Virus record (IMG/VR): IMGVR_UViG_3300013103_000005
Coordinates: 1 to 64,000 of that record
DNA length: 64,000 bases
Origin: a virus
Direction: 5' to 3' (one strand)
In this document: positions 1 to 64,000 of the stretch, one piece after another
How the letters are laid out: each line of letters begins with the position of its first letter
Position numbering within the stretch: the stretch's first letter is position 1
Notes under the pieces: generated by a model
Told to the model about the DNA's origin: nothing
Seen by the model: the letters and a program-made list of their open reading frames with translations, nothing else
Database searches by the model: none
Translations under genes and position numbers: made by a program

Positions 1-1117
1 GAAAATACCTAAAGATTTTCTAGAACTAAAAAGACAAGCAGAAATGTTGGGAATGACGAATCCTGAGTATTTAGAATCTGTAGAAGAATTATTTAGTAAA
101 TTACCTGAATCCATTAGAGAGAAATTAAATGAGATTTTAGAAGGTAGAAGCTCAGAAGATTTTGTAGTATTAAATACTAACCCGTTTAAAGAAGAAGATA
201 CAGTTTTTCATTTAGCATATATGAAAAAGAATTATGATGCTTATGGTACTCCGCTTATTTTCAGGGTACTGAAATTATTGATTTTAAAAGACCAGCTTAT
301 TAAAGCTCATCACGCTATCGCTAGTAGAAATATGGAGCCTATTAATTTAATCTGGGGAGAAGATTTAGGTGAAGAAGATTTAATAGACTTAAGGTTACAA
401 GTAGAACAGGCAATGCAATCTCCTGATTATGCAGTTATTACGAATTACGAAGTTCATTGGGATTTAATTACCGGTAACGATAGGATGACAGATTTGACTA
501 GAGATTTTGAATTTATAAATGACCAGATAATGATAGGAATGGGAATGAATGCAACTGTACTTTCTGGGGAAGGTACGTATTCAAATACATATATAACTCA
601 AGCAATTATAAACGAACGTTACGCTAGGTTTAGGGAAGTATTTACAGACTGGATACAAAAATTATTTTTAGCAGTAGCCAAAGCAAATGATTTTTATATA
701 AGAATAGAACAACCTACAGAAGAATCTAGCGAAGACGTAGAAAAAGGAGAAGACCCAGAAGCAAAAGAAAAGAAATGGTGGTTAATTCCTGAAGTAAGAT
801 GGACGAGAACTTATATTACAGGTGATAGAGATAATAAATCATTTATGCAATCTCTTTATAGTGATGGTAAATTAGATTTAGAAACTTATTTGTCCTTCTT
901 TGACCTTGATGGCAAGGAAATTAAAGAAAGAGTTGAAGAAGAAATAAGAAGTGGTTTTGCTATGTTGCCTGAACTTGTTAGAAATATAGCAAGTGAAGTT
1001 GGTAGAGATTTAGCTCCATACTTTAAGAAGATGATGTTAGAAAAATTTGATATTCCAAAAGAAATAATAGAACAAGTAGAAAAAGAACAAGCTGAAGGTG
1101 GAGGTGGAAGATGGTAA
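1..1117 (+). CDS. Probable portal protein, 5'-truncated by the window edge
   Basis: Frame is open from position 2. First gene of the head module. Portal-like segments YGTPLIFRVLK..KDQL and DQIMIGMG..VLSGEGTYSN. Confidence 0.6.
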   Translation, partial: KIPKDFLELKRQAEMLGMTNPEYLESVEELFSKLPESIREKLNEILEGRSSEDFVVLNTNPFKEEDTVFHLAYMKKNYDAYGTPLIFRVLKLLILKDQLIKAHHAIASRNMEPINLIWGEDLGEEDLIDLRLQVEQAMQSPDYAVITNYEVHWDLITGNDRMTDLTRDFEFINDQIMIGMGMNATVLSGEGTYSNTYITQAIINERYARFREVFTDWIQKLFLAVAKANDFYIRIEQPTEESSEDVEKGEDPEAKEKKWWLIPEVRWTRTYITGDRDNKSFMQSLYSDGKLDLETYLSFFDLDGKEIKERVEEEIRSGFAMLPELVRNIASEVGRDLAPYFKKMMLEKFDIPKEIIEQVEKEQAEGGGGRW

Positions 1118-1623
1118 AAACGAAGTTAAAGAAAATGGCTAAATTATTAAGATATTCTTTAAATATTCAAGATTTAGTGGAGAAATCTTTAGAAGAAGGA
1201 ACTATTGACCCACGATTAGAACAGGAACTTAAAAAAGATTTTGAAAAAGAAGGAGAGGAATGGGCAAAAGATGTTATTCGATATGCAGATTGGGAGACCG
1301 AAGTTAGAGAAAGTTATGGTCTAGAAGGGTTAGAACCGCCTTATGACCCTCGCGATATCGAAGATATTATATTTGATGAAGTAATCCCTGGTATCAAAGA
1401 ACATGCCGAGCAATTTGCCGATTGGGCTTATAGCCCTTATCATAATTTTAAAGTCTTTCTCGAAATGTTAGGGCTTGAAGATTTGTATAGAGAAAATCCA
1501 AAACTGGAAAATGAGTTTTCATTTCTATTCGATGAGCTTCAAGATTCATTTGACGACGGTGCTTATAAAGTTTTTGAAAGAGAGATACCAAGAATAGCAA
1601 GAGATTTGGCGAGAAAATTATAA
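1111..1623 (+). CDS. Hypothetical, possible internal head protein
   Basis: SD GGAGGTGG. Basic N-terminus (KLKKMAKLLR) followed by an acidic body. Confidence 0.5.
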   Translation: MVKTKLKKMAKLLRYSLNIQDLVEKSLEEGTIDPRLEQELKKDFEKEGEEWAKDVIRYADWETEVRESYGLEGLEPPYDPRDIEDIIFDEVIPGIKEHAEQFADWAYSPYHNFKVFLEMLGLEDLYRENPKLENEFSFLFDELQDSFDDGAYKVFEREIPRIARDLARKL

Positions 1624-1627
1624 GGAG

Positions 1628-2260
1628 TTGAAAATGCTCAGAAAGTTAGCAAATAGATTAAGAGCTCAAAATAAAAGAAAACGTAAGAAGAAAGTAGATT
1701 TGCCTAGAGAAAATATTCTTCCTCCTAGGGAATATTTGCCTCCTCGGATGAGTTACAGCGAACAAGCTTTAGTTAGTAAGTTTAAGAAAGTCGCAGAAGT
1801 TCCTAGAGATTTATTTAGACTAATAGACGAAGATGCTAAACAAGGTTATTTATCAACTAAAACGATAAATTATCTCAAAGATTTATTTAGTAAAGGACAG
1901 CAGAAAGTAATAGATTGGTTATTAAATAATCCTGACTTTCTTGAATATGTACTTGAATTACGAGCAGAAGTTTATGATGATACTTCTGTTGATGGGGTTG
2001 GATATGCCGTAGAGTGTTTTTTAGAAGATTATTATCAAGAAACAATTTTTGATGATGAATATATTGGGGATTATATGAGTAAGAAAGGATTTTCAAACGA
2101 AGAAATATTAAATCTTTATAAATTATTTAGTAAGTATTCTTTTTATGCTAATAAATTTGATTATGAATATACGAGAGGTTCGAGGGTAGAGCGGGAGTAC
2201 GATGATATATTGATTCGCGAAAGAAAGGAAAGACGATATGAGGAAGAAGAGATATGGTAA
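1628..2260 (+). CDS. Hypothetical, possible internal head protein
   Basis: SD AAGGAG. Basic N-terminus (LRKLANRLRAQ) followed by an acidic body. Confidence 0.5.
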   Translation: MKMLRKLANRLRAQNKRKRKKKVDLPRENILPPREYLPPRMSYSEQALVSKFKKVAEVPRDLFRLIDEDAKQGYLSTKTINYLKDLFSKGQQKVIDWLLNNPDFLEYVLELRAEVYDDTSVDGVGYAVECFLEDYYQETIFDDEYIGDYMSKKGFSNEEILNLYKLFSKYSFYANKFDYEYTRGSRVEREYDDILIRERKERRYEEEEIW

Positions 2261-2730
2261 ATATTATTTCCAATGTAGATGGAAGATTAATAATCAAAGA
2301 TTTGAATTTAACATTTACTTATAAAGGCCAGTTAATAACTATTAAAGATGAGGCATTTAACTTATCCAAAGATATTAAAGAAGCATTAAACAAAGGTTAT
2401 ATAACAATTATTAAAAAATCTCCTATTATTAAAAAAGAACAAAAAATTCCTAGAAATAATAATCGGGATTTAGATAACTTAATCAAAGAATTAAAAAGTA
2501 TTTTAAATGAATTAAAACAACAAACTATACAGAAAGAAGTGATTGTTAAAGAAGTTCAAAAAACCAGTTCTAACGAGGATTCTGATATTGAATATACAGA
2601 CCCATCGTTGTTGGCAGATATATCTCATACATTAAGCAAAGATTATAAAGCTCACTTAAGTCCAAAAACTTCTAAAGGGGATAAGATAGATAAATCGCAA
2701 ATAGAAAACTTAAAAAGTTTAACGCATTAA
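2254..2730 (+). CDS. Hypothetical coiled-coil protein; N-terminal domain paralogous to 8639..9400
   Basis: GRLIIKDLNL..KG..SKDIKEALNKGYI aligns by eye with GILRILDLDL..KG..SSSLKNCLKAGWI. Confidence 0.55.
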   Translation: MVNIISNVDGRLIIKDLNLTFTYKGQLITIKDEAFNLSKDIKEALNKGYITIIKKSPIIKKEQKIPRNNNRDLDNLIKELKSILNELKQQTIQKEVIVKEVQKTSSNEDSDIEYTDPSLLADISHTLSKDYKAHLSPKTSKGDKIDKSQIENLKSLTH

Positions 2731-2735
2731 ACTTT
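2714..2735. repeat. Dispersed 22-bp palindrome, copy 1 (centre CGCA)
   Basis: AAAGTTTAACGCATTAAACTTT; contains the stop codon of 2254..2730. Confidence 0.95.
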
Positions 2736-2757
2736 ATTTAAATTTGGGAGGATTGAT

Positions 2758-3738
2758 ATGGGACACGTTGGATTAGATATCGGTACTGCTAATCTAGTAT
2801 CTGCTTTTATGAATGATAATGAAGAAATAGAATATAAAATCCAAAGAGATGCTTATATAGAAATAGAAAGAAATAGATATACAGATAAAATCCTACAAGA
2901 AAGTGGGGTTCAATACGTAGAGTATAACAACAAAACATTTGTATTAGGGACGAATGCTTTTGAATTAGCCAATGTATTTAATAGAGAATGCCAAAGACCA
3001 ATGAAAGATGGTCTTATATCTCACGATGAAGCAGAGTCCGTCCCTGTAATTGAATTGCTAATTCATAGTCTTATAGGCGATGGAAAAGAAGGAGATATAT
3101 GTTGCTTTTCAATCCCTGCTAAGGCAATAGATTCAGATAAAGAAGTATTTTATCACGAAGGGTTATTTAAACAGCTTATATCTAATCAAGGTTATAATCC
3201 TATAACAATAAACGAAGCTTTTGCAGTAATACTTTCAGAATTATCAGAAGATAAATATACAGGAATAGCAATATCCTTTGGAGCAGGATTAACAAATGTT
3301 TCAGTAAGTTATATGGGAACTGAATGTGTATCGTTTTCAGTAAACAGAGGTGGGGATTGGATTGACAAGCAAGTTTCTACTATTTTAGGTATCCCTGCTT
3401 CTAGGGTAGCTGGGGAAAAAGAAAACGAAGAAATAGATTTATGTAGACCGTCAGGACAATTTGAAGTAGCTTTATCTCTAACATACAAAGCACTTATTGA
3501 TTATGTGGTGAATTTAATTGCAGAAAGATTGGTAAAGAGTAAGAAAGTTCCTTATTTTAAAGAACCTATAAATATCATTTGTTCAGGCGGTACTAGTTTA
3601 GCAAAGGGATTTATAGAATTATTTAATGATAAATTTAAGAAAGAAGATTTTCCAATCAAAATTAAAGAAATAAAACTAGCTCAAAATCCTTTATACGCAG
3701 TTGCTAAAGGTTGTTTATTGTCTGCTTTAAGTAGTTAA
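2758..3738 (+). CDS. Actin-like ATPase (MreB/MamK/ParM superfamily)
   Basis: Five actin motifs in order: GLDIGTANL, INEAFA, SFGAGLTN, CSGGTSLAKG, PLYAVAKG. Confidence 0.85.
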   Translation: MGHVGLDIGTANLVSAFMNDNEEIEYKIQRDAYIEIERNRYTDKILQESGVQYVEYNNKTFVLGTNAFELANVFNRECQRPMKDGLISHDEAESVPVIELLIHSLIGDGKEGDICCFSIPAKAIDSDKEVFYHEGLFKQLISNQGYNPITINEAFAVILSELSEDKYTGIAISFGAGLTNVSVSYMGTECVSFSVNRGGDWIDKQVSTILGIPASRVAGEKENEEIDLCRPSGQFEVALSLTYKALIDYVVNLIAERLVKSKKVPYFKEPINIICSGGTSLAKGFIELFNDKFKKEDFPIKIKEIKLAQNPLYAVAKGCLLSALSS

Positions 3739-3761
3739 TTTGTATTTAAGGAGATTTAAAG

Positions 3762-3968
3762 ATGAGGATAGAAAGAAAATCTTGGAGAGGAAGAATGCCT
3801 GGAGGGTATGGATTAGGGCCAGGTGGTGTTTGTATTTGTTTAGATTGTGGAAAGGAAGTTCCTCATACTAGGGGAGTTCCTTGTTATGCTCTTACTTGCC
3901 CTTATTGTGGTGGACCAATGATGAGAAAGGAAGTTATAACTAGATTTCAACAGAGGTTTGTAAGATGA
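3762..3968 (+). CDS. Small Cys-rich metal-binding protein
   Basis: GPGGVCICLDCG..H..G.PC...CPYCG pattern; SD AAGGAG. Confidence 0.65.
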   Translation: MRIERKSWRGRMPGGYGLGPGGVCICLDCGKEVPHTRGVPCYALTCPYCGGPMMRKEVITRFQQRFVR

Positions 3969-4228
3969 ATAGATATATAGAAAAATTTCTCAAGAAGAAA
4001 TTATCAATTTATTGGTATGCCCCGGGAAGGGTTTATAGGCCTACAAGACAAGAATTAGAACCAGATGATACTCCACCCGTGGGTAAACCGGGGCCGTTCT
4101 TTTGTCCTAAATGTAAAACAAAGATGATTAAAAAGCCATATAAGCTGAAGGAATATATTTATATTTGCCCATCTTGTTTCTTTGTAGTATTAGAAAACGA
4201 TTTACTTTCGTTTGTGGAGGAGAAATAA
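3965..4228 (+). CDS. Zn-ribbon protein
   Basis: CPKC...CPSC; ATGA overlap with the previous gene. Confidence 0.6.
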   Translation: MNRYIEKFLKKKLSIYWYAPGRVYRPTRQELEPDDTPPVGKPGPFFCPKCKTKMIKKPYKLKEYIYICPSCFFVVLENDLLSFVEEK

Positions 4229-4921
4229 ATGTTATATAAAATAGGTTGTCCTATTTTATCCCTGCATATTATTGATATTAGGAGAAAGACCGCAAGACTA
4301 AATAAATTTTCTGCTAAAGTTGTAGCAGATTTAGATACTGACAAATATGTATTTCACGATGTAGAAATTTTACATTCTGTTCTTCTTGAAAAAAACAGCG
4401 ATTTTCTTATAAGAAGGGATACTGAAGAGAACATAAACGCTAACTTTGATGCTTGGGATTCTAAAGAGTTATTAAGTTCTTATAAAACATTCTTGAAGAA
4501 CAAAGAGACAGGTGAGCCGGCTGATGTGTTTGTAGAACACGTTCAAGTAAAAGAATTGAGTAAAGGAAAGGTTTTTGACGCTGTTCCTATCATAGATAAA
4601 AAAGGAATCGTTACTATACATTTACTCATAGGGACAGAGAAGAAACACAAGGATTTAATCTCAATGATTGAATCAGGAATTTATAATGCTGTCTCTATGG
4701 GTTGTACTGTAGATTATGTAAGGTGTACTATTTGCGGGGCTAAGACAGAAGATGAATATGCTTGCGAACATTTAGCTTATCATAAAGGAGAGAGACTAAT
4801 AGGGGTAGATGGTAAATTAAGAGTTTGTGCCGAACTTTGTTTCGGCAGTAATTTTTATGATTGTAGTTGGGTACGTTTTCCAGCAGATTCTAAAGCATTG
4901 GTATCGGAAAGAATAGCTTAA
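4229..4921 (+). CDS. Probable prohead (maturation) protease
   Basis: FVEH, AVSMGC.V...CTICG and S.V..PAD motifs; lies before scaffold and capsid genes. Confidence 0.7.
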   Translation: MLYKIGCPILSLHIIDIRRKTARLNKFSAKVVADLDTDKYVFHDVEILHSVLLEKNSDFLIRRDTEENINANFDAWDSKELLSSYKTFLKNKETGEPADVFVEHVQVKELSKGKVFDAVPIIDKKGIVTIHLLIGTEKKHKDLISMIESGIYNAVSMGCTVDYVRCTICGAKTEDEYACEHLAYHKGERLIGVDGKLRVCAELCFGSNFYDCSWVRFPADSKALVSERIA

Positions 4922-4945
4922 CTTTATTTTTGAAGGAGGTTTGAT

Positions 4946-5737
4946 ATGAAGAAAGGAAAGGTAAGCAAGTCTTTAAAGAGCCTTCTTAGACTTGCTCAGG
5001 AGTTAGACAGGGCTTATGTTCCAACTCCCGAGGATTATACAGAAACAACTTGGGAGGATATCGTAGAAAAGACTTATAACGATAACCCTGTTTATGATGA
5101 TGCTCGTGATGAAGTAAATAAAGCAGCAAGTCGCAAGAAGGCAAGTAAAAAAGTAAGTAAAAAAGTTTTACTCGCACAAGCTAAAATGGCTTACAAATTA
5201 GCAGAACTTCTATTTGACAAAGAAGAATTGGGCGAAGAAAAATTTACAGACCAAGTAGTAGACCTAATGTCTATGCACCCAAGAGCTCTAAGGGATACTT
5301 TAAAGCGTCTAGGTCAAGATGAGGATATCGAAGATATTCCTGATGTCGAAGAAGTCAGGGATATTATTGAAGAAGAGTCTGACCTCGATGTCGAAGAGAC
5401 AGAAGGTCCTGAAGACATCGAAGAGGAACAAGGCGTTGAATTAGGTGCTGATGAAGATGAAGAAGAGAAAGAATCTAAGAAGAAACGCACACAAGATGAA
5501 GAAGACGAGGATAAAGAAGGTCAGGACGAGGATGAGGAAGAGAAGGAAGGACAAGACGAAGACGAGGAAGAAAAAGAATCCTTCTCTGATTTTATAGATG
5601 AGTTAGTTAAAGATGCTAACAAAAAGGACGAGAAGAAAAGGGTTCAAGCTTTAGCTAAGTTGTTCTCTGAAATAAATAAAAAGAAGAAAGCTTCTAAGAA
5701 AGAAATCAAGACCCTAGAAGGTTTTTGGGAGGATTGA
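4946..5737 (+). CDS. Probable capsid scaffold protein
   Basis: Highly charged, tandem (KE)GQDEDEEE repeats; between protease and decoration/capsid genes; strong SD. Confidence 0.6.
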   Translation: MKKGKVSKSLKSLLRLAQELDRAYVPTPEDYTETTWEDIVEKTYNDNPVYDDARDEVNKAASRKKASKKVSKKVLLAQAKMAYKLAELLFDKEELGEEKFTDQVVDLMSMHPRALRDTLKRLGQDEDIEDIPDVEEVRDIIEEESDLDVEETEGPEDIEEEQGVELGADEDEEEKESKKKRTQDEEDEDKEGQDEDEEEKEGQDEDEEEKESFSDFIDELVKDANKKDEKKRVQALAKLFSEINKKKKASKKEIKTLEGFWED

Positions 5738-5786
5738 CAAATTCATAACTAAAAACTTAAATTCATTTTGAAAGGAGGTTGGTGAT

Positions 5787-6281
5787 ATGGCTTTACGAGT
5801 TCTTTATAGAGGGCACGCAGATACATTAAACGATTTAAAAGCTGAGGAGTTTACCCGCCAGAATTATGGTGCTCCAGGAATGACAAGCTCTCGTATCACA
5901 GCAGATACTCCAAATGGAGTTCTTGCTGGTATGGTAGCTTGTATGGATACTGATGGAGTAGTAAGAACTGTAAATAGTGGTTCGGATATTCCAGTAGGTA
6001 TCTTTGCTAGCGATGCTCAGGGCCCTTCTTTTGAGAATACCCCAGCAATCGCTAGCGGTAAGATAGCAGTATTTAAGTCTCAAGGAGTATATGAGACTGA
6101 TATTTATGAAACAAGAAACGAAGCTAATACTGCTGATTTGACTTATCAAGTAGGTGATAAACTTTATCCTTCTAAGAATGGTCTTCTTACAAAAGACTCA
6201 TCTACAAACGATAATGTTGTTGGGATTGTTACAAAATCCCCAGGTTCTGATGGTTGGTTAAGATTTGACTTAAGAATATAA
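5787..6281 (+). CDS. Probable head decoration/cement protein
   Basis: Beta-rich, ends YQVGDKLY.S.NGLLT...VVGIV; directly upstream of the capsid gene. Confidence 0.65.
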   Translation: MALRVLYRGHADTLNDLKAEEFTRQNYGAPGMTSSRITADTPNGVLAGMVACMDTDGVVRTVNSGSDIPVGIFASDAQGPSFENTPAIASGKIAVFKSQGVYETDIYETRNEANTADLTYQVGDKLYPSKNGLLTKDSSTNDNVVGIVTKSPGSDGWLRFDLRI

Positions 6282-6328
6282 TTTAGCTTTTGTTTAGTCA
6301 ATCCTCCCTTAGTGAGGATTGGAATTTG

Positions 6329-6416
6329 AATTCATACCTAATTAAGTTCATATTTAAATTCATATTTATTGTATTTAAATTCATAATTCATAGGTAGGGT
6401 TTGTGGAAAATTCATA
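6329..6416 (+). repeat. Array of six A(A/G)TTCATA octamers in the major capsid leader
   Basis: Copies near 6329, 6345, 6357, 6378, 6385 and 6409; two more at 5739-5767. Confidence 0.75.
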
Positions 6417-6444
6417 ACTTTTTTGAAGAAAGGAAGGTGATTTT

Positions 6445-6990
6445 ATGCCTCTCTCACTAGAAGAAAAAGAAGCATTGTTAGGAAAGTTAATTGAAAGTTC
6501 AGAAGGTCGTAGAAAGATAGCACAATCAATGATAAGCCCTCTTCGTAACAAACTTGATTATAGGGCAGTAGGAAGAAAGGCATTAGTAGTAGACCCTCTT
6601 CCTGCAGGTGTTCTTCCATACTATGATAAAGACGTGGATGTTTCTGCTATCATAGTAGCAGAAGATGGAGAAACACCTGAAGCAGTAGTAAGGGGTGAGA
6701 GAATACTTGTTCCTTTATTTGAGTTAGCAACAAACCCCAAAGTAAAAATTACTCAGGTAAAGGAACGTAAGTATGCAATACTTCGCCGTGTACAAGACAA
6801 AGCAGTACAGGCAATTCAGGAGTTAGAAGATACTCGTATTTTCTCTGCTCTTGAAGATGCTTGTGCTATAAATGATTTGACAACAATTAATGTTAGTGGT
6901 TATTTAGATAGAGATTCTCTTGCAGATGCATTTGCACAGATTGAAGCACAAGATTTGAGAGTTGCTAATATATTTATGAACGCCTTGGAT
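6445..6990 (+). CDS. Major capsid protein, exon 1 (HK97-like fold)
   Basis: 182 codons ending ...FMNALD; joins in frame to FGDIRKWG at 8242, giving a 283-aa spliced product. Confidence 0.85.
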
Positions 6991-8241
6991 TACTGCCGTA
7001 AGGCAGCGTAGTCCCCTATACCAGTGATGGTATAGTGCAAATCGGGTCAATTGCGGGAAAGACCTGTTAAGCTCTGGGTACTCCCCATCGCCGTGAGGTA
7101 GATGGTATAGTAAAAAGCCCAGAGATAGGGTTAATCCGCAGCCGAGCATCTTTAAGGAAGCTAAAATGAGTGTTAAAGAATATAGAAAAGTTACCTGTCC
7201 TATATGTGGTAAGAAGTTTAGAGTTTTACATCCTAACGGTCATTTAAAAGTTCACGGCATTACCACACTTGAAGAATTTTATCGTAGATTTCCAGAAGAG
7301 ATGACAAGTTATACTGCTTATTCATATTCTCAAATTAGACCTAAATCAATTGAAGGGTTTGATTTGAGAGGGTTAAAAATCTCCGCTACTAAAAGAGGTA
7401 TAACTCTTCACCGAGCATTGCAATTAAAAAAGAAAGAAAAGGAATTTAAGAAGTACGCTGAAGAAGGTGAAGAGTTAGTTACTTGTAAAATATGCGGAGG
7501 TAGATTTAAGAGGCTCGCAGCTCATTTGCATTATAAACACGGAATAACGACCAAAGAATATTTGGATTTGTTTAAGGGAGGATTGACTTGTTCCAAGAAA
7601 TCAGGGCGGAAGACTGCTGAAACTTGTAATGCTAAAGGAATTTTACAAAAGGCAAGGGAGAATGCTAAAATCGGATTGCTTAAGAAATATGGAGTTGATA
7701 ACCCTATGAAAGTTCCCGAAATTGTATTAAAGCAGTTTAAGTCTTCTGTTCGTCATGTTAAAAGTAAACCAGAAATCCTATTAGAAACCTTGTTGGATTC
7801 TAATTTTACTGGTCAGTTTGTTTATAATGGGTGTGGTAATGCCGATATAATGATTGGGCATAGGATTCCTGACTTTATACATACTTCTAAAAAGAAAGTT
7901 ATAGAAGTTTTTGGAGTTTATTGGCACGGTGAAAGAAGGACAGGTATTCCTAATGATGTTCATGAAAAAGAACGTATTGAAGAATATAGAAAAGAAGGTT
8001 ATGATTGCTTGGTGATTTGGGAAAATGAACTTGATGATGTAAATAAAGTTTGTAAGAAAATAGAAAGCTTCCTTAAAGATGAAGGTTCAGAGACCGAAGC
8101 TAGTAAGGGAGACCTTATTAGCGGAACCCGACATCCTATCGTAAAGGTAGGATGATGATACGGTCCGACCTCTACCGAAAGGTAGAGAGGTAGGCAGAAA
8201 TGACCTACCCGCTTCCTTAATAGGAAGTAGTAACAAACGTG
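6991..8241 (+). ncRNA. Group I self-splicing intron (1251 nt) in the major capsid gene
   Basis: P1 GGAU|UAC pairs with GUAGUCC, with a U.G at the splice site. P AAUUGCGGGAAA, Q AAUCCGCAGC, R GUUCAGAGACCG, S GAUACGGUCC. Terminal G at 8241. Confidence 0.9.
7166..8155 (+). CDS. Intron-encoded homing endonuclease (two C2H2-like Zn fingers plus Vsr/PD-(D/E)XK-like domain)
   Basis: VTCPICG..F...H...HGIT twice; YGVDNPMK; SKPE..PDF..IEVFGVYWHG..GY..LVIWE. Confidence 0.8.
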   Translation: MSVKEYRKVTCPICGKKFRVLHPNGHLKVHGITTLEEFYRRFPEEMTSYTAYSYSQIRPKSIEGFDLRGLKISATKRGITLHRALQLKKKEKEFKKYAEEGEELVTCKICGGRFKRLAAHLHYKHGITTKEYLDLFKGGLTCSKKSGRKTAETCNAKGILQKARENAKIGLLKKYGVDNPMKVPEIVLKQFKSSVRHVKSKPEILLETLLDSNFTGQFVYNGCGNADIMIGHRIPDFIHTSKKKVIEVFGVYWHGERRTGIPNDVHEKERIEEYRKEGYDCLVIWENELDDVNKVCKKIESFLKDEGSETEASKGDLISGTRHPIVKVG

Positions 8242-8547
8242 TTCGGCGACATAAGAAAATGGGGTAGAGACCAGTTAGATATTGAGACTCAGAGAGAATT
8301 ACTCCAGACTGGTATTATGGGAAGAATTTGGAATGCTCAGATAACAACTTCTAGGGTAATACCTAGAGGTAAGGTATTTGTATGCACTGAGCCTGAGTTC
8401 TTAGGTGTAATGCCTATTAGAATCGAGCTTACAGTATGGCCAGCTGATGACCCAGAGAATAGGATGATTGGTTGGTCTATATTTGAGCAAATAGGTATTG
8501 GTATTCATAATGTCAACGGTGTAATCGATATTAACATTGTAAGATAA
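8242..8547 (+). CDS. Major capsid protein, exon 2
   Basis: In-frame continuation of exon 1; capsid-like C-terminus G.IWNAQI..SR.IP.G.V. Confidence 0.85.
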   Translation, partial: FGDIRKWGRDQLDIETQRELLQTGIMGRIWNAQITTSRVIPRGKVFVCTEPEFLGVMPIRIELTVWPADDPENRMIGWSIFEQIGIGIHNVNGVIDINIVR

Positions 8548-8560
8548 TTTAGATTATCAA

Positions 8561-8594
8561 AGCGAGGGAGTGTTTAAGCTCCCTCGCTATTTGT
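8561..8594 (+). terminator. Intrinsic terminator after the capsid gene
   Basis: AGCGAGGGAG/CTCCCTCGCT stem followed by ATTTGT. Confidence 0.7.
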
Positions 8595-8616
8595 AAAGTT
8601 TAACGCATTAAACTTT
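8595..8616. repeat. Palindrome copy 2 (CGCA)
   Basis: Exact match, between the terminator and the next SD. Confidence 0.95.
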
Positions 8617-8638
8617 TGATTGAAGGAGGATTTAAATT

Positions 8639-9400
8639 ATGCGTAAATTTGTATCTACAAGACCTGGTATTTTAAGAATATTAGATTTAGATTTGATAGT
8701 AAAGAAAGGCGAGGTTTTTGAACTAGACGAAAGGGACGTAGCAGTTTCTTCTAGTTTAAAAAATTGTTTAAAAGCAGGATGGATAAAAGAGATTAAAGAT
8801 AATGAAACTCCTAGAAAAACTATTTCCTCAGATAAAAGCTCTGAAGATAAGCTTGAAGTCGTTGAAGAAAGGATTAAAGAAACGCAAAAAGAAATCCCAA
8901 TTCAAGAAAAGAAAAGAAAGGTAGAAGTAGGAAGACTTAAAAAGCTTAAAGAATTTAAACAACAAAATCCTGGAATAATAGATTCTAGTTTGCCTATTGA
9001 AGAGCAATTAAAACAATATGAAGAATATACAACGGGTGGGAAAGAAATAGTCGTAGAATCCAAACAAGAACAAAAACGAGAGAAAGAAAAACCTAAGAAA
9101 GAAAAGGTTAAGCATAATGTAGCCCCTGAGAGAACTTTACCTTCTAATTGGGATTCATTACACTGGAAAGAAAGGATAAAGTTTTTAAAAGAAAATGGGA
9201 AATCAATCAGCACTAGAGAGCTGGAAGAACTAATTGACGAAAGTTCTCCCGCTGTCAGTGCTGTTATTAAAAGAATATTATTAGATAGAAAGAAAGAACA
9301 ATTAGAATCTAAAGAAGAACTAAAACAAGAAGATGTTGAAGAAAATGGGGATATAGATTTTGAAGAAGAGGATGAGGATTTAGAAGAGATTGAAGTTTAG
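8639..9400 (+). CDS. Hypothetical charged head-region protein
   Basis: SD AAGGAGG; N-terminal domain shared with 2254..2730; acidic tail. Confidence 0.55.
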   Translation: MRKFVSTRPGILRILDLDLIVKKGEVFELDERDVAVSSSLKNCLKAGWIKEIKDNETPRKTISSDKSSEDKLEVVEERIKETQKEIPIQEKKRKVEVGRLKKLKEFKQQNPGIIDSSLPIEEQLKQYEEYTTGGKEIVVESKQEQKREKEKPKKEKVKHNVAPERTLPSNWDSLHWKERIKFLKENGKSISTRELEELIDESSPAVSAVIKRILLDRKKEQLESKEELKQEDVEENGDIDFEEEDEDLEEIEV

Positions 9401-9417
9401 TTAAGGAGGGTGCAACC

Positions 9418-9660
9418 ATGAGCGAATCCAGAAGGTCAGATTTATATTTATCTGCTTTCTTAGTTACAAAAGGAATTAAACTTAAAGGTCTAGTAGAAGA
9501 AGGCGGTAGAAAGTTGTTTGTATTCGATGCTCCAGAAGAAGAAGTACAGAAATTAGAGATAGCTTATTCTAACAGAAATTCAGAAGAGTCTAAAGTATCT
9601 GCCCTTGATTTTGCTGATAATATACGTTCGATGAAACGCTTATGTTATAAAGGAATGTAA
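9418..9660 (+). CDS. Small DUF5659-like protein (putative DNA-binding)
   Basis: SDLYLSAFL..KG.KL......G.K.FVF pattern. Confidence 0.5.
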   Translation: MSESRRSDLYLSAFLVTKGIKLKGLVEEGGRKLFVFDAPEEEVQKLEIAYSNRNSEESKVSALDFADNIRSMKRLCYKGM

Positions 9661-9661
9661 C

Positions 9662-9952
9662 ATGACTCTTCAAGAAATTATAAATAAATTGAAACAATGG
9701 ACACCTGAACAAGGCGTTTTACCTTTAAGAGATTTAGCTTTAGAAATAAGAAATCAAGATATAATTCCTAAGGATATAGAATTAGCAATACAGAGTTTGG
9801 ACGCAGATGAAGAGGAAGAAGCTATTAACCTAGTTCAAAAAGCAATTAAAGATTTAGAAGATATACAATTTACAAGACAACAAAAAATCTTACCAGAAAA
9901 GCATAGATATGGCGAATTTATTTCTCTTTTTATAAGGAAATATCTTAAATGA
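9662..9952 (+). CDS. Hypothetical protein
   Basis: Tightly packed ORF in the operon. Confidence 0.5.
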   Translation: MTLQEIINKLKQWTPEQGVLPLRDLALEIRNQDIIPKDIELAIQSLDADEEEEAINLVQKAIKDLEDIQFTRQQKILPEKHRYGEFISLFIRKYLK

Positions 9953-10863
9953 GTACAAAAACTCATTCGGTAGCAGTAGCTAGAAATTCTCAATTAGGCC
10001 CTGAAGATTTAGATATTTATTTTGAAGTAGGGGGAGTTCCCACTGACCCATTTGAGATATTATTTGATGTTTATGATTTTACTACTGGGACAGAAGTCTT
10101 AATAAATCCTGCAGATAGAACACCTAATAAAATCTCTACAGGGCATTATTATGCTCCTATTTATATTCCTAGCGATGCTCCTTTTGGCGAATATCATATT
10201 AAATGGAAATATAGATTACAACCGGGCGACCCTCAATCTATCGAAACAGATGAATTCTTCGTAGTAGAAGCGACAGGTTTAGACCCCGAATTAACTGATA
10301 CAGAAAAAGAATTAGTAAGACAGTTAAGGGTTTTATTGAGAGATAACAAGCCTGATAAATATTATCATTTTATGCCTCCAACTCACGAAGAAGAAATACA
10401 ATCTTTTACTTCTGAGTATAGGTATATATGGGAAGATAGTCAGCTAGTTGATTGTTTAAATTGGGCTTGTTGGGATTTAAATAATATTCCGCCCCGTAAA
10501 TATACTTTTACCTTAGATTCAATACTAAACGGTAATCCTCATCAAAAAAGGGTTTTGCCTTTATTGTTAGTTCGGGCTGCTTGTTATGCCCTAGATATGT
10601 TAGCGGTCAATTGGACTGCTGACGAGTTTAGTTATAGTATCAACGGGATTAGTTTAGATTTAGATAAATCTTCTGCTTATAGGGATATGAAAGATGCTTT
10701 TAATTCTCAGTATAGAGAAATGGTAGAAGATTATCAAAGAACAGTGAAGATAATAAAAGGTCTCAGACCAAGTTATTATACAGTTGGGTTTGGATTATCG
10801 GGCGCTGCTATGTTAGGACCTAGAACATCGGGAAGGAATATTAGGAATTATATAAGGAGATAA
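9949..10863 (+). CDS. Probable head-tail adaptor/neck protein with Ig-like N-terminal domain
   Basis: Follows the capsid genes; C-terminal FSYSINGISLDLD motif typical of adaptors. Confidence 0.5.
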   Translation: MSTKTHSVAVARNSQLGPEDLDIYFEVGGVPTDPFEILFDVYDFTTGTEVLINPADRTPNKISTGHYYAPIYIPSDAPFGEYHIKWKYRLQPGDPQSIETDEFFVVEATGLDPELTDTEKELVRQLRVLLRDNKPDKYYHFMPPTHEEEIQSFTSEYRYIWEDSQLVDCLNWACWDLNNIPPRKYTFTLDSILNGNPHQKRVLPLLLVRAACYALDMLAVNWTADEFSYSINGISLDLDKSSAYRDMKDAFNSQYREMVEDYQRTVKIIKGLRPSYYTVGFGLSGAAMLGPRTSGRNIRNYIRR

Positions 10864-10883
10864 AGTTTAACGCATTAAACTTT
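10862..10883. repeat. Palindrome copy 3 (CGCA), plus an extra half-site GTTAAACT at 10890-10897
   Basis: Direct read. Confidence 0.95.
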
Positions 10884-10897
10884 AACGAGGTTAAACT

Positions 10898-11965
10898 ATG
10901 GAATACGAAAAGATAATAACAAACTTTCCAGGTGGTGGTCAGAATCACGAAAATGATTCTGGTCTCGAAAAAGATGAACTAGATGCTGATTTGTTTAATG
11001 AATATGAAAGAGTAATGCAAAAGTTAGTAGATAATTCTCAAGTATCTTATACTCCTCACGGATACTGGGGATTATCTACCTTAAATTCTACAACAGGGAG
11101 AACGATAAAGCATTTTAAGAACTTGTCTTATTATTCTGTTGAAGTTATCGTATTAGGTAACTCTACTTCGGTTGGAAATATAACCGTGGACACTTCCGAC
11201 CCTAATCAATTTACAGTTTATAATTCAGGAACAGACAATACTAGTAATTTTATATGGATAATAAAAGAATTACCTAGATTTACAGGATATTATGTAGTTT
11301 CTTCTGCGTTTAGTAACCCAAAAATAAATTTAATCCACGATTATCCTTTAGATAGTGTTCATATTTCTAGTTTTATACCAAAACAACAACCTAATAATTC
11401 TTTGCAGGACAAATATGTTATCCCACATCAAATATATGACGAATTAAAAGTAACAGGGAGTTTTGATAATCAACCCATAGATATTTTCTTTACAGGATTA
11501 GGTAAAGATGAAGCTTCTGGGACTAATAATTTTAATTCTACAACAGGGGTTACAATATCTCATTCGTTAGGAACTAGTGATTTAGATATTTTAATAGTTC
11601 CTATTGAAGACCCGTCTCCAGATACAATTGGAGATATTTGGGTAGAAATAACAAATACAGATTTTACAGTTTATAATTCAGGGAGTGCTACGACTCAATT
11701 CTTCTGGGTAATATTATCTACAAATCCTGATGATTATTTTATGAGGGGAAATTCTACATTCAATCCAGGTGCTGGTAACGGGGTAACGATAAACCATAAT
11801 ATCGGACATTTAAATTACTTTGTTATAGTAATCCCAACTCAAGATACTGGCGGTAATTTAGGCGATGTTTGGATAGAAAAGACAGAAACAGATGTAATAA
11901 TCAAAAATAATGGAACTGCAAATACTAGCTTTAACTATAGGATAGTTTTACCTGACGAAGTTTAA
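10898..11965 (+). CDS. Virion accessory protein with three internal beta-repeats
   Basis: Three copies of NSTTG.TI.H......G.I.V.....FTVYNSG.....F.W.I. Confidence 0.55.
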   Translation: MEYEKIITNFPGGGQNHENDSGLEKDELDADLFNEYERVMQKLVDNSQVSYTPHGYWGLSTLNSTTGRTIKHFKNLSYYSVEVIVLGNSTSVGNITVDTSDPNQFTVYNSGTDNTSNFIWIIKELPRFTGYYVVSSAFSNPKINLIHDYPLDSVHISSFIPKQQPNNSLQDKYVIPHQIYDELKVTGSFDNQPIDIFFTGLGKDEASGTNNFNSTTGVTISHSLGTSDLDILIVPIEDPSPDTIGDIWVEITNTDFTVYNSGSATTQFFWVILSTNPDDYFMRGNSTFNPGAGNGVTINHNIGHLNYFVIVIPTQDTGGNLGDVWIEKTETDVIIKNNGTANTSFNYRIVLPDEV

Positions 11966-11978
11966 CGCGTTAAACTTT
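11957..11978. repeat. Palindrome copy 4 (CGCG)
   Basis: GAAGTTTAACGCGTTAAACTTT; contains the stop codon. Confidence 0.95.
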
Positions 11979-11986
11979 TTGAAGAT

Positions 11987-13282
11987 ATGACTAAACAAAT
12001 ATCAGAATTAAAATCTCCTCGTAATGTTTTTGTATTATCTACTTATTTTAGAGATGCTTTGGATATAAGATGGGATAATCCAGCCTTAATACCCGAAAAT
12101 TATGCTTTCGATATAGCTGGATGTAATATATACAGGTCTAACGATAACCCAGAAGGGCCTTATGTTAGATTAAACGATACTCCAATAACTGCTTTATCTT
12201 ATAGAGATTCTTTAAAAAATATTAGGATTACAGAACGAATACCTACAGGTAAAATAACTTATGGAACAACTCCGACTTGCGATTATATAATTCAAGTAAG
12301 CAATTATCCAATCGTTAGACCTGGAACAATTGACGAACACGATTTTAATACAGATGTAACTACTGTAAAAGTTATAATAGATGGTTATGAAGTAACTCCT
12401 ATTAAATTAGATGGACCGGAAGGAAAGATTTATTTAGATAGATATAAATGGTTTGATGTACAAACTAACAAATGGATAAATCCTATTTTACCAACTAAAA
12501 AAACGGTTATTCAGATAGGCGAAAATATTTATATAAGTCCAAGTAATTTTATAGGCCAATCTCAAGGTAAAGATTCTGTAGTAGAAGTTAGTTATAATTA
12601 CATTTCTCATATTGTAAGAACTAATCTAGATAAAAGACTTTATTATAAAGTTACAACTGTTACGACTGACGGTTATGAATCCAGGTTAGAAGAAACTGAA
12701 CCTCACTCTGTAAGGGAGATTGAGAGATTAGATTATATATGGAAAGAAGCTATTAGAAGAAACAGATGGATTTTACAACAAGCAGGGCATAGAGTAAAAT
12801 TATATTTTAGGCCTTGGTTTGGTGAACGTTGCGAATGTTGGGAAGAAAGAGGAAGAAATCAAGCAAGATTAGATTGTAAAATTTGTTATGGTACTGGATT
12901 TAAAAGCGGGTATTTAGGGCCGATTGATATTTTAATAGCTCCACCTGATACAGAAAAGAATTTAGAATTAACTGATTTAGGTTTATCTTTAAATTGGGTA
13001 ATATCTACTTGGACAGGGCCGACTCCAGAAATAAATCAAAGAGATTTAATTATAGATAAAGACAATAGAAGATTTACAATCGGACCTGTAAATAAAAAAT
13101 CTTGTAGGGGAATGATTTTGCAACAACATTTTGATATTAGTTTATTAGATGAGACTGATATTAGATATGAAATACCAGTTACAGGATTAGAAGCTTTACA
13201 TTATATAACTGAAAAGCCTAATATAGATGATAAGAAAGAGATAAGAGGAAGGACTAAAGTTTTTGAGGATATTATTTACTAA
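11987..13282 (+). CDS. Probable neck/head-closure protein (FN3-like plus CxC..CxxCxGxG)
   Basis: P.NV....W....G.NIYRS; RCECW...CKICYGTGF. Confidence 0.5.
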   Translation: MTKQISELKSPRNVFVLSTYFRDALDIRWDNPALIPENYAFDIAGCNIYRSNDNPEGPYVRLNDTPITALSYRDSLKNIRITERIPTGKITYGTTPTCDYIIQVSNYPIVRPGTIDEHDFNTDVTTVKVIIDGYEVTPIKLDGPEGKIYLDRYKWFDVQTNKWINPILPTKKTVIQIGENIYISPSNFIGQSQGKDSVVEVSYNYISHIVRTNLDKRLYYKVTTVTTDGYESRLEETEPHSVREIERLDYIWKEAIRRNRWILQQAGHRVKLYFRPWFGERCECWEERGRNQARLDCKICYGTGFKSGYLGPIDILIAPPDTEKNLELTDLGLSLNWVISTWTGPTPEINQRDLIIDKDNRRFTIGPVNKKSCRGMILQQHFDISLLDETDIRYEIPVTGLEALHYITEKPNIDDKKEIRGRTKVFEDIIY

Positions 13283-13635
13283 TGGAAGATTTTTTATACC
13301 ATTATAAAGCATTTGTTACAAGAGTAATTGATGGTGATACTTTTGAATGTGAATTAGATTTAGGTTTTAAAATAAAGAAATCTAAAGTAAGAGTTAGATT
13401 ATTAGGTGTTAATACCCCTGAGTTACATTCTAAAGACGCAGAAGAAAAGAAGGAAGCTTATAGAGCCAAGGAATTTACTAAACAGGAAATAGATAAAAAA
13501 GAAGTAATAATTAAATCAAATAAAGTAGATGCTTTTGGAAGATGTTTAGCAATAGTCTATTATAAACAAGGTGATGATTGGATAAATCTAAATTCGCTCT
13601 TATTAAAGAAGAGACTAGCTAAGGTATACAAATAA
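13282..13635 (+). CDS. Thermonuclease (SNase-like)
   Basis: RVIDGDT, VRLLGVNTPE and DAFGRCLA motifs. Confidence 0.85.
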   Translation: MEDFLYHYKAFVTRVIDGDTFECELDLGFKIKKSKVRVRLLGVNTPELHSKDAEEKKEAYRAKEFTKQEIDKKEVIIKSNKVDAFGRCLAIVYYKQGDDWINLNSLLLKKRLAKVYK

Positions 13636-14141
13636 TGTTAAAAATCTCTATATCCCCAAAGAAAGTAAATCTACCTAAGTGGATTAGGAGAGAAGAATAT
13701 TTTCCTATACTTTTAAATAAAATAGCTAAAACAGGAAGACAAGCGATAAGGAAAAGAATTTTAAATTCTGCTTGGAAATCTCCTAGGGCTGCTAAATCAA
13801 TAGCTAGGGATTTACACGTTCTTAAAAAGAAGAGGGTAGTTAGTTTTTACTTTACTAAACCTTATGTAATTTACCATGAATATGGTGTTAAACGGCAAAA
13901 GATGAGATGGCTGGTAGGGATAAGTAAAGTAATCCCTATCAGAAGAAATAATGAAATTATATTTAGATGGGCTCCAAAGACTTTAAAGGACGCTTGGGTA
14001 CATCCTGGATTAAAAGCTAAACACTTTTTTAGAAAAGGAATTGAAGATTTAAAGAAGAAATTTAAGTCAATTACCAATAGAACGCTAAAAAAGTTTATTG
14101 CTAAATATAAAAAGACAACTCCTCCAAAGATGCCATTTTAG
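13635..14141 (+). CDS. Probable tail-completion/neck protein
   Basis: Basic; Y..YHEYG and HPG.KAKHFFRKG motifs (HK97 gp10-like). Confidence 0.5.
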   Translation: MLKISISPKKVNLPKWIRREEYFPILLNKIAKTGRQAIRKRILNSAWKSPRAAKSIARDLHVLKKKRVVSFYFTKPYVIYHEYGVKRQKMRWLVGISKVIPIRRNNEIIFRWAPKTLKDAWVHPGLKAKHFFRKGIEDLKKKFKSITNRTLKKFIAKYKKTTPPKMPF

Positions 14142-14155
14142 AAAGGAGTTTATTT

Positions 14156-14413
14156 ATGAAGAAAGTTTCAATAAGGCCATCTGAAGCAGAAGTATTAGAT
14201 TTCCTTAAGAGAAGACTTGGTTATGATTTTATTGAGATTAAAGAAGAGTTTGAAGATTTAGTTAAAACAGTTTTAATGGATTTAGAGTATTTAAACTCCT
14301 GGATTGAAAGAGGAGATATAGATAAAACTTCCCAAGCTATGTTTGATTTAAAACGTTCTGTTATGCGTTTGATGAATTATACTGATTTTTTAAATAAGAT
14401 TAAGAAGTTCTAG
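14156..14413 (+). CDS. Hypothetical protein
   Basis: SD AAAGGAG. Confidence 0.5.
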   Translation: MKKVSIRPSEAEVLDFLKRRLGYDFIEIKEEFEDLVKTVLMDLEYLNSWIERGDIDKTSQAMFDLKRSVMRLMNYTDFLNKIKKF

Positions 14414-14415
14414 CT

Positions 14416-15594
14416 ATGTATTATATTCTTACAAGACAATTAAAAAATATAATCAAAGACACTTTAAGGGAATGTTTTGATACTCATCCTAAATACAAAG
14501 AAATAGATGTTCAAACTTCTTATGTATTTAAAGAACGTCCTTCTTATGCAATAGTAGTAAACTCTACAGGAACAAGTTTTACAAAGTTATCAGCCGACCA
14601 ACAAGTAGGACATTTATATAGTTATGCAATTTTAGCTAGAATTTTAGGCAAACCCTGTACCTCGATAGAATGGATAAAAGAAGATAAACAATATTTAGAC
14701 GAAGGGGGAGAAATAGCTCCTGCTGGTAAATATTTTATAGAGATAATCTCTGATAAAGAATTTGAATTAAATATACAATATAAAGTTTTTAATGAAGTAA
14801 TTATAGAAAATGCTCAAGGCGGGGAATATATATTTCAATTACAACATAAAAATGTAGTGCCTGGTACTTTATCTATGGAAGCCGAAGACCCGTTTACAGT
14901 ATTCGAGGAAGATAAATTTGAAGTAGATTATGAAGAAGGGATTATTAGATGGACAGAACCGGGTGGTATTCCCGAAGGTTGGACGATAAGGGTTACTTAT
15001 GAATATTTGGACCCTAATAGCCCTAAGATTTTCAATTATGAACCTCTTCACTATAACAACGAAGCAATACCGGGAATTATATTAGCCTTTGGAGATAGAA
15101 TTCATATAGGGGATAAGCAAGTAGTTATAGTTCAGGAACAAAGGTCAATAAGTCATTATTTGCTAGGTGGGAAATCTAATATTGATATTGATTGCGAAAT
15201 AGTTGCTCAAGACTTATCTTCTTTAGAAGAAATAACAGATTTAGCAACGATGTATTTATGGGGATTAAAAAGAGATGATTTATATAGGGAGTATGGAGTT
15301 TTTATAGATGATATTTCAATAGGTGGAGAATCAGCTGAAGTTAGAGACGATACTGCGGGAGAATTAGAATATAGAAATACAGTTTCATTAAGTTGTATTT
15401 GCGATTGGGAAATAGCCTTTCCTTTACCTAGAGTATTATCGGTAATATGGCCATATACAAGACTTGATGGTCCTGATATTAAGGAAGATGATTTACCAAA
15501 TTACACCCCGACAAGAGCAAGTACTTTAGAAGTTACGACTTCTTTTGAGCCTTTTATATTTGGATTTTCTTATAGTGGTGAAAGGATAATATGA
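14416..15594 (+). CDS. Probable tail terminator/completion protein
   Basis: Upstream of the sheath gene; contains an Ig-like insertion (VDYEEGII). Confidence 0.45.
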   Translation: MYYILTRQLKNIIKDTLRECFDTHPKYKEIDVQTSYVFKERPSYAIVVNSTGTSFTKLSADQQVGHLYSYAILARILGKPCTSIEWIKEDKQYLDEGGEIAPAGKYFIEIISDKEFELNIQYKVFNEVIIENAQGGEYIFQLQHKNVVPGTLSMEAEDPFTVFEEDKFEVDYEEGIIRWTEPGGIPEGWTIRVTYEYLDPNSPKIFNYEPLHYNNEAIPGIILAFGDRIHIGDKQVVIVQEQRSISHYLLGGKSNIDIDCEIVAQDLSSLEEITDLATMYLWGLKRDDLYREYGVFIDDISIGGESAEVRDDTAGELEYRNTVSLSCICDWEIAFPLPRVLSVIWPYTRLDGPDIKEDDLPNYTPTRASTLEVTTSFEPFIFGFSYSGERII

Positions 15595-15614
15595 AGTTTA
15601 ACGCATTAAACTTA
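15593..15614. repeat. Palindrome copy 5 (CGCA)
   Basis: GAAGTTTAACGCATTAAACTTA. Confidence 0.95.
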
Positions 15615-15630
15615 TCAGGAGATTTAGATT

Positions 15631-15960
15631 ATGCCTTTATTAGAATTTGAATGTAAGAATGAAAATTGCCCAACAAAAATTTTTGAAAAACTAGTAAATG
15701 ATAGGAACACTAAATCCACCTCTTGTCCCAATTGTGGAAGCAGATGTTATAGAGTCGTAGCTTCCCTATTTGGGATAGGAACACAAAATCAATATCAAAA
15801 CATTGATAGGATTGTAGGACAAGATGCAGAAAGAAAATGGAAATTATATTACGAAAGGAAAGAACAAAGAGAAAAGTTAATCAAAGAAGGGGTTTTAAAA
15901 CGACCCAAAAAAGTTTATGTTAGTTCTGTAAAAGATAACTCATTTATGAACCCTGGTTAA
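15631..15960 (+). CDS. FmdB-like Zn-ribbon protein
   Basis: MPLLEFEC...C...FE......CPNCG. Confidence 0.7.
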   Translation: MPLLEFECKNENCPTKIFEKLVNDRNTKSTSCPNCGSRCYRVVASLFGIGTQNQYQNIDRIVGQDAERKWKLYYERKEQREKLIKEGVLKRPKKVYVSSVKDNSFMNPG

Positions 15961-15975
15961 TAGGAGGTGGATATT

Positions 15976-18747
15976 ATGGGAAACGGTCCTTTTACAAGTT
16001 ACGTAGGTCCAAATGTATTTACAAGAACTAAAACAGAAAGAACTTTACCTTCCCTATTAGCGGGTGTTAGGTTACCTTGCCTTGTAGGCCCGAGTAGGGA
16101 GTATAATGAAGCTAAGAATGTAGAAATTGTAAGAGGTAGTTCAGGAAGAGTTGATATATTAAGAGTTGGTGAGAATGTAAGTTCTCAACTAACAGGTACA
16201 AATAGAAACTTCTTTGTAACTCATACTCCTATCGTTACTGGAGAAGGAATAGGCGAGACTACTTATGACCCAAATGATGTTAAAGTTACTGTTAACGGCG
16301 AACAAGTTTCTGTTTTATCTGTAAATGGTGAAACTGGAGAGATAACTTTAGTAGAAGCTCCTAAAGCAACAGATATAGTTTTAGTAGATTATTACTTTAA
16401 CAGAAAAGATACTTTAGTTACAGATGAAGATATAAGCAATCAAGCTGATGGAAGTAATAAAATATTCTATGTGGCTCATAGACCTATTGTAGATGGTACC
16501 GACAATGGAATCATAACTAATAATCCAAATAAAGTAACGGTTAAGGTTAATGGAAGTCCCGTAACAGTTGAAGAAGTTGTAGGTGAAGATGGTAAAGTAG
16601 TGTTAAAAGATGCTCCTGGTGCAAGCGATACAGTAACAATTACTTATTACTACAACACTTGGAGGGAGACATTTGATTATTTACCTGACAAGAATGTGAG
16701 TGAAATTCTTAAGGTTGGAGATTCTCCTGGAAGAGCAGATTACAGTGCCAAAGAAGATTTTGTATTACTCGTAAACGAAGATGGTGTTTCTACTTTACAT
16801 TGGGGAAATACAACAAAACTTACAATCAAATCTCATACAGATGGAAAAGAATATCTAGACGAAACCCAAATAACTGCTACTCCTGTAGGTGAGAAAATTT
16901 ATATGGAGGTTGCTAGTGGTGCGGTTGATGGTGTTAATAAAGAGTTTACAGTTTCTAATGTAATAACAGAAGGAAATGGGACGGGTAAACCTACAAATGA
17001 CCCTGCTCTCGTTCAAGTTTACGTAGGAACAACAGTATCAGGAGCAATCAGTGCGGGTCAAGTAGACCTTGCTTATATTAAAGGCGATGAAAAGAAAATA
17101 GTATTAAAGAATGCTCCTGTAGCAGGTAATGTTTATGTTAATTACTGGACTTCTAGATTTGGTGACGGTGATTATGATATAGAAGTGGTAACAGAAGGCG
17201 GCCCTGGGGTTGGTGAATATAAAATAACTCCACTTCAAGCAGATTTTGTATCCAGTATAGAAGAAGGAACCCATAATGTAACAGACCCTGATTTTGCTAC
17301 TGAAGGGATAAGATTCCTAACACAACCAAGAACAATGCCTGGATATTCTGTATCCGAGACTATCACCTTAACTTTTACTAACGACCACGAATTTACCGTA
17401 TCTTCTGATAAAGGCGCAGATGGTTCTAGCGGAAGTGGAGAATTAGGAAGAACTTATTTTGATAACAAGACAGGAGTAAGATTTACAATCGACTTTGGCG
17501 TTAATGTAGATTATCAAGCAGGAGATACCTTACAATTTGTAGTAACTCAAAATCCTACTTTCAAAGCAGGAGCATCTATTAACAGATGTATTCCTTCCCT
17601 TAATCTTGTAGTTAGTGATTTGACTAATACAGGTGTAGGTGACGTTACTACTTTAAGCCTGTATGAGAAATCTGGTAAAGAACCTAATGTAGGTGATTTT
17701 TATTATGTAGATTACAAGTATGATAAGAGCGAAGATGATTTTAAAGCAAAAGTATTCTTCAGAGAAGATTTAGACGAAATATTTGCAATTTATGGTGAAG
17801 TTTCTGTAGATAATAAACTTTCTTTAGGTGCTTGGTTAGCTATAAATAACGGTGCTCCGGGAATAATTCTTAAACAAGTTCCTAGAGCAGAAGGTTCTAA
17901 TGAGCCAGCTTACCAATCTTGGGAAGAAGCATTATTAGAGTTAGAAAAACCTGTAGAAGGTAATTACAGACCCAAAGTACTCGTTCCTTTAACAACCGAT
18001 GACGATGTTATAGCTTTGTTTAAGAAACATTGCGAAAGACAATCTTCAATGAGATATAGACAAGAAAGGATATGCTTCTTTGGGTTTCCTGTAGGAACAG
18101 ATTATAAAACAGTTAGAGAAAAGGTGGAAGGAACATTCCGTTCAGAAAGAATGACTGCTCTTTATCCTGACGGGGCTATTTTAGGAATAGTTGATGAGTA
18201 TGGAAATGAAGTAGAGCATATTGTAGATGGTAGTTTTCTAGCCTGCGCTTATGCTGGGGTAGATACAAATCCTGCTTACACTGTAGCAGACCCGAATACA
18301 AGAAGACAAATCGTAGGATTTAAGAGATTTACTAGAACATTATCAGAAGTTGAGATGGACGAAGTAGCTGCAGTTGGGGTAACTGTTATAGAAGACTTAG
18401 ACCCGGTTATGAGAGTAAGACACGCAAGAACAACAAGAGCAGATGACCCATTATTAGTAGAACAAAACATCGTAGAAATAGCAGATTTAGTACAAGAACT
18501 TACAAGAATTAACCTTGATAGATTTATTGGTATTAAATACTTACCTAAAGTTAATGAAGAAATATCTGCTACAGTTTCTGCTATGTTTGATAGACTTATT
18601 CAAGCTGAATACATTACAGATTATCGTAATGTAAAAGTAGAAACCGACCCGAATGCTCCAGACATAGCAAGGGTATCTGCAGAATATAGGCCAGTATTTG
18701 CATTGAACTGGATTGTAGTAACTTATACTTTAAGAGCTAGATTATAA
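15976..18747 (+). CDS. Contractile tail sheath protein with inserted beta-domains
   Basis: Y.GP.VFTR N-terminus; sheath C-terminus (ERICFFG, RFIG, YRPVFALNWIVVT); three repeated inserted domains. ATG 15976 follows GGAGG. Confidence 0.85.
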   Translation: MGNGPFTSYVGPNVFTRTKTERTLPSLLAGVRLPCLVGPSREYNEAKNVEIVRGSSGRVDILRVGENVSSQLTGTNRNFFVTHTPIVTGEGIGETTYDPNDVKVTVNGEQVSVLSVNGETGEITLVEAPKATDIVLVDYYFNRKDTLVTDEDISNQADGSNKIFYVAHRPIVDGTDNGIITNNPNKVTVKVNGSPVTVEEVVGEDGKVVLKDAPGASDTVTITYYYNTWRETFDYLPDKNVSEILKVGDSPGRADYSAKEDFVLLVNEDGVSTLHWGNTTKLTIKSHTDGKEYLDETQITATPVGEKIYMEVASGAVDGVNKEFTVSNVITEGNGTGKPTNDPALVQVYVGTTVSGAISAGQVDLAYIKGDEKKIVLKNAPVAGNVYVNYWTSRFGDGDYDIEVVTEGGPGVGEYKITPLQADFVSSIEEGTHNVTDPDFATEGIRFLTQPRTMPGYSVSETITLTFTNDHEFTVSSDKGADGSSGSGELGRTYFDNKTGVRFTIDFGVNVDYQAGDTLQFVVTQNPTFKAGASINRCIPSLNLVVSDLTNTGVGDVTTLSLYEKSGKEPNVGDFYYVDYKYDKSEDDFKAKVFFREDLDEIFAIYGEVSVDNKLSLGAWLAINNGAPGIILKQVPRAEGSNEPAYQSWEEALLELEKPVEGNYRPKVLVPLTTDDDVIALFKKHCERQSSMRYRQERICFFGFPVGTDYKTVREKVEGTFRSERMTALYPDGAILGIVDEYGNEVEHIVDGSFLACAYAGVDTNPAYTVADPNTRRQIVGFKRFTRTLSEVEMDEVAAVGVTVIEDLDPVMRVRHARTTRADDPLLVEQNIVEIADLVQELTRINLDRFIGIKYLPKVNEEISATVSAMFDRLIQAEYITDYRNVKVETDPNAPDIARVSAEYRPVFALNWIVVTYTLRARL

Positions 18748-18757
18748 TTTGAAGTCT

Positions 18758-18789
18758 AAGAAGGCAGAGTTTATTCTCTGCCTTCTTTT
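18758..18789 (+). terminator. Intrinsic terminator after the sheath gene
   Basis: AAGAAGGCAGAG/CTCTGCCTTCTT stem with T-tail. Confidence 0.75.
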
Positions 18790-18811
18790 AAAGTTTAACC
18801 TATTAAACTTC
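18790..18811. repeat. Palindrome copy 6 (degenerate, centre CCTA)
   Basis: AAAGTTTAACCTATTAAACTTC. Confidence 0.85.
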
Positions 18812-18831
18812 TTTAATCAGGGGAGTTCCAA

Positions 18832-19095
18832 ATGAAGCTAGTTAAAATAACAGAGGATAAGTATAAATACGAATTTATTGACAGAATAAACAAACGAACA
18901 GCCGAAATGAGAAATTCATTACAAATTTCTTTTATAAATTGGAAAAACGAGCTTCAAAATTATGAAAGGAAGTTTGGTCCTTTGCCCCAAGAGGTTATAA
19001 AGGCTGTAAATAAGATTGAAAAGGATACAGAAAGACTTTTAAGAAAGCTCAACGAATTTTATAAAGCAACAGAATTCGGTACCTTTTCTTTTTAG
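18832..19095 (+). CDS. Hypothetical helical protein
   Basis: SD GGGGAG; begins MKLVKIT. Confidence 0.55.
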   Translation: MKLVKITEDKYKYEFIDRINKRTAEMRNSLQISFINWKNELQNYERKFGPLPQEVIKAVNKIEKDTERLLRKLNEFYKATEFGTFSF

Positions 19096-19121
19096 TTTGT
19101 TTTAGTAACGAAGTCAAGTTT

Positions 19122-19143
19122 GAACTTTAACGTGTTAAACTTT
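19122..19143. repeat. Palindrome copy 7 (degenerate, centre CGTG)
   Basis: GAACTTTAACGTGTTAAACTTT. Confidence 0.8.
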
Positions 19144-19155
19144 GAAGAGGTTATA

Positions 19156-19431
19156 ATGAAGCTGGTCAGAATTTCTCCAACAATTGAGGAATTAGGTAGG
19201 AAATATATTCAGACGTTTATTGAAGATATCGAAGATGTCCAATGTCAATTAGAAAGAATCATAAAAGATTACAGGATGTGATTAACGATTTGAGAAAAGT
19301 AATCCCCAGATAAGGATTAAGTAAAGGAAATTTATTCTTTATTTTATTCTATAAATGCGGCTAATCAAGAGTATAGGGAACTCTTAAATAAAATCACACA
19401 GAAATTAGATTTTCTTTTAAAAGAATTATGA
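19156..19431 (+). pseudogene. Decayed ORF resembling 18832..19095
   Basis: MKLVRIS... stops at 19281; another frame continues QDVINDLRKVIPR*...LLKEL* (one frameshift plus one stop). Confidence 0.5.
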
Positions 19432-19469
19432 TAACTGTTAAATCCTTAATTTATTGAGGAGGTGAAATT

Positions 19470-20156
19470 ATGGCTTTAGCAACTAGTTATATACACAGAC
19501 ATGGTGTTAGTCCTAACACAAGGACTGTAATATCTTCTAAAAATCGTATATTTGCTTATCCTTCTTCTTCTGAAGAAGGGACCCCTAATGCAGAAATGTT
19601 GCAGTTAGGTGGGATTAGTAGTTTTGCGGTTTCTGATGCAAGAGGAGCTGACCCTGTTAGGGGTATTGGTTATGGAGACCAGATAGCAGAGTTAGTTCCT
19701 AGTGTATCTGACCCAATTTCTTTATCAGTAGAAAAAACTGCTTTTTACTTCCAGAACATTTTTCAAGCATTTGGATATAGGGCAGGTATTGATGGTGCAG
19801 TGAGAGCTATAAAACACCATAGATGGCCTTTTGATATTAAACAAGAAATAGTAATACCAGAGATAATTCTAAGAGAATATCCTGGAGGTGGTGGAGGCGG
19901 ATTACAGCCCGCTACTATATTAACTGCTATAAGCAGGGCAATAGGTGGACAAGCAATAGTTACTTGGTACGAGGCTTGTTGGATTACAAGTTATTCTGTA
20001 ACTTATGCCGCTGATACTGCTATCGTAGCAGAAAGTTGTGATATTATGGTAACAGATGTTTCAGATGGACATACAAGAATAACAGAAATATTCAGGTCTG
20101 GTAATGATATGATATCCAGAGCATTTAGAGGGTTAGAAGCAATACTTGGAATTTAA
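19470..20156 (+). CDS. Tail tube protein
   Basis: Follows the sheath gene; strong SD; tube-like PFDI and YEACWITSYS..Y......V.ES motifs. Confidence 0.75.
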   Translation: MALATSYIHRHGVSPNTRTVISSKNRIFAYPSSSEEGTPNAEMLQLGGISSFAVSDARGADPVRGIGYGDQIAELVPSVSDPISLSVEKTAFYFQNIFQAFGYRAGIDGAVRAIKHHRWPFDIKQEIVIPEIILREYPGGGGGGLQPATILTAISRAIGGQAIVTWYEACWITSYSVTYAADTAIVAESCDIMVTDVSDGHTRITEIFRSGNDMISRAFRGLEAILGI

Positions 20157-20178
20157 TTTATATATTAGGAGATAAATT

Positions 20179-20802
20179 ATGTCTGATATAAATTTGAATT
20201 TGAAGAAATTAGAAAATTTTTTAAATCAAATAATGGGGGAATTTCCTATAAAACTTAATGATGAAATTACTTTATATTTTAGACCTTTATCTATACAAGA
20301 AGAGCAAGAAGCTCATATTGCTGCTTCTCAAAAGCGTAAAGAAGTAGAAGATGAGTTAGCTTATTTTTATCAACTTAAAATAGAAATACTTTCAAGAGCA
20401 TTATCTAAAATAGCAGATTTTTCTATTTCAGAATTAGGAGATAGTGCTTTATCTCATTCAAGAGATTTCTTTAGTAAACTTCCAACTGAAGTAGTTAATT
20501 ATCTTTTTAATACTTGGTCTAAAAATACTAATGATAGATTAAATAATTTTAAAATATCAGAAGAACAAACTGATTTAAACGAAGTAAATACATTGAGAGT
20601 ACCAGAAGACACTAAAGCAGAAACTCAAGAGGACATTAAAGGAGAGGAATTACAAGAAAAACAAGCCCGAATAAAGCAGGGAATGAAAGAACTAAAACAA
20701 AAATATGAAAATAAAGAAGTCAAACCTGTAAATCCCGCTATTTACAAACTCGGGCAACATGGAGACGGTATTTTAGAAAATGAAGAATCAAAAATGGATT
20801 GA
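20179..20802 (+). CDS. Probable tail assembly chaperone
   Basis: FRPLS..E motif; between tube and tape measure. Confidence 0.55.
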   Translation: MSDINLNLKKLENFLNQIMGEFPIKLNDEITLYFRPLSIQEEQEAHIAASQKRKEVEDELAYFYQLKIEILSRALSKIADFSISELGDSALSHSRDFFSKLPTEVVNYLFNTWSKNTNDRLNNFKISEEQTDLNEVNTLRVPEDTKAETQEDIKGEELQEKQARIKQGMKELKQKYENKEVKPVNPAIYKLGQHGDGILENEESKMD

Positions 20803-21670
20803 AGCTTTATTATTTAGGGGATTTTTAGTAGATGTTAAAAAGCTAGGAAATTTAAGAATAGTTTTTAAATCTCTAAATCAACACGAGCATTCTTTAATTC
20901 AAATATTAACATCTACTGAATTAGAGAAATTACTTTATACTTTAGCTTATAGTGTTTTCTTATTTGGTAGCATAAATGTTTTAAAAGGAAATAGGGAAGA
21001 AAATATAGAAACGTTAGTGCAAGTATTTTCAAAATTAAATAAAGACTTAATAACTCGCCTTACAGACCTCTCCTTTATGTCCTACCTTGAGTCTTCTGCA
21101 ATCGAAGATTTATCAGAATATTCTCAAACAGATTCTTCTAAAATAAAATATTTGGAATACAAAGCTACCAATTTACCTTTAAATCATCCTACTCTTACAG
21201 GTATTCCCGGAACAGAGAATTTAGGTTTAAATTTATATCAATCACAATGGTTAGTCTTAATGGAAGCCAGGCTTAAAAGAGAACAACAAGAAGAAATCTA
21301 TGAATGGGTAAAATTTTTAGGTGCTTTTATAAATCCTGAAGCTGTTAAGAAATTAAATCAAATAGATAAACAACAAGAAATATTAGAACAAGATATTGGA
21401 TTTGAAATTGAAGATGAATATTTGTTAAAGAAACCAATTAAAACAACTCAAGATTTAATAGACGAAGTGGAGAAGTCTATTAAAGGTGAGATGGACATAC
21501 ACGATAAAATAATAGCTGAAGCTGAACGTATGTGGATTAAAGAAGAATATGAAAAATACAAAAAGAGGATGGAACAAAGAAAGAAAGAATCTAATCTTGA
21601 ACCTGGAGTATTTGGAGAAAGTAGGGTTATTCATATAAATGATGTTAAGAAGAAAAGTTTAACGCGTTAA
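20780..21670 (+). CDS. Probable second tail assembly chaperone
   Basis: VFKSLN..E motif; position. Confidence 0.45.
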   Translation: MKNQKWIEALLFRGFLVDVKKLGNLRIVFKSLNQHEHSLIQILTSTELEKLLYTLAYSVFLFGSINVLKGNREENIETLVQVFSKLNKDLITRLTDLSFMSYLESSAIEDLSEYSQTDSSKIKYLEYKATNLPLNHPTLTGIPGTENLGLNLYQSQWLVLMEARLKREQQEEIYEWVKFLGAFINPEAVKKLNQIDKQQEILEQDIGFEIEDEYLLKKPIKTTQDLIDEVEKSIKGEMDIHDKIIAEAERMWIKEEYEKYKKRMEQRKKESNLEPGVFGESRVIHINDVKKKSLTR

Positions 21671-21675
21671 ACTTT
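21654..21675. repeat. Palindrome copy 8 (CGCG; 24-bp perfect with flanks)
   Basis: AAAAGTTTAACGCGTTAAACTTTT; contains the stop codon. Confidence 0.95.
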
Positions 21676-21688
21676 TGTGAGGTAGACT

Positions 21689-24220
21689 ATGCCTGATGAA
21701 GAACTAAAACAGACAATAAAATTAGAAGCTGATGTCTCGCCTGCTGAGACTGCGTATGATAAATTCCATAAAAATATGGATAAAGCTCTCCGTGCGTCTT
21801 TTGATTTAGCTTCTAGGTTACCTAAGATAGATAAGGAGCGTCTAGAGACCCTTGATAGAGTCTCTAAAGTAGTGGATAGAATTACAAGGACTATTATCAG
21901 ACAAAAACAAATACCAGAAGAAAATTTAACCGTTTTAAATAGGATTTTAAATAATACCGCTGATGTTAATGAATTACTCCAACAAAGAGATGTAACAATC
22001 AGAGAACTGCAATCTAAAGTAGAGAATTTAAATAAACAATTGGAAAATCGAAGAAAAATTGAAAAGAAGATAAGTAAAGAAACAGAAGAATCTATTAACT
22101 TATCTGAAAGAGAAAAAGAAATAGCTAAAGAAATAGAACGAATTCACGAAGACTTAAAGAAAAGACAAATTTCTTTAGTTGAAATACGAAAGAAAGGAAA
22201 GGAAGCTTATGAAGAAGCTCTTAAAGTAGCTTTAAAACAAGGTAAATCAGAAGAAGAAGCAAAGCAAATAGCAAAAGCACGTTCTAAAGAAGTTGTGGAA
22301 GGACTTAAGAAAGAAAAAGGCGAATCTAAAGTTTTGGGTAAAATATTAAGTGAGATTACTGATTTATTAGGTAGATTTGCAATTCCAGTCGCCGCTTTAG
22401 CTTCCTTTACCGGCGCTGTAGCTTTATTGGTAGATGCAGAAGGCAAAGCAAGACAATTGAGGGGAACTTTAATGGATATATCTGGAATAATAGGAAAATT
22501 GAACTTAGCTTTTGATGTTACAGGCGGGGCATCTCAAGATTTATCTAAAACAATAGATACCTTAGTTAGATTAGGCGATGAATATAACTTAACTTTAGAC
22601 GAAGTTACCTCAACCCTCAAGAATATGGCAGAAATAGGGGTAGATGTAAGTAAAGACTTTACAGGAGCAATTAAAGAAAGCGGAGAAATGGCTATTCTTT
22701 TAGGAAGGGATATTCAGTCGGCTGCTTCCTTTCTAGCTGAAGGTGTGGAAGAATTAGGAATACAAAGCAAAACTTTAGTGGATACTTTTGCAGATTTATA
22801 TGACGAAATGATTATGTCAGGGATGGGGGCAAGTAGATTTTCTTCTTTAATTATGAATAGTGCCCAATCATTAGCTTTCTTAGGCGGACAAATGAAAGAG
22901 ACCGCTAATTTAATTGCATTGTTAGGAGAAGGAGCTGGTTGGTCTTCTAAGATGACAGAAAGAGCTTTCGAAGATTTAAGAAGCGCAGGAGAGAATTTAA
23001 GCGATAATTTAATTTACATCGCATTACAATCAGAAAGTACTAGAAAAATATTAGCTGATTTTATTTCCGACCAGATAAGGAAGTCAACTCAATTAGGAAA
23101 ATTGTGGAGAGAAATTTTCCAGACTGCAGATGTAGAAAGAATAAGAAAATCGTTAGAAAGATTAACCCCGTTTGATTTAAAAGCAATTATATCAGAACTT
23201 CCAGGAGAACAAAAATTATTTACCGTTTTAGGAGCGATACAGGATAATTTACTTGGGATTAGGGATATAACTAAAATATCAGGGGTACAAAGAGAATTAC
23301 TTAAATCATTATTAAATTTTAGTGATAAACAATTAACCCAATTTCAAATTATTTATAAAAGATTAGAAGATAGGTTACACGGTATAGCGACCCCATTGGA
23401 ATTTTTAACCGCGACTGGGGAAAAACAGAAAGAATATCTTGAACGTGTTAGAAAGCAGATAGGAGAAACGGCAGCTCAGAATTTAGAACAATTAAGGAAA
23501 AATTTAGACGAAATGTTTAAAACTCGTACAAGACAAGAATCGTTATTCGAGAGGGTACAAAAATGGATTGAAAGGAAATCTCTACAATTAGGAAATCATC
23601 TCCTAGAAATAGAAAGTTGGCTAGAAAAGATGACAAACCTAATGTCTTGGAAATGGTTTGGGAAAGTGATTTCCCCGAGGGGATTAGGAATCATAGAATT
23701 TATAGAGGAAACTAAAAAGGCGAGGGAATCTTCAGAAAGAGTTAAAAAACTTCAAGAATCTCAACTTTATTTTTTGAAAAAGCAAGTTAAAGATTTAGGA
23801 GGCCTTGGTGAAAGCATTCGTGTTTATGCCGAACAGGGAGAAACAACATCTAAAAAACTTTATAGATATCAAAAAGAAATAAGCAGATGGATTTCTGATT
23901 ATATTAAGTTATTAAAAAAGCAAGGAATTAAACCTAAAGATTTAGAATCCCTTGCAGAAACTATTAGGCGTGAAGGTGGGACGAGGGCAGATTATCTAGA
24001 AGCTCTCATAAAATTATCTAATAAAGAAATAAAACAGACCGAGGAATTAGGAAGGAAAGAAGCGTATATTACAATAAATATTCAAGGCAGATTAGAACCC
24101 GAACAAAGAATAAAATTGGAAACTTCATTAACAAGAGCTATTCAAAGAGGTTTTGAAACTCAAGCTGTTAGAAAAGAAGTTTATAATATTCAAACTGCTT
24201 CCACTTTTAAAGGTAGATAA
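21689..24220 (+). CDS. Tape measure protein
   Basis: Long helical/coiled-coil protein with a hydrophobic segment, after the chaperones. Confidence 0.7.
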   Translation: MPDEELKQTIKLEADVSPAETAYDKFHKNMDKALRASFDLASRLPKIDKERLETLDRVSKVVDRITRTIIRQKQIPEENLTVLNRILNNTADVNELLQQRDVTIRELQSKVENLNKQLENRRKIEKKISKETEESINLSEREKEIAKEIERIHEDLKKRQISLVEIRKKGKEAYEEALKVALKQGKSEEEAKQIAKARSKEVVEGLKKEKGESKVLGKILSEITDLLGRFAIPVAALASFTGAVALLVDAEGKARQLRGTLMDISGIIGKLNLAFDVTGGASQDLSKTIDTLVRLGDEYNLTLDEVTSTLKNMAEIGVDVSKDFTGAIKESGEMAILLGRDIQSAASFLAEGVEELGIQSKTLVDTFADLYDEMIMSGMGASRFSSLIMNSAQSLAFLGGQMKETANLIALLGEGAGWSSKMTERAFEDLRSAGENLSDNLIYIALQSESTRKILADFISDQIRKSTQLGKLWREIFQTADVERIRKSLERLTPFDLKAIISELPGEQKLFTVLGAIQDNLLGIRDITKISGVQRELLKSLLNFSDKQLTQFQIIYKRLEDRLHGIATPLEFLTATGEKQKEYLERVRKQIGETAAQNLEQLRKNLDEMFKTRTRQESLFERVQKWIERKSLQLGNHLLEIESWLEKMTNLMSWKWFGKVISPRGLGIIEFIEETKKARESSERVKKLQESQLYFLKKQVKDLGGLGESIRVYAEQGETTSKKLYRYQKEISRWISDYIKLLKKQGIKPKDLESLAETIRREGGTRADYLEALIKLSNKEIKQTEELGRKEAYITINIQGRLEPEQRIKLETSLTRAIQRGFETQAVRKEVYNIQTASTFKGR

Positions 24221-24222
24221 TT

Positions 24223-24918
24223 ATGAATTTTAAAAACATAGCTTCAATTTCAACTGCCGCTTTTATGGTAGGCCAGGGCATAAGAGCCCTAAAAGCAAGA
24301 GAACAATATGAAGATTCTTTAGTAACAGATTCTAAAGTTCCTTTTTATATTAGGTATAGATTACCTCAAGGGTTTGATAAACAATCTTTAGAAAAATTGA
24401 ATTTAAGAAATTTATTTGATGATACTGGTGATGTAGAAATTGAACTAGAGATTAATCCTTCTTCATTAGAAATTTCTTGTACTCCTTTAATAAACACAAC
24501 TCAAACAGATGGTGGTTGGGTTGAGGAATATTGGGGAGAACAAGCAGACACTATTTCTGCTTCTGGAAGAAGCCCTGTGGGTATAATTACAGGGACAGAA
24601 GAAGCAAATAAGCATATAAGAACTAAAAACAATGTAGAACTAATTCAAAGAACAGATGAAAGGATAAGGTCTAAATACTATCAAATGATTTTAAAATTAG
24701 AACATATATTTGCTAATCAAGGTTTTATTTATGATGAATATGGGGAATTGATAGCAGAAGGAATTACTGAAATTCAATTTGGAGATTTCTTATACAGAGG
24801 AATATTTATTTCATTTAGTATAACAGAAACTGCTGAAAGTCCTTTTATCTGGGATTATTCTTTTGATTTTAAAGTAAACAAAGATAATATTCTTAATGTT
24901 AGAGGTGTGTTTAGATAA
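24223..24918 (+). CDS. Baseplate/tube-initiator protein
   Basis: INPSSL, QT.GGWVEEYWG and G.F.SFSITE.AESPF.W.YSF.F motifs. Confidence 0.6.
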   Translation: MNFKNIASISTAAFMVGQGIRALKAREQYEDSLVTDSKVPFYIRYRLPQGFDKQSLEKLNLRNLFDDTGDVEIELEINPSSLEISCTPLINTTQTDGGWVEEYWGEQADTISASGRSPVGIITGTEEANKHIRTKNNVELIQRTDERIRSKYYQMILKLEHIFANQGFIYDEYGELIAEGITEIQFGDFLYRGIFISFSITETAESPFIWDYSFDFKVNKDNILNVRGVFR

Positions 24919-25598
24919 TGTTAACAAAAAGACAAACTCATAGATACGATGTTAGGAGATTTGGTACTACAATTTCTAAATCAAAAGTTGAAAGAAAAGA
25001 AACTAGAAAAGGTATTGTTTTAGAAACTAAAAAAGACCTAAAACAACCTTCTGAAAAAGTAAATTATTATTTTAGCCCAATGACTTTTAGAAATACTTTA
25101 CCAGAAACAGACCCTAATTTACCTTTAAACGAAGTTACATTATACGTAAACCCAATCGAGAGAACAGAAAATATAGATTTTTTATTTACTGAAAATAGAA
25201 CTTCTACTGGTATTAAAGATTCTGTTTGGGGAGTAGGAAGACCTGTATGGAATTTTAATGGAGTAGTAGGAGGATTTCTACACCCTGAATACGGTTTAGT
25301 TTGGACAATGGAGAAATTAAAGAAATCTCCTGCTTGGAATTTATTTATAGATTTTTTAGATTTCTATAGATTTAATGGAAAATTCAATTATCCTTCAAAC
25401 AAAAATCCAATAGCTAGTAAAATCTTATTTAACAAAACTTCCCCAATATTATTTATAGTTCCTATTGAAATCGAATATGCTGAATTTAAAGTGTTTGGAA
25501 ACTTTAATGATTTTAGGTATTCCTTTAATTCAGAATCTCCTTTTACTGTAAGTATTTCATTTTCTTTTAACATAGAACGCAAAGAGAAAATTTTATGA
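24918..25598 (+). CDS. Baseplate/tube-initiator paralog
   Basis: LYVNP...WG...G.F..F......ESPF....SFSF, paralogous to the previous gene. Confidence 0.55.
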   Translation: MLTKRQTHRYDVRRFGTTISKSKVERKETRKGIVLETKKDLKQPSEKVNYYFSPMTFRNTLPETDPNLPLNEVTLYVNPIERTENIDFLFTENRTSTGIKDSVWGVGRPVWNFNGVVGGFLHPEYGLVWTMEKLKKSPAWNLFIDFLDFYRFNGKFNYPSNKNPIASKILFNKTSPILFIVPIEIEYAEFKVFGNFNDFRYSFNSESPFTVSISFSFNIERKEKIL

Positions 25599-25620
25599 AA
25601 AGTTTAACGCGTTAAACTTT
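25599..25620. repeat. Palindrome copy 9 (CGCG)
   Basis: Direct read. Confidence 0.95.
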
Positions 25621-25633
25621 TCGAGGAGAAGCT

Positions 25634-28021
25634 ATGTTAACAACAAAACAAATAAAGAGATACGATGTTAGAAATATAGGAACAGTTTTACCTAAACCTG
25701 AATCTAATGGTAAAGTAAAAACTAAAAGTATTGTCAAAGAAATAGAAGAACAAAAAGTATATTCTTCAACCCCACCTTTCCCTAAATATAAGAGGGTCAA
25801 ACGCATTGCTCCAGACGCAAGAATAAGAATAAATCAAAGTTTTGAAGTAAGATATTGCCCAAATTGCCCTTGCACCACCACCGCTGATGTAAACTTAATG
25901 AGTTTTACTACAAATTTAAATATCAATTCAGTTCCCGGTACCGCTAGTTTGACCTTTGTAGTAGATAAAAATCAAAGACATAGATATTTTATAGGCGATG
26001 AGACTATTTTTAAAGAGATGGATGAAATTGAGATTTTAGTTAAAAGCAATTTTACAGAAGGGGATAATTTACCTCAATACGATAAATATTATACAGTCTT
26101 CAAAGGTATTATTACAGGAATAGGGGTAGATGAAAGTGCGGGCGTTTTGACCATTTCAATAGATTGTGCTGATATTTTAAGGTTATGGGAATTAACCAGA
26201 CTTAATTTACACCCCGGGGTAGATACTTTATTTTATACTACTAATAAACAAGATATTCTAAACAGAATGAATATAGCGTTAAAGCAAGATATATTTCAAT
26301 TTTTAGTTACTTTAATGTCTTACCAATTTATTGATTGGATAGTCCCTGCTAATCTAGTAAATACTGTTTACGGAATTGGAATAAATGAACCTATAGAAAC
26401 AAAAAGATTATTTCACGAATGGCAATCTTATTGGAGAAAAAGGTTAACAAAAACTGCCAATATGTTATTGATTTTAGATTATCAAGGCGGAGCTATAAAT
26501 ATTCAAGCGGGAAAGCAAATAAATTTATCAGAATTTCAAAAGCAGGGTTTAATTAGTTTTGGAGATTTTGGCATTACAGATGATTTCAGACCCTTAATTC
26601 AAGAAGCTTTACAAGGCGGTATTTCTTTACAATCAGAATTTAAAACTTATTTAGAAATAGCTAATCAATTAAAAGAATATTTACATTGGGAATTTTATAT
26701 GGATAGTACTGGGGATTTAGTTTTTAAGCCTCCGTTTTATAATTTAGATACAAGACCTTGTAAGATTTATAACATCGACGATATTGATATTGTAAGCAAA
26801 TCGTTAGGGTGGAATGAGTCTCAAGTAATTACTTCTGTAAATGTCAGAGGTTCAATCCACGAATTGTTAGCGGGTGGAAGCGAACAACCCGAAGCTTTAT
26901 ATATAGATTATAACTTAACTAAAAGATATGGATTAAGACAGATGATAGATTACGATATTCCTTATATCAGAAATAAAGACCTTGCTTTCGGTTATGCTAT
27001 AATGGAATTAGACAGATTAAATACATTAAGAAGAGAAGGTTCAATTACGATAATAGGAAGGCCTGAATTAAGATTGGGATTTCCTATTTATGTTAAGAGT
27101 TTAGATACCTTTTATTATATAACAGGTATCAGCCATAATTTTACTTTTGGTGGTACTTATACGACCACAATTTCTTATATAGGAGCTAGGAGCAAATATA
27201 AACCTTTAACTAATGTTCCTGTTAGGATTAATGGTGTTTATAAGAACGTTTATTTAGAATGGGAGAAATATCCTACAGAATTAGAAACTACAAAAGAATT
27301 AGAATCTAAAATTTTACCCGACGCTCAATCAGAAAGAAATTTAAATGCCTCTGAATCACAAGGGTATTTTATCACTACTAAAACAAAAGAAGCAAAAATT
27401 AAACCTAAAAAGACACAAGATTTTAGGAACAAATTATTAGAGAATAGTCCAAATATCATCGATGTAGAATTTTATAGGAATAAAAAACAGATAGAAGAAG
27501 AAAAATCTAAAGCAACAGAAAACACTGCTAAATCAATAAAAATAGGAGAATGGGTGGAGAAGCAATCCAATATTAAAGTTTGGGACTTAATGACTGGAAA
27601 TTATCTTGAAAATCTTAAAACGCTTAAACCTGTTTCAGATGAAGAAGGGTATGAAATTGTAGGCAGTTTTCCTTATGGAAATTTAAATTACATAGATGAA
27701 GAAGGCAAAATATTAAGAAAGTCTTCTTTGACAATAACAAATAAAATTCAAAAAGCTTCTTTAAAAGCTAGTAATATGACTCCTACAAAAGGTAATAAAC
27801 TTTCCAAAACTGAAACAGGAGATAAACGACATATAAGAACCAAAGATTTAAGAGAAGCTTTTAGTATAGTAGGGAGGTCCTATAAAGCTAGTGAAATGAG
27901 ACCTCAAGTAGAAACTTTAAATACTATTTGTGATTGTGATTGTCATAAAGTGAATTATAGGGAAGGCAGAAATTTGAGGATAGCTGAGGACAAAATAAAT
28001 TTAAATACAAATCTTGCCTAA
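25634..28021 (+). CDS. Baseplate hub protein
   Basis: EFYMD..GDLVFKPPFY, YGLR and GRPELRLG.P......FYYITGISH.F motifs. Confidence 0.7.
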   Translation: MLTTKQIKRYDVRNIGTVLPKPESNGKVKTKSIVKEIEEQKVYSSTPPFPKYKRVKRIAPDARIRINQSFEVRYCPNCPCTTTADVNLMSFTTNLNINSVPGTASLTFVVDKNQRHRYFIGDETIFKEMDEIEILVKSNFTEGDNLPQYDKYYTVFKGIITGIGVDESAGVLTISIDCADILRLWELTRLNLHPGVDTLFYTTNKQDILNRMNIALKQDIFQFLVTLMSYQFIDWIVPANLVNTVYGIGINEPIETKRLFHEWQSYWRKRLTKTANMLLILDYQGGAINIQAGKQINLSEFQKQGLISFGDFGITDDFRPLIQEALQGGISLQSEFKTYLEIANQLKEYLHWEFYMDSTGDLVFKPPFYNLDTRPCKIYNIDDIDIVSKSLGWNESQVITSVNVRGSIHELLAGGSEQPEALYIDYNLTKRYGLRQMIDYDIPYIRNKDLAFGYAIMELDRLNTLRREGSITIIGRPELRLGFPIYVKSLDTFYYITGISHNFTFGGTYTTTISYIGARSKYKPLTNVPVRINGVYKNVYLEWEKYPTELETTKELESKILPDAQSERNLNASESQGYFITTKTKEAKIKPKKTQDFRNKLLENSPNIIDVEFYRNKKQIEEEKSKATENTAKSIKIGEWVEKQSNIKVWDLMTGNYLENLKTLKPVSDEEGYEIVGSFPYGNLNYIDEEGKILRKSSLTITNKIQKASLKASNMTPTKGNKLSKTETGDKRHIRTKDLREAFSIVGRSYKASEMRPQVETLNTICDCDCHKVNYREGRNLRIAEDKINLNTNLA

Positions 28022-28041
28022 AGTTTAACGCATTAAACTTT
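28020..28041. repeat. Palindrome copy 10 (CGCA)
   Basis: Direct read; followed by a separate AT-rich hairpin at 28044-28078. Confidence 0.95.
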
Positions 28042-28169
28042 CCTATAACGAAAAATAATACACTTATTTTTCGTTGTAAATAAAGGAAGGTATATGGGTA
28101 TTATCCTAGCTAAAACTTTGAAGGATTGGGTCGGTTCTGCTCGTTGACGGAAGTAATTTGAGGTGGTTT

Positions 28170-29540
28170 ATGATTAAAAGAGAACTAGGTATAAGGGAAG
28201 AACCTTTCTTTGGAAAAGCTTATAAAACAAATTTCCTAGAATTGGGAAGAATAGCGTTTGTAGATTATGAAAGAAATAAATGTTCTGTACTTACTTTTTC
28301 TGGTGCTTTTTATAACGAAGTTAGATGGACTTCTGATAAAAGTACTCGTTCGGGGAGTAAAAGAGTTCCTGAACTAGGGGATATTGTTTTATTAGGGAGA
28401 TTACCTCAAACAGAACATTGGTCTCAACCTATTATAATTGGATTTTTAGAATGGGGATTTGAACCTGCTAAAAAGTTTAACGCGTTAAACTCTCAAGTTG
28501 TAGACTTATACCCATTAAGATTGAAAACAAGAAAATTATACGAAGGTGAATGGTATGCTAGCAGTACTCAAGGTTCAGATATTGTTTTAGACGAAAATAT
28601 ATGGTTCTCCACTTCTAATGGAAATGAAATTTATATAAGAAAAGAAGACGGGCTTATAGCTCATATTTGTTTATCTCAAATAATACAAACAGAAGCAGGA
28701 ATTATTAGAAATGGTTTAGTATTTAGGGATGAATTAACAGATATTACAAAAGCAATGATATTAAAAGATGGGCATAAATGGTATGTAATTACTAAAGATG
28801 GTTTTACGAATAAATTAAGCGAAGGTGGAATTCCTTTTGTAGAATATAGACACGAATTACCAGAATTTGGAGATGGTATTATTGATGTTACTGAATTCAA
28901 TTCAAATGTAAATATAGATAGGATTGACCCTTTGATTGAGTATGTTAGAGGAACAGTAATAGGAAATAATCCTTTAGATACTAATCTTTATGGGAAAGTT
29001 ATTAAATATGTCTTATTTAATAACTGGATAGATACTTCTGCGATTAATCAAGAACAATCTTGTAGTTCTTCAGAAGAAACTACAAAAGCATCTTGCTTTA
29101 GAATTAAGTTTAAATCGAATACTAGAAGAGAAATAACAAAACAAGGTAAAGTATTAGAATATATTTCAAAAGACGATAATAATATTTCTGAAGAAAGATA
29201 TTTAGAAGGTGCTAAAAAAGAAGTTATAGGTAAAGAGAATTCTAAAAACGAAAGTATAAGACAAGATTTAGCAGGTGGTATTCATTTAACTATTGGAAAG
29301 GATATAAATGGGAATGCTAGGGTAGAAATATTAAATGGCGGGGCAAAGATAACTATAACCCAGGCTAATAATAATGGTTATGGTTTAGAAGCTTCTATCC
29401 AAGGAAATGTCAAAGTAGATATTCAAGGAAATGCAGATCTAAATGTTTCTGGAAATACAAATTTAATTACTGGTGGGAATACTAGTATTCAATCTAGTGG
29501 AATAGTAACTATACGGGGTTCTTTAGTTCAAATAAATTAA
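28170..29540 (+). CDS. Baseplate central spike (gp5/gpV-like)
   Basis: OB-fold-like N-terminus (GRI..VD..R, PELGD.VL) and beta-helix C-terminus ending G..VQIN. ATG 28170 follows GAGG. Confidence 0.75.
   Translation: MIKRELGIREEPFFGKAYKTNFLELGRIAFVDYERNKCSVLTFSGAFYNEVRWTSDKSTRSGSKRVPELGDIVLLGRLPQTEHWSQPIIIGFLEWGFEPAKKFNALNSQVVDLYPLRLKTRKLYEGEWYASSTQGSDIVLDENIWFSTSNGNEIYIRKEDGLIAHICLSQIIQTEAGIIRNGLVFRDELTDITKAMILKDGHKWYVITKDGFTNKLSEGGIPFVEYRHELPEFGDGIIDVTEFNSNVNIDRIDPLIEYVRGTVIGNNPLDTNLYGKVIKYVLFNNWIDTSAINQEQSCSSSEETTKASCFRIKFKSNTRREITKQGKVLEYISKDDNNISEERYLEGAKKEVIGKENSKNESIRQDLAGGIHLTIGKDINGNARVEILNGGAKITITQANNNGYGLEASIQGNVKVDIQGNADLNVSGNTNLITGGNTSIQSSGIVTIRGSLVQIN
28472..28493. repeat. Palindrome copy 11 (CGCG), inside the spike gene
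   Basis: AAAGTTTAACGCGTTAAACTCT, read as KFNALNS. Confidence 0.9.
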
Positions 29541-29541
29541 A

Positions 29542-29814
29542 ATGGCGCTTAATGTAGCTTTACTCGGAAGTTCTAGCAATCACGGCGGAAGCATTATTTC
29601 AGGAACCTCTGTAACCACATTAGCGAATAATACCTCTATCGCTATGATAGGTTCTTTACATAATTGCCCTAGAGAAGGGCACGGAATAACCCCTATCGTT
29701 AGTTCTATGGCTTCTATTAGTTTTGCAGAAGGGAGTCTTATAGCAACTGTAGGAAGTATTTGTGGTTGTGGAGCAGTTATAATTACAGGTTCTTCTAATG
29801 TTCTAGCCGGTTGA
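29542..29814 (+). CDS. PAAR-repeat spike tip protein
   Basis: HGG.I.SG, H.CP..GHG, CGCGA.I..GS.NV. Confidence 0.85.
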   Translation: MALNVALLGSSSNHGGSIISGTSVTTLANNTSIAMIGSLHNCPREGHGITPIVSSMASISFAEGSLIATVGSICGCGAVIITGSSNVLAG

Positions 29815-29836
29815 AAAGTTTAACGCGTTAAACTTA
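29815..29836. repeat. Palindrome copy 12 (CGCG)
   Basis: Direct read. Confidence 0.95.
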
Positions 29837-29854
29837 TTTAAGGAGATTTAGATT

Positions 29855-30256
29855 ATGCCTAGTACTCCAACAACTCCATTATCAAATGTGGAATGGGGCG
29901 AATTTCAAGATTTTATTTCTTCTCAAATACAATTAGTGTTAGATAAATTAGATGAAATATTTAATACTTACACAGGAAATTATCCTTCTAATTCTCAGCA
30001 AAATATTCAAAGATTAAGATATATTCAAGAAACAAATGCTTCGGGTCAAGCTCCAATGTCTTTATTTACCCAAGCAATTTTTGAATATATGACTAAAACA
30101 GATTTAAACGGAGATGGAAAAATATTTGGTCACGACTTTGTCTGGGAACAACCGCAACCAGCTTTAGAAGGGGTTACCTTAGCAGCTAAACAAAGAAATC
30201 CTAATATCGAAGTGGTGCCTGGTGAACCTCCTCCCGATTTAATTTATAATGGGTGA
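29855..30256 (+). CDS. Hypothetical protein (DLNGDG Ca-binding-like loop)
   Basis: SD AAGGAG. Confidence 0.55.
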   Translation: MPSTPTTPLSNVEWGEFQDFISSQIQLVLDKLDEIFNTYTGNYPSNSQQNIQRLRYIQETNASGQAPMSLFTQAIFEYMTKTDLNGDGKIFGHDFVWEQPQPALEGVTLAAKQRNPNIEVVPGEPPPDLIYNG

Positions 30257-30417
30257 TAGGTCGGCGGGTCGTGTATTTATTTACCCATCCCTCTAACCCC
30301 CACCCACCACCCATTATATTAATACTCTATTTTTATTATACAATAAAAATAGAAATAAATAAAAATTAATGAAGAAAAATATTAATTAACATAAACACGG
30401 CATGCGGTAGGTGTTAG

Positions 30418-30618
30418 ATGGAAAGAATATTTGAAAATAAAAATTGGAAGATTGAAATTGGGGATAATGATGTTATTTATTTGACTAAAAAGTTTGGAAA
30501 TAAAGATATTCAAGTTATAATTATTTCTCCTAATGATAAAATTATTTCTTTTAAGAATGTCTTCCTAATCGGTGATTTATTTTCTATTAAACAAATAGAA
30601 AAAGGTTTAACGCATTAA
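30418..30618 (+). CDS. Small hypothetical protein
   Basis: ORF whose stop codon lies inside palindrome copy 13. Confidence 0.4.
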   Translation: MERIFENKNWKIEIGDNDVIYLTKKFGNKDIQVIIISPNDKIISFKNVFLIGDLFSIKQIEKGLTH

Positions 30619-30623
30619 ACTTT
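30602..30623. repeat. Palindrome copy 13 (CGCA)
   Basis: AAGGTTTAACGCATTAAACTTT. Confidence 0.9.
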
Positions 30624-30638
30624 TGAAAGGTTTAATTG

Positions 30639-31118
30639 ATGCTTGATTTTTTAGGTAAATTTAATAAAAAAGATTATGATGAATTAAAACAATTTATAGA
30701 TTCCGAAGAAGCCAATTTAAATGAAATTTTATCCTTTATAGATTATAGAATTCAATCATTGACTACTTTATTAAATAAATTATCTCAAGCAGAACAGACT
30801 TTAGGAATTAAAACTACTTTAACAAAAGATGAATCTAATTTATCCCCTCAGACTCCTAATAGTACTCAAAATGAAGTAGATAACGATTTTGAAGTAGCAT
30901 CTTCAATAAGGTCTTTAAAATATCCATTTGAATCTATCATTAAATTTAAAGGCGAAAATTTAGAATTTAGGATTAAAAAGGTCTTAGATGAGATAACAAG
31001 CCTTAAAAATTTTAAGTATTATATAGAGGAATGGTTAAAAACAAAACAGAAAGATATAGTAGATTCTAAAGTGCAAAGGTTTTTATCTAGTGATAATTAC
31101 CCAGAAGTAAAAGTTTAA
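30639..31118 (+). CDS. Hypothetical coiled-coil protein in the baseplate region
   Basis: ORF bracketed by two palindromes. Confidence 0.5.
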   Translation: MLDFLGKFNKKDYDELKQFIDSEEANLNEILSFIDYRIQSLTTLLNKLSQAEQTLGIKTTLTKDESNLSPQTPNSTQNEVDNDFEVASSIRSLKYPFESIIKFKGENLEFRIKKVLDEITSLKNFKYYIEEWLKTKQKDIVDSKVQRFLSSDNYPEVKV

Positions 31119-31131
31119 CGCGTTAAACTTT
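31110..31131. repeat. Palindrome copy 14 (CGCG)
   Basis: Contains the stop codon. Confidence 0.95.
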
Positions 31132-31143
31132 TGGGGTTTGAAT

Positions 31144-31857
31144 ATGGCTACATTAGATTTATCAGTTAGAAAGATTTGTAAACATCAAGTCAAAAAAGAA
31201 AAACAAGCTATCGAACCTGATGGAAAAACAATTAGGCTCGATAGACCTGTTTCTTCTAAAAGTTCTATTAAGCTTTATATAAATGGGTACGAAATCCCTA
31301 AAAATCAGTATTCAGTAGTAGAAGACGAATTAGGGGTTACCCTCGATAAAGTTAAAATAGTTTTAAAGAACCCGAGAAAAAGTTATTTAGATGATGTAGT
31401 TGAAATTGATTATAATACAACTGTATCTAATTGTAGAATGTGCCACGGAAGGGGCGAATTAGATGACTTGAATACTTCTACTGCTAAAAGTTTAATTTTT
31501 ATTTCAGATAGAGATAAACTAAGACAAGATATAGATAAGATAATTGTTACGGTATTAAATTCCAATCCGTTTCATCAATGGTATGGAACTTTATTAACTG
31601 AATATATTGGCAAAAAGATATCTAATTTAGATAGATTAAGGAGAAGAATAACGATAGAAGTCCAAGACGCTTTAGAAAAGTTAAAAGACTTACAGAGACA
31701 ACAAGAAACTTATCAATCTTTATCTGATGGAGAAGTATTATTAAGATTTGAAGGATTAGATGTAATGATTCACGGCCAGAACACAATTAAAATAGATTTT
31801 ACAGTAATGACTAGGGAATTGGATATGTTAAAGGTATCCCAAGTTTATAGGTTTTAG
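31144..31857 (+). CDS. Baseplate wedge protein (gp25/gpW-like)
   Basis: KL.QDI.KI..T...SNPFH.WYGT.L...IG motif. Confidence 0.7.
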   Translation: MATLDLSVRKICKHQVKKEKQAIEPDGKTIRLDRPVSSKSSIKLYINGYEIPKNQYSVVEDELGVTLDKVKIVLKNPRKSYLDDVVEIDYNTTVSNCRMCHGRGELDDLNTSTAKSLIFISDRDKLRQDIDKIIVTVLNSNPFHQWYGTLLTEYIGKKISNLDRLRRRITIEVQDALEKLKDLQRQQETYQSLSDGEVLLRFEGLDVMIHGQNTIKIDFTVMTRELDMLKVSQVYRF

Positions 31858-31858
31858 A

Positions 31859-31880
31859 AAAGTTTAACGCATTAAACTTT
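31859..31880. repeat. Palindrome copy 15 (CGCA)
   Basis: Direct read. Confidence 0.95.
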
Positions 31881-31891
31881 GAGGAGATAGA

Positions 31892-34800
31892 ATGGAAGTT
31901 CAAAGGCCAACAGAAATTCATATAGACACTAGGGAAAATTCAGTAATACTCACGATACTTAAACCCGAACAAGAAGAAATAATCGGGATAAATATTTATT
32001 ACTCCGAACAAATGGGAGGAGGTGTTAACGGTTATTCTAAGATTAACCCTACTCCCATCACAGAAATACAATCTGAAATAGAATATACTGAACCTATTTC
32101 CGAAACAGTAGAAATTAAAGGCGACCAGAAGACAACTACAAAGATAGAAAGGATAAAGAAGAAGCAATATTTTATTTACGAACATACAGGATTAGAAGCA
32201 AATAAAACTTATTATTATGTAGTTACATCCGTAGCTTATGATTCAGGAACAGGACAATACTATGAGAGTCCTTATTCAATAGAAGTTAGCGGTACCCCTT
32301 TTATTTTAACGGATGCTATACAAGAAATAAAAACTCGTTCTCATTTAGAAATAGTACAATCTTACATTCAATCTATATGGGAAAATTATCCCGATTTAGA
32401 CTTAAAGCCCGGAACAGTTAATAGGGATATTTTAATAGACCCGCCTTCTAAAGAACTAGAAAAAATATATACGATTTTAGATTTCATTTCCAAGTCTCAA
32501 TCGATTGTAACATTATTACGAATGGACGATGCTGATAATGATAGAGTATCTGACGACGTAGCAACTAGTCCTTATAAGCAAAAACTTAAAGAAGCTTTTA
32601 TGTTTGAAACTGACGAAGAAGTACAAGCTTTAATAGATTCTGCTTTTGATAAAAAAGCTTCTGATGTAGGTATAACTAGGGGAACAGCGGAATATGCTAT
32701 TGGAGAAGTGATATTTTATAGCGATTATGACTTTACTACTTTAACATCAGAAATAGAAATACCGGCAGGAACTATTGTAAGTACCTTAGCAGATCCTGAA
32801 GCAGGAATAGAAGCTCAAAGATTTGTAACCTTGTCTACAATAAATATAGTCCCTGAAACTGTAGAAGATTATTACAACCCTTCGAGAGCAAGGTATGAAT
32901 TTCCTGTAGCTATAAGAGCAATGGAAACAGGTTCTAAAGGAAATGTTCCTGCTGAAACTATAACAGTTATAGAAACAGAGATTCCTGCTTATGGATTTAA
33001 TGTTATAAATCTAGAGGCAACTTTAAATGGACAGGACGAAGAATCTAATTGGTCACTAGCCCAAAGAACCTTATTAGCTTTTATTGGGGTTGATATAGGA
33101 ACAAAAGGTGGTTATTTGCGTTCAATCGCTGCTCATGAAAATGTAGAGGAAGCAAAAGTAATAGAATCAGGCAATTACTATATGCAGAGAGATTATGATG
33201 AGGTAAGACATAAGCATATAGGTGGTAAAGTAGATATTTATGTAAGAGGAGATAATTTAGTAGAAAAAACCGACAAATTTGCTTTTGAATATCCTTTAGT
33301 TTCCGATGAAGTAGCCACGATTGTTAATTCTTCTTCTATGGTTATTGAGACTACAAATAGCGATGTTTCTTCAGACAAACCTATCTTTACAGTTTTATGG
33401 ATTAGAAATAATACTAAATCTGCTTATTATAATCTTTCAAAATTGCAAATAATAAATGGAACCCAAATAGATATTGACGAGACAATCCCTGAAAATTCTA
33501 GTATAGGAATGGACGATACTGATGTTATAGAAATTGCTTATAGATATAGGGCAGATATAGACCATATATTTAAAACTCAACCCGTAAGAAGTATTAGTGA
33601 TTTAGATGGTTTGATTTCAGGAACAGATTTAGAAGCAGTTGCTATCTTAGCAAAAACAGAAGACCCGTTGTTATTAGGTAATTCTGCTAAAGCTAGCGAT
33701 TTTGTTAGATTTAAATGGGATGGTTCAATCCCTTTAGATAGAGAAAAAGTAGAAGATGAGGAAAAAACTTTAACAGGAACAGATTGGGTTTATTTAGATA
33801 AGAGGGGAATTGATTCTGAAACGGTAGTGGTTAAAGATAGTACGGGAACTACAATTTATGTTTTAAATCAAGATTATGAATTACAAACAGAAGATAATTT
33901 AGTTAAAATTAGAAGAATTACAACTGGGGCTATCGGAGATGGAGATACGGTAAAAGTAGATTATTATCATAAACATAATGTAGATGGGGAGACTTTAGTT
34001 TTAAGACATCAGGTTTTTGTTCCAATACAAAATTATGGGGTTGATGAACAATATTTGAAAGTAAAATCTTCAGATGGTTCTGTTACTTATGATAAAAATA
34101 TTGATTACGAATTATTATCAGAAACAGAAGATTCTCCAATACAAATAAGGAGGATTCCAGGAGGAGCAATAGCCGATGGGGCGACTGTAAAGGTTTATTA
34201 TGAATGCACTGAAAATGTAACTGCTAAATATGTAGTGAATAGTACTATACAAAGTGCTCAAACTGCGATAGAAGAAAAGAGGCATATTACTGCAGATGTA
34301 GTTTGCAAAGAAGTTTTTATAACCAAAGTAGATATTTCAATCAAAGTCAAAAAGAAAGAAAATGCTACTATAAGTGCCTTGAATGGCGGTATTAGAACTG
34401 CTATTTCAAATTTCTTAAATAATCTCAGAATCGGAGAAAGCGTACATCAATCAGATATTATAGGGGTAATAGAATCTGTTCCTGAGGTAGATTATGTTCA
34501 AGTGCCTTTAGAAAAAATTGCTAGAATAGACGATTCAATAATAGTTAAGGAAAGAATAGATAATTCAAGAGCTAATTGGTCTAAAATAACAGGACTTACA
34601 GTAGATTATTATCGTTCAGACCCGAATATTTTAAAACATCCTACAATTGATAATGGTGGATATTGGTACGAATTTGTAGGAATGTATGCTAATGATTTTC
34701 CTTTAGAACAAGTTTATACAGAATCAGAAGTAGGACAAGCTCCTGGAAGATTCTTTATAGGTGATTTAGGGAGTGGTATCGTAGTGAGTGTTTCAATTCC

Positions 34801-34948
34801 AGATTTCTTTCCTCCTGGAAGGGATGTAAATGATATAAATTGGACTATAACATATCACGTTTTTAATGAAACAGGCCCTAATGATTTAGAAGTATCAGAC
34901 CTTGAAAAGTTAGAATTAAATAATCTAGATATTGCATTGTTAGAATAA
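31892..34948 (+). CDS. Baseplate J-like wedge protein
   Basis: A.G.V.F, IPAGT.V, G..GNVPA.TI, G.DEES, GGKVDIYV and IGESV..SDI...I..V..VD motifs. Confidence 0.85.
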   Translation: MEVQRPTEIHIDTRENSVILTILKPEQEEIIGINIYYSEQMGGGVNGYSKINPTPITEIQSEIEYTEPISETVEIKGDQKTTTKIERIKKKQYFIYEHTGLEANKTYYYVVTSVAYDSGTGQYYESPYSIEVSGTPFILTDAIQEIKTRSHLEIVQSYIQSIWENYPDLDLKPGTVNRDILIDPPSKELEKIYTILDFISKSQSIVTLLRMDDADNDRVSDDVATSPYKQKLKEAFMFETDEEVQALIDSAFDKKASDVGITRGTAEYAIGEVIFYSDYDFTTLTSEIEIPAGTIVSTLADPEAGIEAQRFVTLSTINIVPETVEDYYNPSRARYEFPVAIRAMETGSKGNVPAETITVIETEIPAYGFNVINLEATLNGQDEESNWSLAQRTLLAFIGVDIGTKGGYLRSIAAHENVEEAKVIESGNYYMQRDYDEVRHKHIGGKVDIYVRGDNLVEKTDKFAFEYPLVSDEVATIVNSSSMVIETTNSDVSSDKPIFTVLWIRNNTKSAYYNLSKLQIINGTQIDIDETIPENSSIGMDDTDVIEIAYRYRADIDHIFKTQPVRSISDLDGLISGTDLEAVAILAKTEDPLLLGNSAKASDFVRFKWDGSIPLDREKVEDEEKTLTGTDWVYLDKRGIDSETVVVKDSTGTTIYVLNQDYELQTEDNLVKIRRITTGAIGDGDTVKVDYYHKHNVDGETLVLRHQVFVPIQNYGVDEQYLKVKSSDGSVTYDKNIDYELLSETEDSPIQIRRIPGGAIADGATVKVYYECTENVTAKYVVNSTIQSAQTAIEEKRHITADVVCKEVFITKVDISIKVKKKENATISALNGGIRTAISNFLNNLRIGESVHQSDIIGVIESVPEVDYVQVPLEKIARIDDSIIVKERIDNSRANWSKITGLTVDYYRSDPNILKHPTIDNGGYWYEFVGMYANDFPLEQVYTESEVGQAPGRFFIGDLGSGIVVSVSIPDFFPPGRDVNDINWTITYHVFNETGPNDLEVSDLEKLELNNLDIALLE

Positions 34949-34968
34949 AGTTTAACGCGTTAAACTTT
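34947..34968. repeat. Palindrome copy 16 (CGCG)
   Basis: Direct read. Confidence 0.95.
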
Positions 34969-34979
34969 GAGGATAGGAG

Positions 34980-36314
34980 ATGATAAATTATACTATTCTT
35001 AAAAATCCTAGATTATATGAGAGAAATAAAGAATGGTTTAAGACTTTAAAAGAATTAGAAGAAAGCTTTACGAACGATTTATTATCTTTATTAGCTAGTA
35101 ATTACGATACAAATATCCCTTCTACCCTTTACGGATTGCATTATAAAGCTTTAGCTAGAGAATTTTCTCAATTTATTATAGATTCTCAAGAAGTAGTTAA
35201 TGATTTATTTCCAGATATATCAAGACTAGAAGCTATTTGGAAAAATTTAGGAAGTTATTTAGGAGAACCTGGTAAAGGATTTCCACCTCACGAAGTAGAT
35301 ATAAATACTAATGAAGATTATCGTGATTTATTACTTGCTATTAAGTTTTGTTTGCTTGGCGGTTCTACTTATGATAATCTTAAAGAAGGGATGAGATTAT
35401 TTTTAGGAGAGAATATAGAAGTTTATGAAGAATATTTAGAACCGCCAGATGAAATAGCAAAAACTTTTATGTTTAGGGTTCAAGTATTGATTCCAGATGA
35501 TTTATCTGGTCAGTACTTGTTAACAAGGGCTTTTAGAAATGCTCAAAAATTATTAAATTTAGTAAAACCTGCTCACACATTAGGAAGAGTCGTTCCAACT
35601 TTTACAGAAGAGTTTCATATTTATGATTGTAATTTTTATAGAGATGAAAATGGAAATTTGATTCTTTTTAGCGGAGCAGAACATCCTTATGAAGGAGCAT
35701 TCACTTTAAACGATGTGGATTTGTATTATGATTTTTTAATGTCTGAATCTATTTATATGGCAAGACATCACCATGTAGGTTTATTTGGAAAATCAAGATT
35801 AAAAGGTTATGATATAAATTGGAAAGATAAAGAGAATCTAATAATTACTAAAATTCAAAATCATTTGCATAGGGATAGTTCTTATTATGGCGGCCCTTTT
35901 GGGTGGGGAATATTAGGTTATGGCGGAAGTAATTTTATCATAGTCAATCTAGGTGAGGTAAGAGGCAAGGGATGGCTTAATTTTGATTATACTGGTAACA
36001 GGTTCTTATGGCCACATAAACCTATAAATACATCTAATAGAATTTGTGAGTCTTCGAGAATATTCAGGGTTAAACGAGATTTAGAAAATTATAATTTGGA
36101 TTCTATTCAGGAAGATTATTATTGGACTGAGAAAATATCTGATACTTATTCCATTACAGAAGAGGTTTCTGGAGTAGAGTTTGTTTTAGGGCCTAGTGGA
36201 AGTTGGACATCAGAATTGAATACAGGATTAGATATTTTAGGGCCAATTCCAACTAATATTCAAGCAGGAGACCCAACGATTACCAATATTACTATTGAAT
36301 ATACAGAGTTATAA
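34980..36314 (+). CDS. Baseplate wedge protein (gpI-like)
   Basis: YR..L......GGST and VKPAHT motifs; follows baseplate J. Confidence 0.7.
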   Translation: MINYTILKNPRLYERNKEWFKTLKELEESFTNDLLSLLASNYDTNIPSTLYGLHYKALAREFSQFIIDSQEVVNDLFPDISRLEAIWKNLGSYLGEPGKGFPPHEVDINTNEDYRDLLLAIKFCLLGGSTYDNLKEGMRLFLGENIEVYEEYLEPPDEIAKTFMFRVQVLIPDDLSGQYLLTRAFRNAQKLLNLVKPAHTLGRVVPTFTEEFHIYDCNFYRDENGNLILFSGAEHPYEGAFTLNDVDLYYDFLMSESIYMARHHHVGLFGKSRLKGYDINWKDKENLIITKIQNHLHRDSSYYGGPFGWGILGYGGSNFIIVNLGEVRGKGWLNFDYTGNRFLWPHKPINTSNRICESSRIFRVKRDLENYNLDSIQEDYYWTEKISDTYSITEEVSGVEFVLGPSGSWTSELNTGLDILGPIPTNIQAGDPTITNITIEYTEL

Positions 36315-36344
36315 TTAAATCTATTAAGCTCGGAGGTAGAAGAA

Positions 36345-36869
36345 ATGCCTACCTTTACTAAGAGGTTAAATTTAGAAAAGCCGAAACGTGGAGAATATCT
36401 TAATACTTGGGATATCCCACTTAACGCTAATTTTGATAAATTAGACCAATATCTCGGCGAACATTTAGAAAATGGTTTCGTTCATGTTCATGTAGGTACT
36501 TATCCACCGTCTCACCCAGAGACTGAAGGACCCGCTATTTGGTTGGATACTTCTTCTAGCCCTCCTGTTTTAAAGGTTTGGGATTCTGTTCAAGATTCTT
36601 GGGTAATTATTACCGGCGGGGGCGTACCGGGTGCGAATAGGCAAGTAGAATATCATCAGATTACCCAAGCTGAATTAGACGCTGGGTGTTTTGATTTAAC
36701 TAAAGGAACTCCAGTTGCGCCTGCGGAGGTTATCCTTTGTCCTATTGGGGGAATCCCTCAGCAATATGGGGTCGACTTTTCTGTTTCTGGGAGGACTATT
36801 AATTTGTATGGGGATTTGCTTAATGATTTGGCTGATGGAGACTGGTTAAGGGTAGTTTACGAAACATAA
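36345..36869 (+). CDS. Tail fibre anchor/adaptor
   Basis: T.RLNL.KP....W...LN.NFDKLD and IWLDTS....LKVW motifs. Confidence 0.6.
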   Translation: MPTFTKRLNLEKPKRGEYLNTWDIPLNANFDKLDQYLGEHLENGFVHVHVGTYPPSHPETEGPAIWLDTSSSPPVLKVWDSVQDSWVIITGGGVPGANRQVEYHQITQAELDAGCFDLTKGTPVAPAEVILCPIGGIPQQYGVDFSVSGRTINLYGDLLNDLADGDWLRVVYET

Positions 36870-36889
36870 TTATTTTAAGGAGGTGCGGT

Positions 36890-38599
36890 ATGTCTAAATT
36901 AAAAACTAAATGGATTGAGGATGCAGCTATAACAAAGGAAAAGCTTAATTCGGATGTTGCGGGGGATGGTTTATCTGGTGGAGCAGGGTCGGCTTTATCT
37001 GTTAATGTGGATAATTCGACACTTGAGATATTCTCTGATTCATTACAAGTTAAATCAGAAGGTATTACTGAGAGCCATCTTGCTATAACTGTAGCGGGAG
37101 AAGGCCTTACAGGTGGAGGTGGTTCTCCTTTATCTGTTCAAGTGGACGATTCTTCTATTGAAATAGCGACGGGGGTTTTACGAATCAAAACCGGTGGTGT
37201 TCTTAATGAAATGTTAGCAGGCGGTATTACAGATGATAAGCTGTTTAATACTTATATAAACGCAGATGGAACTACACCGTTGTTTGGAAACTGGGATTTA
37301 GGCGGGACTTTTACTATAACAAACGTTCCTAACCCTACTTCTGACAGTCAAATCGCAAATAAAAGTTATGTTGATAGCGTTGCCCAAGGACTTGATGTTA
37401 AGGATAGCGTGAGAGCTTTAGCAGATTCTAATGTTACAACTAGCGGGACAACTACTATAGATGGAGTTTCTTTGTCTGCTGGTGATAGGGTGTTATTAAC
37501 TGGCCAGACAAATGGTGTAGAAAACGGTATTTGGGTGGTTCAGACAGGTTCTTGGACGAGACCAGATGATTTTGCTAATGGAAGTTCTGTTGCTGGTGCT
37601 TTTACCTTCGTAGAATCAGGGAATACTTACGCCGATAGTGGATGGGTATGTACTAACGATAGTGGTTCTGATATCGTTGGAACAGATAGTTTATCCTTCT
37701 CGCAATTTTCTGGGGCAGGCCAAATAACTGCTGGGGCTGGTTTAACTAAAACTGGAAATACTTTAAACGTTGGTCAGAATTCTACAGGTGGTATTAAGGT
37801 AAACGCAGATGATATTCAACTTAATGTAGATAATTCAACTATTGAGATTTCAGGAACAGATCCTGGAACTGTTCAAGTTAAGGCAGGTGGAATAACAGGA
37901 AATCATTTAAGTTCTTCAGTAGCCGGGGCTGGTTTAACAGGTGGTGGAGGAAACGCTCTATCTGTAAACGTAGATAATTCTACTATTGAGATTATAGCAG
38001 ATGCCCTACAAGTAAAAGCCGGAGGGATAACAGAAAATCATTTAAATACCTCGGTTGCGGGAAATGGTTTAACAGGCGGTGGCGGTAATCCTCTCGCAGT
38101 TGGAGCTGGTTCTGGTATAACTGTAAACGCTGACTCAATCGAGGTAAATCCTGCTGATTTAATCTCTGGCGGTTCTGCAGAGATAGACGGTGATAAAATA
38201 GATATAGATTGGAATCCTTCTAATTATACACCAACTACTTCCCCATCGGAGGTAGATAATGTTGACCAATTGACTGCCCATTTGGCAGGAATCGATAATG
38301 CTCTGGCTGGAATCTCTACAGAGAATATTTACCAAGAAATGCATACTATAACTTCCGCAGAAGAGACTGCCGGTTATTTTACATTAACACATACCCCTGT
38401 TAATGCGAGGAGCGTGAGAGTAGATGTTGTAGGTGGGATTAGACAAATAAATAAACAAGCAGTTAATGGAACCGGGCTGACCCCTGATTTTGATATTTTA
38501 AATAATAATCAGTTGCACTTTAATAACAACGGCGGAGCAACAGGGCTTAGCGGAGATTTATCAGCTGGCGATACTTTGATTATTTGTTATCAATACTAA
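36890..38599 (+). CDS. Gly-rich tail fibre/whisker protein
   Basis: Repeated VAG.GLTGGGG..LSVNVDNSTIEI units; GDRVLL.GQT...ENGIW motif. Confidence 0.75.
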   Translation: MSKLKTKWIEDAAITKEKLNSDVAGDGLSGGAGSALSVNVDNSTLEIFSDSLQVKSEGITESHLAITVAGEGLTGGGGSPLSVQVDDSSIEIATGVLRIKTGGVLNEMLAGGITDDKLFNTYINADGTTPLFGNWDLGGTFTITNVPNPTSDSQIANKSYVDSVAQGLDVKDSVRALADSNVTTSGTTTIDGVSLSAGDRVLLTGQTNGVENGIWVVQTGSWTRPDDFANGSSVAGAFTFVESGNTYADSGWVCTNDSGSDIVGTDSLSFSQFSGAGQITAGAGLTKTGNTLNVGQNSTGGIKVNADDIQLNVDNSTIEISGTDPGTVQVKAGGITGNHLSSSVAGAGLTGGGGNALSVNVDNSTIEIIADALQVKAGGITENHLNTSVAGNGLTGGGGNPLAVGAGSGITVNADSIEVNPADLISGGSAEIDGDKIDIDWNPSNYTPTTSPSEVDNVDQLTAHLAGIDNALAGISTENIYQEMHTITSAEETAGYFTLTHTPVNARSVRVDVVGGIRQINKQAVNGTGLTPDFDILNNNQLHFNNNGGATGLSGDLSAGDTLIICYQY

Positions 38600-38608
38600 G
38601 ATTTAACT

Positions 38609-38637
38609 GAGGAGGCTTAATGCCTCCTCTTTAATTT
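38609..38637 (+). terminator. Intrinsic terminator
   Basis: GAGGAGGC-TTAAT-GCCTCCTC followed by TTTAATTT. Confidence 0.7.
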
Positions 38638-38654
38638 ATTTGGAGGAGATTAGT

Positions 38655-39026
38655 ATGAAACGAGGAAAGAACGAAAATCCCTTGTATCAAAGGATGAAGA
38701 ATATTCAATTAGCTTTAGAAAATTTAGGATTTGATAAGTTAGAAATACCCGAAGCTCCGGGTGAATACCCTGATTGGTTAAAAATAGTTTATAAAGATTT
38801 ATTTTTATTAGTGAATACTGCTAGGTTAGACCCTTCTGTTTCTTCAGAAAAGTTAGTTAATTTAGGCTTATTAGCTAAAAGGATTTGTGAATACTTATAT
38901 TTATCGGCTAAGCATTTTTCTGAGATAAGTAATGTAGATATTTCTCAACTAGGTAATTTGGATGTAGTTGGGATGATAGTCGAAAAATTCGAACAAGAAA
39001 GGGCTAAGTTAAATTCCGACAGTTGA
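38655..39026 (+). CDS. Hypothetical protein
   Basis: ATG 38655 follows GGAGGAG. Confidence 0.5.
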   Translation: MKRGKNENPLYQRMKNIQLALENLGFDKLEIPEAPGEYPDWLKIVYKDLFLLVNTARLDPSVSSEKLVNLGLLAKRICEYLYLSAKHFSEISNVDISQLGNLDVVGMIVEKFEQERAKLNSDS

Positions 39027-39061
39027 AGTCCTTTCTGTGGGATATATCCGTGGGTGGTTAG

Positions 39062-39083
39062 AAAGTTTAACGCGTTAAACTTT
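39062..39083. repeat. Palindrome copy 17 (CGCG), apex of a long hairpin at 39029-39116
   Basis: GAAAGTTTAACGCGTTAAACTTTC with further flanking complementarity. Confidence 0.95.
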
Positions 39084-39126
39084 CAAGACCACGAACACGG
39101 CAAAAAGCAGAAAGGAGGTTATAATA

Positions 39127-40878
39127 ATGAGTAAAACAAAACGAAAATGGATTATTTTGGATTATACTAACCCAGACGCCCTAAGGGCGGAGGATATCCC
39201 TTACGATGCCTCTCAGTCGATGAGGGCGAGATTTGATTCTCATTTAACTTCAGATGACCACACCCAGTATCTACTTGCAAATGGAAGCAGGCAGTTAACT
39301 GGAGACTGGGATATTGGAGATGGTAGAAGCATATTAGCAGACAAAATCAGGGCAAGAGATGGGGATGGGTTAGCACTTTATGACGACGGTGGGAATGGTA
39401 TTTTTATTCAGGATGGTGGCAATGTAGGAATAGGGACAGATAGTCCGGAGTTTAAATTACAGATAAATGATGGATTGAAAACAAGAGTTATGATTCATGA
39501 GTCTTCTAATATTGTAGGACCACGGCTTGTGTTATATAGTTCTCAAACAGGAAGTGCCCCAACACTTGAACTCGGAGTGGCTACTCAAGATTACGGCAAC
39601 TATGTTCTAGCAAATTGGGCATATTTGGCAGGAAATTCACTTAATGAAGGTATTGCGATTTTAGGAAATCTTAATGACCAATTTCCTTATGGTTTATTTG
39701 TTAAAAACGGCGGCAACGTAGGAATAGGAACAAATAGCCCCGGTGAAAAATTAAGTATATATAGTAATAGCACTGATAACGATTTTTATGCTTTAGGTTT
39801 AGGTGTTGCAAGTACGAGAAGATGGAAGATATTATTAGGAGGATACAATCAGCATTCAGAATATGGAAATTATCCCCTGATAATACAAAGGGATATGGGT
39901 ACATATAGTGGGGCTTTTGTGATAGAAGGGGATAGTCCAGTAGTAGTTAGAAAATCTGGCAAGGTAGGGATAGGAACAAGTAATCCGACCAATTTATTTG
40001 ACGTCAACAAAAGTGATGGAAATGGAGTGTTTGCTGGTTTAGGCGACCTTTCCCAAACTAACCCTTTGGTTTATATAGGGGGAACGGGTTCGCATAGTTA
40101 TCTAGAAACAAGGAATAACTATGAATTATGGATTGGTGTAAACAATCATCCTGCAACTAATATACCAGAAATAGTAATAAAAACATCGGGTAATGTAGGA
40201 ATAGGGACAAATAGTACTCATTCTAAATTAACAGTAGCGGGGCATATCACCCCTTCTACGGATAACGCTTATGACATTGGAACTTCTTCATATCGTTGGG
40301 ATGATATATGGGCAACAAATGGAACAATACAAACTTGCGATGAAAGAGATAAAGATTTAATTTCAGACGCTCAATTAGGGCTAGATTTCATAAATAGATT
40401 AAGACCTGTAACTTTTAAATGGAAAGATTATTCATCTGAAGCAGTTTACGAAACTAGAACGAAGCAGAAAACCCAATTGGTAACAAAAACGAGGGAAAAA
40501 GAGATTATAGAATTAGTAGATGGTAAATATGTTAAAAAGGTAATAACTGAGGAATACCAAGAGGAAGAACCTGTATATGAAGAATATGACCTTTATGATG
40601 AAGAAGGGAATATTATTGGCAAACATAAAGTTCCTGTTATGGAAGAATACCAAGAAGAAGTTCAGCCTGCGATTTCCAGGACTTATATAAGAAAGCATTA
40701 TGGATTGGTCGCCCAAGAAGTAAAACAAGTATTAGATGAGTTAGGGATAGATACTGAAGACTTTGCCCCTTTAATAATAGATGAAGAAACAGGAAAGTAC
40801 GGGTTGAGGTATCAAGAATTGATTCCGATTTTAATTAAAGCTATTCAAGAACTTTATCAAATGATTAACAATAATTAG
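39127..40878 (+). CDS. Tail fibre with C-terminal intramolecular chaperone (Peptidase S74-like)
   Basis: Four GNVGIGT-type repeats; GTIQTCDER.K, L.PV.F.W, GLVAQEV and LRY.ELIP.LIKAIQEL motifs. Confidence 0.85.
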   Translation: MSKTKRKWIILDYTNPDALRAEDIPYDASQSMRARFDSHLTSDDHTQYLLANGSRQLTGDWDIGDGRSILADKIRARDGDGLALYDDGGNGIFIQDGGNVGIGTDSPEFKLQINDGLKTRVMIHESSNIVGPRLVLYSSQTGSAPTLELGVATQDYGNYVLANWAYLAGNSLNEGIAILGNLNDQFPYGLFVKNGGNVGIGTNSPGEKLSIYSNSTDNDFYALGLGVASTRRWKILLGGYNQHSEYGNYPLIIQRDMGTYSGAFVIEGDSPVVVRKSGKVGIGTSNPTNLFDVNKSDGNGVFAGLGDLSQTNPLVYIGGTGSHSYLETRNNYELWIGVNNHPATNIPEIVIKTSGNVGIGTNSTHSKLTVAGHITPSTDNAYDIGTSSYRWDDIWATNGTIQTCDERDKDLISDAQLGLDFINRLRPVTFKWKDYSSEAVYETRTKQKTQLVTKTREKEIIELVDGKYVKKVITEEYQEEEPVYEEYDLYDEEGNIIGKHKVPVMEEYQEEVQPAISRTYIRKHYGLVAQEVKQVLDELGIDTEDFAPLIIDEETGKYGLRYQELIPILIKAIQELYQMINNN

Positions 40879-40898
40879 TATTGGGAAGGAGGAGAATT

Positions 40899-41093
40899 AT
40901 GATTAAATTAGGATTTGAGGAAAATGAATTGAGAACATTAATTTCCTTTTTGGATAGGGTTACTGTAACAGGAATAAGGGAAAATATTGCCTATATGAAC
41001 CTTATTCAAAAATTAGAATCCGTTTTAGTTGCTAAAGAAGATAATGATAAGGAGGATAAGAATGAAACTAAAGATAGGAAAAATGATAGGTGA
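40899..41093 (+). CDS. Small hypothetical protein
   Basis: ATG 40899 follows GGAGGAG. Confidence 0.5.
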   Translation: MIKLGFEENELRTLISFLDRVTVTGIRENIAYMNLIQKLESVLVAKEDNDKEDKNETKDRKNDR

Positions 41094-41271
41094 TTGGGGA
41101 AAACGTGTTATAGGCGAAGCTATAAGTAGTAAGAAAACATTAGCTACTTGCGGGGCTATTGTTTTTCTTACCCAAGTGAATCAAAAATACGCTTTGATAG
41201 CTTTTGTAGTTTGGATGGTTTGTCAGACAGCTATTGATGTTTCTAAAATTTTAAAGGGTAAGAAAGAGTGA
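41062..41271 (+). CDS. Putative holin-like membrane protein
   Basis: SKK followed by two hydrophobic segments and a basic C-terminus; ATG follows AAGGAGG. Confidence 0.5.
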   Translation: MKLKIGKMIGDWGKRVIGEAISSKKTLATCGAIVFLTQVNQKYALIAFVVWMVCQTAIDVSKILKGKKE

Positions 41272-41768
41272 AAGAACTTTTTCTTTTGAAGGAACAATTA
41301 GCGACTTTAACAGAAGCTATTAAAAATTTTAAGGAAGAAGCGAGAAAGGAATATGAGCAGATAAGGGCTCTGCAGAGGGAGGTATCTTCTCTTTCTGCAG
41401 AGCTTAACTTTTTGAAGACGAGAATACAAGACCATAGGGAAGATATAAGCAAGGCGTTATTTAAGATTGCGGATAATGAAAAATATTTAGAAGGACTTAA
41501 AGTTTCTGTCGATAATATTCAAAAAAGTTTAACAAATCTTTGGGACGAGTTTAGAAATTGTCAGAATAGAATGAAGGAATCAATGATAAAGGAATTGAGG
41601 GAAGAAAGGCAAAGGGCATTAGACGAAAAGAAAGAATTTAAATTTTGGTCTTTAGAATACAGATGGAAAGTTATTGGAGCATTGATAGGGATAGCTGGTG
41701 TATTAGTCCCTATTGGATTGTATTTTTTTGATTTAATGATTAAATTTATTTTTAAACATTGGAGGTAG
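41268..41768 (+). CDS. Coiled-coil protein with a C-terminal transmembrane helix
   Basis: Heptad pattern; VIGALIGIAGVLVPIGLYFF. Confidence 0.55.
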   Translation: MKELFLLKEQLATLTEAIKNFKEEARKEYEQIRALQREVSSLSAELNFLKTRIQDHREDISKALFKIADNEKYLEGLKVSVDNIQKSLTNLWDEFRNCQNRMKESMIKELREERQRALDEKKEFKFWSLEYRWKVIGALIGIAGVLVPIGLYFFDLMIKFIFKHWR

Positions 41769-41774
41769 TTAAAA

Positions 41775-42224
41775 ATGGAAGGGGAAAAAAGAAATATTTT
41801 ATTGATAGAAGACGATCCTACTTATGGAAAAATAATTAAAGATTATTTAAATTCGAAAGGATTTAATTTAATATGGGCGGATACAGGAGAAGAAGGTCTT
41901 CAAGAAGTTTCTAAATGGAATGGACTTTTAGATTTGATTATCGTTGATATGGAATTGCCGGGGATGGATGGGGCAGAAGTAATTAGATGGGTTAGAAAGT
42001 TAGGTTATGGTGTCCCGATTATCATTTTAACGGGAAGCTCAGATATTGATTTAGAAAGCTTTTCAGAGTTTGACGTTTACGATGTTTTAGAAAAGCCTAA
42101 AGCGCCAGAAGAAATAGAAGAAATAATCGTAAATTGTTTTGAACAAATTAAAAATTTATCAAAAACTATTTCGCAAGCTTTAGAGGATTTAAAGGAGTTG
42201 TTATGCGAAATAAAGTCCTCTTAA
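41775..42224 (+). CDS. Stand-alone response-regulator receiver (CheY-like)
   Basis: ILLIEDD, DLIIVDMELPGMDG, PIIILTG and KP: the acidic pocket, phospho-Asp, Thr and Lys are all present. Confidence 0.9.
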   Translation: MEGEKRNILLIEDDPTYGKIIKDYLNSKGFNLIWADTGEEGLQEVSKWNGLLDLIIVDMELPGMDGAEVIRWVRKLGYGVPIIILTGSSDIDLESFSEFDVYDVLEKPKAPEEIEEIIVNCFEQIKNLSKTISQALEDLKELLCEIKSS

Positions 42225-43000
42225 TTATCTTGATTTTCTTTATTCAGGGTTGTTCCTTTATAGAGGTAAGGAAAACTTATTATCGTAAAGATTATGGGAG
42301 AAAGCCCCAAGAAAAAGAATTATCTTTTACTTCAAAAAGGGCTTTAGCGACTGGCGCTACTTTGAATAATATGACAGCTGCCAAGGTTTATTATCAAGGA
42401 ACAGAACCTCAGAGTAAAGAAGCTAAAATTCTTTACGATATGTCTTATAGATTTATGAGTTTAGCTGGGGTTAAAGCTGATTTTGACCCTTCCGACCCTG
42501 AAAGCGTTGCTAAAATATTCGAAGAAGCAGATAGGGCTTTAGAAGAGAAAGAAAGGATTATACATCAACTTAAAGAAGATGTTAAAAGATATTTACAAGA
42601 AAAGGAGAAAATTGTTAGGGATAAAGAAGCAGAATTACAAGCTTTAAATAACAAATGGCAAGTAAAATTAGGAAATTTATGGTTTTGGATTTGGGTGATT
42701 ATTATAGGTTTTATCGCCTTAATTATCTTTTGCCCTGCGATAGGCATTCCTTTATTAAGCAGAACAGTAGGATTAACTTTGAAAGCTGGCAAGAATACGA
42801 TGAAAGCAATTGAAGCTATTAGGGATAAATGGAAAGAAGAAGAAAGATTAGCAAAAGAAAGAGGGGATATGAAAAGATACGAACAAATAAGAAAGGTAAG
42901 GGAAGAATTAGAATCTGAATTACATAAAGCACAATCAGAAGAAGAAAAATTACATATAAAGAAATTGAAAGCTAAAGGGGTGATTAAGAATGATTCTTAG
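42203..43000 (+). CDS. Lipoprotein with an internal transmembrane helix (spanin-like)
   Basis: Lipobox FIQG-C after a hydrophobic signal; coiled coil; LWFWIWVIIIGFIALIIF. Confidence 0.5.
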   Translation: MRNKVLLIILIFFIQGCSFIEVRKTYYRKDYGRKPQEKELSFTSKRALATGATLNNMTAAKVYYQGTEPQSKEAKILYDMSYRFMSLAGVKADFDPSDPESVAKIFEEADRALEEKERIIHQLKEDVKRYLQEKEKIVRDKEAELQALNNKWQVKLGNLWFWIWVIIIGFIALIIFCPAIGIPLLSRTVGLTLKAGKNTMKAIEAIRDKWKEEERLAKERGDMKRYEQIRKVREELESELHKAQSEEEKLHIKKLKAKGVIKNDS

Positions 43001-43544
43001 GTTTTTATTAAAATATGCAGTGAATTTAGGGATGGTTTTTACTAGATGGATAGGAAGGAAATTAGATTCCTTAGAAGTTTCGAAAGTTGATTTAGACCGA
43101 GCTTTAGTTGAAATGGAATGGGTTAAAGAGAATATAAAACAACCTATAGAACTAGAAGAATATTTTAGAGATAATAATTGGAAGTGGGAATCTGACCCTT
43201 TAAGTGGATTTTTGGATTATGTATCTGATGTAGAAATTACTTTTGCTAAGAAAGCTGGGGATTGTGATGACCTTGCAGAAGTTTGGAAATGGAAATTTCC
43301 ATTTTTAAAGAAGTATGCAGTAGTTCCTTTAAATCCTTTTAAAGAAGCAGGTCATGTAATAGCAGTAGGGAAAGTTTCTCCAACCAGGATTTTAGTATGT
43401 TCTAACTTAAAAATTTTAGCTTGGGTGGAAAAAGATAACGAGATAGAAGCGATTAGGGAAGTTTACAAAGATAGTAAAAGAGAAATTAAATGGATTTTTG
43501 AATTTAATGATAAGAATTTTGTAAGGAGGGTTTATGCCTTCTAA
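42990..43544 (+). CDS. Transglutaminase/papain-like cysteine hydrolase
   Basis: GDCDDLA and GHVIAV motifs. Confidence 0.6.
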   Translation: MILRFLLKYAVNLGMVFTRWIGRKLDSLEVSKVDLDRALVEMEWVKENIKQPIELEEYFRDNNWKWESDPLSGFLDYVSDVEITFAKKAGDCDDLAEVWKWKFPFLKKYAVVPLNPFKEAGHVIAVGKVSPTRILVCSNLKILAWVEKDNEIEAIREVYKDSKREIKWIFEFNDKNFVRRVYAF

Positions 43545-45684
43545 AGAGTTTAACGCGTTAAACTTTTCCGCTTCTGGGGCAAATTTTCATAAAACAATAT
43601 TGACTAGTAGTGGGGTAAAATTAGCTCCTTTTATTCCTTTGAGGAATAGATTTTATTATGGAACATATACGACCCCGCCATTCTTCATTGGAAATAATGG
43701 CGGGAGAATAGATAAAATATCTTGGCAAGGAAACATTCCCCCTAATACTAACGTCCAAGCAGAAGTTCAATTCGGTCCCGATGATGGATTGTCTAATAAT
43801 TTTGCTAATTGGGGAGATTGGCAGCCCTTACTTACTCAAATAGATGGGTTTAATGAGTCTGCTGGAACTTTATTAGATAATGAAACTGTTTTATTATTGC
43901 ATTTTAATATAGAGACCTCGCCGACGGAAATAAAAGATTCATCCCCTAAAGGTCATATAGTACAAATCTTTAGAAATGTTTATTTGGTAAATACACCTTC
44001 TAAATTCGGAGATTCTGCTTATTTTAGCGGTGCGGGTTGTTTAAAAATCGCTGATTGTCCTGATTGGGATTTTGGAGGCGAGGATTTTACGATAGATTTT
44101 TGGATTAAGAGAAATAGGTTAACTCAAAGGGAGCTATTGGCGGGACAGACTAATAGTTTGGGTAATAGAAACGCTACTTCAGTATGGATTGAAATTTCGG
44201 CAACGGATCAATTAATCGTTTGGGTTTGTGAATCTACTAAACGATACGGGGGCGTTTTTGGAACTATTAGGGATTATAATTGGCATCATATTGCTGTAGT
44301 AAGAAACGGAAATAATCTATACGGGTTTGTAGACGGGATTTTGCGAAATACGTTTAATGTTACTAATGTTGTCGTTAATAATGTTAATAGTAATTTTGCT
44401 ATCGGGTGTGTAGGGGATAGGAATACTTATTTTTTCAACGGATGGATGGACGAATTTAGGATAAGCAAAGGAATCGCAAGATGGACTAGGGATTTTATTC
44501 CCCCGTCTAAGGAGTATCATATTGAGACTTACGGGGTAGACGATAAAACTAAGTTATTGTTACATTTTAATGCAGAAGGAGCTAATATTATAGATTCTTC
44601 TTTTTCAAACCACATCGTAGAGGTTTATGGTGATGTTATTCAAGTTACGAATCCGAGTAAATTTGGAAAGGCTTGTTTTTTTGATGGGAATGGCGATTAT
44701 TTACAAATAGCTAATAGCCCTGATTGGGAATTCGGTTTAGAGGATTTTACTATAGATTTTTGGATTTATATTAATTCCTTTTCCGCAAGGGATATGGTAG
44801 TCGTAACTTATTTTGATACTTTTCCAGAATGGTGGGTCGCGGTTCGCCAGAATGGCGATGGATGGAATGTTTGGCTTAATGGAGGGACAAATATTAATGA
44901 TCCTTTGACTACTGGGGTTTGGTATCACGTTGCTTTAGTTCGTTGCTCTGATACTATTTATTTCTTCAGGGATGGAGAATTAAAGGCTAGTTGGTATTCT
45001 GTTAATAACGATTTGTCGGGTAGGCAGTTTCTTAGAATAGGAAGGGCTTACGATTCAGGGAGTCACGATTTAGATGCTGTTATTGATGAATTAAGGATAA
45101 GCAAAGGGATTGCTAGATGGGTTTCTAATTTTATTCCTCCTAGTCAGGAATATCATCAAGGTTTAGGGATAATGAGTTGGAATAGGAGTTCAGAAAAATT
45201 AGGAATTATTAGGGATGCTAGCGAAAAAGTGGAAGGTACTTCTTCAATGAAGTTAGAGGTTTCTAAAGGTTCGTTGAGAACTTATGTTTACCGAGAATTT
45301 GGTGCTGGTATTTCTTTGCAAAACGCTAAATATATTTCTTTTTATGTTAAGTCAGAAGAGATAGGTATCCCTTTAATTTTACATATAGATTCAGTCAATT
45401 CGGGAATTTCTACTGTATACCCAAAAGCCTTTCCTATAAGGGTAATTGAGAAAAATGTTTGGAGAGAATATAGGTTCGATTTATCTTCCATTCCTGATAC
45501 AGACGACCTTAAAAATCCTTCTGTAGGTTTAAGATACATAGCCTTCGAGATAAATTCGGATTCAAAGTTTGGTATTTGGATTGATGATATTAGGATTGGG
45601 AATTATATAATAAATAATGAGGCATTATCTATTTCTGGGGATAAGTATTGTAGGGTAAGATTAACATTATCAAGGAGTCATTAA
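43534..45684 (+). CDS. Virion adhesin with two LamG/ConA-like domains and a C-terminal CBM-like domain
   Basis: Two copies of LLLHFN..DSS...SKFG...DFTIDFWI...W.H.A.VR...DE.RISKGIARW. Confidence 0.75.
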   Translation: MPSKEFNALNFSASGANFHKTILTSSGVKLAPFIPLRNRFYYGTYTTPPFFIGNNGGRIDKISWQGNIPPNTNVQAEVQFGPDDGLSNNFANWGDWQPLLTQIDGFNESAGTLLDNETVLLLHFNIETSPTEIKDSSPKGHIVQIFRNVYLVNTPSKFGDSAYFSGAGCLKIADCPDWDFGGEDFTIDFWIKRNRLTQRELLAGQTNSLGNRNATSVWIEISATDQLIVWVCESTKRYGGVFGTIRDYNWHHIAVVRNGNNLYGFVDGILRNTFNVTNVVVNNVNSNFAIGCVGDRNTYFFNGWMDEFRISKGIARWTRDFIPPSKEYHIETYGVDDKTKLLLHFNAEGANIIDSSFSNHIVEVYGDVIQVTNPSKFGKACFFDGNGDYLQIANSPDWEFGLEDFTIDFWIYINSFSARDMVVVTYFDTFPEWWVAVRQNGDGWNVWLNGGTNINDPLTTGVWYHVALVRCSDTIYFFRDGELKASWYSVNNDLSGRQFLRIGRAYDSGSHDLDAVIDELRISKGIARWVSNFIPPSQEYHQGLGIMSWNRSSEKLGIIRDASEKVEGTSSMKLEVSKGSLRTYVYREFGAGISLQNAKYISFYVKSEEIGIPLILHIDSVNSGISTVYPKAFPIRVIEKNVWREYRFDLSSIPDTDDLKNPSVGLRYIAFEINSDSKFGIWIDDIRIGNYIINNEALSISGDKYCRVRLTLSRSH
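43545..43566. repeat. Palindrome copy 18 (CGCG), in codons 4-11 of 43534..45684
   Basis: AGAGTTTAACGCGTTAAACTTT, read as EFNALNF. Confidence 0.9.
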
Positions 45685-45685
45685 A

Positions 45686-46246
45686 ATGAAATTCGTGGAT
45701 AATTATAAGATAAATACTGAGTATTTTACTATTAAAAAGAAAAATTCAAATGAAGATAAATTTCCATTAGTTATTGGGGAAGTTTTCATAATTTCTAAAA
45801 AGGGGATTATTAAAAAGGAATTTAAATTACCAAATAAAATTCTAAACGGTGCGGGTTTAATGTTAGCACAGTTTTGTCAAAACGAAACTTTAAGCGGGTT
45901 GACTTATATAGCGGTAGGAACAGGAGACCCTAGTTGGGGAGATAATCCACCAGAACCAGATGTAACTCAAACGGAATTAGTAGCAGAGATTTATAGAAAG
46001 CCTATAATGGTTAGAAGATATTTGGATGAAAGTTTTAATACTGTTCCTGGTCCGACTCGTATAATAGAAGTGGAGGTAACTTTTATGGAACACGAAGCTA
46101 ACGGGCCTTGGAGAGAAATGGGATTGTTTGGAGGAAACGCCACCGCCGATTTAAATTCGGGTTATTTGTTTGCAGCTAGAAATTTTAAGGTTAAAAATAA
46201 AGAGGATGATGAGCAAGTTTCGATAGCTTGGAGATTATATTTCTGA
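45686..46246 (+). CDS. Tail collar/fibre attachment protein
   Basis: YIAVGTG..T.L..E.YR...EANG..REMGLFGG motifs. Confidence 0.6.
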   Translation: MKFVDNYKINTEYFTIKKKNSNEDKFPLVIGEVFIISKKGIIKKEFKLPNKILNGAGLMLAQFCQNETLSGLTYIAVGTGDPSWGDNPPEPDVTQTELVAEIYRKPIMVRRYLDESFNTVPGPTRIIEVEVTFMEHEANGPWREMGLFGGNATADLNSGYLFAARNFKVKNKEDDEQVSIAWRLYF

Positions 46247-46266
46247 AGTTTAACGCGTTAAACTTT
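46245..46266. repeat. Palindrome copy 19 (CGCG)
   Basis: At the boundary of the structural and replication modules. Confidence 0.95.
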
Positions 46267-46288
46267 TGATTGGAATTGGGATTTAAAA

Positions 46289-47992
46289 ATGTGTATTAAG
46301 ATTGTTCATAAAAAGGATAAATTCTTTACTGTTTGGGAATATCTTAATGAGCCTTATTTAATTCGCCTTCCTAACGAAACTTTAATCCACTTCGATTTTA
46401 TTCCTTCCTTAAAAGCTAAATATAAAATAGAAATCTTTCCTTTTGAAAAGTATAATCAATTACGACACGAAAGAAAGTTTAGACTATCTTTAAAAGAAAA
46501 CCCCGATAAAACTTTTTCTGAATTTTTTGTCAAAGAAAAGCAACCTTTGCATTATCAGCTAATTGGAATGAATTTTATTTATAACGCCAAATCTGTTCTG
46601 TTAGCTGATGATGTAGGATTAGGTAAGACTTTGCAAAGTATAGGAGCTTTAATAAGGTCTGTAATAGAGAATAAAATTGATATAGGGATTATTTTTTGTC
46701 CAAATACGCTTAAATTTCAATGGGAACAAGAGTTTGAGAATTCTTTAATCAAAGAAGTTTTAAGAAAGATTAGAATATTTAGAATTAGGGGAGAAAAAGG
46801 ATTAAGGAATAAGTTTTATTCAATGGTTTTAAAGTGTAAAAAAGTGCCAGTTTTATTATTGAATTATGAATTATTTTTGAGAGATTATATTAAAATAAAT
46901 CAAGTATTAAAGAAGTTTAAAAGAAGATTTGTAATTTGCGACGAAGCTTCCAGAATTAAAAATCCAAATACAAAAACTCATAAATTGATTTGTAAATTCT
47001 TTTCTAAATCTGAATATAAAGTTTGTTTAACTGCTACCCCAATAGAAAATGGGTTGGAAGATTTATATGGAATAATGAGATTGGTTGATAAAGCCTTATT
47101 CTGGTCTTATAGATTTTTTTGTAATAGATATTTACAAATCGAAGAATTTAGGAATTTTAAAACTGGAGGAATTTATAAGAAAGTTGTAGGTTATAAGAAA
47201 CTGGACGAAGTTAGGTATAGATTATCCCCATATTATCTACAAAGGACTACTAAAGATTTAGAATTAGAATTGCCCCGAATTTTAATTTCTAATTACCCAG
47301 TAGATTTAACAGAAACTCAAAAAGAAATTTACGAAAAAATAAGGTCAGATATTGATTGGGAGGATAAGAGAACGAATATTTTAGCGCAATTTATTCATTT
47401 GAGAAAAGCTTGTAATTCTCCAAATTTATTCGAAGGTTATTCGGGGAAATCTTCTAAAATAGAAGAAATTAAGATATTACTATCTTCAGAGCTTAGAAAT
47501 AAGAAAGTTATTATTTTTTCAGAGAGTAAAAAATTTATTAAAGAAATGATTAAGGAATTAAAGGATTTTAAACCTGCCTTTATTTACGGTGGGATGAAAG
47601 AGGGTGAAAGAGATATGCAATATTCGATTTTCAATAAAGGTAAAACAAGATTGCTTTTAATGACAAGTGCGGGGGAAAGAGGCTTAAATTTTCCTAGTGC
47701 TAATGTCGTAATAAATGCGGATTTACCTTATAATCCCGCTAGGTTAAAACAAAGGATAGGAAGGGCTAGGAGATTAGATTCTAAGACGAATGTTTTAACA
47801 GTTATAAATTTATATGCTAGGGATACTATTGAAGAAAGGGTGTTTGAGATTTTTCATAATAAAGCTAAACTTTTTTCTAAAATTTTTGATGATAGTTTTG
47901 ATTTGGAAAGGGTAAAAATAAATATAGAGAAGTGGGATAAAGATAAGTTGAAAAGTTTAATAGAGGGTAAAAATGGAATCGTTGATAATTAA
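46289..47992 (+). CDS. SNF2-family helicase/ATPase
   Basis: LLADDVGLGKT, DEAS.IKN, LTATPIEN and QRIGRA.R motifs. Confidence 0.9.
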   Translation: MCIKIVHKKDKFFTVWEYLNEPYLIRLPNETLIHFDFIPSLKAKYKIEIFPFEKYNQLRHERKFRLSLKENPDKTFSEFFVKEKQPLHYQLIGMNFIYNAKSVLLADDVGLGKTLQSIGALIRSVIENKIDIGIIFCPNTLKFQWEQEFENSLIKEVLRKIRIFRIRGEKGLRNKFYSMVLKCKKVPVLLLNYELFLRDYIKINQVLKKFKRRFVICDEASRIKNPNTKTHKLICKFFSKSEYKVCLTATPIENGLEDLYGIMRLVDKALFWSYRFFCNRYLQIEEFRNFKTGGIYKKVVGYKKLDEVRYRLSPYYLQRTTKDLELELPRILISNYPVDLTETQKEIYEKIRSDIDWEDKRTNILAQFIHLRKACNSPNLFEGYSGKSSKIEEIKILLSSELRNKKVIIFSESKKFIKEMIKELKDFKPAFIYGGMKEGERDMQYSIFNKGKTRLLLMTSAGERGLNFPSANVVINADLPYNPARLKQRIGRARRLDSKTNVLTVINLYARDTIEERVFEIFHNKAKLFSKIFDDSFDLERVKINIEKWDKDKLKSLIEGKNGIVDN

Positions 47993-48197
47993 CCCTAAAA
48001 GGATTTTAGTAGCAGATAAAGGCATTTTAGTGATATCTAAGGGTAGGAGTTTATTATTTAGTAATCATAGCTTAAATGTTAAAGAAGATGAGGATTTTAA
48101 TTTCATAATGGTGAATGATGAGAATTGGAAGACCTTTATGGATACTGTTTTGTCCAATAACAATGTTCCTGTAATTGATTTAAGAGAGGGTAAGTAA
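47973..48197 (+). CDS. Hypothetical protein
   Basis: SD GAGGG; coupled ORF. Confidence 0.45.
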   Translation: MESLIINPKRILVADKGILVISKGRSLLFSNHSLNVKEDEDFNFIMVNDENWKTFMDTVLSNNNVPVIDLREGK

Positions 48198-48577
48198 TGA
48201 ATTATTTGCCTACAGAAGTAAATACTATTTCTACATCTTTGAAAGGTTATGATAGCTTATCGGAATTAAAGGGAAAGCTTATAACCTTAGTTTTAGAAGG
48301 AGAATTTCCTTATAAGGTAGGGAATTCTTTGACCTATAAACACGAGAAATCTATCAACCACGGGCTATTAGTAGATATAGTTAGGGATAAAAATTGTGCT
48401 ATAATGATATTGTCTCCAAAAGACCCACTTTTGACTTTTATTTATCTCCCTAGAAATATTGAGATAGAAGTTAGACCTGTTCCCCCAGAAGTTTTGTCAG
48501 AATGGAGGAATGTTATATTAAATAATGTAGATTCAAATTACTTAACTAATCTTAAGGAGCTTCCTAGTGGAGAATAA
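48197..48577 (+). CDS. Hypothetical protein
   Basis: Coupled ORF (TAATG overlap). Confidence 0.45.
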   Translation: MNYLPTEVNTISTSLKGYDSLSELKGKLITLVLEGEFPYKVGNSLTYKHEKSINHGLLVDIVRDKNCAIMILSPKDPLLTFIYLPRNIEIEVRPVPPEVLSEWRNVILNNVDSNYLTNLKELPSGE

Positions 48578-49511
48578 AAAGGTTTTAATTTACGATGGAA
48601 ATTGGTTTGCCTTTAGGACTTTTGTAACCCATAGGCTTTGTACTTCTGATGGGAAGGATACTACAATTATCTATGGGTTATTGCAAGATTGGGGATTGAT
48701 GTTTAAGAAGTTTGATATAGATTTTCCGATTATTTGTTGGGATGGAAAAAAAGCTTCAGAGAAGAAAAGAAGGATTTATCCTAAATATAAAGAGCATAGG
48801 AAAGGAAGGGTAGATATAGATTGGGGATCTTATTTTTACAGTATATCGGTATGTAAAGAATTTTTAAAAAAGGTTAAAATCCCTTCCCTGGAATTTGAGG
48901 ATTTGGAAGGGGATGAGGTTATTGCTGAAATAGTTTATAAATTAAAAAAGGATAATTTTTGTTTTATTAGGGCTACAGATAAAGATATGATTCAGTTATT
49001 GGATAAAAATGTAAGCATTATTAAGGATATAGATAAGATAATTACCCACGATTTTTTTAAGGAGAACAATATAAATAAGAAAGCTTGGATTTTTGAGAGG
49101 GCGTTGATTGGGGATAGTTCCGATAATATTAAAGGGATTAGGGGAATTGGTGAAAAAAGAGCAAGGTCAATATTGCAGAGGATAATGGGGGAGAAGAATT
49201 ATTTTAAATTTTTTGAAAATAAGGAATATAATAAAACTAAATGGCGGGATAAAGCTTTATTTGACTTGATTAGAGAAAATTTGGACTTAGTTAGGACTAA
49301 TATTAGATTGATGTATTTGAGACCGAAGGGAATCAAAATAAAAATAAGCGAGCCTTCGATAGACTCCAAAATTTGGAATGAGATAATGAAAGAATACGAA
49401 ATTAGAAAATTTAATGTATCGGAAGGTTTTAAACAATTTAAGGATATTTTTAAGGAGGGATTAGATGGGAAAGGAAAAGAAAAAGAAAAAGAAAAAATTT
49501 CAAGAAATTGA
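48567..49511 (+). CDS. 5'-3' exonuclease / flap endonuclease (PolI N-domain or T4 RNase H type)
   Basis: DGN, YP.YK..R, EGDE.I, DKD..QL and GD.SDNI.GI.GIGEK.A motifs. Confidence 0.9.
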   Translation: MENKKVLIYDGNWFAFRTFVTHRLCTSDGKDTTIIYGLLQDWGLMFKKFDIDFPIICWDGKKASEKKRRIYPKYKEHRKGRVDIDWGSYFYSISVCKEFLKKVKIPSLEFEDLEGDEVIAEIVYKLKKDNFCFIRATDKDMIQLLDKNVSIIKDIDKIITHDFFKENNINKKAWIFERALIGDSSDNIKGIRGIGEKRARSILQRIMGEKNYFKFFENKEYNKTKWRDKALFDLIRENLDLVRTNIRLMYLRPKGIKIKISEPSIDSKIWNEIMKEYEIRKFNVSEGFKQFKDIFKEGLDGKGKEKEKEKISRN

Positions 49512-50277
49512 AAAGAGAGGGTTCGAATGGAAAGAAGAAGTAGGCTTGATTAATAATTATCTTAACCTTATTTCTTGTAAAGGGCTTGTTAATGATGTCG
49601 TGATAGATTTAACCCCTAAAAAAGCAATTGCTTTCGGCGTCTCTATTCACGGTGTTATTATTTTTAAAGTAGAATTTGAGAGTGAAGGGATTGATGGTAG
49701 TGGGTCTTTAGCTATTTCAGATATTTCTCAATTACAAAAAGTTTTATCTAGATTTAGTGGAGAGGTTGTTTTTTCTTCGGAGGGAGAGGTTTTGACCTTA
49801 AGCCAGTCTCAGAAAAAAGCTACCTTAGCACTTACGACTCCCGATAATGTAGAATCTTATAGGGTTTCTGATTCAATAAGCCTTAAAGATTTAAAGTTAT
49901 CTACCCCACAAGGAAATTGGGATTTTTCTAAAGGAACAGAGCTTGAGATTAAGGTAGATTGGCTTAAAGGTTTAGTTGCTGATGCGACTGTTTTTGACGA
50001 AAGGAATTTTTGGTTTAGGTCTAAAGCAGATATTTTAGAAGTTCAAATAGGTTTGGATGTTAATCAATTTGTAGATTATCTAGAAGTAGAAGGGTTGGAA
50101 GAAAAGGAAGTGGATTCTTATTTTGAATTTGGATTTCAAGAGGTTTTATCCAGCCTTCAAGGGGATAATGTAACAATGATGTTTTTAAGCGGGCAAGCTG
50201 TGTTAATCAGGGGCGAGTTAGATAACGGAATCAAATATGATTTTGCTATATGCGAGGCGGAAAGAGATGAGGAATAG
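49465..50277 (+). CDS. PCNA-like sliding clamp
   Basis: About 250-aa two-domain size with a PCNA-like helix/strand pattern; adjacent to clamp-loader genes. Confidence 0.6.
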   Translation: MGKEKKKKKKKFQEIEKRGFEWKEEVGLINNYLNLISCKGLVNDVVIDLTPKKAIAFGVSIHGVIIFKVEFESEGIDGSGSLAISDISQLQKVLSRFSGEVVFSSEGEVLTLSQSQKKATLALTTPDNVESYRVSDSISLKDLKLSTPQGNWDFSKGTELEIKVDWLKGLVADATVFDERNFWFRSKADILEVQIGLDVNQFVDYLEVEGLEEKEVDSYFEFGFQEVLSSLQGDNVTMMFLSGQAVLIRGELDNGIKYDFAICEAERDEE

Positions 50278-50815
50278 GGATGTCGTAATTATGGTAGGAG
50301 ATTGTGAAAAGCCTAAAGGATTTAGTAGGGTGGAAATTTTTAGAAAGGATATTTTTAGTACCAAGGGTTTTAGAAAGGGATTATTTGTGGATGCTGATAA
50401 TTTAAATTTAACTTCTTTAGATATTAAATGGATTTGCGAGAATTCTAAATTCCCAACCCTTATTTTGGTTAGAAATAGGGAGAAATTAAAATCCATTTCC
50501 CCGAATATAAAAGTTATCGAAAAAAGGGAATGGGGGAAGTCCTTTGATATTTTTGAATGTTTAAATATTATTTTAAAGGAAAGGGACAGAACTAAGGTTT
50601 TGAATTATCTGAACGAGGTCAGACCTCCCGCCTTGTTGCTTTTTAATTGGTTAATAAGTAACATAGACCAGATAGGGAATATACCTTTACTTATGTATTT
50701 AGATGAGCATATTTTAAATAAGAAGTCTGTCGAATGGTTTTATGAATTTTTAGCTTTGGGGATTAAACCTGTTTCTAAGTATATAAGATATAAATATAGG
50801 ATAAGAAAAGTTTAA
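50267..50815 (+). CDS. Possible degenerate clamp-loader subunit
   Basis: Lies between clamp and RFC genes; P....NWL..N resembles the RFC large-subunit collar. Confidence 0.35.
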   Translation: MRNRDVVIMVGDCEKPKGFSRVEIFRKDIFSTKGFRKGLFVDADNLNLTSLDIKWICENSKFPTLILVRNREKLKSISPNIKVIEKREWGKSFDIFECLNIILKERDRTKVLNYLNEVRPPALLLFNWLISNIDQIGNIPLLMYLDEHILNKKSVEWFYEFLALGIKPVSKYIRYKYRIRKV

Positions 50816-50828
50816 CGCATTAAACTTT
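50807..50828. repeat. Palindrome copy 20 (CGCA)
   Basis: Contains the stop codon. Confidence 0.95.
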
Positions 50829-50841
50829 TGAGGATTTTAAA

Positions 50842-51696
50842 ATGTTAACAGAACAATTAAGACCTAAAAAATTGGAAGATGTGGTTGGACAAAAGGAAAT
50901 CGTAAATAAACTGAAGGAATTTGTAAAGAAAGGAGAAATCCCTAATTTATTGTTTTACGGAAATCCTGGAGTTGGTAAAACTACAGTTGCTCATATTATA
51001 GGTAGAGAGATTTTAGGCAAAACATTTAAAACAAACTTTATCGATATGAACGCTTCTTCGGATAGAGGTATTGATACTATTAGAGGGTTAATACAGGAGA
51101 GAGCTAAAGTTAGGTCTTTAGGAACGAACAAACCGAAAATAATATTTCTTGACGAAGCAGAAATGATGACAAGAGACGCTCAAACCGCTCTAAGGCGAAT
51201 AATGGAGGATTATTATAAGACTTGTAGATTTATACTTTCCTGTAATTTTATTGAAAAGATTATAGAGCCTATAAGAGATAGATGTTCTCCTTTTCATTTT
51301 AAAGACATTCCTTATAAGACAATTGCTAAATATCTCTTAAAGAAGGTCAATCCAATATTATCAAAACCTTTATCTAAAAAACAAGTAATAGCTATATCTA
51401 AAAAAGCAAATGGGAGTTTACGAAGAGCTTTGAATTTAGTAGAGGCAGGGTATAATAAAGAAGTAAAAATAGAAAAGCCTTTATTATCTTTATCCACTAA
51501 AGAATTTTTTGATTTAGTTTATAGTAATGAATATGACCCTGATATTTTATTTCAAAAATTACATCAAGAAGTAGTTTCTAAAAAGAATATAAAAGCATTA
51601 GTTATTTTAGCAGATACCGATTATAGGATGAGTTTAGCTACAAATAAAATGTTACAGTTAATGAGTTGCTTTGTTAAGATTAGGAGGAAAAAATGA
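50842..51696 (+). CDS. RFC small-subunit-like clamp loader ATPase
   Basis: E..RP..L.DVVGQ, G.PGVGKT, NAS.DRGID.IR, LDEA..MT.DAQ.ALRR.ME and RC motifs. Confidence 0.9.
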   Translation: MLTEQLRPKKLEDVVGQKEIVNKLKEFVKKGEIPNLLFYGNPGVGKTTVAHIIGREILGKTFKTNFIDMNASSDRGIDTIRGLIQERAKVRSLGTNKPKIIFLDEAEMMTRDAQTALRRIMEDYYKTCRFILSCNFIEKIIEPIRDRCSPFHFKDIPYKTIAKYLLKKVNPILSKPLSKKQVIAISKKANGSLRRALNLVEAGYNKEVKIEKPLLSLSTKEFFDLVYSNEYDPDILFQKLHQEVVSKKNIKALVILADTDYRMSLATNKMLQLMSCFVKIRRKK

Positions 51697-52361
51697 AGGA
51701 CAAAAATTCTATTCAGGTCAAGATAGTTCCTTTAGAAAGGATAAAGCCTTTTGAGAAAAATCCTAGGGTAATGAACCCTAAGGCAATTGAAAGTGTTGCC
51801 AATTCTATTAAAGAATTTGGGTTCAACGTTCCGATAGTGGTTAATTCCGAAATGAAGATTTGCTGTGGTCATACGAGATACGAAGCAGCCAAACTTTTAG
51901 GGTTAAAGAAAGTTCCTGTGATTATTAGGGATATGGACGAGAAGGATTTTCTTTCTTATAATATTATCGATAATAAAACTTCTGAACTTAATGAATGGAA
52001 TTTTGAAATGCTCAGAAAAAATATTCAGGATTTGGATAAGGATTTAACGGAATTTGGTTTTACAGAAGAAGATTTAGACATAATTCTTTCATCTGAGGAA
52101 GAATTATGTTCTTTTTCTGAAGATGAGTTACCTGAGTATGATAAAAGCTTGACAGAAGATACAGATAAACCAGAAGAAAGATTCCATTGTACAATATTTT
52201 TTGATTCCAAAGAAGATTGGGAGCTTTTAGCTAAATTATCGGGAAAAGAAGGAAGTAAGTATTTAGAAGGAAGTATGATTGTAGAAAATTTAAAGAATTT
52301 TTTAGGTAAAAAGTTTAAAAAATTGCAGAAGATTATGGAGGGTTCGGATGGAGAAAATTAA
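51693..52361 (+). CDS. ParB/Srx N-terminal domain protein (DNA-modification-associated type)
   Basis: NPR, SI.EFGF..PIVV, GHTR..AA..LG...VPV and DNKT.E...W motifs. Confidence 0.8.
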   Translation: MKDKNSIQVKIVPLERIKPFEKNPRVMNPKAIESVANSIKEFGFNVPIVVNSEMKICCGHTRYEAAKLLGLKKVPVIIRDMDEKDFLSYNIIDNKTSELNEWNFEMLRKNIQDLDKDLTEFGFTEEDLDIILSSEEELCSFSEDELPEYDKSLTEDTDKPEERFHCTIFFDSKEDWELLAKLSGKEGSKYLEGSMIVENLKNFLGKKFKKLQKIMEGSDGEN

Positions 52362-53634
52362 AGCGACTTATTCCAGCCCTAGATGGAGTGGGGAATTATT
52401 AGATTGTAGTATGCCCATGACCTTCGACCAATATTCTAGATGTTCGTTTAATTGTGTTTATTGTTTTAGTTTTTTTCAAAAAATTTATAATAAAGGTATG
52501 AGTGAAAAGAAGAAGAAAGACTATGCCGAAGGTATTGTTACTTCGGTGAACGCAGAAAAAGTGATAGAAAACTTTCGCAGGAGTTTGAACGGGGAAGATG
52601 TATGGCAGTTTTCTTGGTATATTAAAAATCGATATGTGATGCAATGGGGTGGTTTAGCAGATCCTTTTGATTTATACGAGAGAAAATTCGGGGTAGGTTT
52701 AAAATTATTAAGATTTTTTAGGGAAATAGAATACCCGATTAGCTTTTCAACTAAGGGAACTTGGTGGATAGAGGATAAAAGATATAGGGAATTATTTGAG
52801 GAGAATTCTTTTTGGAATGTCAAAGTAAGTATAATAAGTTTAGAAGAGAAAGTGGCCAAAGTAATTGAGAGAGGATGTCCGACAGTGAGAGAAAGGCTAG
52901 ACCTAATCGAAAAATTATCCAATATAGGGATATTAACGACGTTGAGATTAAGGCCTTTTATTCCTAAAATCTCGGATAAAACATATCTTTCTTTAATTAA
53001 GGAAGCTTCTAATAGGGGAGCTAAAGCAGTTAGTACGGAATTTTTTTGTTTGTCCACTAATGTTAAAAAGGAAAGATTCAAACCTATTTCTGAATTGGCT
53101 GGTATTGATATTTGGGATTTCTATAAAAGGCTTTCGCCTTCAAGAAGTTCTTTTTATAAAAGGTTAAATTATGAATATAAGAGGCCGTATTTTAAGAAAA
53201 TGGAAGAATTATGCAAAGAGTTAGGATTAAGATTTTATGTGAGCGACGCGCATCATAAGGAGAGATGTAATAATGGGAGTTGTTGTGGTTTACCCGAAAA
53301 TTCTGGGGCGATTTCTAATTATTTTAAGGGTCAATTTACCTACGCTATCGTTTTAGCTAAAAAGAAAGGGGAGGTAAGATTTTCAGATTTAGAAGGTGTA
53401 GAAAACTGGAAGAAAATCCCTTGGAGTTATGCTCAAGGATTAAATACTCATAATCAAGTATGTCGGCTTAAAAGAAAAAATTGGACGGTTTATGATTATG
53501 TTAAATTTATTTGGAATAGTCCTGAGAATAGTTTATCCCCTTACAAGTATTTTGAAGGAATGTTAATACCTTATGCTAAAGATAAGGAAGGAAATTTGAT
53601 TTATAAGTTTAATAGGGAAAAATATGGAAGGTAA
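52348..53634 (+). CDS. Radical SAM enzyme (SPL-like)
   Basis: CSFNCVYC, DPF..YE, STKG, and additional C-terminal Cys (C...SCCG). Confidence 0.8.
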   Translation: MEKIKATYSSPRWSGELLDCSMPMTFDQYSRCSFNCVYCFSFFQKIYNKGMSEKKKKDYAEGIVTSVNAEKVIENFRRSLNGEDVWQFSWYIKNRYVMQWGGLADPFDLYERKFGVGLKLLRFFREIEYPISFSTKGTWWIEDKRYRELFEENSFWNVKVSIISLEEKVAKVIERGCPTVRERLDLIEKLSNIGILTTLRLRPFIPKISDKTYLSLIKEASNRGAKAVSTEFFCLSTNVKKERFKPISELAGIDIWDFYKRLSPSRSSFYKRLNYEYKRPYFKKMEELCKELGLRFYVSDAHHKERCNNGSCCGLPENSGAISNYFKGQFTYAIVLAKKKGEVRFSDLEGVENWKKIPWSYAQGLNTHNQVCRLKRKNWTVYDYVKFIWNSPENSLSPYKYFEGMLIPYAKDKEGNLIYKFNREKYGR

Positions 53635-54058
53635 AGAAAATTTCATAAGTATTTTAGAGGATTTTAAGAGATTGGAAGAAAAGAACCTAGAAGTTTTTTT
53701 ATTATTAAACGGAAAAGATTTTGAAGATATTTCTAAAATTCTTATAAGTTGGAGAAAGATAAAAATAGAATATAAAGGCACGGGTTTGGAAATACCAGAA
53801 GACCTAGAAGGTAGATGGGCTTGGTTATGGAAGAATATTAAATGGGACAAAAGGAAATTGGAAAAATTAACTATGTTAGATTCTTCAAGGTTATCTAGGA
53901 TTGTTGAATTTCTTATTTCTAATAGAATAATTTTTCCCGATGGGACAATTCATAAATCCGCTTCCTTACTTTTAAGGGCTAAGATTAAAGAAATAATTAG
54001 GAAGATACCGACGGATAAGGATAAATCTAAAAATAGAAAGGGGTTTGTAGATGGCTGA
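53624..54058 (+). CDS. Hypothetical protein in the modification cluster
   Basis: Overlapping coupled ORF. Confidence 0.5.
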   Translation: MEGKENFISILEDFKRLEEKNLEVFLLLNGKDFEDISKILISWRKIKIEYKGTGLEIPEDLEGRWAWLWKNIKWDKRKLEKLTMLDSSRLSRIVEFLISNRIIFPDGTIHKSASLLLRAKIKEIIRKIPTDKDKSKNRKGFVDG

Positions 54059-55331
54059 TGTATTATTTGTACATCCTCCTAAACCTTATCTAAGAGACCC
54101 TAATGCTCAGTTTCCTTTAGGTCTTTTATATGTAGAAGCCTCGGCGAGAAAGGAAGGGTTCGAAACTAAAGTTTTAAATGCTTCTTCGCTTTCTTTGGAA
54201 GAAACTGTAGTTAGGATTCTAGACCTTGACCCGTCCGTGATTGGTTACACTGGAACAGTTTTAGATTTGCCTTATATTTTTAAAATACAAGATGAATTGG
54301 AAAAGAAAAAAATCTATCCCTTTGTATTAGGTGGGCCTTGTGTTTTTGCATTTTTAGAATCTGATTTGCGGTTAAGGTTTAAAAGTCCTTTTACGATATG
54401 TATTGGGGAAGGGGAGCCTGTGATAGGTCGAATAATACAAGACCTTAAGAAAGGGTCTCCTAAAAAATCTTACACGGGTTTTAATGAAGATATTAAAAAT
54501 TTACCTAGGCCAGACCGAACATTAATCCAAGACGATTTGTCGGGGAATGTTTTCCTTAGTACTAGGTCAGATAAAGCGACTATTATTTTATCCTCACGAG
54601 GATGTGTTTTTAAATGTTGTTTTTGTACTGCACCTCATCTTTCTAAAGGGAAAGTAAGATTTAGGGATTTGTCAGATTTTTCAAGGGAATTAGATGAGAT
54701 TAAAGATTTAGGAGTCAATTATCTTAGGTTTAGTGATGATAATTTTAGTTTAAATAGAAATTTTGTATCGGAGGTTTGCAAGCTTTTAAGGGAAAAAGGG
54801 TTTTATTTTCGTGTTTCTTGTAGGACTAAGCCCAATGACCTAGATTTTTTTAAATTATTAAAAGATAGCGGGTGTTTAGAAATAGGATTTGGGGTAGAAA
54901 CCTGCGATGAAAGGGTACTTAAAGTAATCGGAAAAGGACAAACCGTATCTGATATAGAAAAAGCTTTGACTAATGCAAAGAAAGCCGGGTTATTCGTAAG
55001 GGTTTTGTTGATGTCTAATCTCCCAGGAGAAGATTCCCAAAGCTCTTATAGAACTATATCGGTTTTAAATTCTTTGCCTTGGGATTCTATAAGTGTTACT
55101 GTTTTAAAGCCTTTCCCCGGTTCGGAAATATGGCGTAACCCTCAAAAATTTGGGTGTGAAATAATAGATAAAGATTTCTTTTCCTATAATATTTATGCCT
55201 ATGATTCCTTAGGCGAAAGGCCTCATAAGCCGGCAATCAGGCCGTTTAATTTGGATTTATGGGAAGTGAGAAAAAATATTGAGGTTTTATTTGATTGGGC
55301 AAAAAAGACAGGAAAACTTAATAAGGGGTAA
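54051..55331 (+). CDS. Cobalamin-binding radical SAM enzyme (class B methylase-like)
   Basis: PLGLLY, GGP, GEGE, SRGCVFKCCFC, DDNF, GVET and PFPGS motifs. Confidence 0.85.
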   Translation: MADVLFVHPPKPYLRDPNAQFPLGLLYVEASARKEGFETKVLNASSLSLEETVVRILDLDPSVIGYTGTVLDLPYIFKIQDELEKKKIYPFVLGGPCVFAFLESDLRLRFKSPFTICIGEGEPVIGRIIQDLKKGSPKKSYTGFNEDIKNLPRPDRTLIQDDLSGNVFLSTRSDKATIILSSRGCVFKCCFCTAPHLSKGKVRFRDLSDFSRELDEIKDLGVNYLRFSDDNFSLNRNFVSEVCKLLREKGFYFRVSCRTKPNDLDFFKLLKDSGCLEIGFGVETCDERVLKVIGKGQTVSDIEKALTNAKKAGLFVRVLLMSNLPGEDSQSSYRTISVLNSLPWDSISVTVLKPFPGSEIWRNPQKFGCEIIDKDFFSYNIYAYDSLGERPHKPAIRPFNLDLWEVRKNIEVLFDWAKKTGKLNKG

Positions 55332-55334
55332 GAT

Positions 55335-56426
55335 ATGAAGATAGGTGTAGTAAGATATTGTTTACCATTAACTTTATCCAGAAGTTCGTCTAGCGGAGGC
55401 GGTTGGATTTTGGAGGACATCTTAAGAGGCCTTATGGGTAAAGGCCACGAAATCTTTATTTTGTCGGAGGTTAATAAAAAGGATTCTTTGTTTTGGAACA
55501 GGTATAAATTTAAATTTAGCTTTTATAAAGTTCCCAAAAATTTAGATTTATTATTAGTTATACAAGGCCCTTTTAATGTTACTTTTTGTTCGAAAAATTT
55601 CGGGCCTTATTTAAAAGGATTTAATCGGGTTTTGGCTCAATATAGCGGCCCCGTGGGGTTGTTAGTATGGGATTATGAATTACCTGTTTTCCTTAGTTCT
55701 AAAAATAAGTCTTATCTTAAAATGTGCGAAGGATTAGGTGAGAATTTTCTAATAAGGGATAAGAAATGGGTCGTAATAGTTTCAGACAAAGAACTCGTGA
55801 GAAAAAAATGGTCTAGTCCTTTTTTTGATTTTTTAAAAGAAGGAAAGATAATCGAAGGGGTAGATTTTTGTAAGTTAGGATTTTCTTTAGATAAATATTC
55901 TGCTCCACAAATGGGAGACTTGCTTTCCTATTTTGGTAGTGATAGGAAAGGAAGGCTCAAGGTATTCGAAAGATATTATTTACAAAGCGGTCTTTTAGTT
56001 AATCTTTTTGGAAATTGGAATAAAAAGAACCTTAGAAGCTTAAAAAAATATCCTAATTTAAAGTTTAAAGGCAAACTAACCGAAAGGGAAGTCTGGGATG
56101 CTATGAGAAAAACATTTTTTCAGATTTATATTTCAGATGATTTCTACAATAAAAAGCACTTTATTACTAGAAGGTTTTATATAGGGATTTTAAGTGGGTC
56201 AGTGGTGTTATTTCAGAAAGAATCGACCCCAGTTTCTAAAGGTTGGATTCCTAAAAAATTTATTGTTTCTTCAGGTGATGAAGTTCGTGAATTTATAATT
56301 AAAAATAAAGATTTTAATAAAAGAAAAATTTTGGTAGATGAATTACAAGAGATTATAGATACGAGTAAGATTAAAGACCATAGGGAAAAGACCTTGGAAA
56401 CTATCGAAAGGATAGTTAGAATATGA
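55335..56426 (+). CDS. GT-B glycosyltransferase, T4 beta-glucosyltransferase-like
   Basis: GH in the N-domain; YFGS.RKGR, LFGNW, FKG and IT.RFY motifs. Confidence 0.6.
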   Translation: MKIGVVRYCLPLTLSRSSSSGGGWILEDILRGLMGKGHEIFILSEVNKKDSLFWNRYKFKFSFYKVPKNLDLLLVIQGPFNVTFCSKNFGPYLKGFNRVLAQYSGPVGLLVWDYELPVFLSSKNKSYLKMCEGLGENFLIRDKKWVVIVSDKELVRKKWSSPFFDFLKEGKIIEGVDFCKLGFSLDKYSAPQMGDLLSYFGSDRKGRLKVFERYYLQSGLLVNLFGNWNKKNLRSLKKYPNLKFKGKLTEREVWDAMRKTFFQIYISDDFYNKKHFITRRFYIGILSGSVVLFQKESTPVSKGWIPKKFIVSSGDEVREFIIKNKDFNKRKILVDELQEIIDTSKIKDHREKTLETIERIVRI

Positions 56427-58798
56427 ATTTTTTATCCAAGGAACTTCCTTGTTCTAACAAATGTCGTCTTTATAAAACCTGTAAAACCCCTTGTATTAAG
56501 GGAAGGGGAAATCCTAATGCAGATATTTTTCTTATAGGCGAGGCCCCGGGGGAAGAAGAGGATGAGCAGGGAAAAGTATTCGTAGGGCGTTCTGGAAAAA
56601 TTTTAGAAAAAGCCCTTGAAAAAGTTGGAATTAAGAATTTTTATATTACAAATGCAGTTGCTTGCAGACCTCCTAATAATAGGGAGCCGACCCAAAAGGA
56701 AATTGAGGCCTGTAAGCCTCGTCTCTTAAAGGAAATAAAGAAGATAAAGCCTAAAACGATTATTTTATTAGGCAATACTGCTCTTAAATCCTTGTTTGCC
56801 AAAACCAAAATAAGCGATTATTTGAATCAGGATTTGGAATTTGAAGGAATTAAGGTTTATGCCAATTATCACCCTGCTGCTTTATTAAGAAATCCCGCCT
56901 TGAAAAAACCTTTTCTAGAGGTTTTGATTAGGGCTAAGAAAGGATTGATATCAAATAAGATAAGGAGAGAATATTGGTTATTAGAGACTTACGAAGAAAT
57001 AAAAGATTTTTTGAAATCTTTGTTGAAAAAAGAATGGGTAGCTTTTGATATCGAGACTTTAGGTTTGGATTATTTGGCTAAGAGAGCTAGGTTATTGTCT
57101 ATCGCCTTTTCGGGCGAGATTGGAAAGGCATTTGCTTTTTCTTTAGATAAGAAAAGGTTGGGGTTGTTGGAATATAGAAAGAGGATTAAATTATTAAATA
57201 ATTTCTTTAATCATAGGTCTACCCCGAAATTGATAGGCCATAATGTTAAATTCGATTGTGCTTATTTAAAGTATTTCGGGGTCGATGTGGATAATTTAAA
57301 GTGGGATACACAGCTAGCTCATCATTTATTGAATGAAGAGATGTTGATGCCTGGTTTAAAGGAATTGGCTAAAAGATATACGGATTTAGGGGATTATAAT
57401 GAACCTGTTAAGGGATATATGAATAATCTAGATTTTTTACCAGAAAAAACTATTTTAACTTATAATTGTTATGATGCGGATGCTACTTTTAGAATTTTTG
57501 TTTACGAGTATAAGAAATTGAAAAAAGAACCTAACCTTTTATGGGTTTTGAATAATATCTTGCTTCCCGCCAGTTATGTCTTAATGTTAATGGAAATGCA
57601 AGGAGCTTCTTTAGATTTGGAATACGTTTATAAGTTGAAGAAAAAGTTCGAAAATGAGAAAAATGAGATTATAAGAAAGCTTGAAAAATCTAAAGCGATT
57701 AGAAAATCTGTAGAAATATTGAAAACTAAATTTAATTTTAATTCTTCAGACCATTTAAGGGTTCTGTTGTATGAGGTTTTGAAGTTACCTGTCGATAAAT
57801 CCAACCTTACTAAAACGGGCTTGCCTTCGGCTAAGGTTGAAGTACTTAAAAAATTTTCTGATAGATATAAAATTATAGGTTCTCTCCTTAGACTTTCTAA
57901 GGTTAAAAAGATGTTAACTACTTATCTAGAACCTGCTGAAGATTGGCTTTCTTCGGATGGGAAGGTCCATACAACTTATAATTTAACAGGGACAGTTACA
58001 GGAAGATTAAGTTCCGAAAGACCAAATAGTCAAAATTTTCCTAGAGATAAAACTATAAAGAAAATGTTTATAGCTTCGCCAGGGAATCTGATTATTCAAG
58101 CTGATTATAGTCAGATGGAATTAAGGGTAATGGCTTGTGCCTCTAGGGATAAAAGATTGATAGAAATTTATAATAAGGGATTAGACGCTCATAAGATGGC
58201 TGCCTCGGCTATGTATAATGTTCCTTATGATAAAGTAACGCCAGAACAAAGACAATTTGCCAAAGGTGCCGTAAGTTTTGGATTAAATTATGGTAGGGGA
58301 GCTAAGGCACTTGCTAGAGATTTGAATATTTCTGTTGAGGAAGCAGAAAGATTTAGGAGGGATTATTTTAAAAGGTATTCGGGTGTCGCTAGGTACATAG
58401 AAGAAGTAAAAAAGACTTTAAGAAAACAAGGTTATGTTGAGAGCTTATTTGGAAGAAGAAGGAGATTACCTAATATTTATTCAAAGGATGAATATAAAAG
58501 AAGCGAAGCAGAGAGACAAGCGGTAAATTTTATAATTCAGTCAACCGCTTCAGATATAACACTTTTAGCGTTATATAAAATATATAAGAGGATTAAAAAA
58601 GAAGAAAAATTATCGAGGCTGATTTTTACTATACACGATTCAGTTGTTTTAGAGGTACCCGAAAGCGAAGTGGATTGGTGTGTAGAAATGTTGAAGAAAG
58701 AAATGGTAGATTTTAAATTTGATTGGTTAGTAGTTCCTTTAGCAATTGAAATAGATATAATGAAAAATTGGGGAGAAACTATTAGAACCATAGAATGA
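56423..58798 (+). CDS. polA: Family A DNA polymerase with an N-terminal family-4 uracil-DNA glycosylase domain and 3'-5' exonuclease
   Basis: UDG: GEAPG, CRPP.NR.P, HPA. Exo: DIET, HN.KFD, YN..D. Pol: TGRLSS, DYSQ.ELR, HDS. Confidence 0.92.
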
Positions 58799-58819
58799 AA
58801 GTTTAACGCGTTAAACTAT
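58798..58819. repeat. Palindrome copy 21 (CGCG), abutting the methyltransferase ATG
   Basis: AAAGTTTAACGCGTTAAACT directly followed by ATG. Confidence 0.95.
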
Positions 58820-59477
58820 GGAAGAGATTTATAGAACATCTTTAGGAATTTTGTATAAAGGTGATTGTTTAGATTATTTAAAGATTCAACCAGATAAAAG
58901 TATGGACGTGGTTGTTACTGACCCGCCTTATGGTGTTAGAAATGACGATTGGGATTTGGAATTTGATAAAAATTTGAAAGAATGGTTGGGAAATTGTTTA
59001 AGAATTAGTAAAAGATGTCTTTGGTTTTGCTCTGGTATAAAGCTACCTATGATACTAAGTCTTTATTCTGAATTACAGCGTCTTTTAATATGGGTTAAAC
59101 CCAAAGGCAGTCAGTTTAGCGGAGCAATGAATTCTAATCTATGGTATAGTATAGAACCAATTTTAGTTTATGGGGAGATGCTGCCGAACGATAAGAATAA
59201 AAAATACGGATATTCTCATTTTGTTTATAGAACAGTACCAGAAAGGAAGTATGGGCATCCGACTACAAAACCGTTAGGGTTAATGAAAGACCTTATTTAT
59301 TTTTATTCTAATGAGAATGAAATTGTTTTAGACCCCTTTATGGGTAGTGGAACAACAGCAGTAGCCTGTGAATTATTAAGGAGAAAGTGGGTTGGGATAG
59401 AGAAAGAAGAAAAGTATTGTAAAATAATAATAGAACGTTTAAAAACAGAAGCGAGACCAAGAAAGACCTTTATTTAG
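58818..59477 (+). CDS. Beta-class N6A/N4C DNA methyltransferase
   Basis: DPPY precedes HPT.KP and DPFMGSGTT. Confidence 0.9.
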   Translation: MEEIYRTSLGILYKGDCLDYLKIQPDKSMDVVVTDPPYGVRNDDWDLEFDKNLKEWLGNCLRISKRCLWFCSGIKLPMILSLYSELQRLLIWVKPKGSQFSGAMNSNLWYSIEPILVYGEMLPNDKNKKYGYSHFVYRTVPERKYGHPTTKPLGLMKDLIYFYSNENEIVLDPFMGSGTTAVACELLRRKWVGIEKEEKYCKIIIERLKTEARPRKTFI

Positions 59478-59484
59478 GGAAGAT

Positions 59485-60966
59485 ATGAAAAATAAAATAA
59501 CAATCGAACATCAATTTATATTTGCTTTACTCGAAGACCCGGGTAGGTTTAAAAAATTAAGAGGTATTAGTTCAAATTATTTATTAAATCCTGTAGCAAA
59601 ACTACTTTTTAGAAAGTTATTAAATTATCATAGGCGGACAAAGAAATTTTTAGATATAGAAGCATTAGGGACTTATATATCTTCTATACCTAAGAAAAAA
59701 TTAAGAAAGAAATTTTCAGAGTTTTATTCTGAATTGGCAACCCTTGTAGAAATTTCAGAATCTCAATTTGAATATATTTTAGAACAAATCAAAAAGAATT
59801 ATAAAAAGAAATTGATTAGTAATAAAGTTTATGATGTATTAGTGGCTAATGAGAATGAAGACAATCCAGACAAAGCAGAAAAATTATGGACATTGGGTTT
59901 ACAGGAATTGAGGAGACAATCTCCAGAAGAAGCTCCTTTAATAGACTTAGATGATGAATTATCTACAAGTTTAGAAGAATACGAGAAAATGAAGAACGAA
60001 GATAAGAAAGCAGTTCCTACAGGTATAGATTTAATTGATATGTATACGGGAGGATTATATCCTGGAGAATTGTGGTTGTTAGGCGGTTATACTTCAGAAG
60101 GTAAAACTACAGTATTAACGAATATAGCGAGAAATATAGTAGTTAATGGGTATAATGTTTTGTTTATAACTTTAGAAGAAACTGTAAAACAAATGAGGTG
60201 GAGATTTGCTTGTTGCCATTCTAATTATATTAAAAATGGTTCTGCTATTCCTGGGGTAGTTTATTCTAAAATAGAAACAACCGCTTTAGAACCAGAAGAA
60301 TTGAAAAAGTATAAAAAGACAATAAAGGATTGGTATAAAAATAAAAATAGGGGAAGAATATTTTTCTGGCAAGCACCTGCGAACACGATGGTGATTACAG
60401 TTGAAGATATTATGAATTATTTAGCGATGGATATTAGATTAGATGCCGTGCTTATAGATTATGCTCAATTAGTGAGACCTACAAAAAGAATAGGAAATAC
60501 AAGATATGAAATGACAGAGGTTATAGAGGATTTGAAACAACTAGCTTTAACTTTTAACGATGGTAAAGGGATACCTATATTGACCGCTTGGCAAATATCA
60601 AGGAAGGGTAGAAATAATGCAGAGAAAAGAGGTTATTATATTAAAGAAGATTTTAGCGAAACTTCATTTTCAGAAAGAACTTCTGATGTGATGTTATGGT
60701 TTTTAACTACTGATGAGTTTAAAGAAGCAGGTTTAATTAAATATGGAATAGCTAAAAATAGAGGTGGGCCAACTGAAATTAAAGGAAGATTTTTAAAACA
60801 GAATTTCGCTACGAATTATATAGGAACAAAAACATTAGACCAGAATGAGGTAGATAAGATATTAAAGAATTATCAAGGCGAGAAGAAAGCTTCAGAAGAA
60901 TTTGTGGTAGAAGATTTTGAAGAAGAAGGATTTTTCGACGACATTGAGGAATTTGAAGAAGTTTAA
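59485..60966 (+). CDS. dnaB: DnaB-like replicative helicase
   Basis: PTG...D...GG, G.TSEGKT, TLE, IDY.QL, Q..R and KNRGG motifs. Confidence 0.85.
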   Translation: MKNKITIEHQFIFALLEDPGRFKKLRGISSNYLLNPVAKLLFRKLLNYHRRTKKFLDIEALGTYISSIPKKKLRKKFSEFYSELATLVEISESQFEYILEQIKKNYKKKLISNKVYDVLVANENEDNPDKAEKLWTLGLQELRRQSPEEAPLIDLDDELSTSLEEYEKMKNEDKKAVPTGIDLIDMYTGGLYPGELWLLGGYTSEGKTTVLTNIARNIVVNGYNVLFITLEETVKQMRWRFACCHSNYIKNGSAIPGVVYSKIETTALEPEELKKYKKTIKDWYKNKNRGRIFFWQAPANTMVITVEDIMNYLAMDIRLDAVLIDYAQLVRPTKRIGNTRYEMTEVIEDLKQLALTFNDGKGIPILTAWQISRKGRNNAEKRGYYIKEDFSETSFSERTSDVMLWFLTTDEFKEAGLIKYGIAKNRGGPTEIKGRFLKQNFATNYIGTKTLDQNEVDKILKNYQGEKKASEEFVVEDFEEEGFFDDIEEFEEV

Positions 60967-60979
60967 CGCATTAAACTTT
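60958..60979. repeat. Palindrome copy 22 (CGCA)
   Basis: Contains the stop codon. Confidence 0.95.
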
Positions 60980-60996
60980 TGAGGACTTTTTGATAA

Positions 60997-61590
60997 ATGA
61001 AGAACGAAAAAATTTTGAAAATAATCAGAGAAGAATTGGATTTATTTAAGGTGTTAGATTTTTATAATATAGAATATAACCCTTCCAAAACAAAACAGAT
61101 GATAATTTGTCCTTTCCATTCGGAAATAAAACCCTCTTTATCTATTTCTGAAGATGGAAAATTATGGCATTGTTTTGGGTGTAATGCAGGCGGAGATGTT
61201 ATAAAGTTTATTGAAGAAATAGCTAAATGTGATTTTAAAGAAGCTATAGAAATAGCAAAGGAAATATTGGGAATTAAAAAAGGAAAAATCAAAATTAAAA
61301 AAGTTGTAAAGACGAAAGTTAAAGAAAAGATTTTGTTTGAAGATGTTCAAGAGGATTTGAAAAATAAATTACTCGAAGAATTGAAATTGATGTATAAGAC
61401 TTATAGAATTGTTTGTGATTTTCCTTTGTATTTGGATAAGATTTATGATTATGTTTTGAGCGTTGTTTTTGAAAAAGAAAGATGGTCTGTATCCTCTGTG
61501 AGAACCTTCCTTTCCCAATCCGAATCTTTATTTAGGCTCTCCTTTGAAAACCCTCCTAAAATTTCAAGATGGTATCCAGAAAAAGTTTAA
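60997..61590 (+). CDS. CHC2 Zn-finger protein (DnaG Zn-binding domain, no TOPRIM)
   Basis: CPFHSE.KPS...WHCFGC.AGGDVI.F. Confidence 0.85.
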   Translation: MKNEKILKIIREELDLFKVLDFYNIEYNPSKTKQMIICPFHSEIKPSLSISEDGKLWHCFGCNAGGDVIKFIEEIAKCDFKEAIEIAKEILGIKKGKIKIKKVVKTKVKEKILFEDVQEDLKNKLLEELKLMYKTYRIVCDFPLYLDKIYDYVLSVVFEKERWSVSSVRTFLSQSESLFRLSFENPPKISRWYPEKV

Positions 61591-61603
61591 CGCGTTAAAC
61601 TTT
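61582..61603. repeat. Palindrome copy 23 (CGCG), last in the window
   Basis: Contains the stop codon. Confidence 0.95.
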
Positions 61604-61701
61604 TCAAAAAAAAAATTAAAAATTTTTGTTTAAATTTATAAATTATTGGTTTATAATATTTTATGATTTTAAAATTTTTTAAAAAATTTTAAATTTTTCA
61701 C

Positions 61702-61729
61702 TTGCATTTTATCGTATATACGTTATAAT
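61702..61729 (+). promoter_or_regulatory. Sigma70-type early promoter with an AT-rich upstream tract
   Basis: TTGCAT-N16-TATAAT preceded by about 100 bp of nearly pure A/T. Confidence 0.65.
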
Positions 61730-61747
61730 ATACTATAGAATATAAAG

Positions 61748-61759
61748 GTTCTTTGAAAA
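61748..61759 (+). promoter_or_regulatory. rrn-type boxA antitermination element
   Basis: GTTCTTTGAAAA just downstream of the predicted transcription start. Confidence 0.55.
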
Positions 61760-61775
61760 TTTTAATCTTCTTTAT

Positions 61776-62240
61776 TTCTCCCGAGACCCTCAAGAGGAAG
61801 CGGAGGGTGAGAATCCTCTTAAAAAACACAAAGGGAGAAATAAAGAAGAACGCGAGGGACGGCGGACAGTCCAAGACGCACTCAGGTGGGTGCCGAAATC
61901 GGAAAGCCTACGAAGGCCAAGTAGGCGAGTACGAGAGTAATTGGCTAGGGAAACCACCGAGAAGGTCGGTCGGGGGTTGGCTCTGAGCCCTTGATGGTCT
62001 AGATGCGAAAGGCAAGCTCGCCTTTAAATCCCTTCCTCAAACCATTTCACTTCTCCTTCCTTCTTTAAAACCTAACAAAAGAACCCAAGACACTTGCTGA
62101 GTAGGTCCGAATCTGTCAAGGGTGGCTTGTATAAGCGATCGGAGCACCTGTGTCCGGGACAGGATACCTGACGGATTTAGGCTTTTCTTGAGAGCTAACG
62201 CTCTCAAGCTAATAAGGCTATCTTTAGTCTTATTAGCTAG
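61776..62240 (+). ncRNA. Candidate structured non-coding RNA or leader
   Basis: GC-rich island with many stems, G.U pairs, GNRA-type loops and two possible pseudoknots; no credible ORF. Confidence 0.5.
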
Positions 62241-62282
62241 TGGGCGTTATACATTATTAATATATGTATAGGAGGGAGGAAA

Positions 62283-62681
62283 ATGGCTAGAATTCAATTC
62301 AGAAAATTCGAATATGATAGAATTCTTCTCAAACTTTCCGATGACATTCACGGTTTCATCAGAGAAAAAGCGAAAAATATGGAAGTTTGCTGTTACGAGT
62401 ATAAAGACAGTCGCCTCCATATCGTTATCGGAACGACTTGGGATGGGTCGTTCCATAATCCAGGGCTTATTATTAAAGCGGAAGCGGAAATACTCAGAAA
62501 GGGATTCTGGAAACGTCTCCGCAAAAAGCTTAAAGAAGCAGAAGAGTTTTTCAGAAAAAGAATGGAGGGGGAAGAGAGCATCAACTGGGACGCTCTTAAT
62601 AAAATAAAAAGAATGAGAGGACATGCCGAGGCAATCCGTCGTTGGGAGTTGTCTCGGAAAAATAATAACCTTTTTTCATAA
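62283..62681 (+). CDS. Early hypothetical protein (paralog A)
   Basis: Strong SD GGAGG; paralogous to 62693..63082. Confidence 0.7.
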   Translation: MARIQFRKFEYDRILLKLSDDIHGFIREKAKNMEVCCYEYKDSRLHIVIGTTWDGSFHNPGLIIKAEAEILRKGFWKRLRKKLKEAEEFFRKRMEGEESINWDALNKIKRMRGHAEAIRRWELSRKNNNLFS

Positions 62682-62692
62682 GGAGGAAGAAA

Positions 62693-63082
62693 ATGACGAG
62701 GCACTTCTATGTTAGTGAAATATGGAATTTAAAAAATGAAAAGAAGTTCAAAAAATATATATGGCTTGGGGTCTCACCTGAAATGTTCCAAGCCATATTA
62801 AGGAAAGGCGAGACATTTACTTATGAAGATTCTCGCCTTTCCATTAAAATCGGGTGGAAGTGGTCTGAGTCGTTTCATGCCTCAGACACGACCACCGATA
62901 TACAGGTCTATACAAAAAAGCGTTCTGGATTTTTCAAACGCCTTCGCAAGAAGCTCAAAGAAGCGGAGGCGTTTTTTCTTGGAACAGAAGATGATATGTT
63001 CTCTGCCTTAGATGATATTAAGAAGCAAAAAAGAGAAATTGAGGCAATTTCCAGATGGGAGTTGTCTCGTAAGAATGCTTAA
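62693..63082 (+). CDS. Early hypothetical protein (paralog B)
   Basis: Shares DSRL.I.IG..W..SFH, KRLRKKLKEAE.FF and EAI.RWELSRKN with paralog A. Confidence 0.7.
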   Translation: MTRHFYVSEIWNLKNEKKFKKYIWLGVSPEMFQAILRKGETFTYEDSRLSIKIGWKWSESFHASDTTTDIQVYTKKRSGFFKRLRKKLKEAEAFFLGTEDDMFSALDDIKKQKREIEAISRWELSRKNA

Positions 63083-63103
63083 CCTTTTTAAGGAGAGAAG
63101 AAA

Positions 63104-63292
63104 ATGAAATTCAAGAAAGGCAACAAAGTCAAAATTAAAGTCGGTCGCCTAATGTCTTCTTACAGGTGGCTAGCTGATAAGGAACTAACCTATATTGGAA
63201 AATATAAAAGGGGTGCTACCACCTATGCGATTTTAAAGACGCAGGGTGGTAGCAGAATAGACGTAAATATTAAGAATGTAGAAAGGAGGTGA
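63104..63292 (+). CDS. Small SH3/KOW-like early protein
   Basis: MKFKKGNKVKIK start; SD AAGGAG. Confidence 0.55.
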   Translation: MKFKKGNKVKIKVGRLMSSYRWLADKELTYIGKYKRGATTYAILKTQGGSRIDVNIKNVERR

Positions 63293-63296
63293 TATT

Positions 63297-63653
63297 ATGG
63301 CAAGATATCTGACCAATGCTTTTAGCTTAAATATGATTGGAAATAAGACAGGAATGTTTATTGTACAGAACGCAGACTTGAAGACCCTCCGGGAAATATC
63401 CGATTTGCAATCGGTAATTGGTCATCAAGCTACTGCTGATTTACTTACAGAACTTCTTGGGCGAAAGATTGAATTCAATCGAGTAGCCCTTGAACTCAAA
63501 AGCGGGGATATATTATATGTGGTTACTGTTTTCAAAAATGGTAAGCCTTTCCGTCTCCCAGAAGGAAAGGTGCTTACTAAGGAAGAACTGAAAGGGTTAG
63601 AATTAAAGATTAAAGTTATCCAGTTTGTATCGGATAACCAGAAAGAAATGTAG
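63297..63653 (+). CDS. acrIII-1: DUF1874 (STIV B116-like) ring nuclease, anti-CRISPR AcrIII-1
   Basis: YL.NAFSLNM, S.IGH.ATA..L..LLG, NR...L..GD and RLPEGKVL..EEL, with the catalytic His/Arg/Glu positions intact. Confidence 0.85.
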   Translation: MARYLTNAFSLNMIGNKTGMFIVQNADLKTLREISDLQSVIGHQATADLLTELLGRKIEFNRVALELKSGDILYVVTVFKNGKPFRLPEGKVLTKEELKGLELKIKVIQFVSDNQKEM

Positions 63654-63668
63654 GGAGGAGGTGAGATT

Positions 63669-63869
63669 ATGAGAGGTTTCAAAAAATTATTGAAAGTTTT
63701 AGAAGAAAATCCAAATATGATAGTTAGCAACATAGGAAGTGGTAAATATAGAATAGAAGAAATTACCGCAGGAGAATTGAGAGTACACCTTTATTACCTA
63801 TTATACGATATTTGTTGTGAGCTTGGTCTGGAGAAGGAAAGAGAAGATATTAAAGAACTTTTTAAATGA
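63669..63869 (+). CDS. Small early hypothetical protein
   Basis: SD GGAGGTG. Confidence 0.6.
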   Translation: MRGFKKLLKVLEENPNMIVSNIGSGKYRIEEITAGELRVHLYYLLYDICCELGLEKEREDIKELFK

Positions 63870-63882
63870 AAGGAGGTGGATT

Positions 63883-64000
63883 ATGGAACTTATTAGGATT
63901 GAAGAAATTGAAAGATTGGTAAACGAGACAGGTAAGAAAGGTCTTAAAGACCTGCTTGCCAGGATGAAAGAGTTAGAACAAGGTAAGGTAGAAAAGGAAA
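63883..64000 (+). CDS. Early hypothetical protein, 3'-truncated
   Basis: SD AAGGAGGTG; MELIRIEEIERL... is open to the window end. Confidence 0.55.
   Translation, partial: MELIRIEEIERLVNETGKKGLKDLLARMKELEQGKVEKE

Follow-up and report, generated by a model that had tools for sequence, protein, structure and literature searches.

The window analysed here is a stretch of 64,000 nucleotides taken from an IMG/VR record of 76,116 bases that CheckV rated as about 18% complete. A record of this length at 18% completeness points to a phage genome of several hundred kilobases, and the DNA belongs to a huge tailed phage, of which the window covers a part. All of its ORFs lie on the plus strand and its G+C content is about 32%, a phage-like picture. 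Single-protein scans of IMG/VR with the protease and the portal protein recovered no close relatives of this phage. Two adjacent genes, P0001 and P0002, form a cassette within one tightly spaced plus-strand block of virion genes. The features of the cassette and its surroundings, in window coordinates, were as follows.

2–1117, plus strand: portal protein, C-terminal part (PHROG portal, E 1e-17; 29% identical to the portal of phage record LR745208)
2254–2730, plus strand: P0001, 158 aa, a short, divergent member of the phage partner family by the partner profile
2254–2421, plus strand: partner N-domain of P0001, about 55 aa, pattern I-x-D-L-x-L ... G ... S-x-D-[IL] ... G (AlphaFold2)
2464–2571, plus strand: long helix of P0001, residues 71–106, a coiled-coil-like spacer (model secondary structure)
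2692–2727, plus strand: short C-terminal helix of P0001, residues 147–158 (...SQIENLKSLTH), candidate actin-docking tail (model)
2746–2751, plus strand: Shine-Dalgarno-like GGGAGG, 6 nt 5' of the P0002 start codon, read from the sequence
2758–3738, plus strand: P0002, volactin-family actin-like ATPase, 326 aa (Pfam PF25216, AlphaFold2 model)
2770–2793, plus strand: phosphate-1 loop GLDIGTAN of P0002, residues 5–12 (G9 and T10 invariant; G5, D7 and N12 nearly invariant)
3274–3288, plus strand: phosphate-2 loop SFGAG of P0002, residues 173–177
3583–3597, plus strand: adenosine motif SGGTS of P0002, residues 276–280 (G277 and G278 invariant; T279 and S280 nearly invariant)
4229–4921, plus strand: prohead protease (PHROG head maturation protease, E 4e-10; homolog in LR745208)
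6445–7011 plus 8239–8547, plus strand: capsid gene
8639–9400, plus strand: P0003, 253 aa, directly 3' of the capsid gene (N-domain at 8639–8806, followed by a charged stretch and an acidic tail)
14142–14415, plus strand: slot that holds the cassette in relatives, here with an 85-aa ORF (14156–14413) alone (synteny comparison)
15967–18747, plus strand: tail sheath, beyond the ORF at 14416–15594 and a zinc ribbon

The ATG of P0001 (2254) overlaps the stop codon of the ORF at 1628–2260, and 27 bp separate P0001 from P0002. Downstream of P0002 follow two small zinc-ribbon ORFs, the protease, an acidic scaffold-like ORF, the capsid gene, and P0003. The PHROG matches to the portal and the protease confirm an earlier note on this DNA, which had placed an actin between these two genes. 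Promoter and terminator scans of the window gave results at chance level only. The order of virion genes around the cassette is, by itself, no proof of late expression.

The volactin-family actin P0002

By its sequence, P0002 is a genuine volactin-family actin that carries every nucleotide-binding residue invariant in the family. The Pfam Volactin model (PF25216) matched it with 282.5 bits (cut-off 35; E 7e-84) over model positions 3–321 of 321, and the match was confirmed at the DNA level. An AlphaFold2 model built from a 61-sequence alignment had a mean pLDDT of 93 and a pTM of 0.91. Together, the full-length profile match and the confident model bear out the intact actin-fold ATPase that had been read from the letters alone. 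Profiles for other actin families fell short of their cut-offs, including Pfam MreB_Mbl (23.4; cut-off 27), NCBIfam MreB (23; cut-off 293), MamK (23.9; cut-off 400), and BeeR (18.2; cut-off 530). The FtsA model scored far below its cut-off, and curated profile searches gave no ParM or ParR family match for either P0001 or P0002.

Conservation of the nucleotide-binding motifs was scored in family alignments of 16 and 61 sequences, each with phage and bacterial members. P0002 and 60 relatives shared 29 invariant columns in the larger alignment, and E153, invariant in the family, is kept in P0002. The SFGAG of P0002 aligns with DIGGG of MreB. The earlier note was right that SFGAG occupies the phosphate-2 position, but its view of this motif as a deviation from the normal one did not hold. 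Because S173, G175, and G177 are invariant in the 61-sequence alignment, SFGAG is a hallmark of the family and no defect. Indeed, the S-x-G-x-G signature is volactin-wide.

Comparison of the P0002 model with solved structures gave Caulobacter MreB, MamK, BeeR, ParM, and eukaryotic actins as the best matches at a TM of about 0.7, with E 1e-14 for MreB, MamK, and BeeR. Filament formers took ranks 1–15, in line with the grouping expected in the earlier note. EutJ, a non-filament protein, appeared at rank 16 and ParM at rank 22.

The appearance of EutJ raises the alternative that P0002 is a non-filament ASKHA ATPase. As such it would be monomeric or dimeric and act as a chaperone-like or EutJ-like helper of head assembly, with P0001 as an unrelated assembly factor. 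A location between portal and protease would suit such a helper, and by profile P0001 is missing the docking tail of its family (see below). Nevertheless, the fifteen best fold matches are all filament formers. The family prototype, VolA of Haloferax volcanii, polymerises dynamically in cells, the only member for which this has been shown (PMC10869688). Furthermore, the pairing of actin and partner is conserved across phages, with the actin in at least 496 viral contigs, and in bacteria, while a head-module position is seen in this phage and in none of the 80 viral loci compared. We therefore consider a non-filament role very unlikely.

The upstream partner and its family

P0001 is, as judged from its sequence, a divergent member of a phage-specific partner family that accompanies volactin in huge phages. 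P0001 drew no relatives in a word-based search across 5.8 billion proteins; its kin came to light only via a profile made from viral loci. This partner profile, built from 27 proteins of other phages and none from the window, matched P0001 through its N-domain (E 3.8e-10) and also matched the ORF that precedes the actin in LR745208 (E 1e-30). Partner modules were counted in 80 IMG/VR actin loci. An ORF with the N-domain was present in 55 of these and lay directly 5' of the actin in 51, an ORF with the tail module was present in 69, and both modules were found together on 54 ORFs. P0001 occupies the same position, on the same strand and directly 5' of the actin. The earlier note had named a lack of synteny in relatives as grounds for discarding the pair; this objection falls away given the 51 loci just counted, in which an N-domain homolog immediately precedes the actin.

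A typical phage partner has 190–270 aa; it begins with the N-domain (about 55 aa), continues through a spacer that is either proline-rich or helical and a FIPxGIV motif, and ends in the tail LDDAAxALKALRKKK. In P0001, the N-domain was predicted with high confidence (residues 1–54, pLDDT 97–98), and D16, L17, S38, and L41 are nearly invariant across the family. The coiled coil proposed earlier for this ORF corresponds to the long helix at residues 71–106 of the model. The C-terminal amphipathic helix proposed with it fared less well. This helix was predicted at residues 147–157 with low confidence (pLDDT about 63–71), and MAFFT aligned P0001 ...KIDKSQIENLKSLTH only loosely under the family tail LDDAAxALKALRK. 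The family tail profile (FIPxGIV ... LDDAAxALKALRKKK) gave E 5.6 on P0001 with an aligned stretch that was not C-terminal, such that the family tail was not detected. Profiles of the bacterial partners, for both tail and N-domain, also gave no match to P0001. As neither the family tail nor the bacterial-partner profiles match, P0001 is linked to an adaptor role by position, architecture, and N-domain only. Complex prediction with P0002 (with its alignment) and residues 100–158 of P0001 gave a median of 0.25 relative to a mark of 0.32, which speaks neither for nor against binding.

A second copy of the N-domain is found in P0003. The N-termini of P0001 and P0003 are 31% identical over 54 residues (pairwise BLASTP, E 2e-4), so the domain that the earlier note saw in both ORFs is real, if modest in similarity. 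The partner profile matched P0003 with E 0.002, and P0001 and P0003 were its two best matches in the genome. Three other huge-phage genomes each have a single N-domain, compared with two here.

Fold searches with P0001 gave no name to this domain. The best Foldseek match in the PDB was not significant (YqbF, E 0.59), a wide VIA-align search matched the long helix alone (Z under 5) and yielded no named fold for the N-domain, and the N-domain had no match to a DNA-binding fold. Tentative leads from an Atlas search put this fold at the start of viral proteins.

ParM and ParR pair an actin-fold filament with an adaptor that docks via its C-terminal helix. In its modelled plan of small N-domain, spacer, and C-terminal helix, P0001 resembles ParR. 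The cassette could accordingly be read as a ParMRC-like system, where the actin, together with an adaptor that binds DNA, would serve to segregate the phage genome or to position it, whether this is an episome or replicating DNA. The presence of ParM among the structural matches of P0002 (rank 22) is in keeping with this, and the AlpC/AlpA pair of the Corynebacterium prophage CGP3, like the cassette a phage actin-like protein with an adaptor, offers a precedent (PMC4446434). AlpA of CGP3 binds phage DNA for replication (PMC4446434). However, the cassette has no room beside it for a centromere, as its non-coding gaps measure 27 and 23 bp and the ORFs upstream overlap. The earlier note had suggested dispersed palindromes as possible sites; the window scan resolved these into 13 unrelated AT-rich inverted repeats, with no repeated family and no centromere-like site. 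Neither protein matched the ParM or ParR families, the N-domain matched no DNA-binding fold, and the cassette is embedded in a structural block. The likeness to ParM/ParR/parC is one of filament-plus-adaptor plan, by analogy only, and the phage pair differs in having no ParM match, no ribbon-helix-helix domain, no centromere, and the opposite gene order. Similarly, AlpC is set apart as a different actin-like lineage by description rather than by sequence (PMC4446434), and AlpC/AlpA handles DNA whereas no DNA site is evident here and the context is structural. A DNA-positioning role is highly improbable on this evidence.

Position and distribution of the cassette

LR745208 is a distant relative of this phage, with a capsid 44–50% identical, a protease 38% identical, and a portal 29% identical. 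In LR745208 and in 53–54 of the 80 viral loci, the cassette is flanked by a homolog of the Neck1-like ORF at 13635–14141 on one side and a homolog of the ORF at 14416–15594 on the other. A homolog of the ORF at 11987–13282 is also found on the neck side. Downstream of this usual slot come the 14416–15594 homolog, a zinc ribbon, and the tail sheath. PHROG annotation of the cassette neighbours in LR745208 and LR756511 was mostly blank.

In the window, the cassette lies between the portal and protease genes rather than in this neck/tail-sheath slot. Across all 80 viral loci, no portal, protease, or capsid homolog came within 6 kb of the actin. In this phage, the cassette has been relocated from the neck/tail-sheath slot to the head module. 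A head-module setting, as described in the earlier note, is hence not a general feature, since in relatives the cassette precedes the tail-sheath block.

A profile-guided scan identified volactin in at least 496 IMG/VR viral contigs, many of them 100–500 kb in length. With a relative of P0002 on that many viral contigs, volactin is not rare in phages, contrary to the rarity of phage actins assumed earlier. GenBank contained two phage records with volactin, both from huge phages (485 and 595 kb). None of five volactin-bearing phage records, two of which are at least 94% complete, had a tubulin gene.

Scanning prokaryote genomes gave at least 580 matches, and the best 80 were nearly all Planctomycetota MAGs with a few Omnitrophota (40–50% identity). 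P0002 was 47–50% identical to chromosomal volactins of Planctomycetota, compared with 32–44% for most phage copies. Its closest relative was P0005, a metagenomic protein with 61% identity. The metagenome scan with P0002 returned nothing above 40% identity.

Trees were built from 103 and 122 sequences. A clade of 59 rows (SH-aLRT 97) took in most of the viral volactins, and the bacterial copies grouped separately in a clade of 48 rows (93). P0002 and P0005 paired with a support of 100, and the quick tree put this pair outside both large clades. In AU tests, union of P0002 with the main viral clade and with the bacterial clade each gave p 0.82 and neither was rejected; the free search was suboptimal. 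Recent capture of the actin from a planctomycete was also considered and is unproven, as the AU tests accept both placements.

Planctomycetota and Omnitrophota encode a chromosomal volactin with an upstream coiled-coil partner, a pair analogous to the phage cassette. The tail of the bacterial partner, G-x-x-x-x-L-x-K-L-K-x-L (ESNL...K...GG....LxKLKxL in Planctomycetota, after a long coiled coil), was recognised by the phage tail profile, with E values from 1e-6 to 7e-3 for the Planctomycetota upstream partners. Because the phage profile matches bacterial partners, the tail appears to travel with the actin across viruses and cells, as would be expected of a docking element. The N-domain of the bacterial partner (FDVxK...ELAKKG..VKVLD) is different and was not found in P0001. 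Bacterial volactins also differ in carrying an N-terminal extension, and a second actin paralog was present in 19 of 78 bacterial loci.

The similarity to bacterial volactins suggests another account, in which P0002 would take over a host cytoskeleton. Here, the phage protein would co-assemble with, cap, or compete with the host volactin and thereby alter cell shape, division, or compartments, with no phage cargo involved. Consistent with this, P0002 is closer to Planctomycetota volactins than to most phage copies, its grouping with the bacterial clade was not rejected (p-AU 0.82), and the bacterial loci encode a partner of their own whose tail is related. On the other hand, the main phage clade is equally acceptable for P0002. 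The G+C content of the window is 32% and the median for the bacterial loci 64%. Phages also keep a partner family of their own with a phage-only N-domain, and the neighbours of the cassette are virion genes, not early takeover genes. We regard takeover of the host cytoskeleton as unlikely.

A proposed role in particle assembly

Our preferred reading is that the cassette encodes a phage-made actin filament and its adaptor, which work during particle assembly. We assign it a probability of roughly 55%. Family membership, motifs, pairing, and gene context are observed at the locus, and it is actin-adaptor binding, polymerisation, and transport of capsids or genomes that we infer. By analogy with the prototype VolA, P0002 would bind ATP and polymerise into dynamic filaments. 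The partner would serve as adaptor, with its C-terminal tail docking on the actin and its conserved N-domain holding a phage-made cargo or anchor. Filaments of this kind would spatially organise a step of particle assembly.

The place of the cassette between portal and protease, together with that of P0003 after the capsid gene, gives a weak hint that the N-domain recognises some component of the head. The N-domain would then be a capsid- or portal-recognition module, and huge phages without tubulin would move or align proheads with volactin filaments. We consider this more specific proposal quite unlikely. If it were correct, the cassette would owe its place in the head module to a prohead-moving function. 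The idea of an N-domain cargo draws on gene position and a single paralog, P0003.

Most of what is known of phage cytoskeletons comes from PhuZ and a few DNA-handling actin-like proteins. The PhuZ tubulin spindle is the cytoskeleton of nucleus-forming jumbo phages, in which it organises infection and delivers capsids (PMC8314001, PMC9067925). PhuZ and phage volactin both belong to cytoskeletal protein families and are encoded by very large phages, and PhuZ has the tubulin fold. Literature searches on volactin (judged by title) and on huge- or jumbo-phage actin found no paper on phage volactin, and a search on phage-encoded actin found AlpC of CGP3 and one plasmid-prophage survey only.

The data reveal a different, well-conserved actin family, with its own partner, embedded among the virion-assembly genes of hundreds of phages of about half a megabase, with no tubulin gene in the five records examined. 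Should the filaments be real, phages would have a second and independent means of organising assembly within the cell, and the filaments would provide a handle on the volactin-plus-partner systems of Planctomycetota. Were proheads the cargo, the system would do with actin what the PhuZ spindle does in delivering capsids. The window itself constitutes a natural variant, with a relocated cassette, a remodelled partner tail, and an N-domain duplicated beside the capsid gene.

Among characterised actins, VolA of Haloferax volcanii (HVO_2015) belongs to the same Pfam family (PF25216), a likeness established by family profile. As with P0002, its gene has an adjacent partner, the CdpA-like HVO_2016 (PMC12126565). 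The two systems differ in their components: Haloferax pairs an archaeal actin with a four-TM CdpA-like partner, whereas here a viral actin accompanies a soluble partner composed of an N-domain and helix. They also differ in context, which is cell shape for Haloferax VolA and virion assembly genes for P0002.

Probable endonuclease insertions among the structural genes

The major capsid gene of the window is split, and endonuclease ORFs occur both between its coding parts and further downstream:

6445-8547, major capsid gene, split into coding parts 6445-7011 and 8239-8547
7166-8155, zinc-finger/DUF559-type homing-endonuclease ORF, between the two capsid gene parts
13282-13635, endonuclease ORF of 117 aa (PHROG 452, E 4e-32)

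The first capsid part corresponds to positions 40-219 of PHROG 2522 and the second to positions 219-315. The capsid ortholog in LR745208, a distantly related huge-phage record, is a single unbroken ORF of 291 aa. An Rfam Group I intron match lies at 8031-8187 (36 bits, E 5e-7), short of the gathering score, which is 50, and there is a weak one at 6981-7284. The interruption is probably a group I intron with a homing endonuclease inside.

The 117-aa endonuclease ORF separates two conserved structural genes. The same two genes are immediate neighbours in LR745208 (locus L004, 5430-6818 and 6818-7318). The ORF appears to be another insertion of a mobile endonuclease.

ORFs flanking the prohead protease

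Zinc-ribbon ORFs precede the protease gene and an acidic ORF follows it:

3762-4228, pair of small zinc-ribbon ORFs of 68 and 87 aa (CxxC...CxxC), between actin and protease
4946-5737, extremely acidic, repeat-rich ORF of 263 aa, downstream of protease

The second zinc-ribbon ORF has a homolog upstream of the LR745208 protease. The acidic ORF, which matched no family, is likely a scaffold or internal head protein.

Relatives of the actin and its partner

In an Atlas structure search, taken as a lead only, the small fold of the N-terminal domain (2254-2421) of P0001, the partner-family protein, recurred N-terminally in several unnamed viral protein clusters and in one cluster of phage glycosyltransferases (TM 0.78-0.86 by query).

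Among the best 80 of at least 580 prokaryote matches, volactin genes in Planctomycetota MAGs have a conserved upstream coiled-coil partner, which matched no Pfam family. In 19 of 78 of these bacterial loci, the volactin gene is closely followed by a second paralog, which bears a long N-terminal extension. This chromosomal volactin and partner system appears to be uncharacterised.

Three short volactin-carrying contigs (L076, L083, and L085) were binned as Patescibacteria and Acidobacteriota. Their volactins branch with the phage copies, apart from those of Planctomycetota, and the contigs may be misbinned viral DNA. Downstream of the actin at L076 (389-2462) lies an ORF of 368 aa that has a J-domain-like HPD motif at its end.

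Follow-up and report, generated by a model that had tools for sequence, protein, structure and literature searches.

A 22-bp palindrome recurs in about 60 nearly identical copies in the intergenic gaps of an uncultured marine phage. Of these, 23 lie in the window analysed here, the first 64,000 nucleotides of IMG/VR record IMGVR_UViG_3300013103_000005. Our tentative reading, held with somewhat less than even confidence and based on sequence comparison, is that these palindromes are double-stranded DNA docking sites for an orphan ParB-like protein (71962-72936 of the record); it is the most likely of the readings considered, more so than RNA hairpins. A phage-encoded dimeric protein would recognise the palindrome as double-stranded DNA, most likely an orphan protein of the ParB/Noc/KorB type that combines an N-terminal domain of the ParB CTPase fold with a ParB HTH and would work without a ParA partner. 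By analogy to KorB (plasmid RK2) and Noc (Bacillus), the roughly 60 sites may be nucleation or loading sites, from which the protein would spread along the phage DNA or close on it as a clamp, and the outcome could be a genome-wide tuning of transcription or an organising of the replicating genome. We infer the ParB protein as the reader, its use of CTP and the effect of its binding.

Copies, limits and spread of the palindrome

All 23 copies listed in the earlier note carry the motif AAAGTTTAACGCRTTAAACTTT, which is exact at 12 sites in the window and has one to four mismatches at the other 11, mostly in the outer three base pairs, and none of 100 dinucleotide shuffles contained a match. The window itself turned out to hold only part of the family: six more copies lie beyond it in the 76-kb record (67166, 68148, 68534, 69540, 71256 and 73401), bringing the record to 29, and 31 further copies lie on the 47-kb metagenome contig Ga0164318_10000110, which abuts the record and is apparently the remainder of the same phage. 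The measured spacing of 332 to 7991 bp, with genes between, agrees with the 0.3-8 kb first described, and the 2.4 kb of early region visible in the window are free of copies as claimed, with none in 61604-64000 and a gap that runs on to 67165.

The element is exactly 22 bp long, its information content falling to background exactly at positions 1 and 22, and 53 of 60 copies match the 16-bp core without a mismatch. These sharp limits and the near-invariance of the family speak for docking sites, as does the behaviour of the motif next to duplicated genes: five methylase paralogues with a mutual identity of only 31-36% each have a copy upstream, and the motif has therefore stayed constant while the neighbouring genes drifted. 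Neither isolated half-sites nor decayed copies occur, which likewise speaks for docking sites.

The motif was compared with known classes of elements. Rfam gave no hit in the window at gathering scores, and a 20-mer of the motif had three single hits in 596 Gb of species genomes, as opposed to about nine expected by chance according to our own estimate. A host REP element or operator was rejected on the basis of these three hits, in a collection from which the host of the phage may be absent. One of these hits falls on a BlaI/BlaR1 operator; the bacterium, with 59% G+C, is unrelated. A CRISPR array or solitary CRISPR units do not fit the spacing of 0.3 to 8 kb with genes between and had no match in the genome collection, and an intrinsic terminator was discarded, the stem having 9 pairs, 8 of them A-U, at -4.1 kcal/mol and a T at position +1 in only 15 of 29 copies. 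The original description as a phage-encoded cis-element that is not a described one holds up: there is no Rfam match, it does not occur as a repeat in the species genomes searched, and the relative phage G001 has a co-varied version.

Position relative to genes

On the plus strand, copies with a CGCA centre are found at 2714..2735 (stop formed by the motif's TAA at offset 15, start of a Volactin-like gene 22 nt behind), 8595..8616 (following the capsid region), 10862..10883 (upstream stop tAA using the first two A of the motif), 15593..15614 (two mismatches to the R-centred pattern, upstream TGA overlapping position 1), 28020..28041 (next start 116 nt off), 30602..30623 (G at position 3), 31859..31880 (preceding a 1018-aa baseplate gene), 50807..50828 (preceding a clamp-loader gene) and 60958..60979 (between a DnaB-like helicase and a primase zinc-ribbon gene). 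Two degenerate plus-strand copies lie at 18790..18811 (centre CCTA, 2 nt past the terminator hairpin after the tail sheath gene) and 19122..19143 (C at position 4, centre CGTG).

Among the copies without an assigned strand, those at 21654..21675 (preceding the tape-measure gene), 25599..25620, 31110..31131, 34947..34968 (directly after the baseplate gene), 39062..39083 and 61582..61603 (after the primase gene) are perfect. The copy at 39062 forms the tip of a 98-nt rod (-37.4 kcal/mol, z -6.7) that also covers the tail-fibre SD, and flanks extending the stem were seen at this copy only, by a non-systematic look; 26 nt behind the copy at 61582 there is a host-type promoter-like site, TTTAAA-17-TATAAT at 61629-61657. 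The remaining copies are located at 11957..11978 (G at position 1, stop formed by the motif's TAA at offset 7, ATG 8 nt behind without an SD), 28472..28493 (intragenic, reading K F N A L N), 29815..29836 (A at position 22), 43545..43566 (after the upstream stop, within the next gene, which starts at 43534), 46245..46266 (preceding a helicase gene) and 58798..58819 (between the DNA polymerase and a DNA methylase, whose ATG overlaps the motif end).

In the record, 22 of 29 copies contain or touch the stop codon of the upstream gene (offsets -3 to +15), which is often the motif's own TAA, and the next start codon follows 8-22 nt behind in 24 of 29. Over all copies, the stop is at -3 to +15 in 46 of 60 and the next start no more than 25 nt away in 51 of 60, with a median of 14 nt from the motif end to the ATG. 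The position between a stop codon and the next SD, as first described, is the usual one, but the stop often falls within or against the motif, and translation passes through two of the copies, those at 28472 and 43545, in its sole open frame; several copies are intragenic. The copies may sit at junctions simply for lack of other non-coding room, the genes being co-directional and tightly packed with only short gaps between them.

This placement (46/60 and 51/60) counts against docking sites insofar as it would also suit a role in RNA or translation. Such an RNA-level element would be a transcribed hairpin just 5' of the SD, at the foot of the preceding stop codon, that is bound or cut by a phage factor, for instance an NYN-domain RNase, and that sets the stability of mRNA segments, translational coupling or initiation at the downstream gene. 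We consider it unlikely. It draws on the stop and start geometry and on three starts that abut the motif without an SD (58798, L005:1871 and L011:6734), which fit termination-reinitiation across the stem, and an NYN RNase is encoded at L009:2513-3037 (47-kb contig) with a copy just upstream; however, this gene has no match in G001, and any 22-bp insert in this genome would fall between stop and SD. The hairpin reaches only -4.1 kcal/mol with an ensemble frequency of 0.31, a weakness that is in favour of DNA docking sites. Compensatory Watson-Crick changes within the genome amount to 0 among 540 stem cells in 60 copies, so that it is the sequence which is conserved and not the pairing. Non-Watson-Crick stem cells do favour sense-strand G.U (16 vs 8 A.C), but most of this excess comes from position 1, where the motif often shares bases with the upstream stop codon. 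The centre is strand-polarised in this phage, with A at position 13 in 30 copies and T at position 10 in 4 (about 6e-6 by binomial arithmetic), which fits an RNA-level element and is not predicted by a symmetric dimer on docking sites.

A miniature palindromic repeat of the REP or MITE kind, selfish or neutral, that spreads into gene junctions by recombination or an enzyme, appears quite unlikely to us. It would be tolerated at the junctions because it carries its own stop codons, and in most copies the upstream stop is indeed wholly or partly made up of motif letters (offsets 0, 7 and 15); the absence of decayed copies would match a recent burst. However, no transposase, RAYT or HUH enzyme was found among the roughly 95 proteins scanned, which are part of the proteome, the flanks show no target duplication, known mobile repeats are longer than 22 bp, and copies persist beside the paralogues at about 35% identity.

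The claim that two copies directly follow intrinsic terminators is borne out at 8595 and 18790, which lie directly behind G+C-rich hairpins with T-tails. Together with L011:1304, these make three cases of a strong terminator followed by a copy and then a gene, an order that would suit a promoter, or part of one, for a phage-directed form of RNA polymerase. Its right-arm TAAACT would be the -10-like box, and it is also in keeping with the motif being the sole over-represented long word in the phage besides the SD. As candidate factor, the sigma-70 region-2-only protein encoded at 71533-71955 comes into question, whose gene adjoins the ParB gene and is conserved beside it in both phages; its hit (E 6e-4) is below the Pfam cut-off. 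The role of a promoter remains awkward and is very unlikely in our estimation: the motif is palindromic, so a promoter would fire in both directions, and G001 has it both ways round; with a median of 14 nt to the ATG there is almost no room for a leader, conservation of flanking -35/-10 elements is absent, and several copies are inside genes.

Variation in the relative phage G001

The comparison between phages covers this phage and one relative with the same design, G001, whose DNA polymerase is 54% identical. It contains 15 copies of AGCTTTCA-CGCA-TGAAAGCT, in which both arms differ from this phage at the pairs 3/20, 4/19 and 8/15 and the CGCA centre is unchanged, all copies within each genome sharing one arm version. 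At least 8 of the 15 copies read TGCG on the coding strand, and both orientations relative to genes thus occur, from which it follows that the element works or persists either way round. The concerted arm changes and both orientations are evidence for docking sites, and the arm changes also speak against a selfish repeat. For the RNA-level element, more than half of the copies in G001 would give the opposite loop, UGCG. The hairpin role proposed in the earlier note is thereby weakened, together with the folding energy of -4.1 kcal/mol and the missing compensatory variation within the genome.

On the other side, G001 has five tandem pairs, and copies also lie within a composite nested repeat, which together with both orientations would suit a selfish repeat, as would the fact that most copy-bearing junctions differ between the phages. 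Within the nested repeat, the core is enclosed by 11-bp outer arms, so that the stem lengthens to about 21 bp and has an internal loop; this RNase III-like structure would favour an element acting at the RNA level.

Recombination sites for the exchange of gene cassettes, in the manner of attC sites or T4-type promoter stem-loops, receive hardly any credence from us. Copies do punctuate single genes or small gene groups, and the five methylase paralogues, each with a copy upstream, would be in line with such an exchange. However, no copy lies at the edges of the indels that could be placed between the two phages, namely a 4.7-kb radical-SAM block (51693-56426) and a 4.3-kb block of G001 behind the exonuclease gene, and neither an integrase nor a recombinase was found among the proteins scanned. 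The suggestion of gene shuffling therefore finds no backing at the few indel edges that can be compared.

A ParB-like protein as candidate reader

The gene at 71962-72936 of the record, outside the window, encodes a protein with a ParB N domain and a ParB HTH. PF17762 (ParB HTH) is matched with an E value of 1.6e-10 and 41.5 bits (cut-off 22.6) and PF02195 with 3e-4, below its cut-off, and comparison with ParB/Noc/Spo0J structures by phmmer gave 5e-15 to 1e-7 over the N domain and the HTH, which aligns to the HTH of 4umk, 6t1f and 7ng0; for ParB and Noc structures the values are 5e-15 to 5e-10. Between this phage and G001 the protein is 48% identical, and its recognition helix reads SKGRVSQILSLL versus SESRVSSTLSLL. 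Box II (GxRR) is DGQRR in this phage and DGERR in G001, and Box III (ENxxR) is ISNEAR here and ISNDAR in G001, with N and R kept and S for E. A C-terminal dimerisation domain (PF23552) was not detected with Pfam, the AlphaFold model being too poor to judge; the C-terminal 70 or so residues are conserved with G001 and match nothing. Neither the 76-kb record nor that of G001, both incomplete, contains a match to ParA (PF13614), and the protein is accordingly classed with Noc as an orphan ParB.

Around 25 proteins are common to both phages, and the ParB-HTH protein has the sole recognised sequence-specific DNA-binding domain among them. In both phages, the operon of the sigma-like gene, ParB and X is flanked by copies, at 71256 and 73401 in this phage; in G001 a tandem pair precedes it and one copy follows. 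The conserved gene with copies on either side of its operon supports docking sites, and the conservation of these flanking sites argues against a selfish repeat. Furthermore, as read from the sequence, 6 of the 8 positions of the parS half-site TGTTTCAC (PMC7053999) agree with AGTTTAAC, and 6 likewise with GCTTTCAC, a resemblance that would suit docking sites. Against docking sites stand a half-site gap that is 2 bp wider at the dyad than in parS, GQRR instead of GERR, SN instead of EN in Box III, and the lack of a detected canonical C-terminal dimerisation domain. Other weakly conserved small proteins could also read the motif, and the sigma-like gene is likewise shared.

A site for a phage DNA-binding protein is the best supported of the four roles first suggested, but with a protein other than those named for it. 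None of the three is shared with G001: 9418-9660 is a DUF5659 protein, 15631-15960 a zinc ribbon, and 51693..52361 (plus strand) a protein with only the ParB N domain, which is a poor candidate because it has no HTH and is not shared.

Comparison with known systems

T7 RNase III sites and REP elements are intercistronic hairpins just before the next ribosome-binding site, stable and variable in sequence. The palindrome shares this position between cistrons, but its hairpin is weak (-4.1 kcal/mol) and its sequence invariant. The stoperators of Cluster A mycobacteriophages are asymmetric 13-bp sites for the monomeric immunity repressor of temperate phages, present in about 30 copies in short intergenic gaps and oriented with transcription, where the bound phage protein blocks elongation (PMC9283540, PMC6550527). 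Many copies of one site in short intergenic gaps are a common feature, but a stoperator was rejected, as the site here is palindromic and occurs either way round in G001, and neither an immunity repressor nor an integrase was found.

The OB sites of the IncP plasmid RK2 number about a dozen, many of them at promoters. As with KorB and OB, one palindrome occurs here at many dispersed sites, with a predicted reader of ParB-N and HTH and with sites flanking its operon; unlike RK2, about 60 sites are spread over about 123 kb, almost always in the gap between a stop and the next SD, neither a KorA-like partner nor ParA (IncC) was identified, and the carrier is a phage that looks lytic. KorB, a member of the ParB family, binds a short palindrome with the core TTTAGCGGCTAAA at many dispersed sites of RK2, loads there in the form of a sliding clamp that depends on CTP, and silences distant promoters (PMC11790492). 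With ParB-parS and Noc-NBS, the element has in common the 16-bp-class palindrome and half-sites resembling TGTTTCAC at 6 of 8 positions (PMC7053999, PMC8367383, PMC8429893), and with Noc the many dispersed sites and a ParB-type protein without a ParA partner, whereas the phage protein differs from ParB and Noc in its GQRR Box II, SN for EN in Box III and an unrelated C-terminal domain.

The closest published analogue is the repeat of Cluster O mycobacteriophages. Each genome has over 30 copies of an invariant 17-bp dyad repeat around a short centre, and the phages, which do not appear to be temperate, encode a protein with a ParB-like domain; the authors predicted binding by a dimeric protein and left the function unknown (PMC4351075). 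Roughly one in three of the Cluster O sites falls inside a gene, the centre is variable and the arms are 7 bp long (PMC4351075), whereas in the phages described here, which are unrelated to them, nearly all copies are junctional, the CGCR centre is conserved, between relatives as well, and each arm has 9 bp.

Distribution and conservation of the palindrome

The 22-bp near-identical palindrome with the centre CGCR, for which the earlier note had counted 23 dispersed copies, was recovered at all of these sites: AAAGTTTAACGCRTTAAACTTT occurs exactly at 12 of them and with at most three mismatches at all 23, and matches were obtained in 0 of 100 dinucleotide-preserving shuffles. The virus record is a single contig of 76,116 bp, of which the window covers the first 64 kb and in which six further copies beyond the window (67166, 68148, 68534, 69540, 71256 and 73401) bring the total to 29. 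The credible genes of the record are all on the plus strand. An upstream stop codon falls at motif offset -3 to +15 in 22 of the 29 copies, and the next start codon follows 8-22 nt behind the motif in 24; the motif reads TAA in two of three frames and is often itself the stop of the upstream gene. These counts agree with the previous statement that most copies lie between a stop codon and the next SD, except that the copies at 28472 and 43545 are translated through, in the motif's sole open frame. The information content equals background exactly at both ends of the 22 bp, and beyond them only a diffuse purine-rich SD signal is present.

An exact scan of metagenome contigs returned one contig with many copies, Ga0164318_10000110 (47,265 bp; positions preceded by L005, L009 or L012 refer to it), which carries 31 copies in the 44 kb examined, in the same layout as in the record, that is, motif, a few nucleotides, SD and ATG. 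Apart from paralogous methylases and a weak exonuclease-like match, its gene content is distinct from that of the record, its final 123 bp agree base for base with positions 1-123 of the record, and its SbcCD-like genes extend the gene order found behind RecA in the relative phage G001. These features indicate that record and contig belong to one phage, the contig supplying the missing part, and on this basis the phage is estimated at no less than about 123 kb with about 60 copies. Among the 60 copies of record and contig, 53 carry the 16-bp core GTTTAACGCRTTAAAC unchanged, 46 have a stop codon at -3 to +15 and 51 have the next start at most 25 nt away, and neither isolated half-sites nor decayed copies were found. 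With about one site per 2 kb, this is a very dense family. The junction position itself is little discriminating, because any intergenic insert among tight co-directional genes falls between stop and SD. There are five N6/N4 DNA methylase paralogues, mutually 31-36% identical (window 58818-59477; L009:3687-4418, 5861-6625, 7174-8562 and 8593-9762, four of them clustered on the 47-kb contig), and a copy lies directly upstream of each, so the motif has been held constant while its neighbours drifted.

Some copies have distinctive surroundings. A 98-nt rod (39029-39126; -37.4 kcal/mol, z -6.7), in which the SD of the tail-fibre gene is also paired, has the copy at 39062 at its tip; this is the sole copy noticed, in a casual rather than systematic look, whose flanks extend the stem. 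Seven small genes directly behind copies start with MK(L/K/Y)V(K/R/S)I (window 18832 and 19156; L005:1892; L012:1569, 2291, 5835 and 6628), a likeness at the protein level with synonymous differences that does not extend the DNA repeat. Two AT-rich regions just behind a copy (window 61604-61700; L005:2203-2260) have AAAATTTTTGTWWA in common; the first contains a host-type promoter-like match at 61629-61657 and is followed by 5.5 kb without copies. These regions may be the heads of early operons.

A scan of candidate hosts had been suggested in the earlier note, and bacterial genomes gave no sign of a host element: in 596 Gb of species-representative genomes, the 20-mer core had three single matches, fewer than the roughly nine estimated by chance. 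One of them lies in an Oscillospiraceae MAG, an unrelated bacterium with 59% G+C, where two similar palindromes of a BlaI/BlaR1 operon stand between its TTGACA box and its SD (L002:2990-3070); this is an unrelated operator sharing the core by happenstance. A BlaI-type repressor was dismissed as the reader of the motif, as the phage record has no BlaI-type gene. The 20-mer had no match in IMG/VR, from which the source record itself may have been withheld. The degenerate pattern ANNTTTNACGCATNAAANNT gave noise, all single among the matches listed, and the T4-type late promoter word TATAAATA shows no enrichment (16 occurrences, 14 expected). No Rfam match was obtained anywhere in the window at gathering scores, which also leaves the proposed capsid-gene group I intron (6991-8241) and 470-nt structured RNA (61776-62240) without Rfam backing.

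Gene content of the phage

Sheath, tape-measure, baseplate and fibre genes in the record indicate a myovirus-type tail. The replication genes comprise a UDG-PolA polymerase, DnaB-like and SNF2-like helicases, an RFC-like clamp loader, a 5'-3' exonuclease, a primase zinc-ribbon protein and RecA. The polymerase shares no more than 34% identity with its counterparts in cultured phages, those of Bacillus Herelleviridae coming closest, and megablast of 20 kb of the phage against cultured phages gave no nucleotide match. IMG/VR searches with the baseplate or the polymerase protein alone likewise found nothing. Among the sequencing runs searched, no RNA run with phage words was listed; one marine DNA run held 6% of the phage words, in short contigs about 90-95% alike, none of which spans a copy. 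In the head-assembly module, an actin-like ATPase of the Volactin family (2758-3738; PF25216, E 7e-84) has a copy directly upstream.

A re-tuned palindrome in a relative

Alignment of the closest polymerases retrieved a relative from IMG/VR, G001 (IMGVR_UViG_3300028920_000043; 111 kb, 42% G+C), whose polymerase is 54% identical. A look at related phages had been proposed as a check, and G001 indeed has 15 copies of AGCTTTCA-CGCA-TGAAAGCT, all 15 intergenic and ahead of genes. Aligned on the centre, the palindromes of both phages keep TTT, the A before the centre, the CGCA centre and the mirrored AAA, and the G001 version is changed on both arms at the pairs 3/20 (A-T to G-C), 4/19 (G-C to C-G) and 8/15 (A-T to C-G); judged from this alignment, it is of the same design. 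The observation is thereby confirmed and widened to about 60 copies, two phages and one co-varied version. In G001, outer arms of 11 bp (GAGCTAGTTCA / TGAACTAGCTC) enclose the core, five tandem pairs of copies occur, and the copies stand in both orientations, at least 8 of the 15 reading TGCG on the local coding strand. In 79 more distant polymerase relatives, no dispersed repeat of any kind was seen. An additional match of the G001 core in the record G002 was set aside as chance, because G002 has neither ParB nor polymerase.

The two phages have about 25 proteins in common, which make up the replication and recombination module and little else. One copy-bearing junction, ahead of a 90-aa gene (L012:6592; 88103 in G001), is conserved; apart from it and the flanks of the ParB operon, such junctions differ between the phages. 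Between clamp loader and polymerase, the window carries a block (51693-56426) of a ParB-N-only gene, two radical SAM genes (one B12-binding) and unknown genes; it is missing from G001, which has a palindrome copy at that junction instead. At positions 110240 and 110396 of the G001 contig (L101), two copies are each preceded, some 20 nt away, by a TGCATAAT extended -10-like box, on the opposite strand from the majority of the genes, and look like promoter-proximal operators.

A selfish repeat would account for the sharing of stop codons, for the tandem and inverted copies in G001 and for the turnover of positions, but no enzyme for its spread was seen among the approximately 95 proteins scanned, and we consider this origin quite unlikely. 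Recombination at the motif, another role put forward in the earlier note together with a comparison of breakpoints, is extremely improbable and gains no support from the indels that can be placed between the phage and G001, which have no copies at their edges. The idea of a late promoter or activator site has some support, as the motif is the only over-represented long word of the phage besides the SD and a copy stands immediately behind each of three strong terminators; its palindromic form, the median of only 14 nt from motif end to ATG, the absence of boxes in its flanks and its occurrence in both orientations in G001 nevertheless make a promoter awkward and very unlikely.

A role at the RNA level deserves a closer look. 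The centre is polar in this phage, position 13 being A in 30 and G in 30 of the 60 copies and the mirror change, T at position 10, occurring in only 4, which would suit an RNA or otherwise oriented role. Also in keeping with it are a mild excess of G.U over A.C (16 vs 8), the tight stop and start geometry, three starts that abut the motif without an SD, an NYN-domain (PIN-like) RNase gene with a copy just upstream on the 47-kb contig (L009:2513-3037) and the folding of the G001 version into a nested stem of RNase III size. However, the hairpin is weak (-4.1 kcal/mol, 31% of the ensemble), the left-arm variation largely overlaps upstream stop codons, the RNase gene was not found in G001, where both orientations are tolerated, and there is no compensatory pair among the 60 copies: the motif is conserved as sequence, not as pairing. 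The RNA hairpin suggested earlier is therefore disfavoured, and an RNA-level element appears unlikely.

A ParB-like protein as candidate reader

The remaining suggestion of the earlier note, a site for a phage DNA-binding protein, is favoured by the invariant sequence, the sharp limits, the concerted arm changes and the tolerance of orientation, and the lack of half-sites and decayed copies, the constancy of the motif beside the diverged methylase paralogues, the weak hairpin and half-sites resembling parS likewise speak for a dsDNA site. The two half-sites, AGTTTAAC and GCTTTCAC, agree with the parS half-site TGTTTCAC (consensus as in PMC7053999 and PMC8367383) in 6 of 8 positions each, and their separation is 2 bp larger.

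Only one of the approximately 25 common proteins has a recognised sequence-specific DNA-binding domain, a ParB-family protein encoded at 71962-72936 of the record. In Pfam, it matches the ParB HTH (E 1.6e-10) and weakly ParB-N, and by phmmer its residues 70-250 align to ParB of H. pylori (5e-15), Caulobacter ParB, Noc and Spo0J over the GxRR box and the HTH. It is 48% identical to its G001 homologue, which is encoded on the minus strand at L110:12052-13257, and the recognition helix differs (SKGRVSQILSLL vs SESRVSSTLSLL). No ParA-type ATPase was detected in the record or the G001 record. Close relatives were found neither among 5.8 billion proteins nor in cultured phages, where tblastn gave similarity to the N-domain only, and the ParB alignment search of IMG/VR returned only G001 and a distant locus, L117, with clustered iterons instead of dispersed palindromes. 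An AlphaFold2 model from a 2-sequence alignment reached a pLDDT of 45 and was discarded. In both phages, the protein has a long low-complexity N-terminal region with Lys-rich and acidic blocks, in G001 with a KKxAKKK-type tail at the N-terminus.

Ahead of the gene, both phages have a small gene with similarity to sigma-70 region 2 (Pfam E 6e-4; 29% identity between the phages), and behind it a conserved 157-aa gene. Palindrome copies flank this operon on both sides: in the record they are found at 71256 and 73401, and in G001 a tandem pair stands upstream and, ahead of the homologue of gene 73444, a single copy. The 321-aa gene behind copy 73401 has a gp32-like look, an Atlas lead only, and its product was not retained as a candidate reader. 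On these grounds, the motif may well represent dsDNA docking sites of the orphan ParB-type protein, the candidate reader of a KorB/Noc-like genome-wide system, a reading that we favour over the others but hold tentatively.

A more far-reaching version, plasmid-style genome-wide control in a virulent-looking phage of about 123 kb by an orphan ParB-fold clamp and a factor consisting of sigma-70 region 2 only, is improbable. The clamp would load at the approximately 60 parS-like palindromes, one ahead of about every third gene, slide on the phage DNA with a direction given to loading or sliding by the conserved CGCA asymmetry, and act with the co-operonic sigma factor, so that the state of the DNA would be coupled to late transcription. 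The model for this is T4, whose sliding clamp activates the late sigma gp55.

Comparison with known systems

In this phage, a site family of very high density occurs together with just one conserved ParB-HTH gene, and the relative carries a re-tuned site. If the link to ParB is true, regulation by a CTP switch of the KorB/Noc type would reach large lytic-type phages, and a class of repeats in many uncultured phage genomes would be explained; if it fails, the motif would become a candidate RNA-level control element, sequence-specific and placed ahead of ribosome-binding sites. Phages and other mobile elements commonly encode orphan ParB-fold proteins, whose roles are largely unknown, ParB-HTH architectures are typical of plasmids and chromosomes rather than phages, and ParB-fold fusions to Sigma70 domains exist in bacteria (2025 survey, PMC12704722). 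The closest mechanistic models for the motif and the ParB-like protein are KorB of RK2, a CTP clamp of the ParB family that uses dispersed palindromes, the OB operators, as loading sites and silences promoters over long range (PMC11790492), and Noc, whose NBS sites are likewise dispersed (PMC8429893). In descriptive terms, the 17-bp dyad repeat of the Cluster O mycobacteriophages comes closest; it is present in more than 30 copies, has no known function and is predicted by its authors to be bound by a dimeric protein, in phages that also carry a gene with a ParB-like domain (PMC4351075).

Follow-up and report, generated by a model that had tools for sequence, protein, structure and literature searches.

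The GC-rich, ORF-free stretch at the head of the early operon of this phage may act as a structured 5' leader RNA whose synthesis is protected by Nus factors loaded at a boxA, a reading to which we give about an even chance of being correct. We infer each functional step of this model from features that can be read directly in the DNA. The host RNA polymerase would start in an AT-rich promoter region and read an untranslated leader of ~545 nt from the + strand. A boxA-like motif within the first 25 nt of the transcript would load the host NusB/NusE (S10) antitermination complex in the manner of rRNA operons, lambda nut sites and, by report, the early region of T7, and the Nus-loaded polymerase, now Rho-resistant, would cross a long untranslated RNA carrying the best Rho-loading-like tract of the genome. 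This RNA is predicted to fold into a 17-bp hairpin, a GC-rich region, a C/U tract, a Y-shaped domain with G.U pairs and two further hairpins. A long-range helix between the C/U tract and the Shine-Dalgarno sequence and AUG of the first early ORF (ORF1), 210 nt away, is predicted as well. As this pairing would close the ribosome-binding site, translation of ORF1 is predicted to start only once the helix has been opened or cut. Since the leader precedes an anti-defence island with an AcrIII-1 gene, it may govern when and how strongly counter-defence genes are expressed. The high GC content of the stretch, in a genome of 32% GC with thermophilic-looking proteins, fits selection for RNA stability.

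The non-coding gap and its genomic setting

The window, that is, the whole 64,000-nt stretch of DNA that was analyzed, is the first 64 kb of a linear IMG/VR virus record of 76,116 nt, which has a GC content of ~32%, carries all of its genes on the + strand and is estimated to be only 18% complete. From the composition of the encoded proteins (IVYWREL 0.428), the growth temperature can be roughly estimated at about 66°C. Our analysis uncovered a gap of 692 nt (61591-62282) that is free of + strand ORFs of at least 60 aa; no other such gap in the record is as long. Just 5' of it lie UDG-PolA and a methyltransferase-like ORF, the gene for a DnaB-type helicase (59485-60966, + strand) and the gene for a 197-aa primase-like protein that has only the CHC2 zinc ribbon of DnaG (60997-61590, + strand; Pfam, 1e-20). 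ORF1 (62283-62681, + strand) starts right after the gap. It is an orphan and a paralog of the likewise orphan ORF2 (62693), with 49% identity between the two; family and similarity searches with both gave no hit, and neither resembles N. The initial annotation had pointed to AcrIII-1 nearby, and the AcrIII-1/DUF1874 gene was indeed identified at 63297-63653 on the + strand (Pfam PF08960, 6e-17), among small ORFs 1 kb 3' of the leader.

The gap is made of two parts, an extremely AT-rich one at 61600-61750 (GC 4-22%) and then a GC-rich one at 61766-62250 (GC 40-64%, compared to 32% for the record). The earlier description of this second part as GC-rich and without a credible ORF was borne out on both counts: the GC content of the stretch itself is 50-64%, and a codon-usage scan of 61750-62260 in all six frames was flat, with no frame preference, unlike the flanking genes. 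The 77-aa and 49-aa ORFs found in the gap matched neither Pfam nor PHROG. The region is real, unusual and non-coding. A 21-codon upstream ORF at 62003-62068, which spans the anti-Shine-Dalgarno segment described below and has no Shine-Dalgarno sequence of its own, was observed and not adopted.

No known RNA family accounted for the stretch, in agreement with the initial annotation, which could not match it to tRNA, tmRNA, RNase P, SRP or a small ribozyme. Searching the entire window against Rfam 15 at the gathering score gave no match to any family, including riboswitches, ribozymes, GOLLD, ROOL, OLE, HEARO, 6S, RNase P, SRP and group I/II introns, and ARAGORN found no tRNA or tmRNA in the stretch. 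When three sub-stretches were searched against Rfam at E ≤ 10, only chance matches of miRNA or snoRNA type were returned, all on hairpins. Several identities were also considered individually, by inspection of the sequence. RNase P, SRP, 6S and tmRNA were dropped by eye, as was a retron or DGR, with no sign of a reverse transcriptase. A group I intron was rejected because exons are lacking and the ORF on the 5' side has its own stop, with a promoter behind it; a hammerhead because the UUGAUGG...CGAAAG elements lack stem II; and a MITE because the 17-bp repeats have neither a target-site duplication nor other copies. The proposal of an anti-defence decoy gained no support: its sole ground was the proximity of AcrIII-1. 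As to an RNA anti-CRISPR (Racr), which would carry units resembling a CRISPR repeat of the host, 61766-62250 holds no direct repeat units longer than 10 nt.

The phage itself is nearly an orphan. Phage and plasmid records, IMG/VR, JGI metagenomes, GTDB genomes and 5.8 billion proteins yielded no usable relative when searched with the RNA itself, DNA patterns and the neighboring proteins (primase-like, ORF1, DnaB and PolA), and neither did IMG/VR when searched with the protein P0006. The search of 5.8 billion proteins was made with ORF1 and the primase-like protein, IMG/VR was also queried with a 15-mer and an 18-mer, metagenome contigs were searched by DNA pattern and DnaB alignment, and genome contigs were searched too. 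An exhaustive HMMER search returned one relative of DnaB, P0006, with 45% identity, on a 15-kb Logan contig. Two candidate relatives (G001 and G002) proved not to be kin, loci with the primase Zn-finger showed no comparable gap, and ESM Atlas gave nothing useful with ORF1 or, for the host taxon, with PolA. In a search of sequencing runs, the sole holder of the sequence was one marine-metagenome DNA run, and no RNA run was listed.

Promoter-like region and boxA-like motif

The AT-rich part of the gap looks like a promoter region. Phased A/T tracts run through 61600-61735 (+ strand, GC 4-22%), and two sigma-70-like promoters were recognized on the + strand, TTTAAA-17-TATAAT at 61629-61657 by a promoter scan and TTGCAT-16-TATAAT at 61702-61729 by eye. 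A comparable region with A/T tracts and TATAAT is found 5' of another gene, at positions 71445-71510 of the record.

At 18 nt 3' of the second TATAAT lies the boxA-like motif GGUUCUUUGAAAA (61747-61759, + strand). Its first 12 nt, GGUUCUUUGAAA (61747-61758), match the gamma-proteobacterial consensus GYTCTTTAANA at 10 of 11 positions (PMC5725501). The motif also agrees at 9 of 9 positions with UCUUUGAAA, the core in the B. subtilis rrn leader, where the element containing it binds NusB (PMC13753749), and each position of GGUUCUUUGAAA is shared with either the E. coli boxA UGCUCUUUAACA or the A. aeolicus boxA GGCUCCUUGGCA (PMC3177189). A pattern merged from these boxA sequences has a single match on the + strand of the 76-kb record, and the 9-mer core has two matches. 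The call concerns a motif of 12-13 nt within an AT-rich genome that came out of a directed search for boxA. With one mismatch allowed, the window has 2 copies of the 12-mer where 1.7 are expected, which is no enrichment, so that the case for a boxA is one of position, not of count. At the level of sequence, GGUUCUUUGAAA has the make-up and the place of a promoter-proximal boxA. A second boxA-like motif, CUUCUUUAAAA (62060-62070, + strand; 10 of 11 positions matched), lies further in, inside the C/U tract.

To place this arrangement among other viruses, IMG/VR was scanned for TATAAT-N(8-30)-GGTTCTTTGAAAA. This gave 54 loci, around two thirds of which lie inside open frames and are chance matches. 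In one viral contig (L097), TATAAT-N10-GGTTCTTTGAAAA ends 3 nt 5' of a tmRNA gene (ARAGORN; Rfam, 75.9 bits), which would place a boxA-type signal ahead of a stable RNA gene, an association seen in one case among the 54 pattern matches. In another (L100), the identical -10 plus motif is followed by an ORF-free leader of ~410 nt that is GC-enriched (0.39 compared to 0.29) and has no Rfam match. A 10-bp long-range stem begins 4 nt past the motif there, the same layout as that of the boxA-like motif and the first hairpin in our phage. Neither contig shares proteins with the phage, and the leaders align over the promoter and boxA only. An identical -10 plus motif is thus found 5' of what appears to be untranslated structured RNA in three unrelated AT-rich sequences. 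Across a phylum of 32 genomes around an unrelated MAG, GGTTCTTTGAAAA gave 19 matches compared to 12 for a control pattern, none of them beside an Rfam RNA.

Predicted folding of the proposed leader and pairing with the ribosome-binding site

The fold of the entire stretch has a z-score of -5.2 on the + strand and -4.0 on the - strand, and its second and third blocks are 14-22 kcal/mol more stable on the + strand than as the complement. Fold energies of the single blocks were compared with those of 200 dinucleotide shuffles on both strands. The asymmetry between the strands and the G.U pairs argue for a + strand RNA, and the earlier argument for RNA from the G.U pairs is supported: the pairing is specific to the + strand, whose modules are the more stable. 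The motifs named by the initial annotation were all found again at or near their reported places. Its picture of a highly structured stretch applies to the first block, to the terminal hairpins and, more weakly, to the G.U stem, but not to the second block, which folds at chance level.

The first block is built on a perfect 17-bp homopyrimidine/homopurine stem (61766-61782/61833-61849, + strand) that contains TTCTCCC/GGGAGAA and encloses ACCCUC/GAGGGU and AAGAGGA/UCCUCUU; in the predicted fold, these inner pairings might give a pseudoknot or compete with each other. The block (61764-61851) has a z-score of -5.9 on both strands, and with 17 bp its perfect inverted repeat exceeds all others in the 76-kb record, of which the longest has 12 bp. 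It is a plausible candidate for an RNase III-type processing hairpin or a stabilizing one, and a role at the DNA level is possible as well because the block is symmetric on both strands. The second block (61850-62020, + strand) has 59% GC and 37% G and is made of several short helices with GNRA-type loops; the pair GCCTAC/GTAGGC with its loop GGCCAA is present, as are two copies of TTGGCT. Its z-scores (61852-62022) of -1.5 on the + strand and -0.4 on the - strand are no better than chance for the composition, and it had no Rfam match even at E 10.

The third block is predicted to form a Y-shaped domain (62103-62184, + strand) in which a basal stem closes two hairpins. This stem (62103-62118/62169-62184) had been described as one of 16 bp with four G.U pairs; the four G.U pairs are there, and the stem proved to consist of 15 pairs and one C.A mismatch. 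The domain (62099-62187) beats chance more weakly, with z-scores of -2.4 on the + strand and -0.8 on the - strand. It is followed on the + strand by two abutting hairpins that lack a U-tail, a 9-bp hairpin formed by CUUGAGAGC/GCUCUCAAG (62187-62208) and a 12-14-bp hairpin formed by CUAAUAAGGCUA/UAGUCUUAUUAG with one G.U pair (62209-62240). Together (62185-62252) they reach z-scores of -6.5 on the + strand and -5.7 on the - strand, and an alternative long hairpin at 62196-62249 competes with the first of them.

The marine-metagenome run contains fragments of a near-identical strain, in which the leader part 62079-62278 is 97.7-100% identical; the run leaves 61712-62014 uncovered. Three substitutions are listed for one strain contig that covers 62079-62254: G62137A lies in an internal loop and G62158A in a hairpin loop, while A62171G changes an A-U pair of the stem to G.U. 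All three fit the predicted fold of the third block and prove little, as by a rough estimate this would happen by chance about one time in three. Another strain contig joins 62278 to 62689, so that the first of the two paralogous ORFs is absent there, and leaves 62233-62278 unchanged.

Between the second and third blocks lies a C/U-rich tract of 60 nt (62021-62080, + strand) that has 21 C and no G; only one G-free run on the + strand is longer. The transcriptome is otherwise rich in purines (57.7%). Among all 78-nt segments of the + strand, 62017-62094 (28 C, 3 G) shows the largest excess of C over G (z +5.2), and judged by this composition it would be the strongest Rho-loading-like segment of the record. 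The tract is similar to 46357-46419 and to the last part of the primase-like ORF only at the level of low-complexity sequence. Complementarity between the RNA and the remainder of the genome does not exceed chance.

When the leader was folded with the start of ORF1 included, an anti-Shine-Dalgarno/anti-AUG segment of the tract (62042-62061) paired with AGGAGGGAGGAAAAUGG (62270-62286) with a predicted probability of 0.8-0.99 at 37, 55, 65 and 75°C. The predicted partner comprises the Shine-Dalgarno sequence AGGAGGGAGG and the AUG of ORF1 (62270-62285, + strand), and the Y-shaped domain and the two terminal hairpins sit inside this long-range helix. With -22.2 kcal/mol, the duplex ranks third among those of 70 gene starts, and the tract is the second-best partner locus in the record for the ORF1 start. 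Composition-matched shuffles of the tract did as well in 39-49 cases out of 2000, meaning that the tract beats about 98% of them. Such pairing is partly expected since a pyrimidine tract meets a purine-rich Shine-Dalgarno sequence, and the predicted duplexes of the tract with two other gene starts are stronger still, at 63669 (-24.4 kcal/mol) and at 1111 (-23.9 kcal/mol).

Alternative readings and comparison with known systems

The stretch could also give rise to one or more stable trans-acting RNAs, either standing alone or as pieces cut from the leader, with the boxA merely securing their synthesis. Such an RNA, being rich in pyrimidines, might bind Shine-Dalgarno sequences and so regulate or soak up mRNAs of the phage or its host, or it might serve host takeover. 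We find this possible but clearly on the unlikely side. It would agree with the strong pairing of the C/U tract at gene starts other than that of ORF1, with a perfect 17-bp helix right past the boxA that may be a processing site, and with the boxA-type leaders that are typical of stable RNAs, the identical motif being found 5' of the tmRNA in the contig L097. GC islands are reportedly a mark of RNA genes in AT-rich thermophiles, as Klein, Misulovin and Eddy are said to have found in 2002, and the stretch is a GC island in an AT-rich, thermophile-like genome. However, no 3' end is defined before ORF1: the terminator scan found no U-tailed terminator between the folded part and ORF1, canonical ones being present elsewhere in the phage. 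The RNA also matches no family, and its second block is not significantly structured. The earlier proposal of one or more ncRNAs is thus upheld in part. An untranslated folded RNA behind a promoter-like AT-rich region agrees with it, but separateness from the early mRNA leader was not established, given the missing U-tailed terminator, the pairing of the C/U tract with the ribosome-binding site and the distance of only 42 nt between the last hairpin and the ORF1 AUG, which leaves no room for a promoter.

A bolder form of this idea takes the boxA-led leaders of our phage and of the contig L100 together as a phage habit that has not been described. A host rRNA-type boxA would then be used to make an early, stable, folded RNA of several hundred nt that acts by itself, as an anti-Shine-Dalgarno sponge or a host-takeover RNA, rather than as a mere mRNA leader. 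We regard this as doubtful and offer it as speculation.

Still less probable, in our view, is a function of the stretch as DNA, as a replication origin or a protein-binding control region adjoining the genes for the helicase and the primase-like protein. Here the AT-rich part would serve as an unwinding element and the perfect inverted repeats as binding or cruciform sites; in a variant, the transcript would prime DNA synthesis, as RNA II of ColE1 does for Pol I. The stretch directly follows the DnaB and Zn-ribbon primase-like genes, its GC content drops to 4-10% at 61600-61700, and the 17-bp perfect repeat is equal on both strands, as the hairpins are nearly so. In addition, a primase catalytic domain (Toprim/DnaG_N) was not found in the 76-kb record, where PolA is present, but with the record so incomplete by estimate (18%) a primase may lie elsewhere. 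There are no iterons or direct repeats, however, and the G.U-dependent stability of the second and third blocks on the + strand only is not explained by a role as duplex DNA. Priming is further disfavored because a pyrimidine-rich RNA tract makes a weak RNA-DNA hybrid, and the C/U tract would accordingly hybridize weakly to DNA.

Least probable of all, and in our opinion very unlikely, is a GC-rich stretch without a function of its own, left over from a lost gene or brought in as a captured or mobile piece of foreign DNA, whose sole effect is a longer leader: the second block is GC-rich yet folds at chance level, and the 3' end of the primase-like ORF has weak similarities to the leader (TCCGAATCT, TTTAGGCT and 61536-61566 with 62016-62049), but these do not stand out from other low-complexity matches in the genome, no target-site duplications surround the 17-bp repeat, the second strain keeps 62079-62278 at 97.7-100% identity despite the loss of ORF1, and a protein-coding gene or a remnant of one was rejected on the flat codon-usage scan and the absence of coding signal or database match in any frame or collection.

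Returning to the Nus-protected leader, several known systems resemble parts of it. The put RNA of phage HK022 acts in cis just 3' of the phage early promoters, has two adjacent stem-loops in ~70 nt, binds RNA polymerase and works without Nus factors or boxA (PMC9378689). The two abutting hairpins at 62187-62240 recall it, a likeness by adjacency alone, and put is much smaller. The conAn2 antiterminator RNA of pLS20-type conjugative plasmids is an intergenic RNA of 260-600 nt close to the start of a long operon, in a replicon that is likewise AT-rich; it contains a long inverted repeat (20 bp) along with a GC-rich patch and stem-loops, shows little sequence conservation and is cis-acting (PMC8191782). 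Its size, long inverted repeat and GC-rich patch are all shared by the stretch described here. In contrast, conAn has no boxA and belongs to Gram-positive plasmids, and its partner ConAn1 (Pfam PF17362) had no match in our record at E ≤ 1.

Closer likenesses are found with rrn leaders and with the early region of T7, in which boxA is reported behind early promoters (Savalia 2010, as cited in PMC3709561). Shared with these are a host-type promoter with AT-rich DNA upstream, a boxA-like motif within ~25 nt of the transcript start and, behind it, a long untranslated folded RNA. The rrn spacer has a second boxA, and the leader described here has a second boxA-like motif further in. Unlike the rrn leaders and T7, no rRNA or known RNA follows in our phage, and no boxB or boxC could be recognized.

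In the pL-nutL-N region of lambda, studied by Kameyama in 1991 and by Wilson and Court in 2002-2004, an early promoter is reportedly followed by boxA and a structured leader with an RNase III-type helix, and N is said to be a small first gene whose translation is controlled by the leader structure. An early promoter, a boxA-like motif, a structured leader with an RNase III-type helix and a small first gene are likewise found here. The leader of our phage is, however, GC-rich and more than twice as long, and it has no 15-nt boxB hairpin. A search for a lambda-type nut found, after the boxA-like motif, the 17-bp stem enclosing 50 nt rather than the 5-bp GNRA-like boxB expected ~8 nt past boxA, and no protein like the arginine-rich N.

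The rpoS mRNA of E. coli has a long 5' UTR in which an upstream anti-Shine-Dalgarno segment closes the ribosome-binding site and in which Rho acts. Our leader of ~550 nt likewise has an upstream pyrimidine segment, predicted to pair with the Shine-Dalgarno sequence and AUG across a folded insert, and a Rho-loading-like tract. It differs from rpoS in its phage context, in having no known sRNA or Hfq partner and in showing no homology. If the boxA reading is true, rRNA-style antitermination by Nus factors would extend from lambda and T7 to the early operon of an AT-rich, thermophile-like marine phage, and would add a case in which the signal guards a long folded untranslated RNA and not a coding message. 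By analogy, then, the element would work most like a boxA leader of the rrn, T7 and lambda type combined with a closed ribosome-binding site like that of rpoS.

Early ORFs behind the proposed folded leader

In one contig from a marine-metagenome run, position 62278 is fused directly to 62689, and this contig therefore represents a near-identical strain in which one member of the paralogous early ORF pair, ORF1 (62283-62681), is missing, a loss attributed to recombination between the Shine-Dalgarno regions of the pair. The early ORF left in this strain differs at 25 of 207 positions. Two strong hairpins, one a perfect GC-rich stem of 12 bp and the other a 14-bp stem with G.U pairs, were observed within the second paralogous ORF (62802-62842 and 62759-62798). 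Upstream, a 21-codon ATG ORF (MRKASSPLNPFLKPFHFSFLL, 62003-62068) spans the C/U tract, and its stop codon falls just past the anti-Shine-Dalgarno segment. This short ORF is without a Shine-Dalgarno sequence; if it were translated, the helix predicted to close the ORF1 start would open.

Gene junctions and module borders

The palindrome AAAGTTTAACGCGTTAAACTTT is present in around 30 copies at gene junctions between 2718 and 61586 and further on, mostly 5-20 nt 5' of a Shine-Dalgarno sequence. Because its stem is formed nearly throughout by A-U pairs, it would make a poor terminator at high temperature. A strong canonical terminator was seen at a module border (30257-30353), with a stem that is G-rich then C-rich and a U-rich tail, followed by a 78-nt G-free run.

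One palindrome copy (61582-61603) marks the end of the primase-like gene, immediately 5' of the AT-rich promoter region. The "primase" encoded by that gene (60997-61590) carries only a CHC2 zinc ribbon and a C-terminal half of unknown type. Neither the DnaG catalytic domain (PF08275) nor the Toprim domain (PF13155) was found in the whole 76-kb record, unlike DnaB and PolA, which are both encoded there. Another A/T-tract-rich region with TTTAAA...TATAAT (record positions 71445-71510; L041:10445-10510) resembles 61600-61730, but the short leader downstream of it lacks a boxA-like motif.

Other GC-rich and structured non-coding stretches

A second non-coding GC-rich island (6995-7165, GC 0.48) lies directly 5' of the head-module gene starting at 7167. 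Its stems are nested, its fold z is -3.7 on the + strand versus -2.1 on the - strand, and no Rfam match was obtained at the gathering score.

The -10 plus boxA-like motif was also found in unrelated viral contigs. In a 69-kb AT-rich contig (L100:5472-5918) it precedes ~410 ORF-free nt of higher GC (0.39 vs 0.29) that open with a 10-bp long-range stem and gave no Rfam match. In a 10-kb contig (L097:9803-10206), a tmRNA gene (tag GNTQLAMAA) begins 3 nt past TATAAT-N10-GGTTCTTTGAAAA; given its position close to one end of the contig, the gene may belong to the host and flank a prophage.
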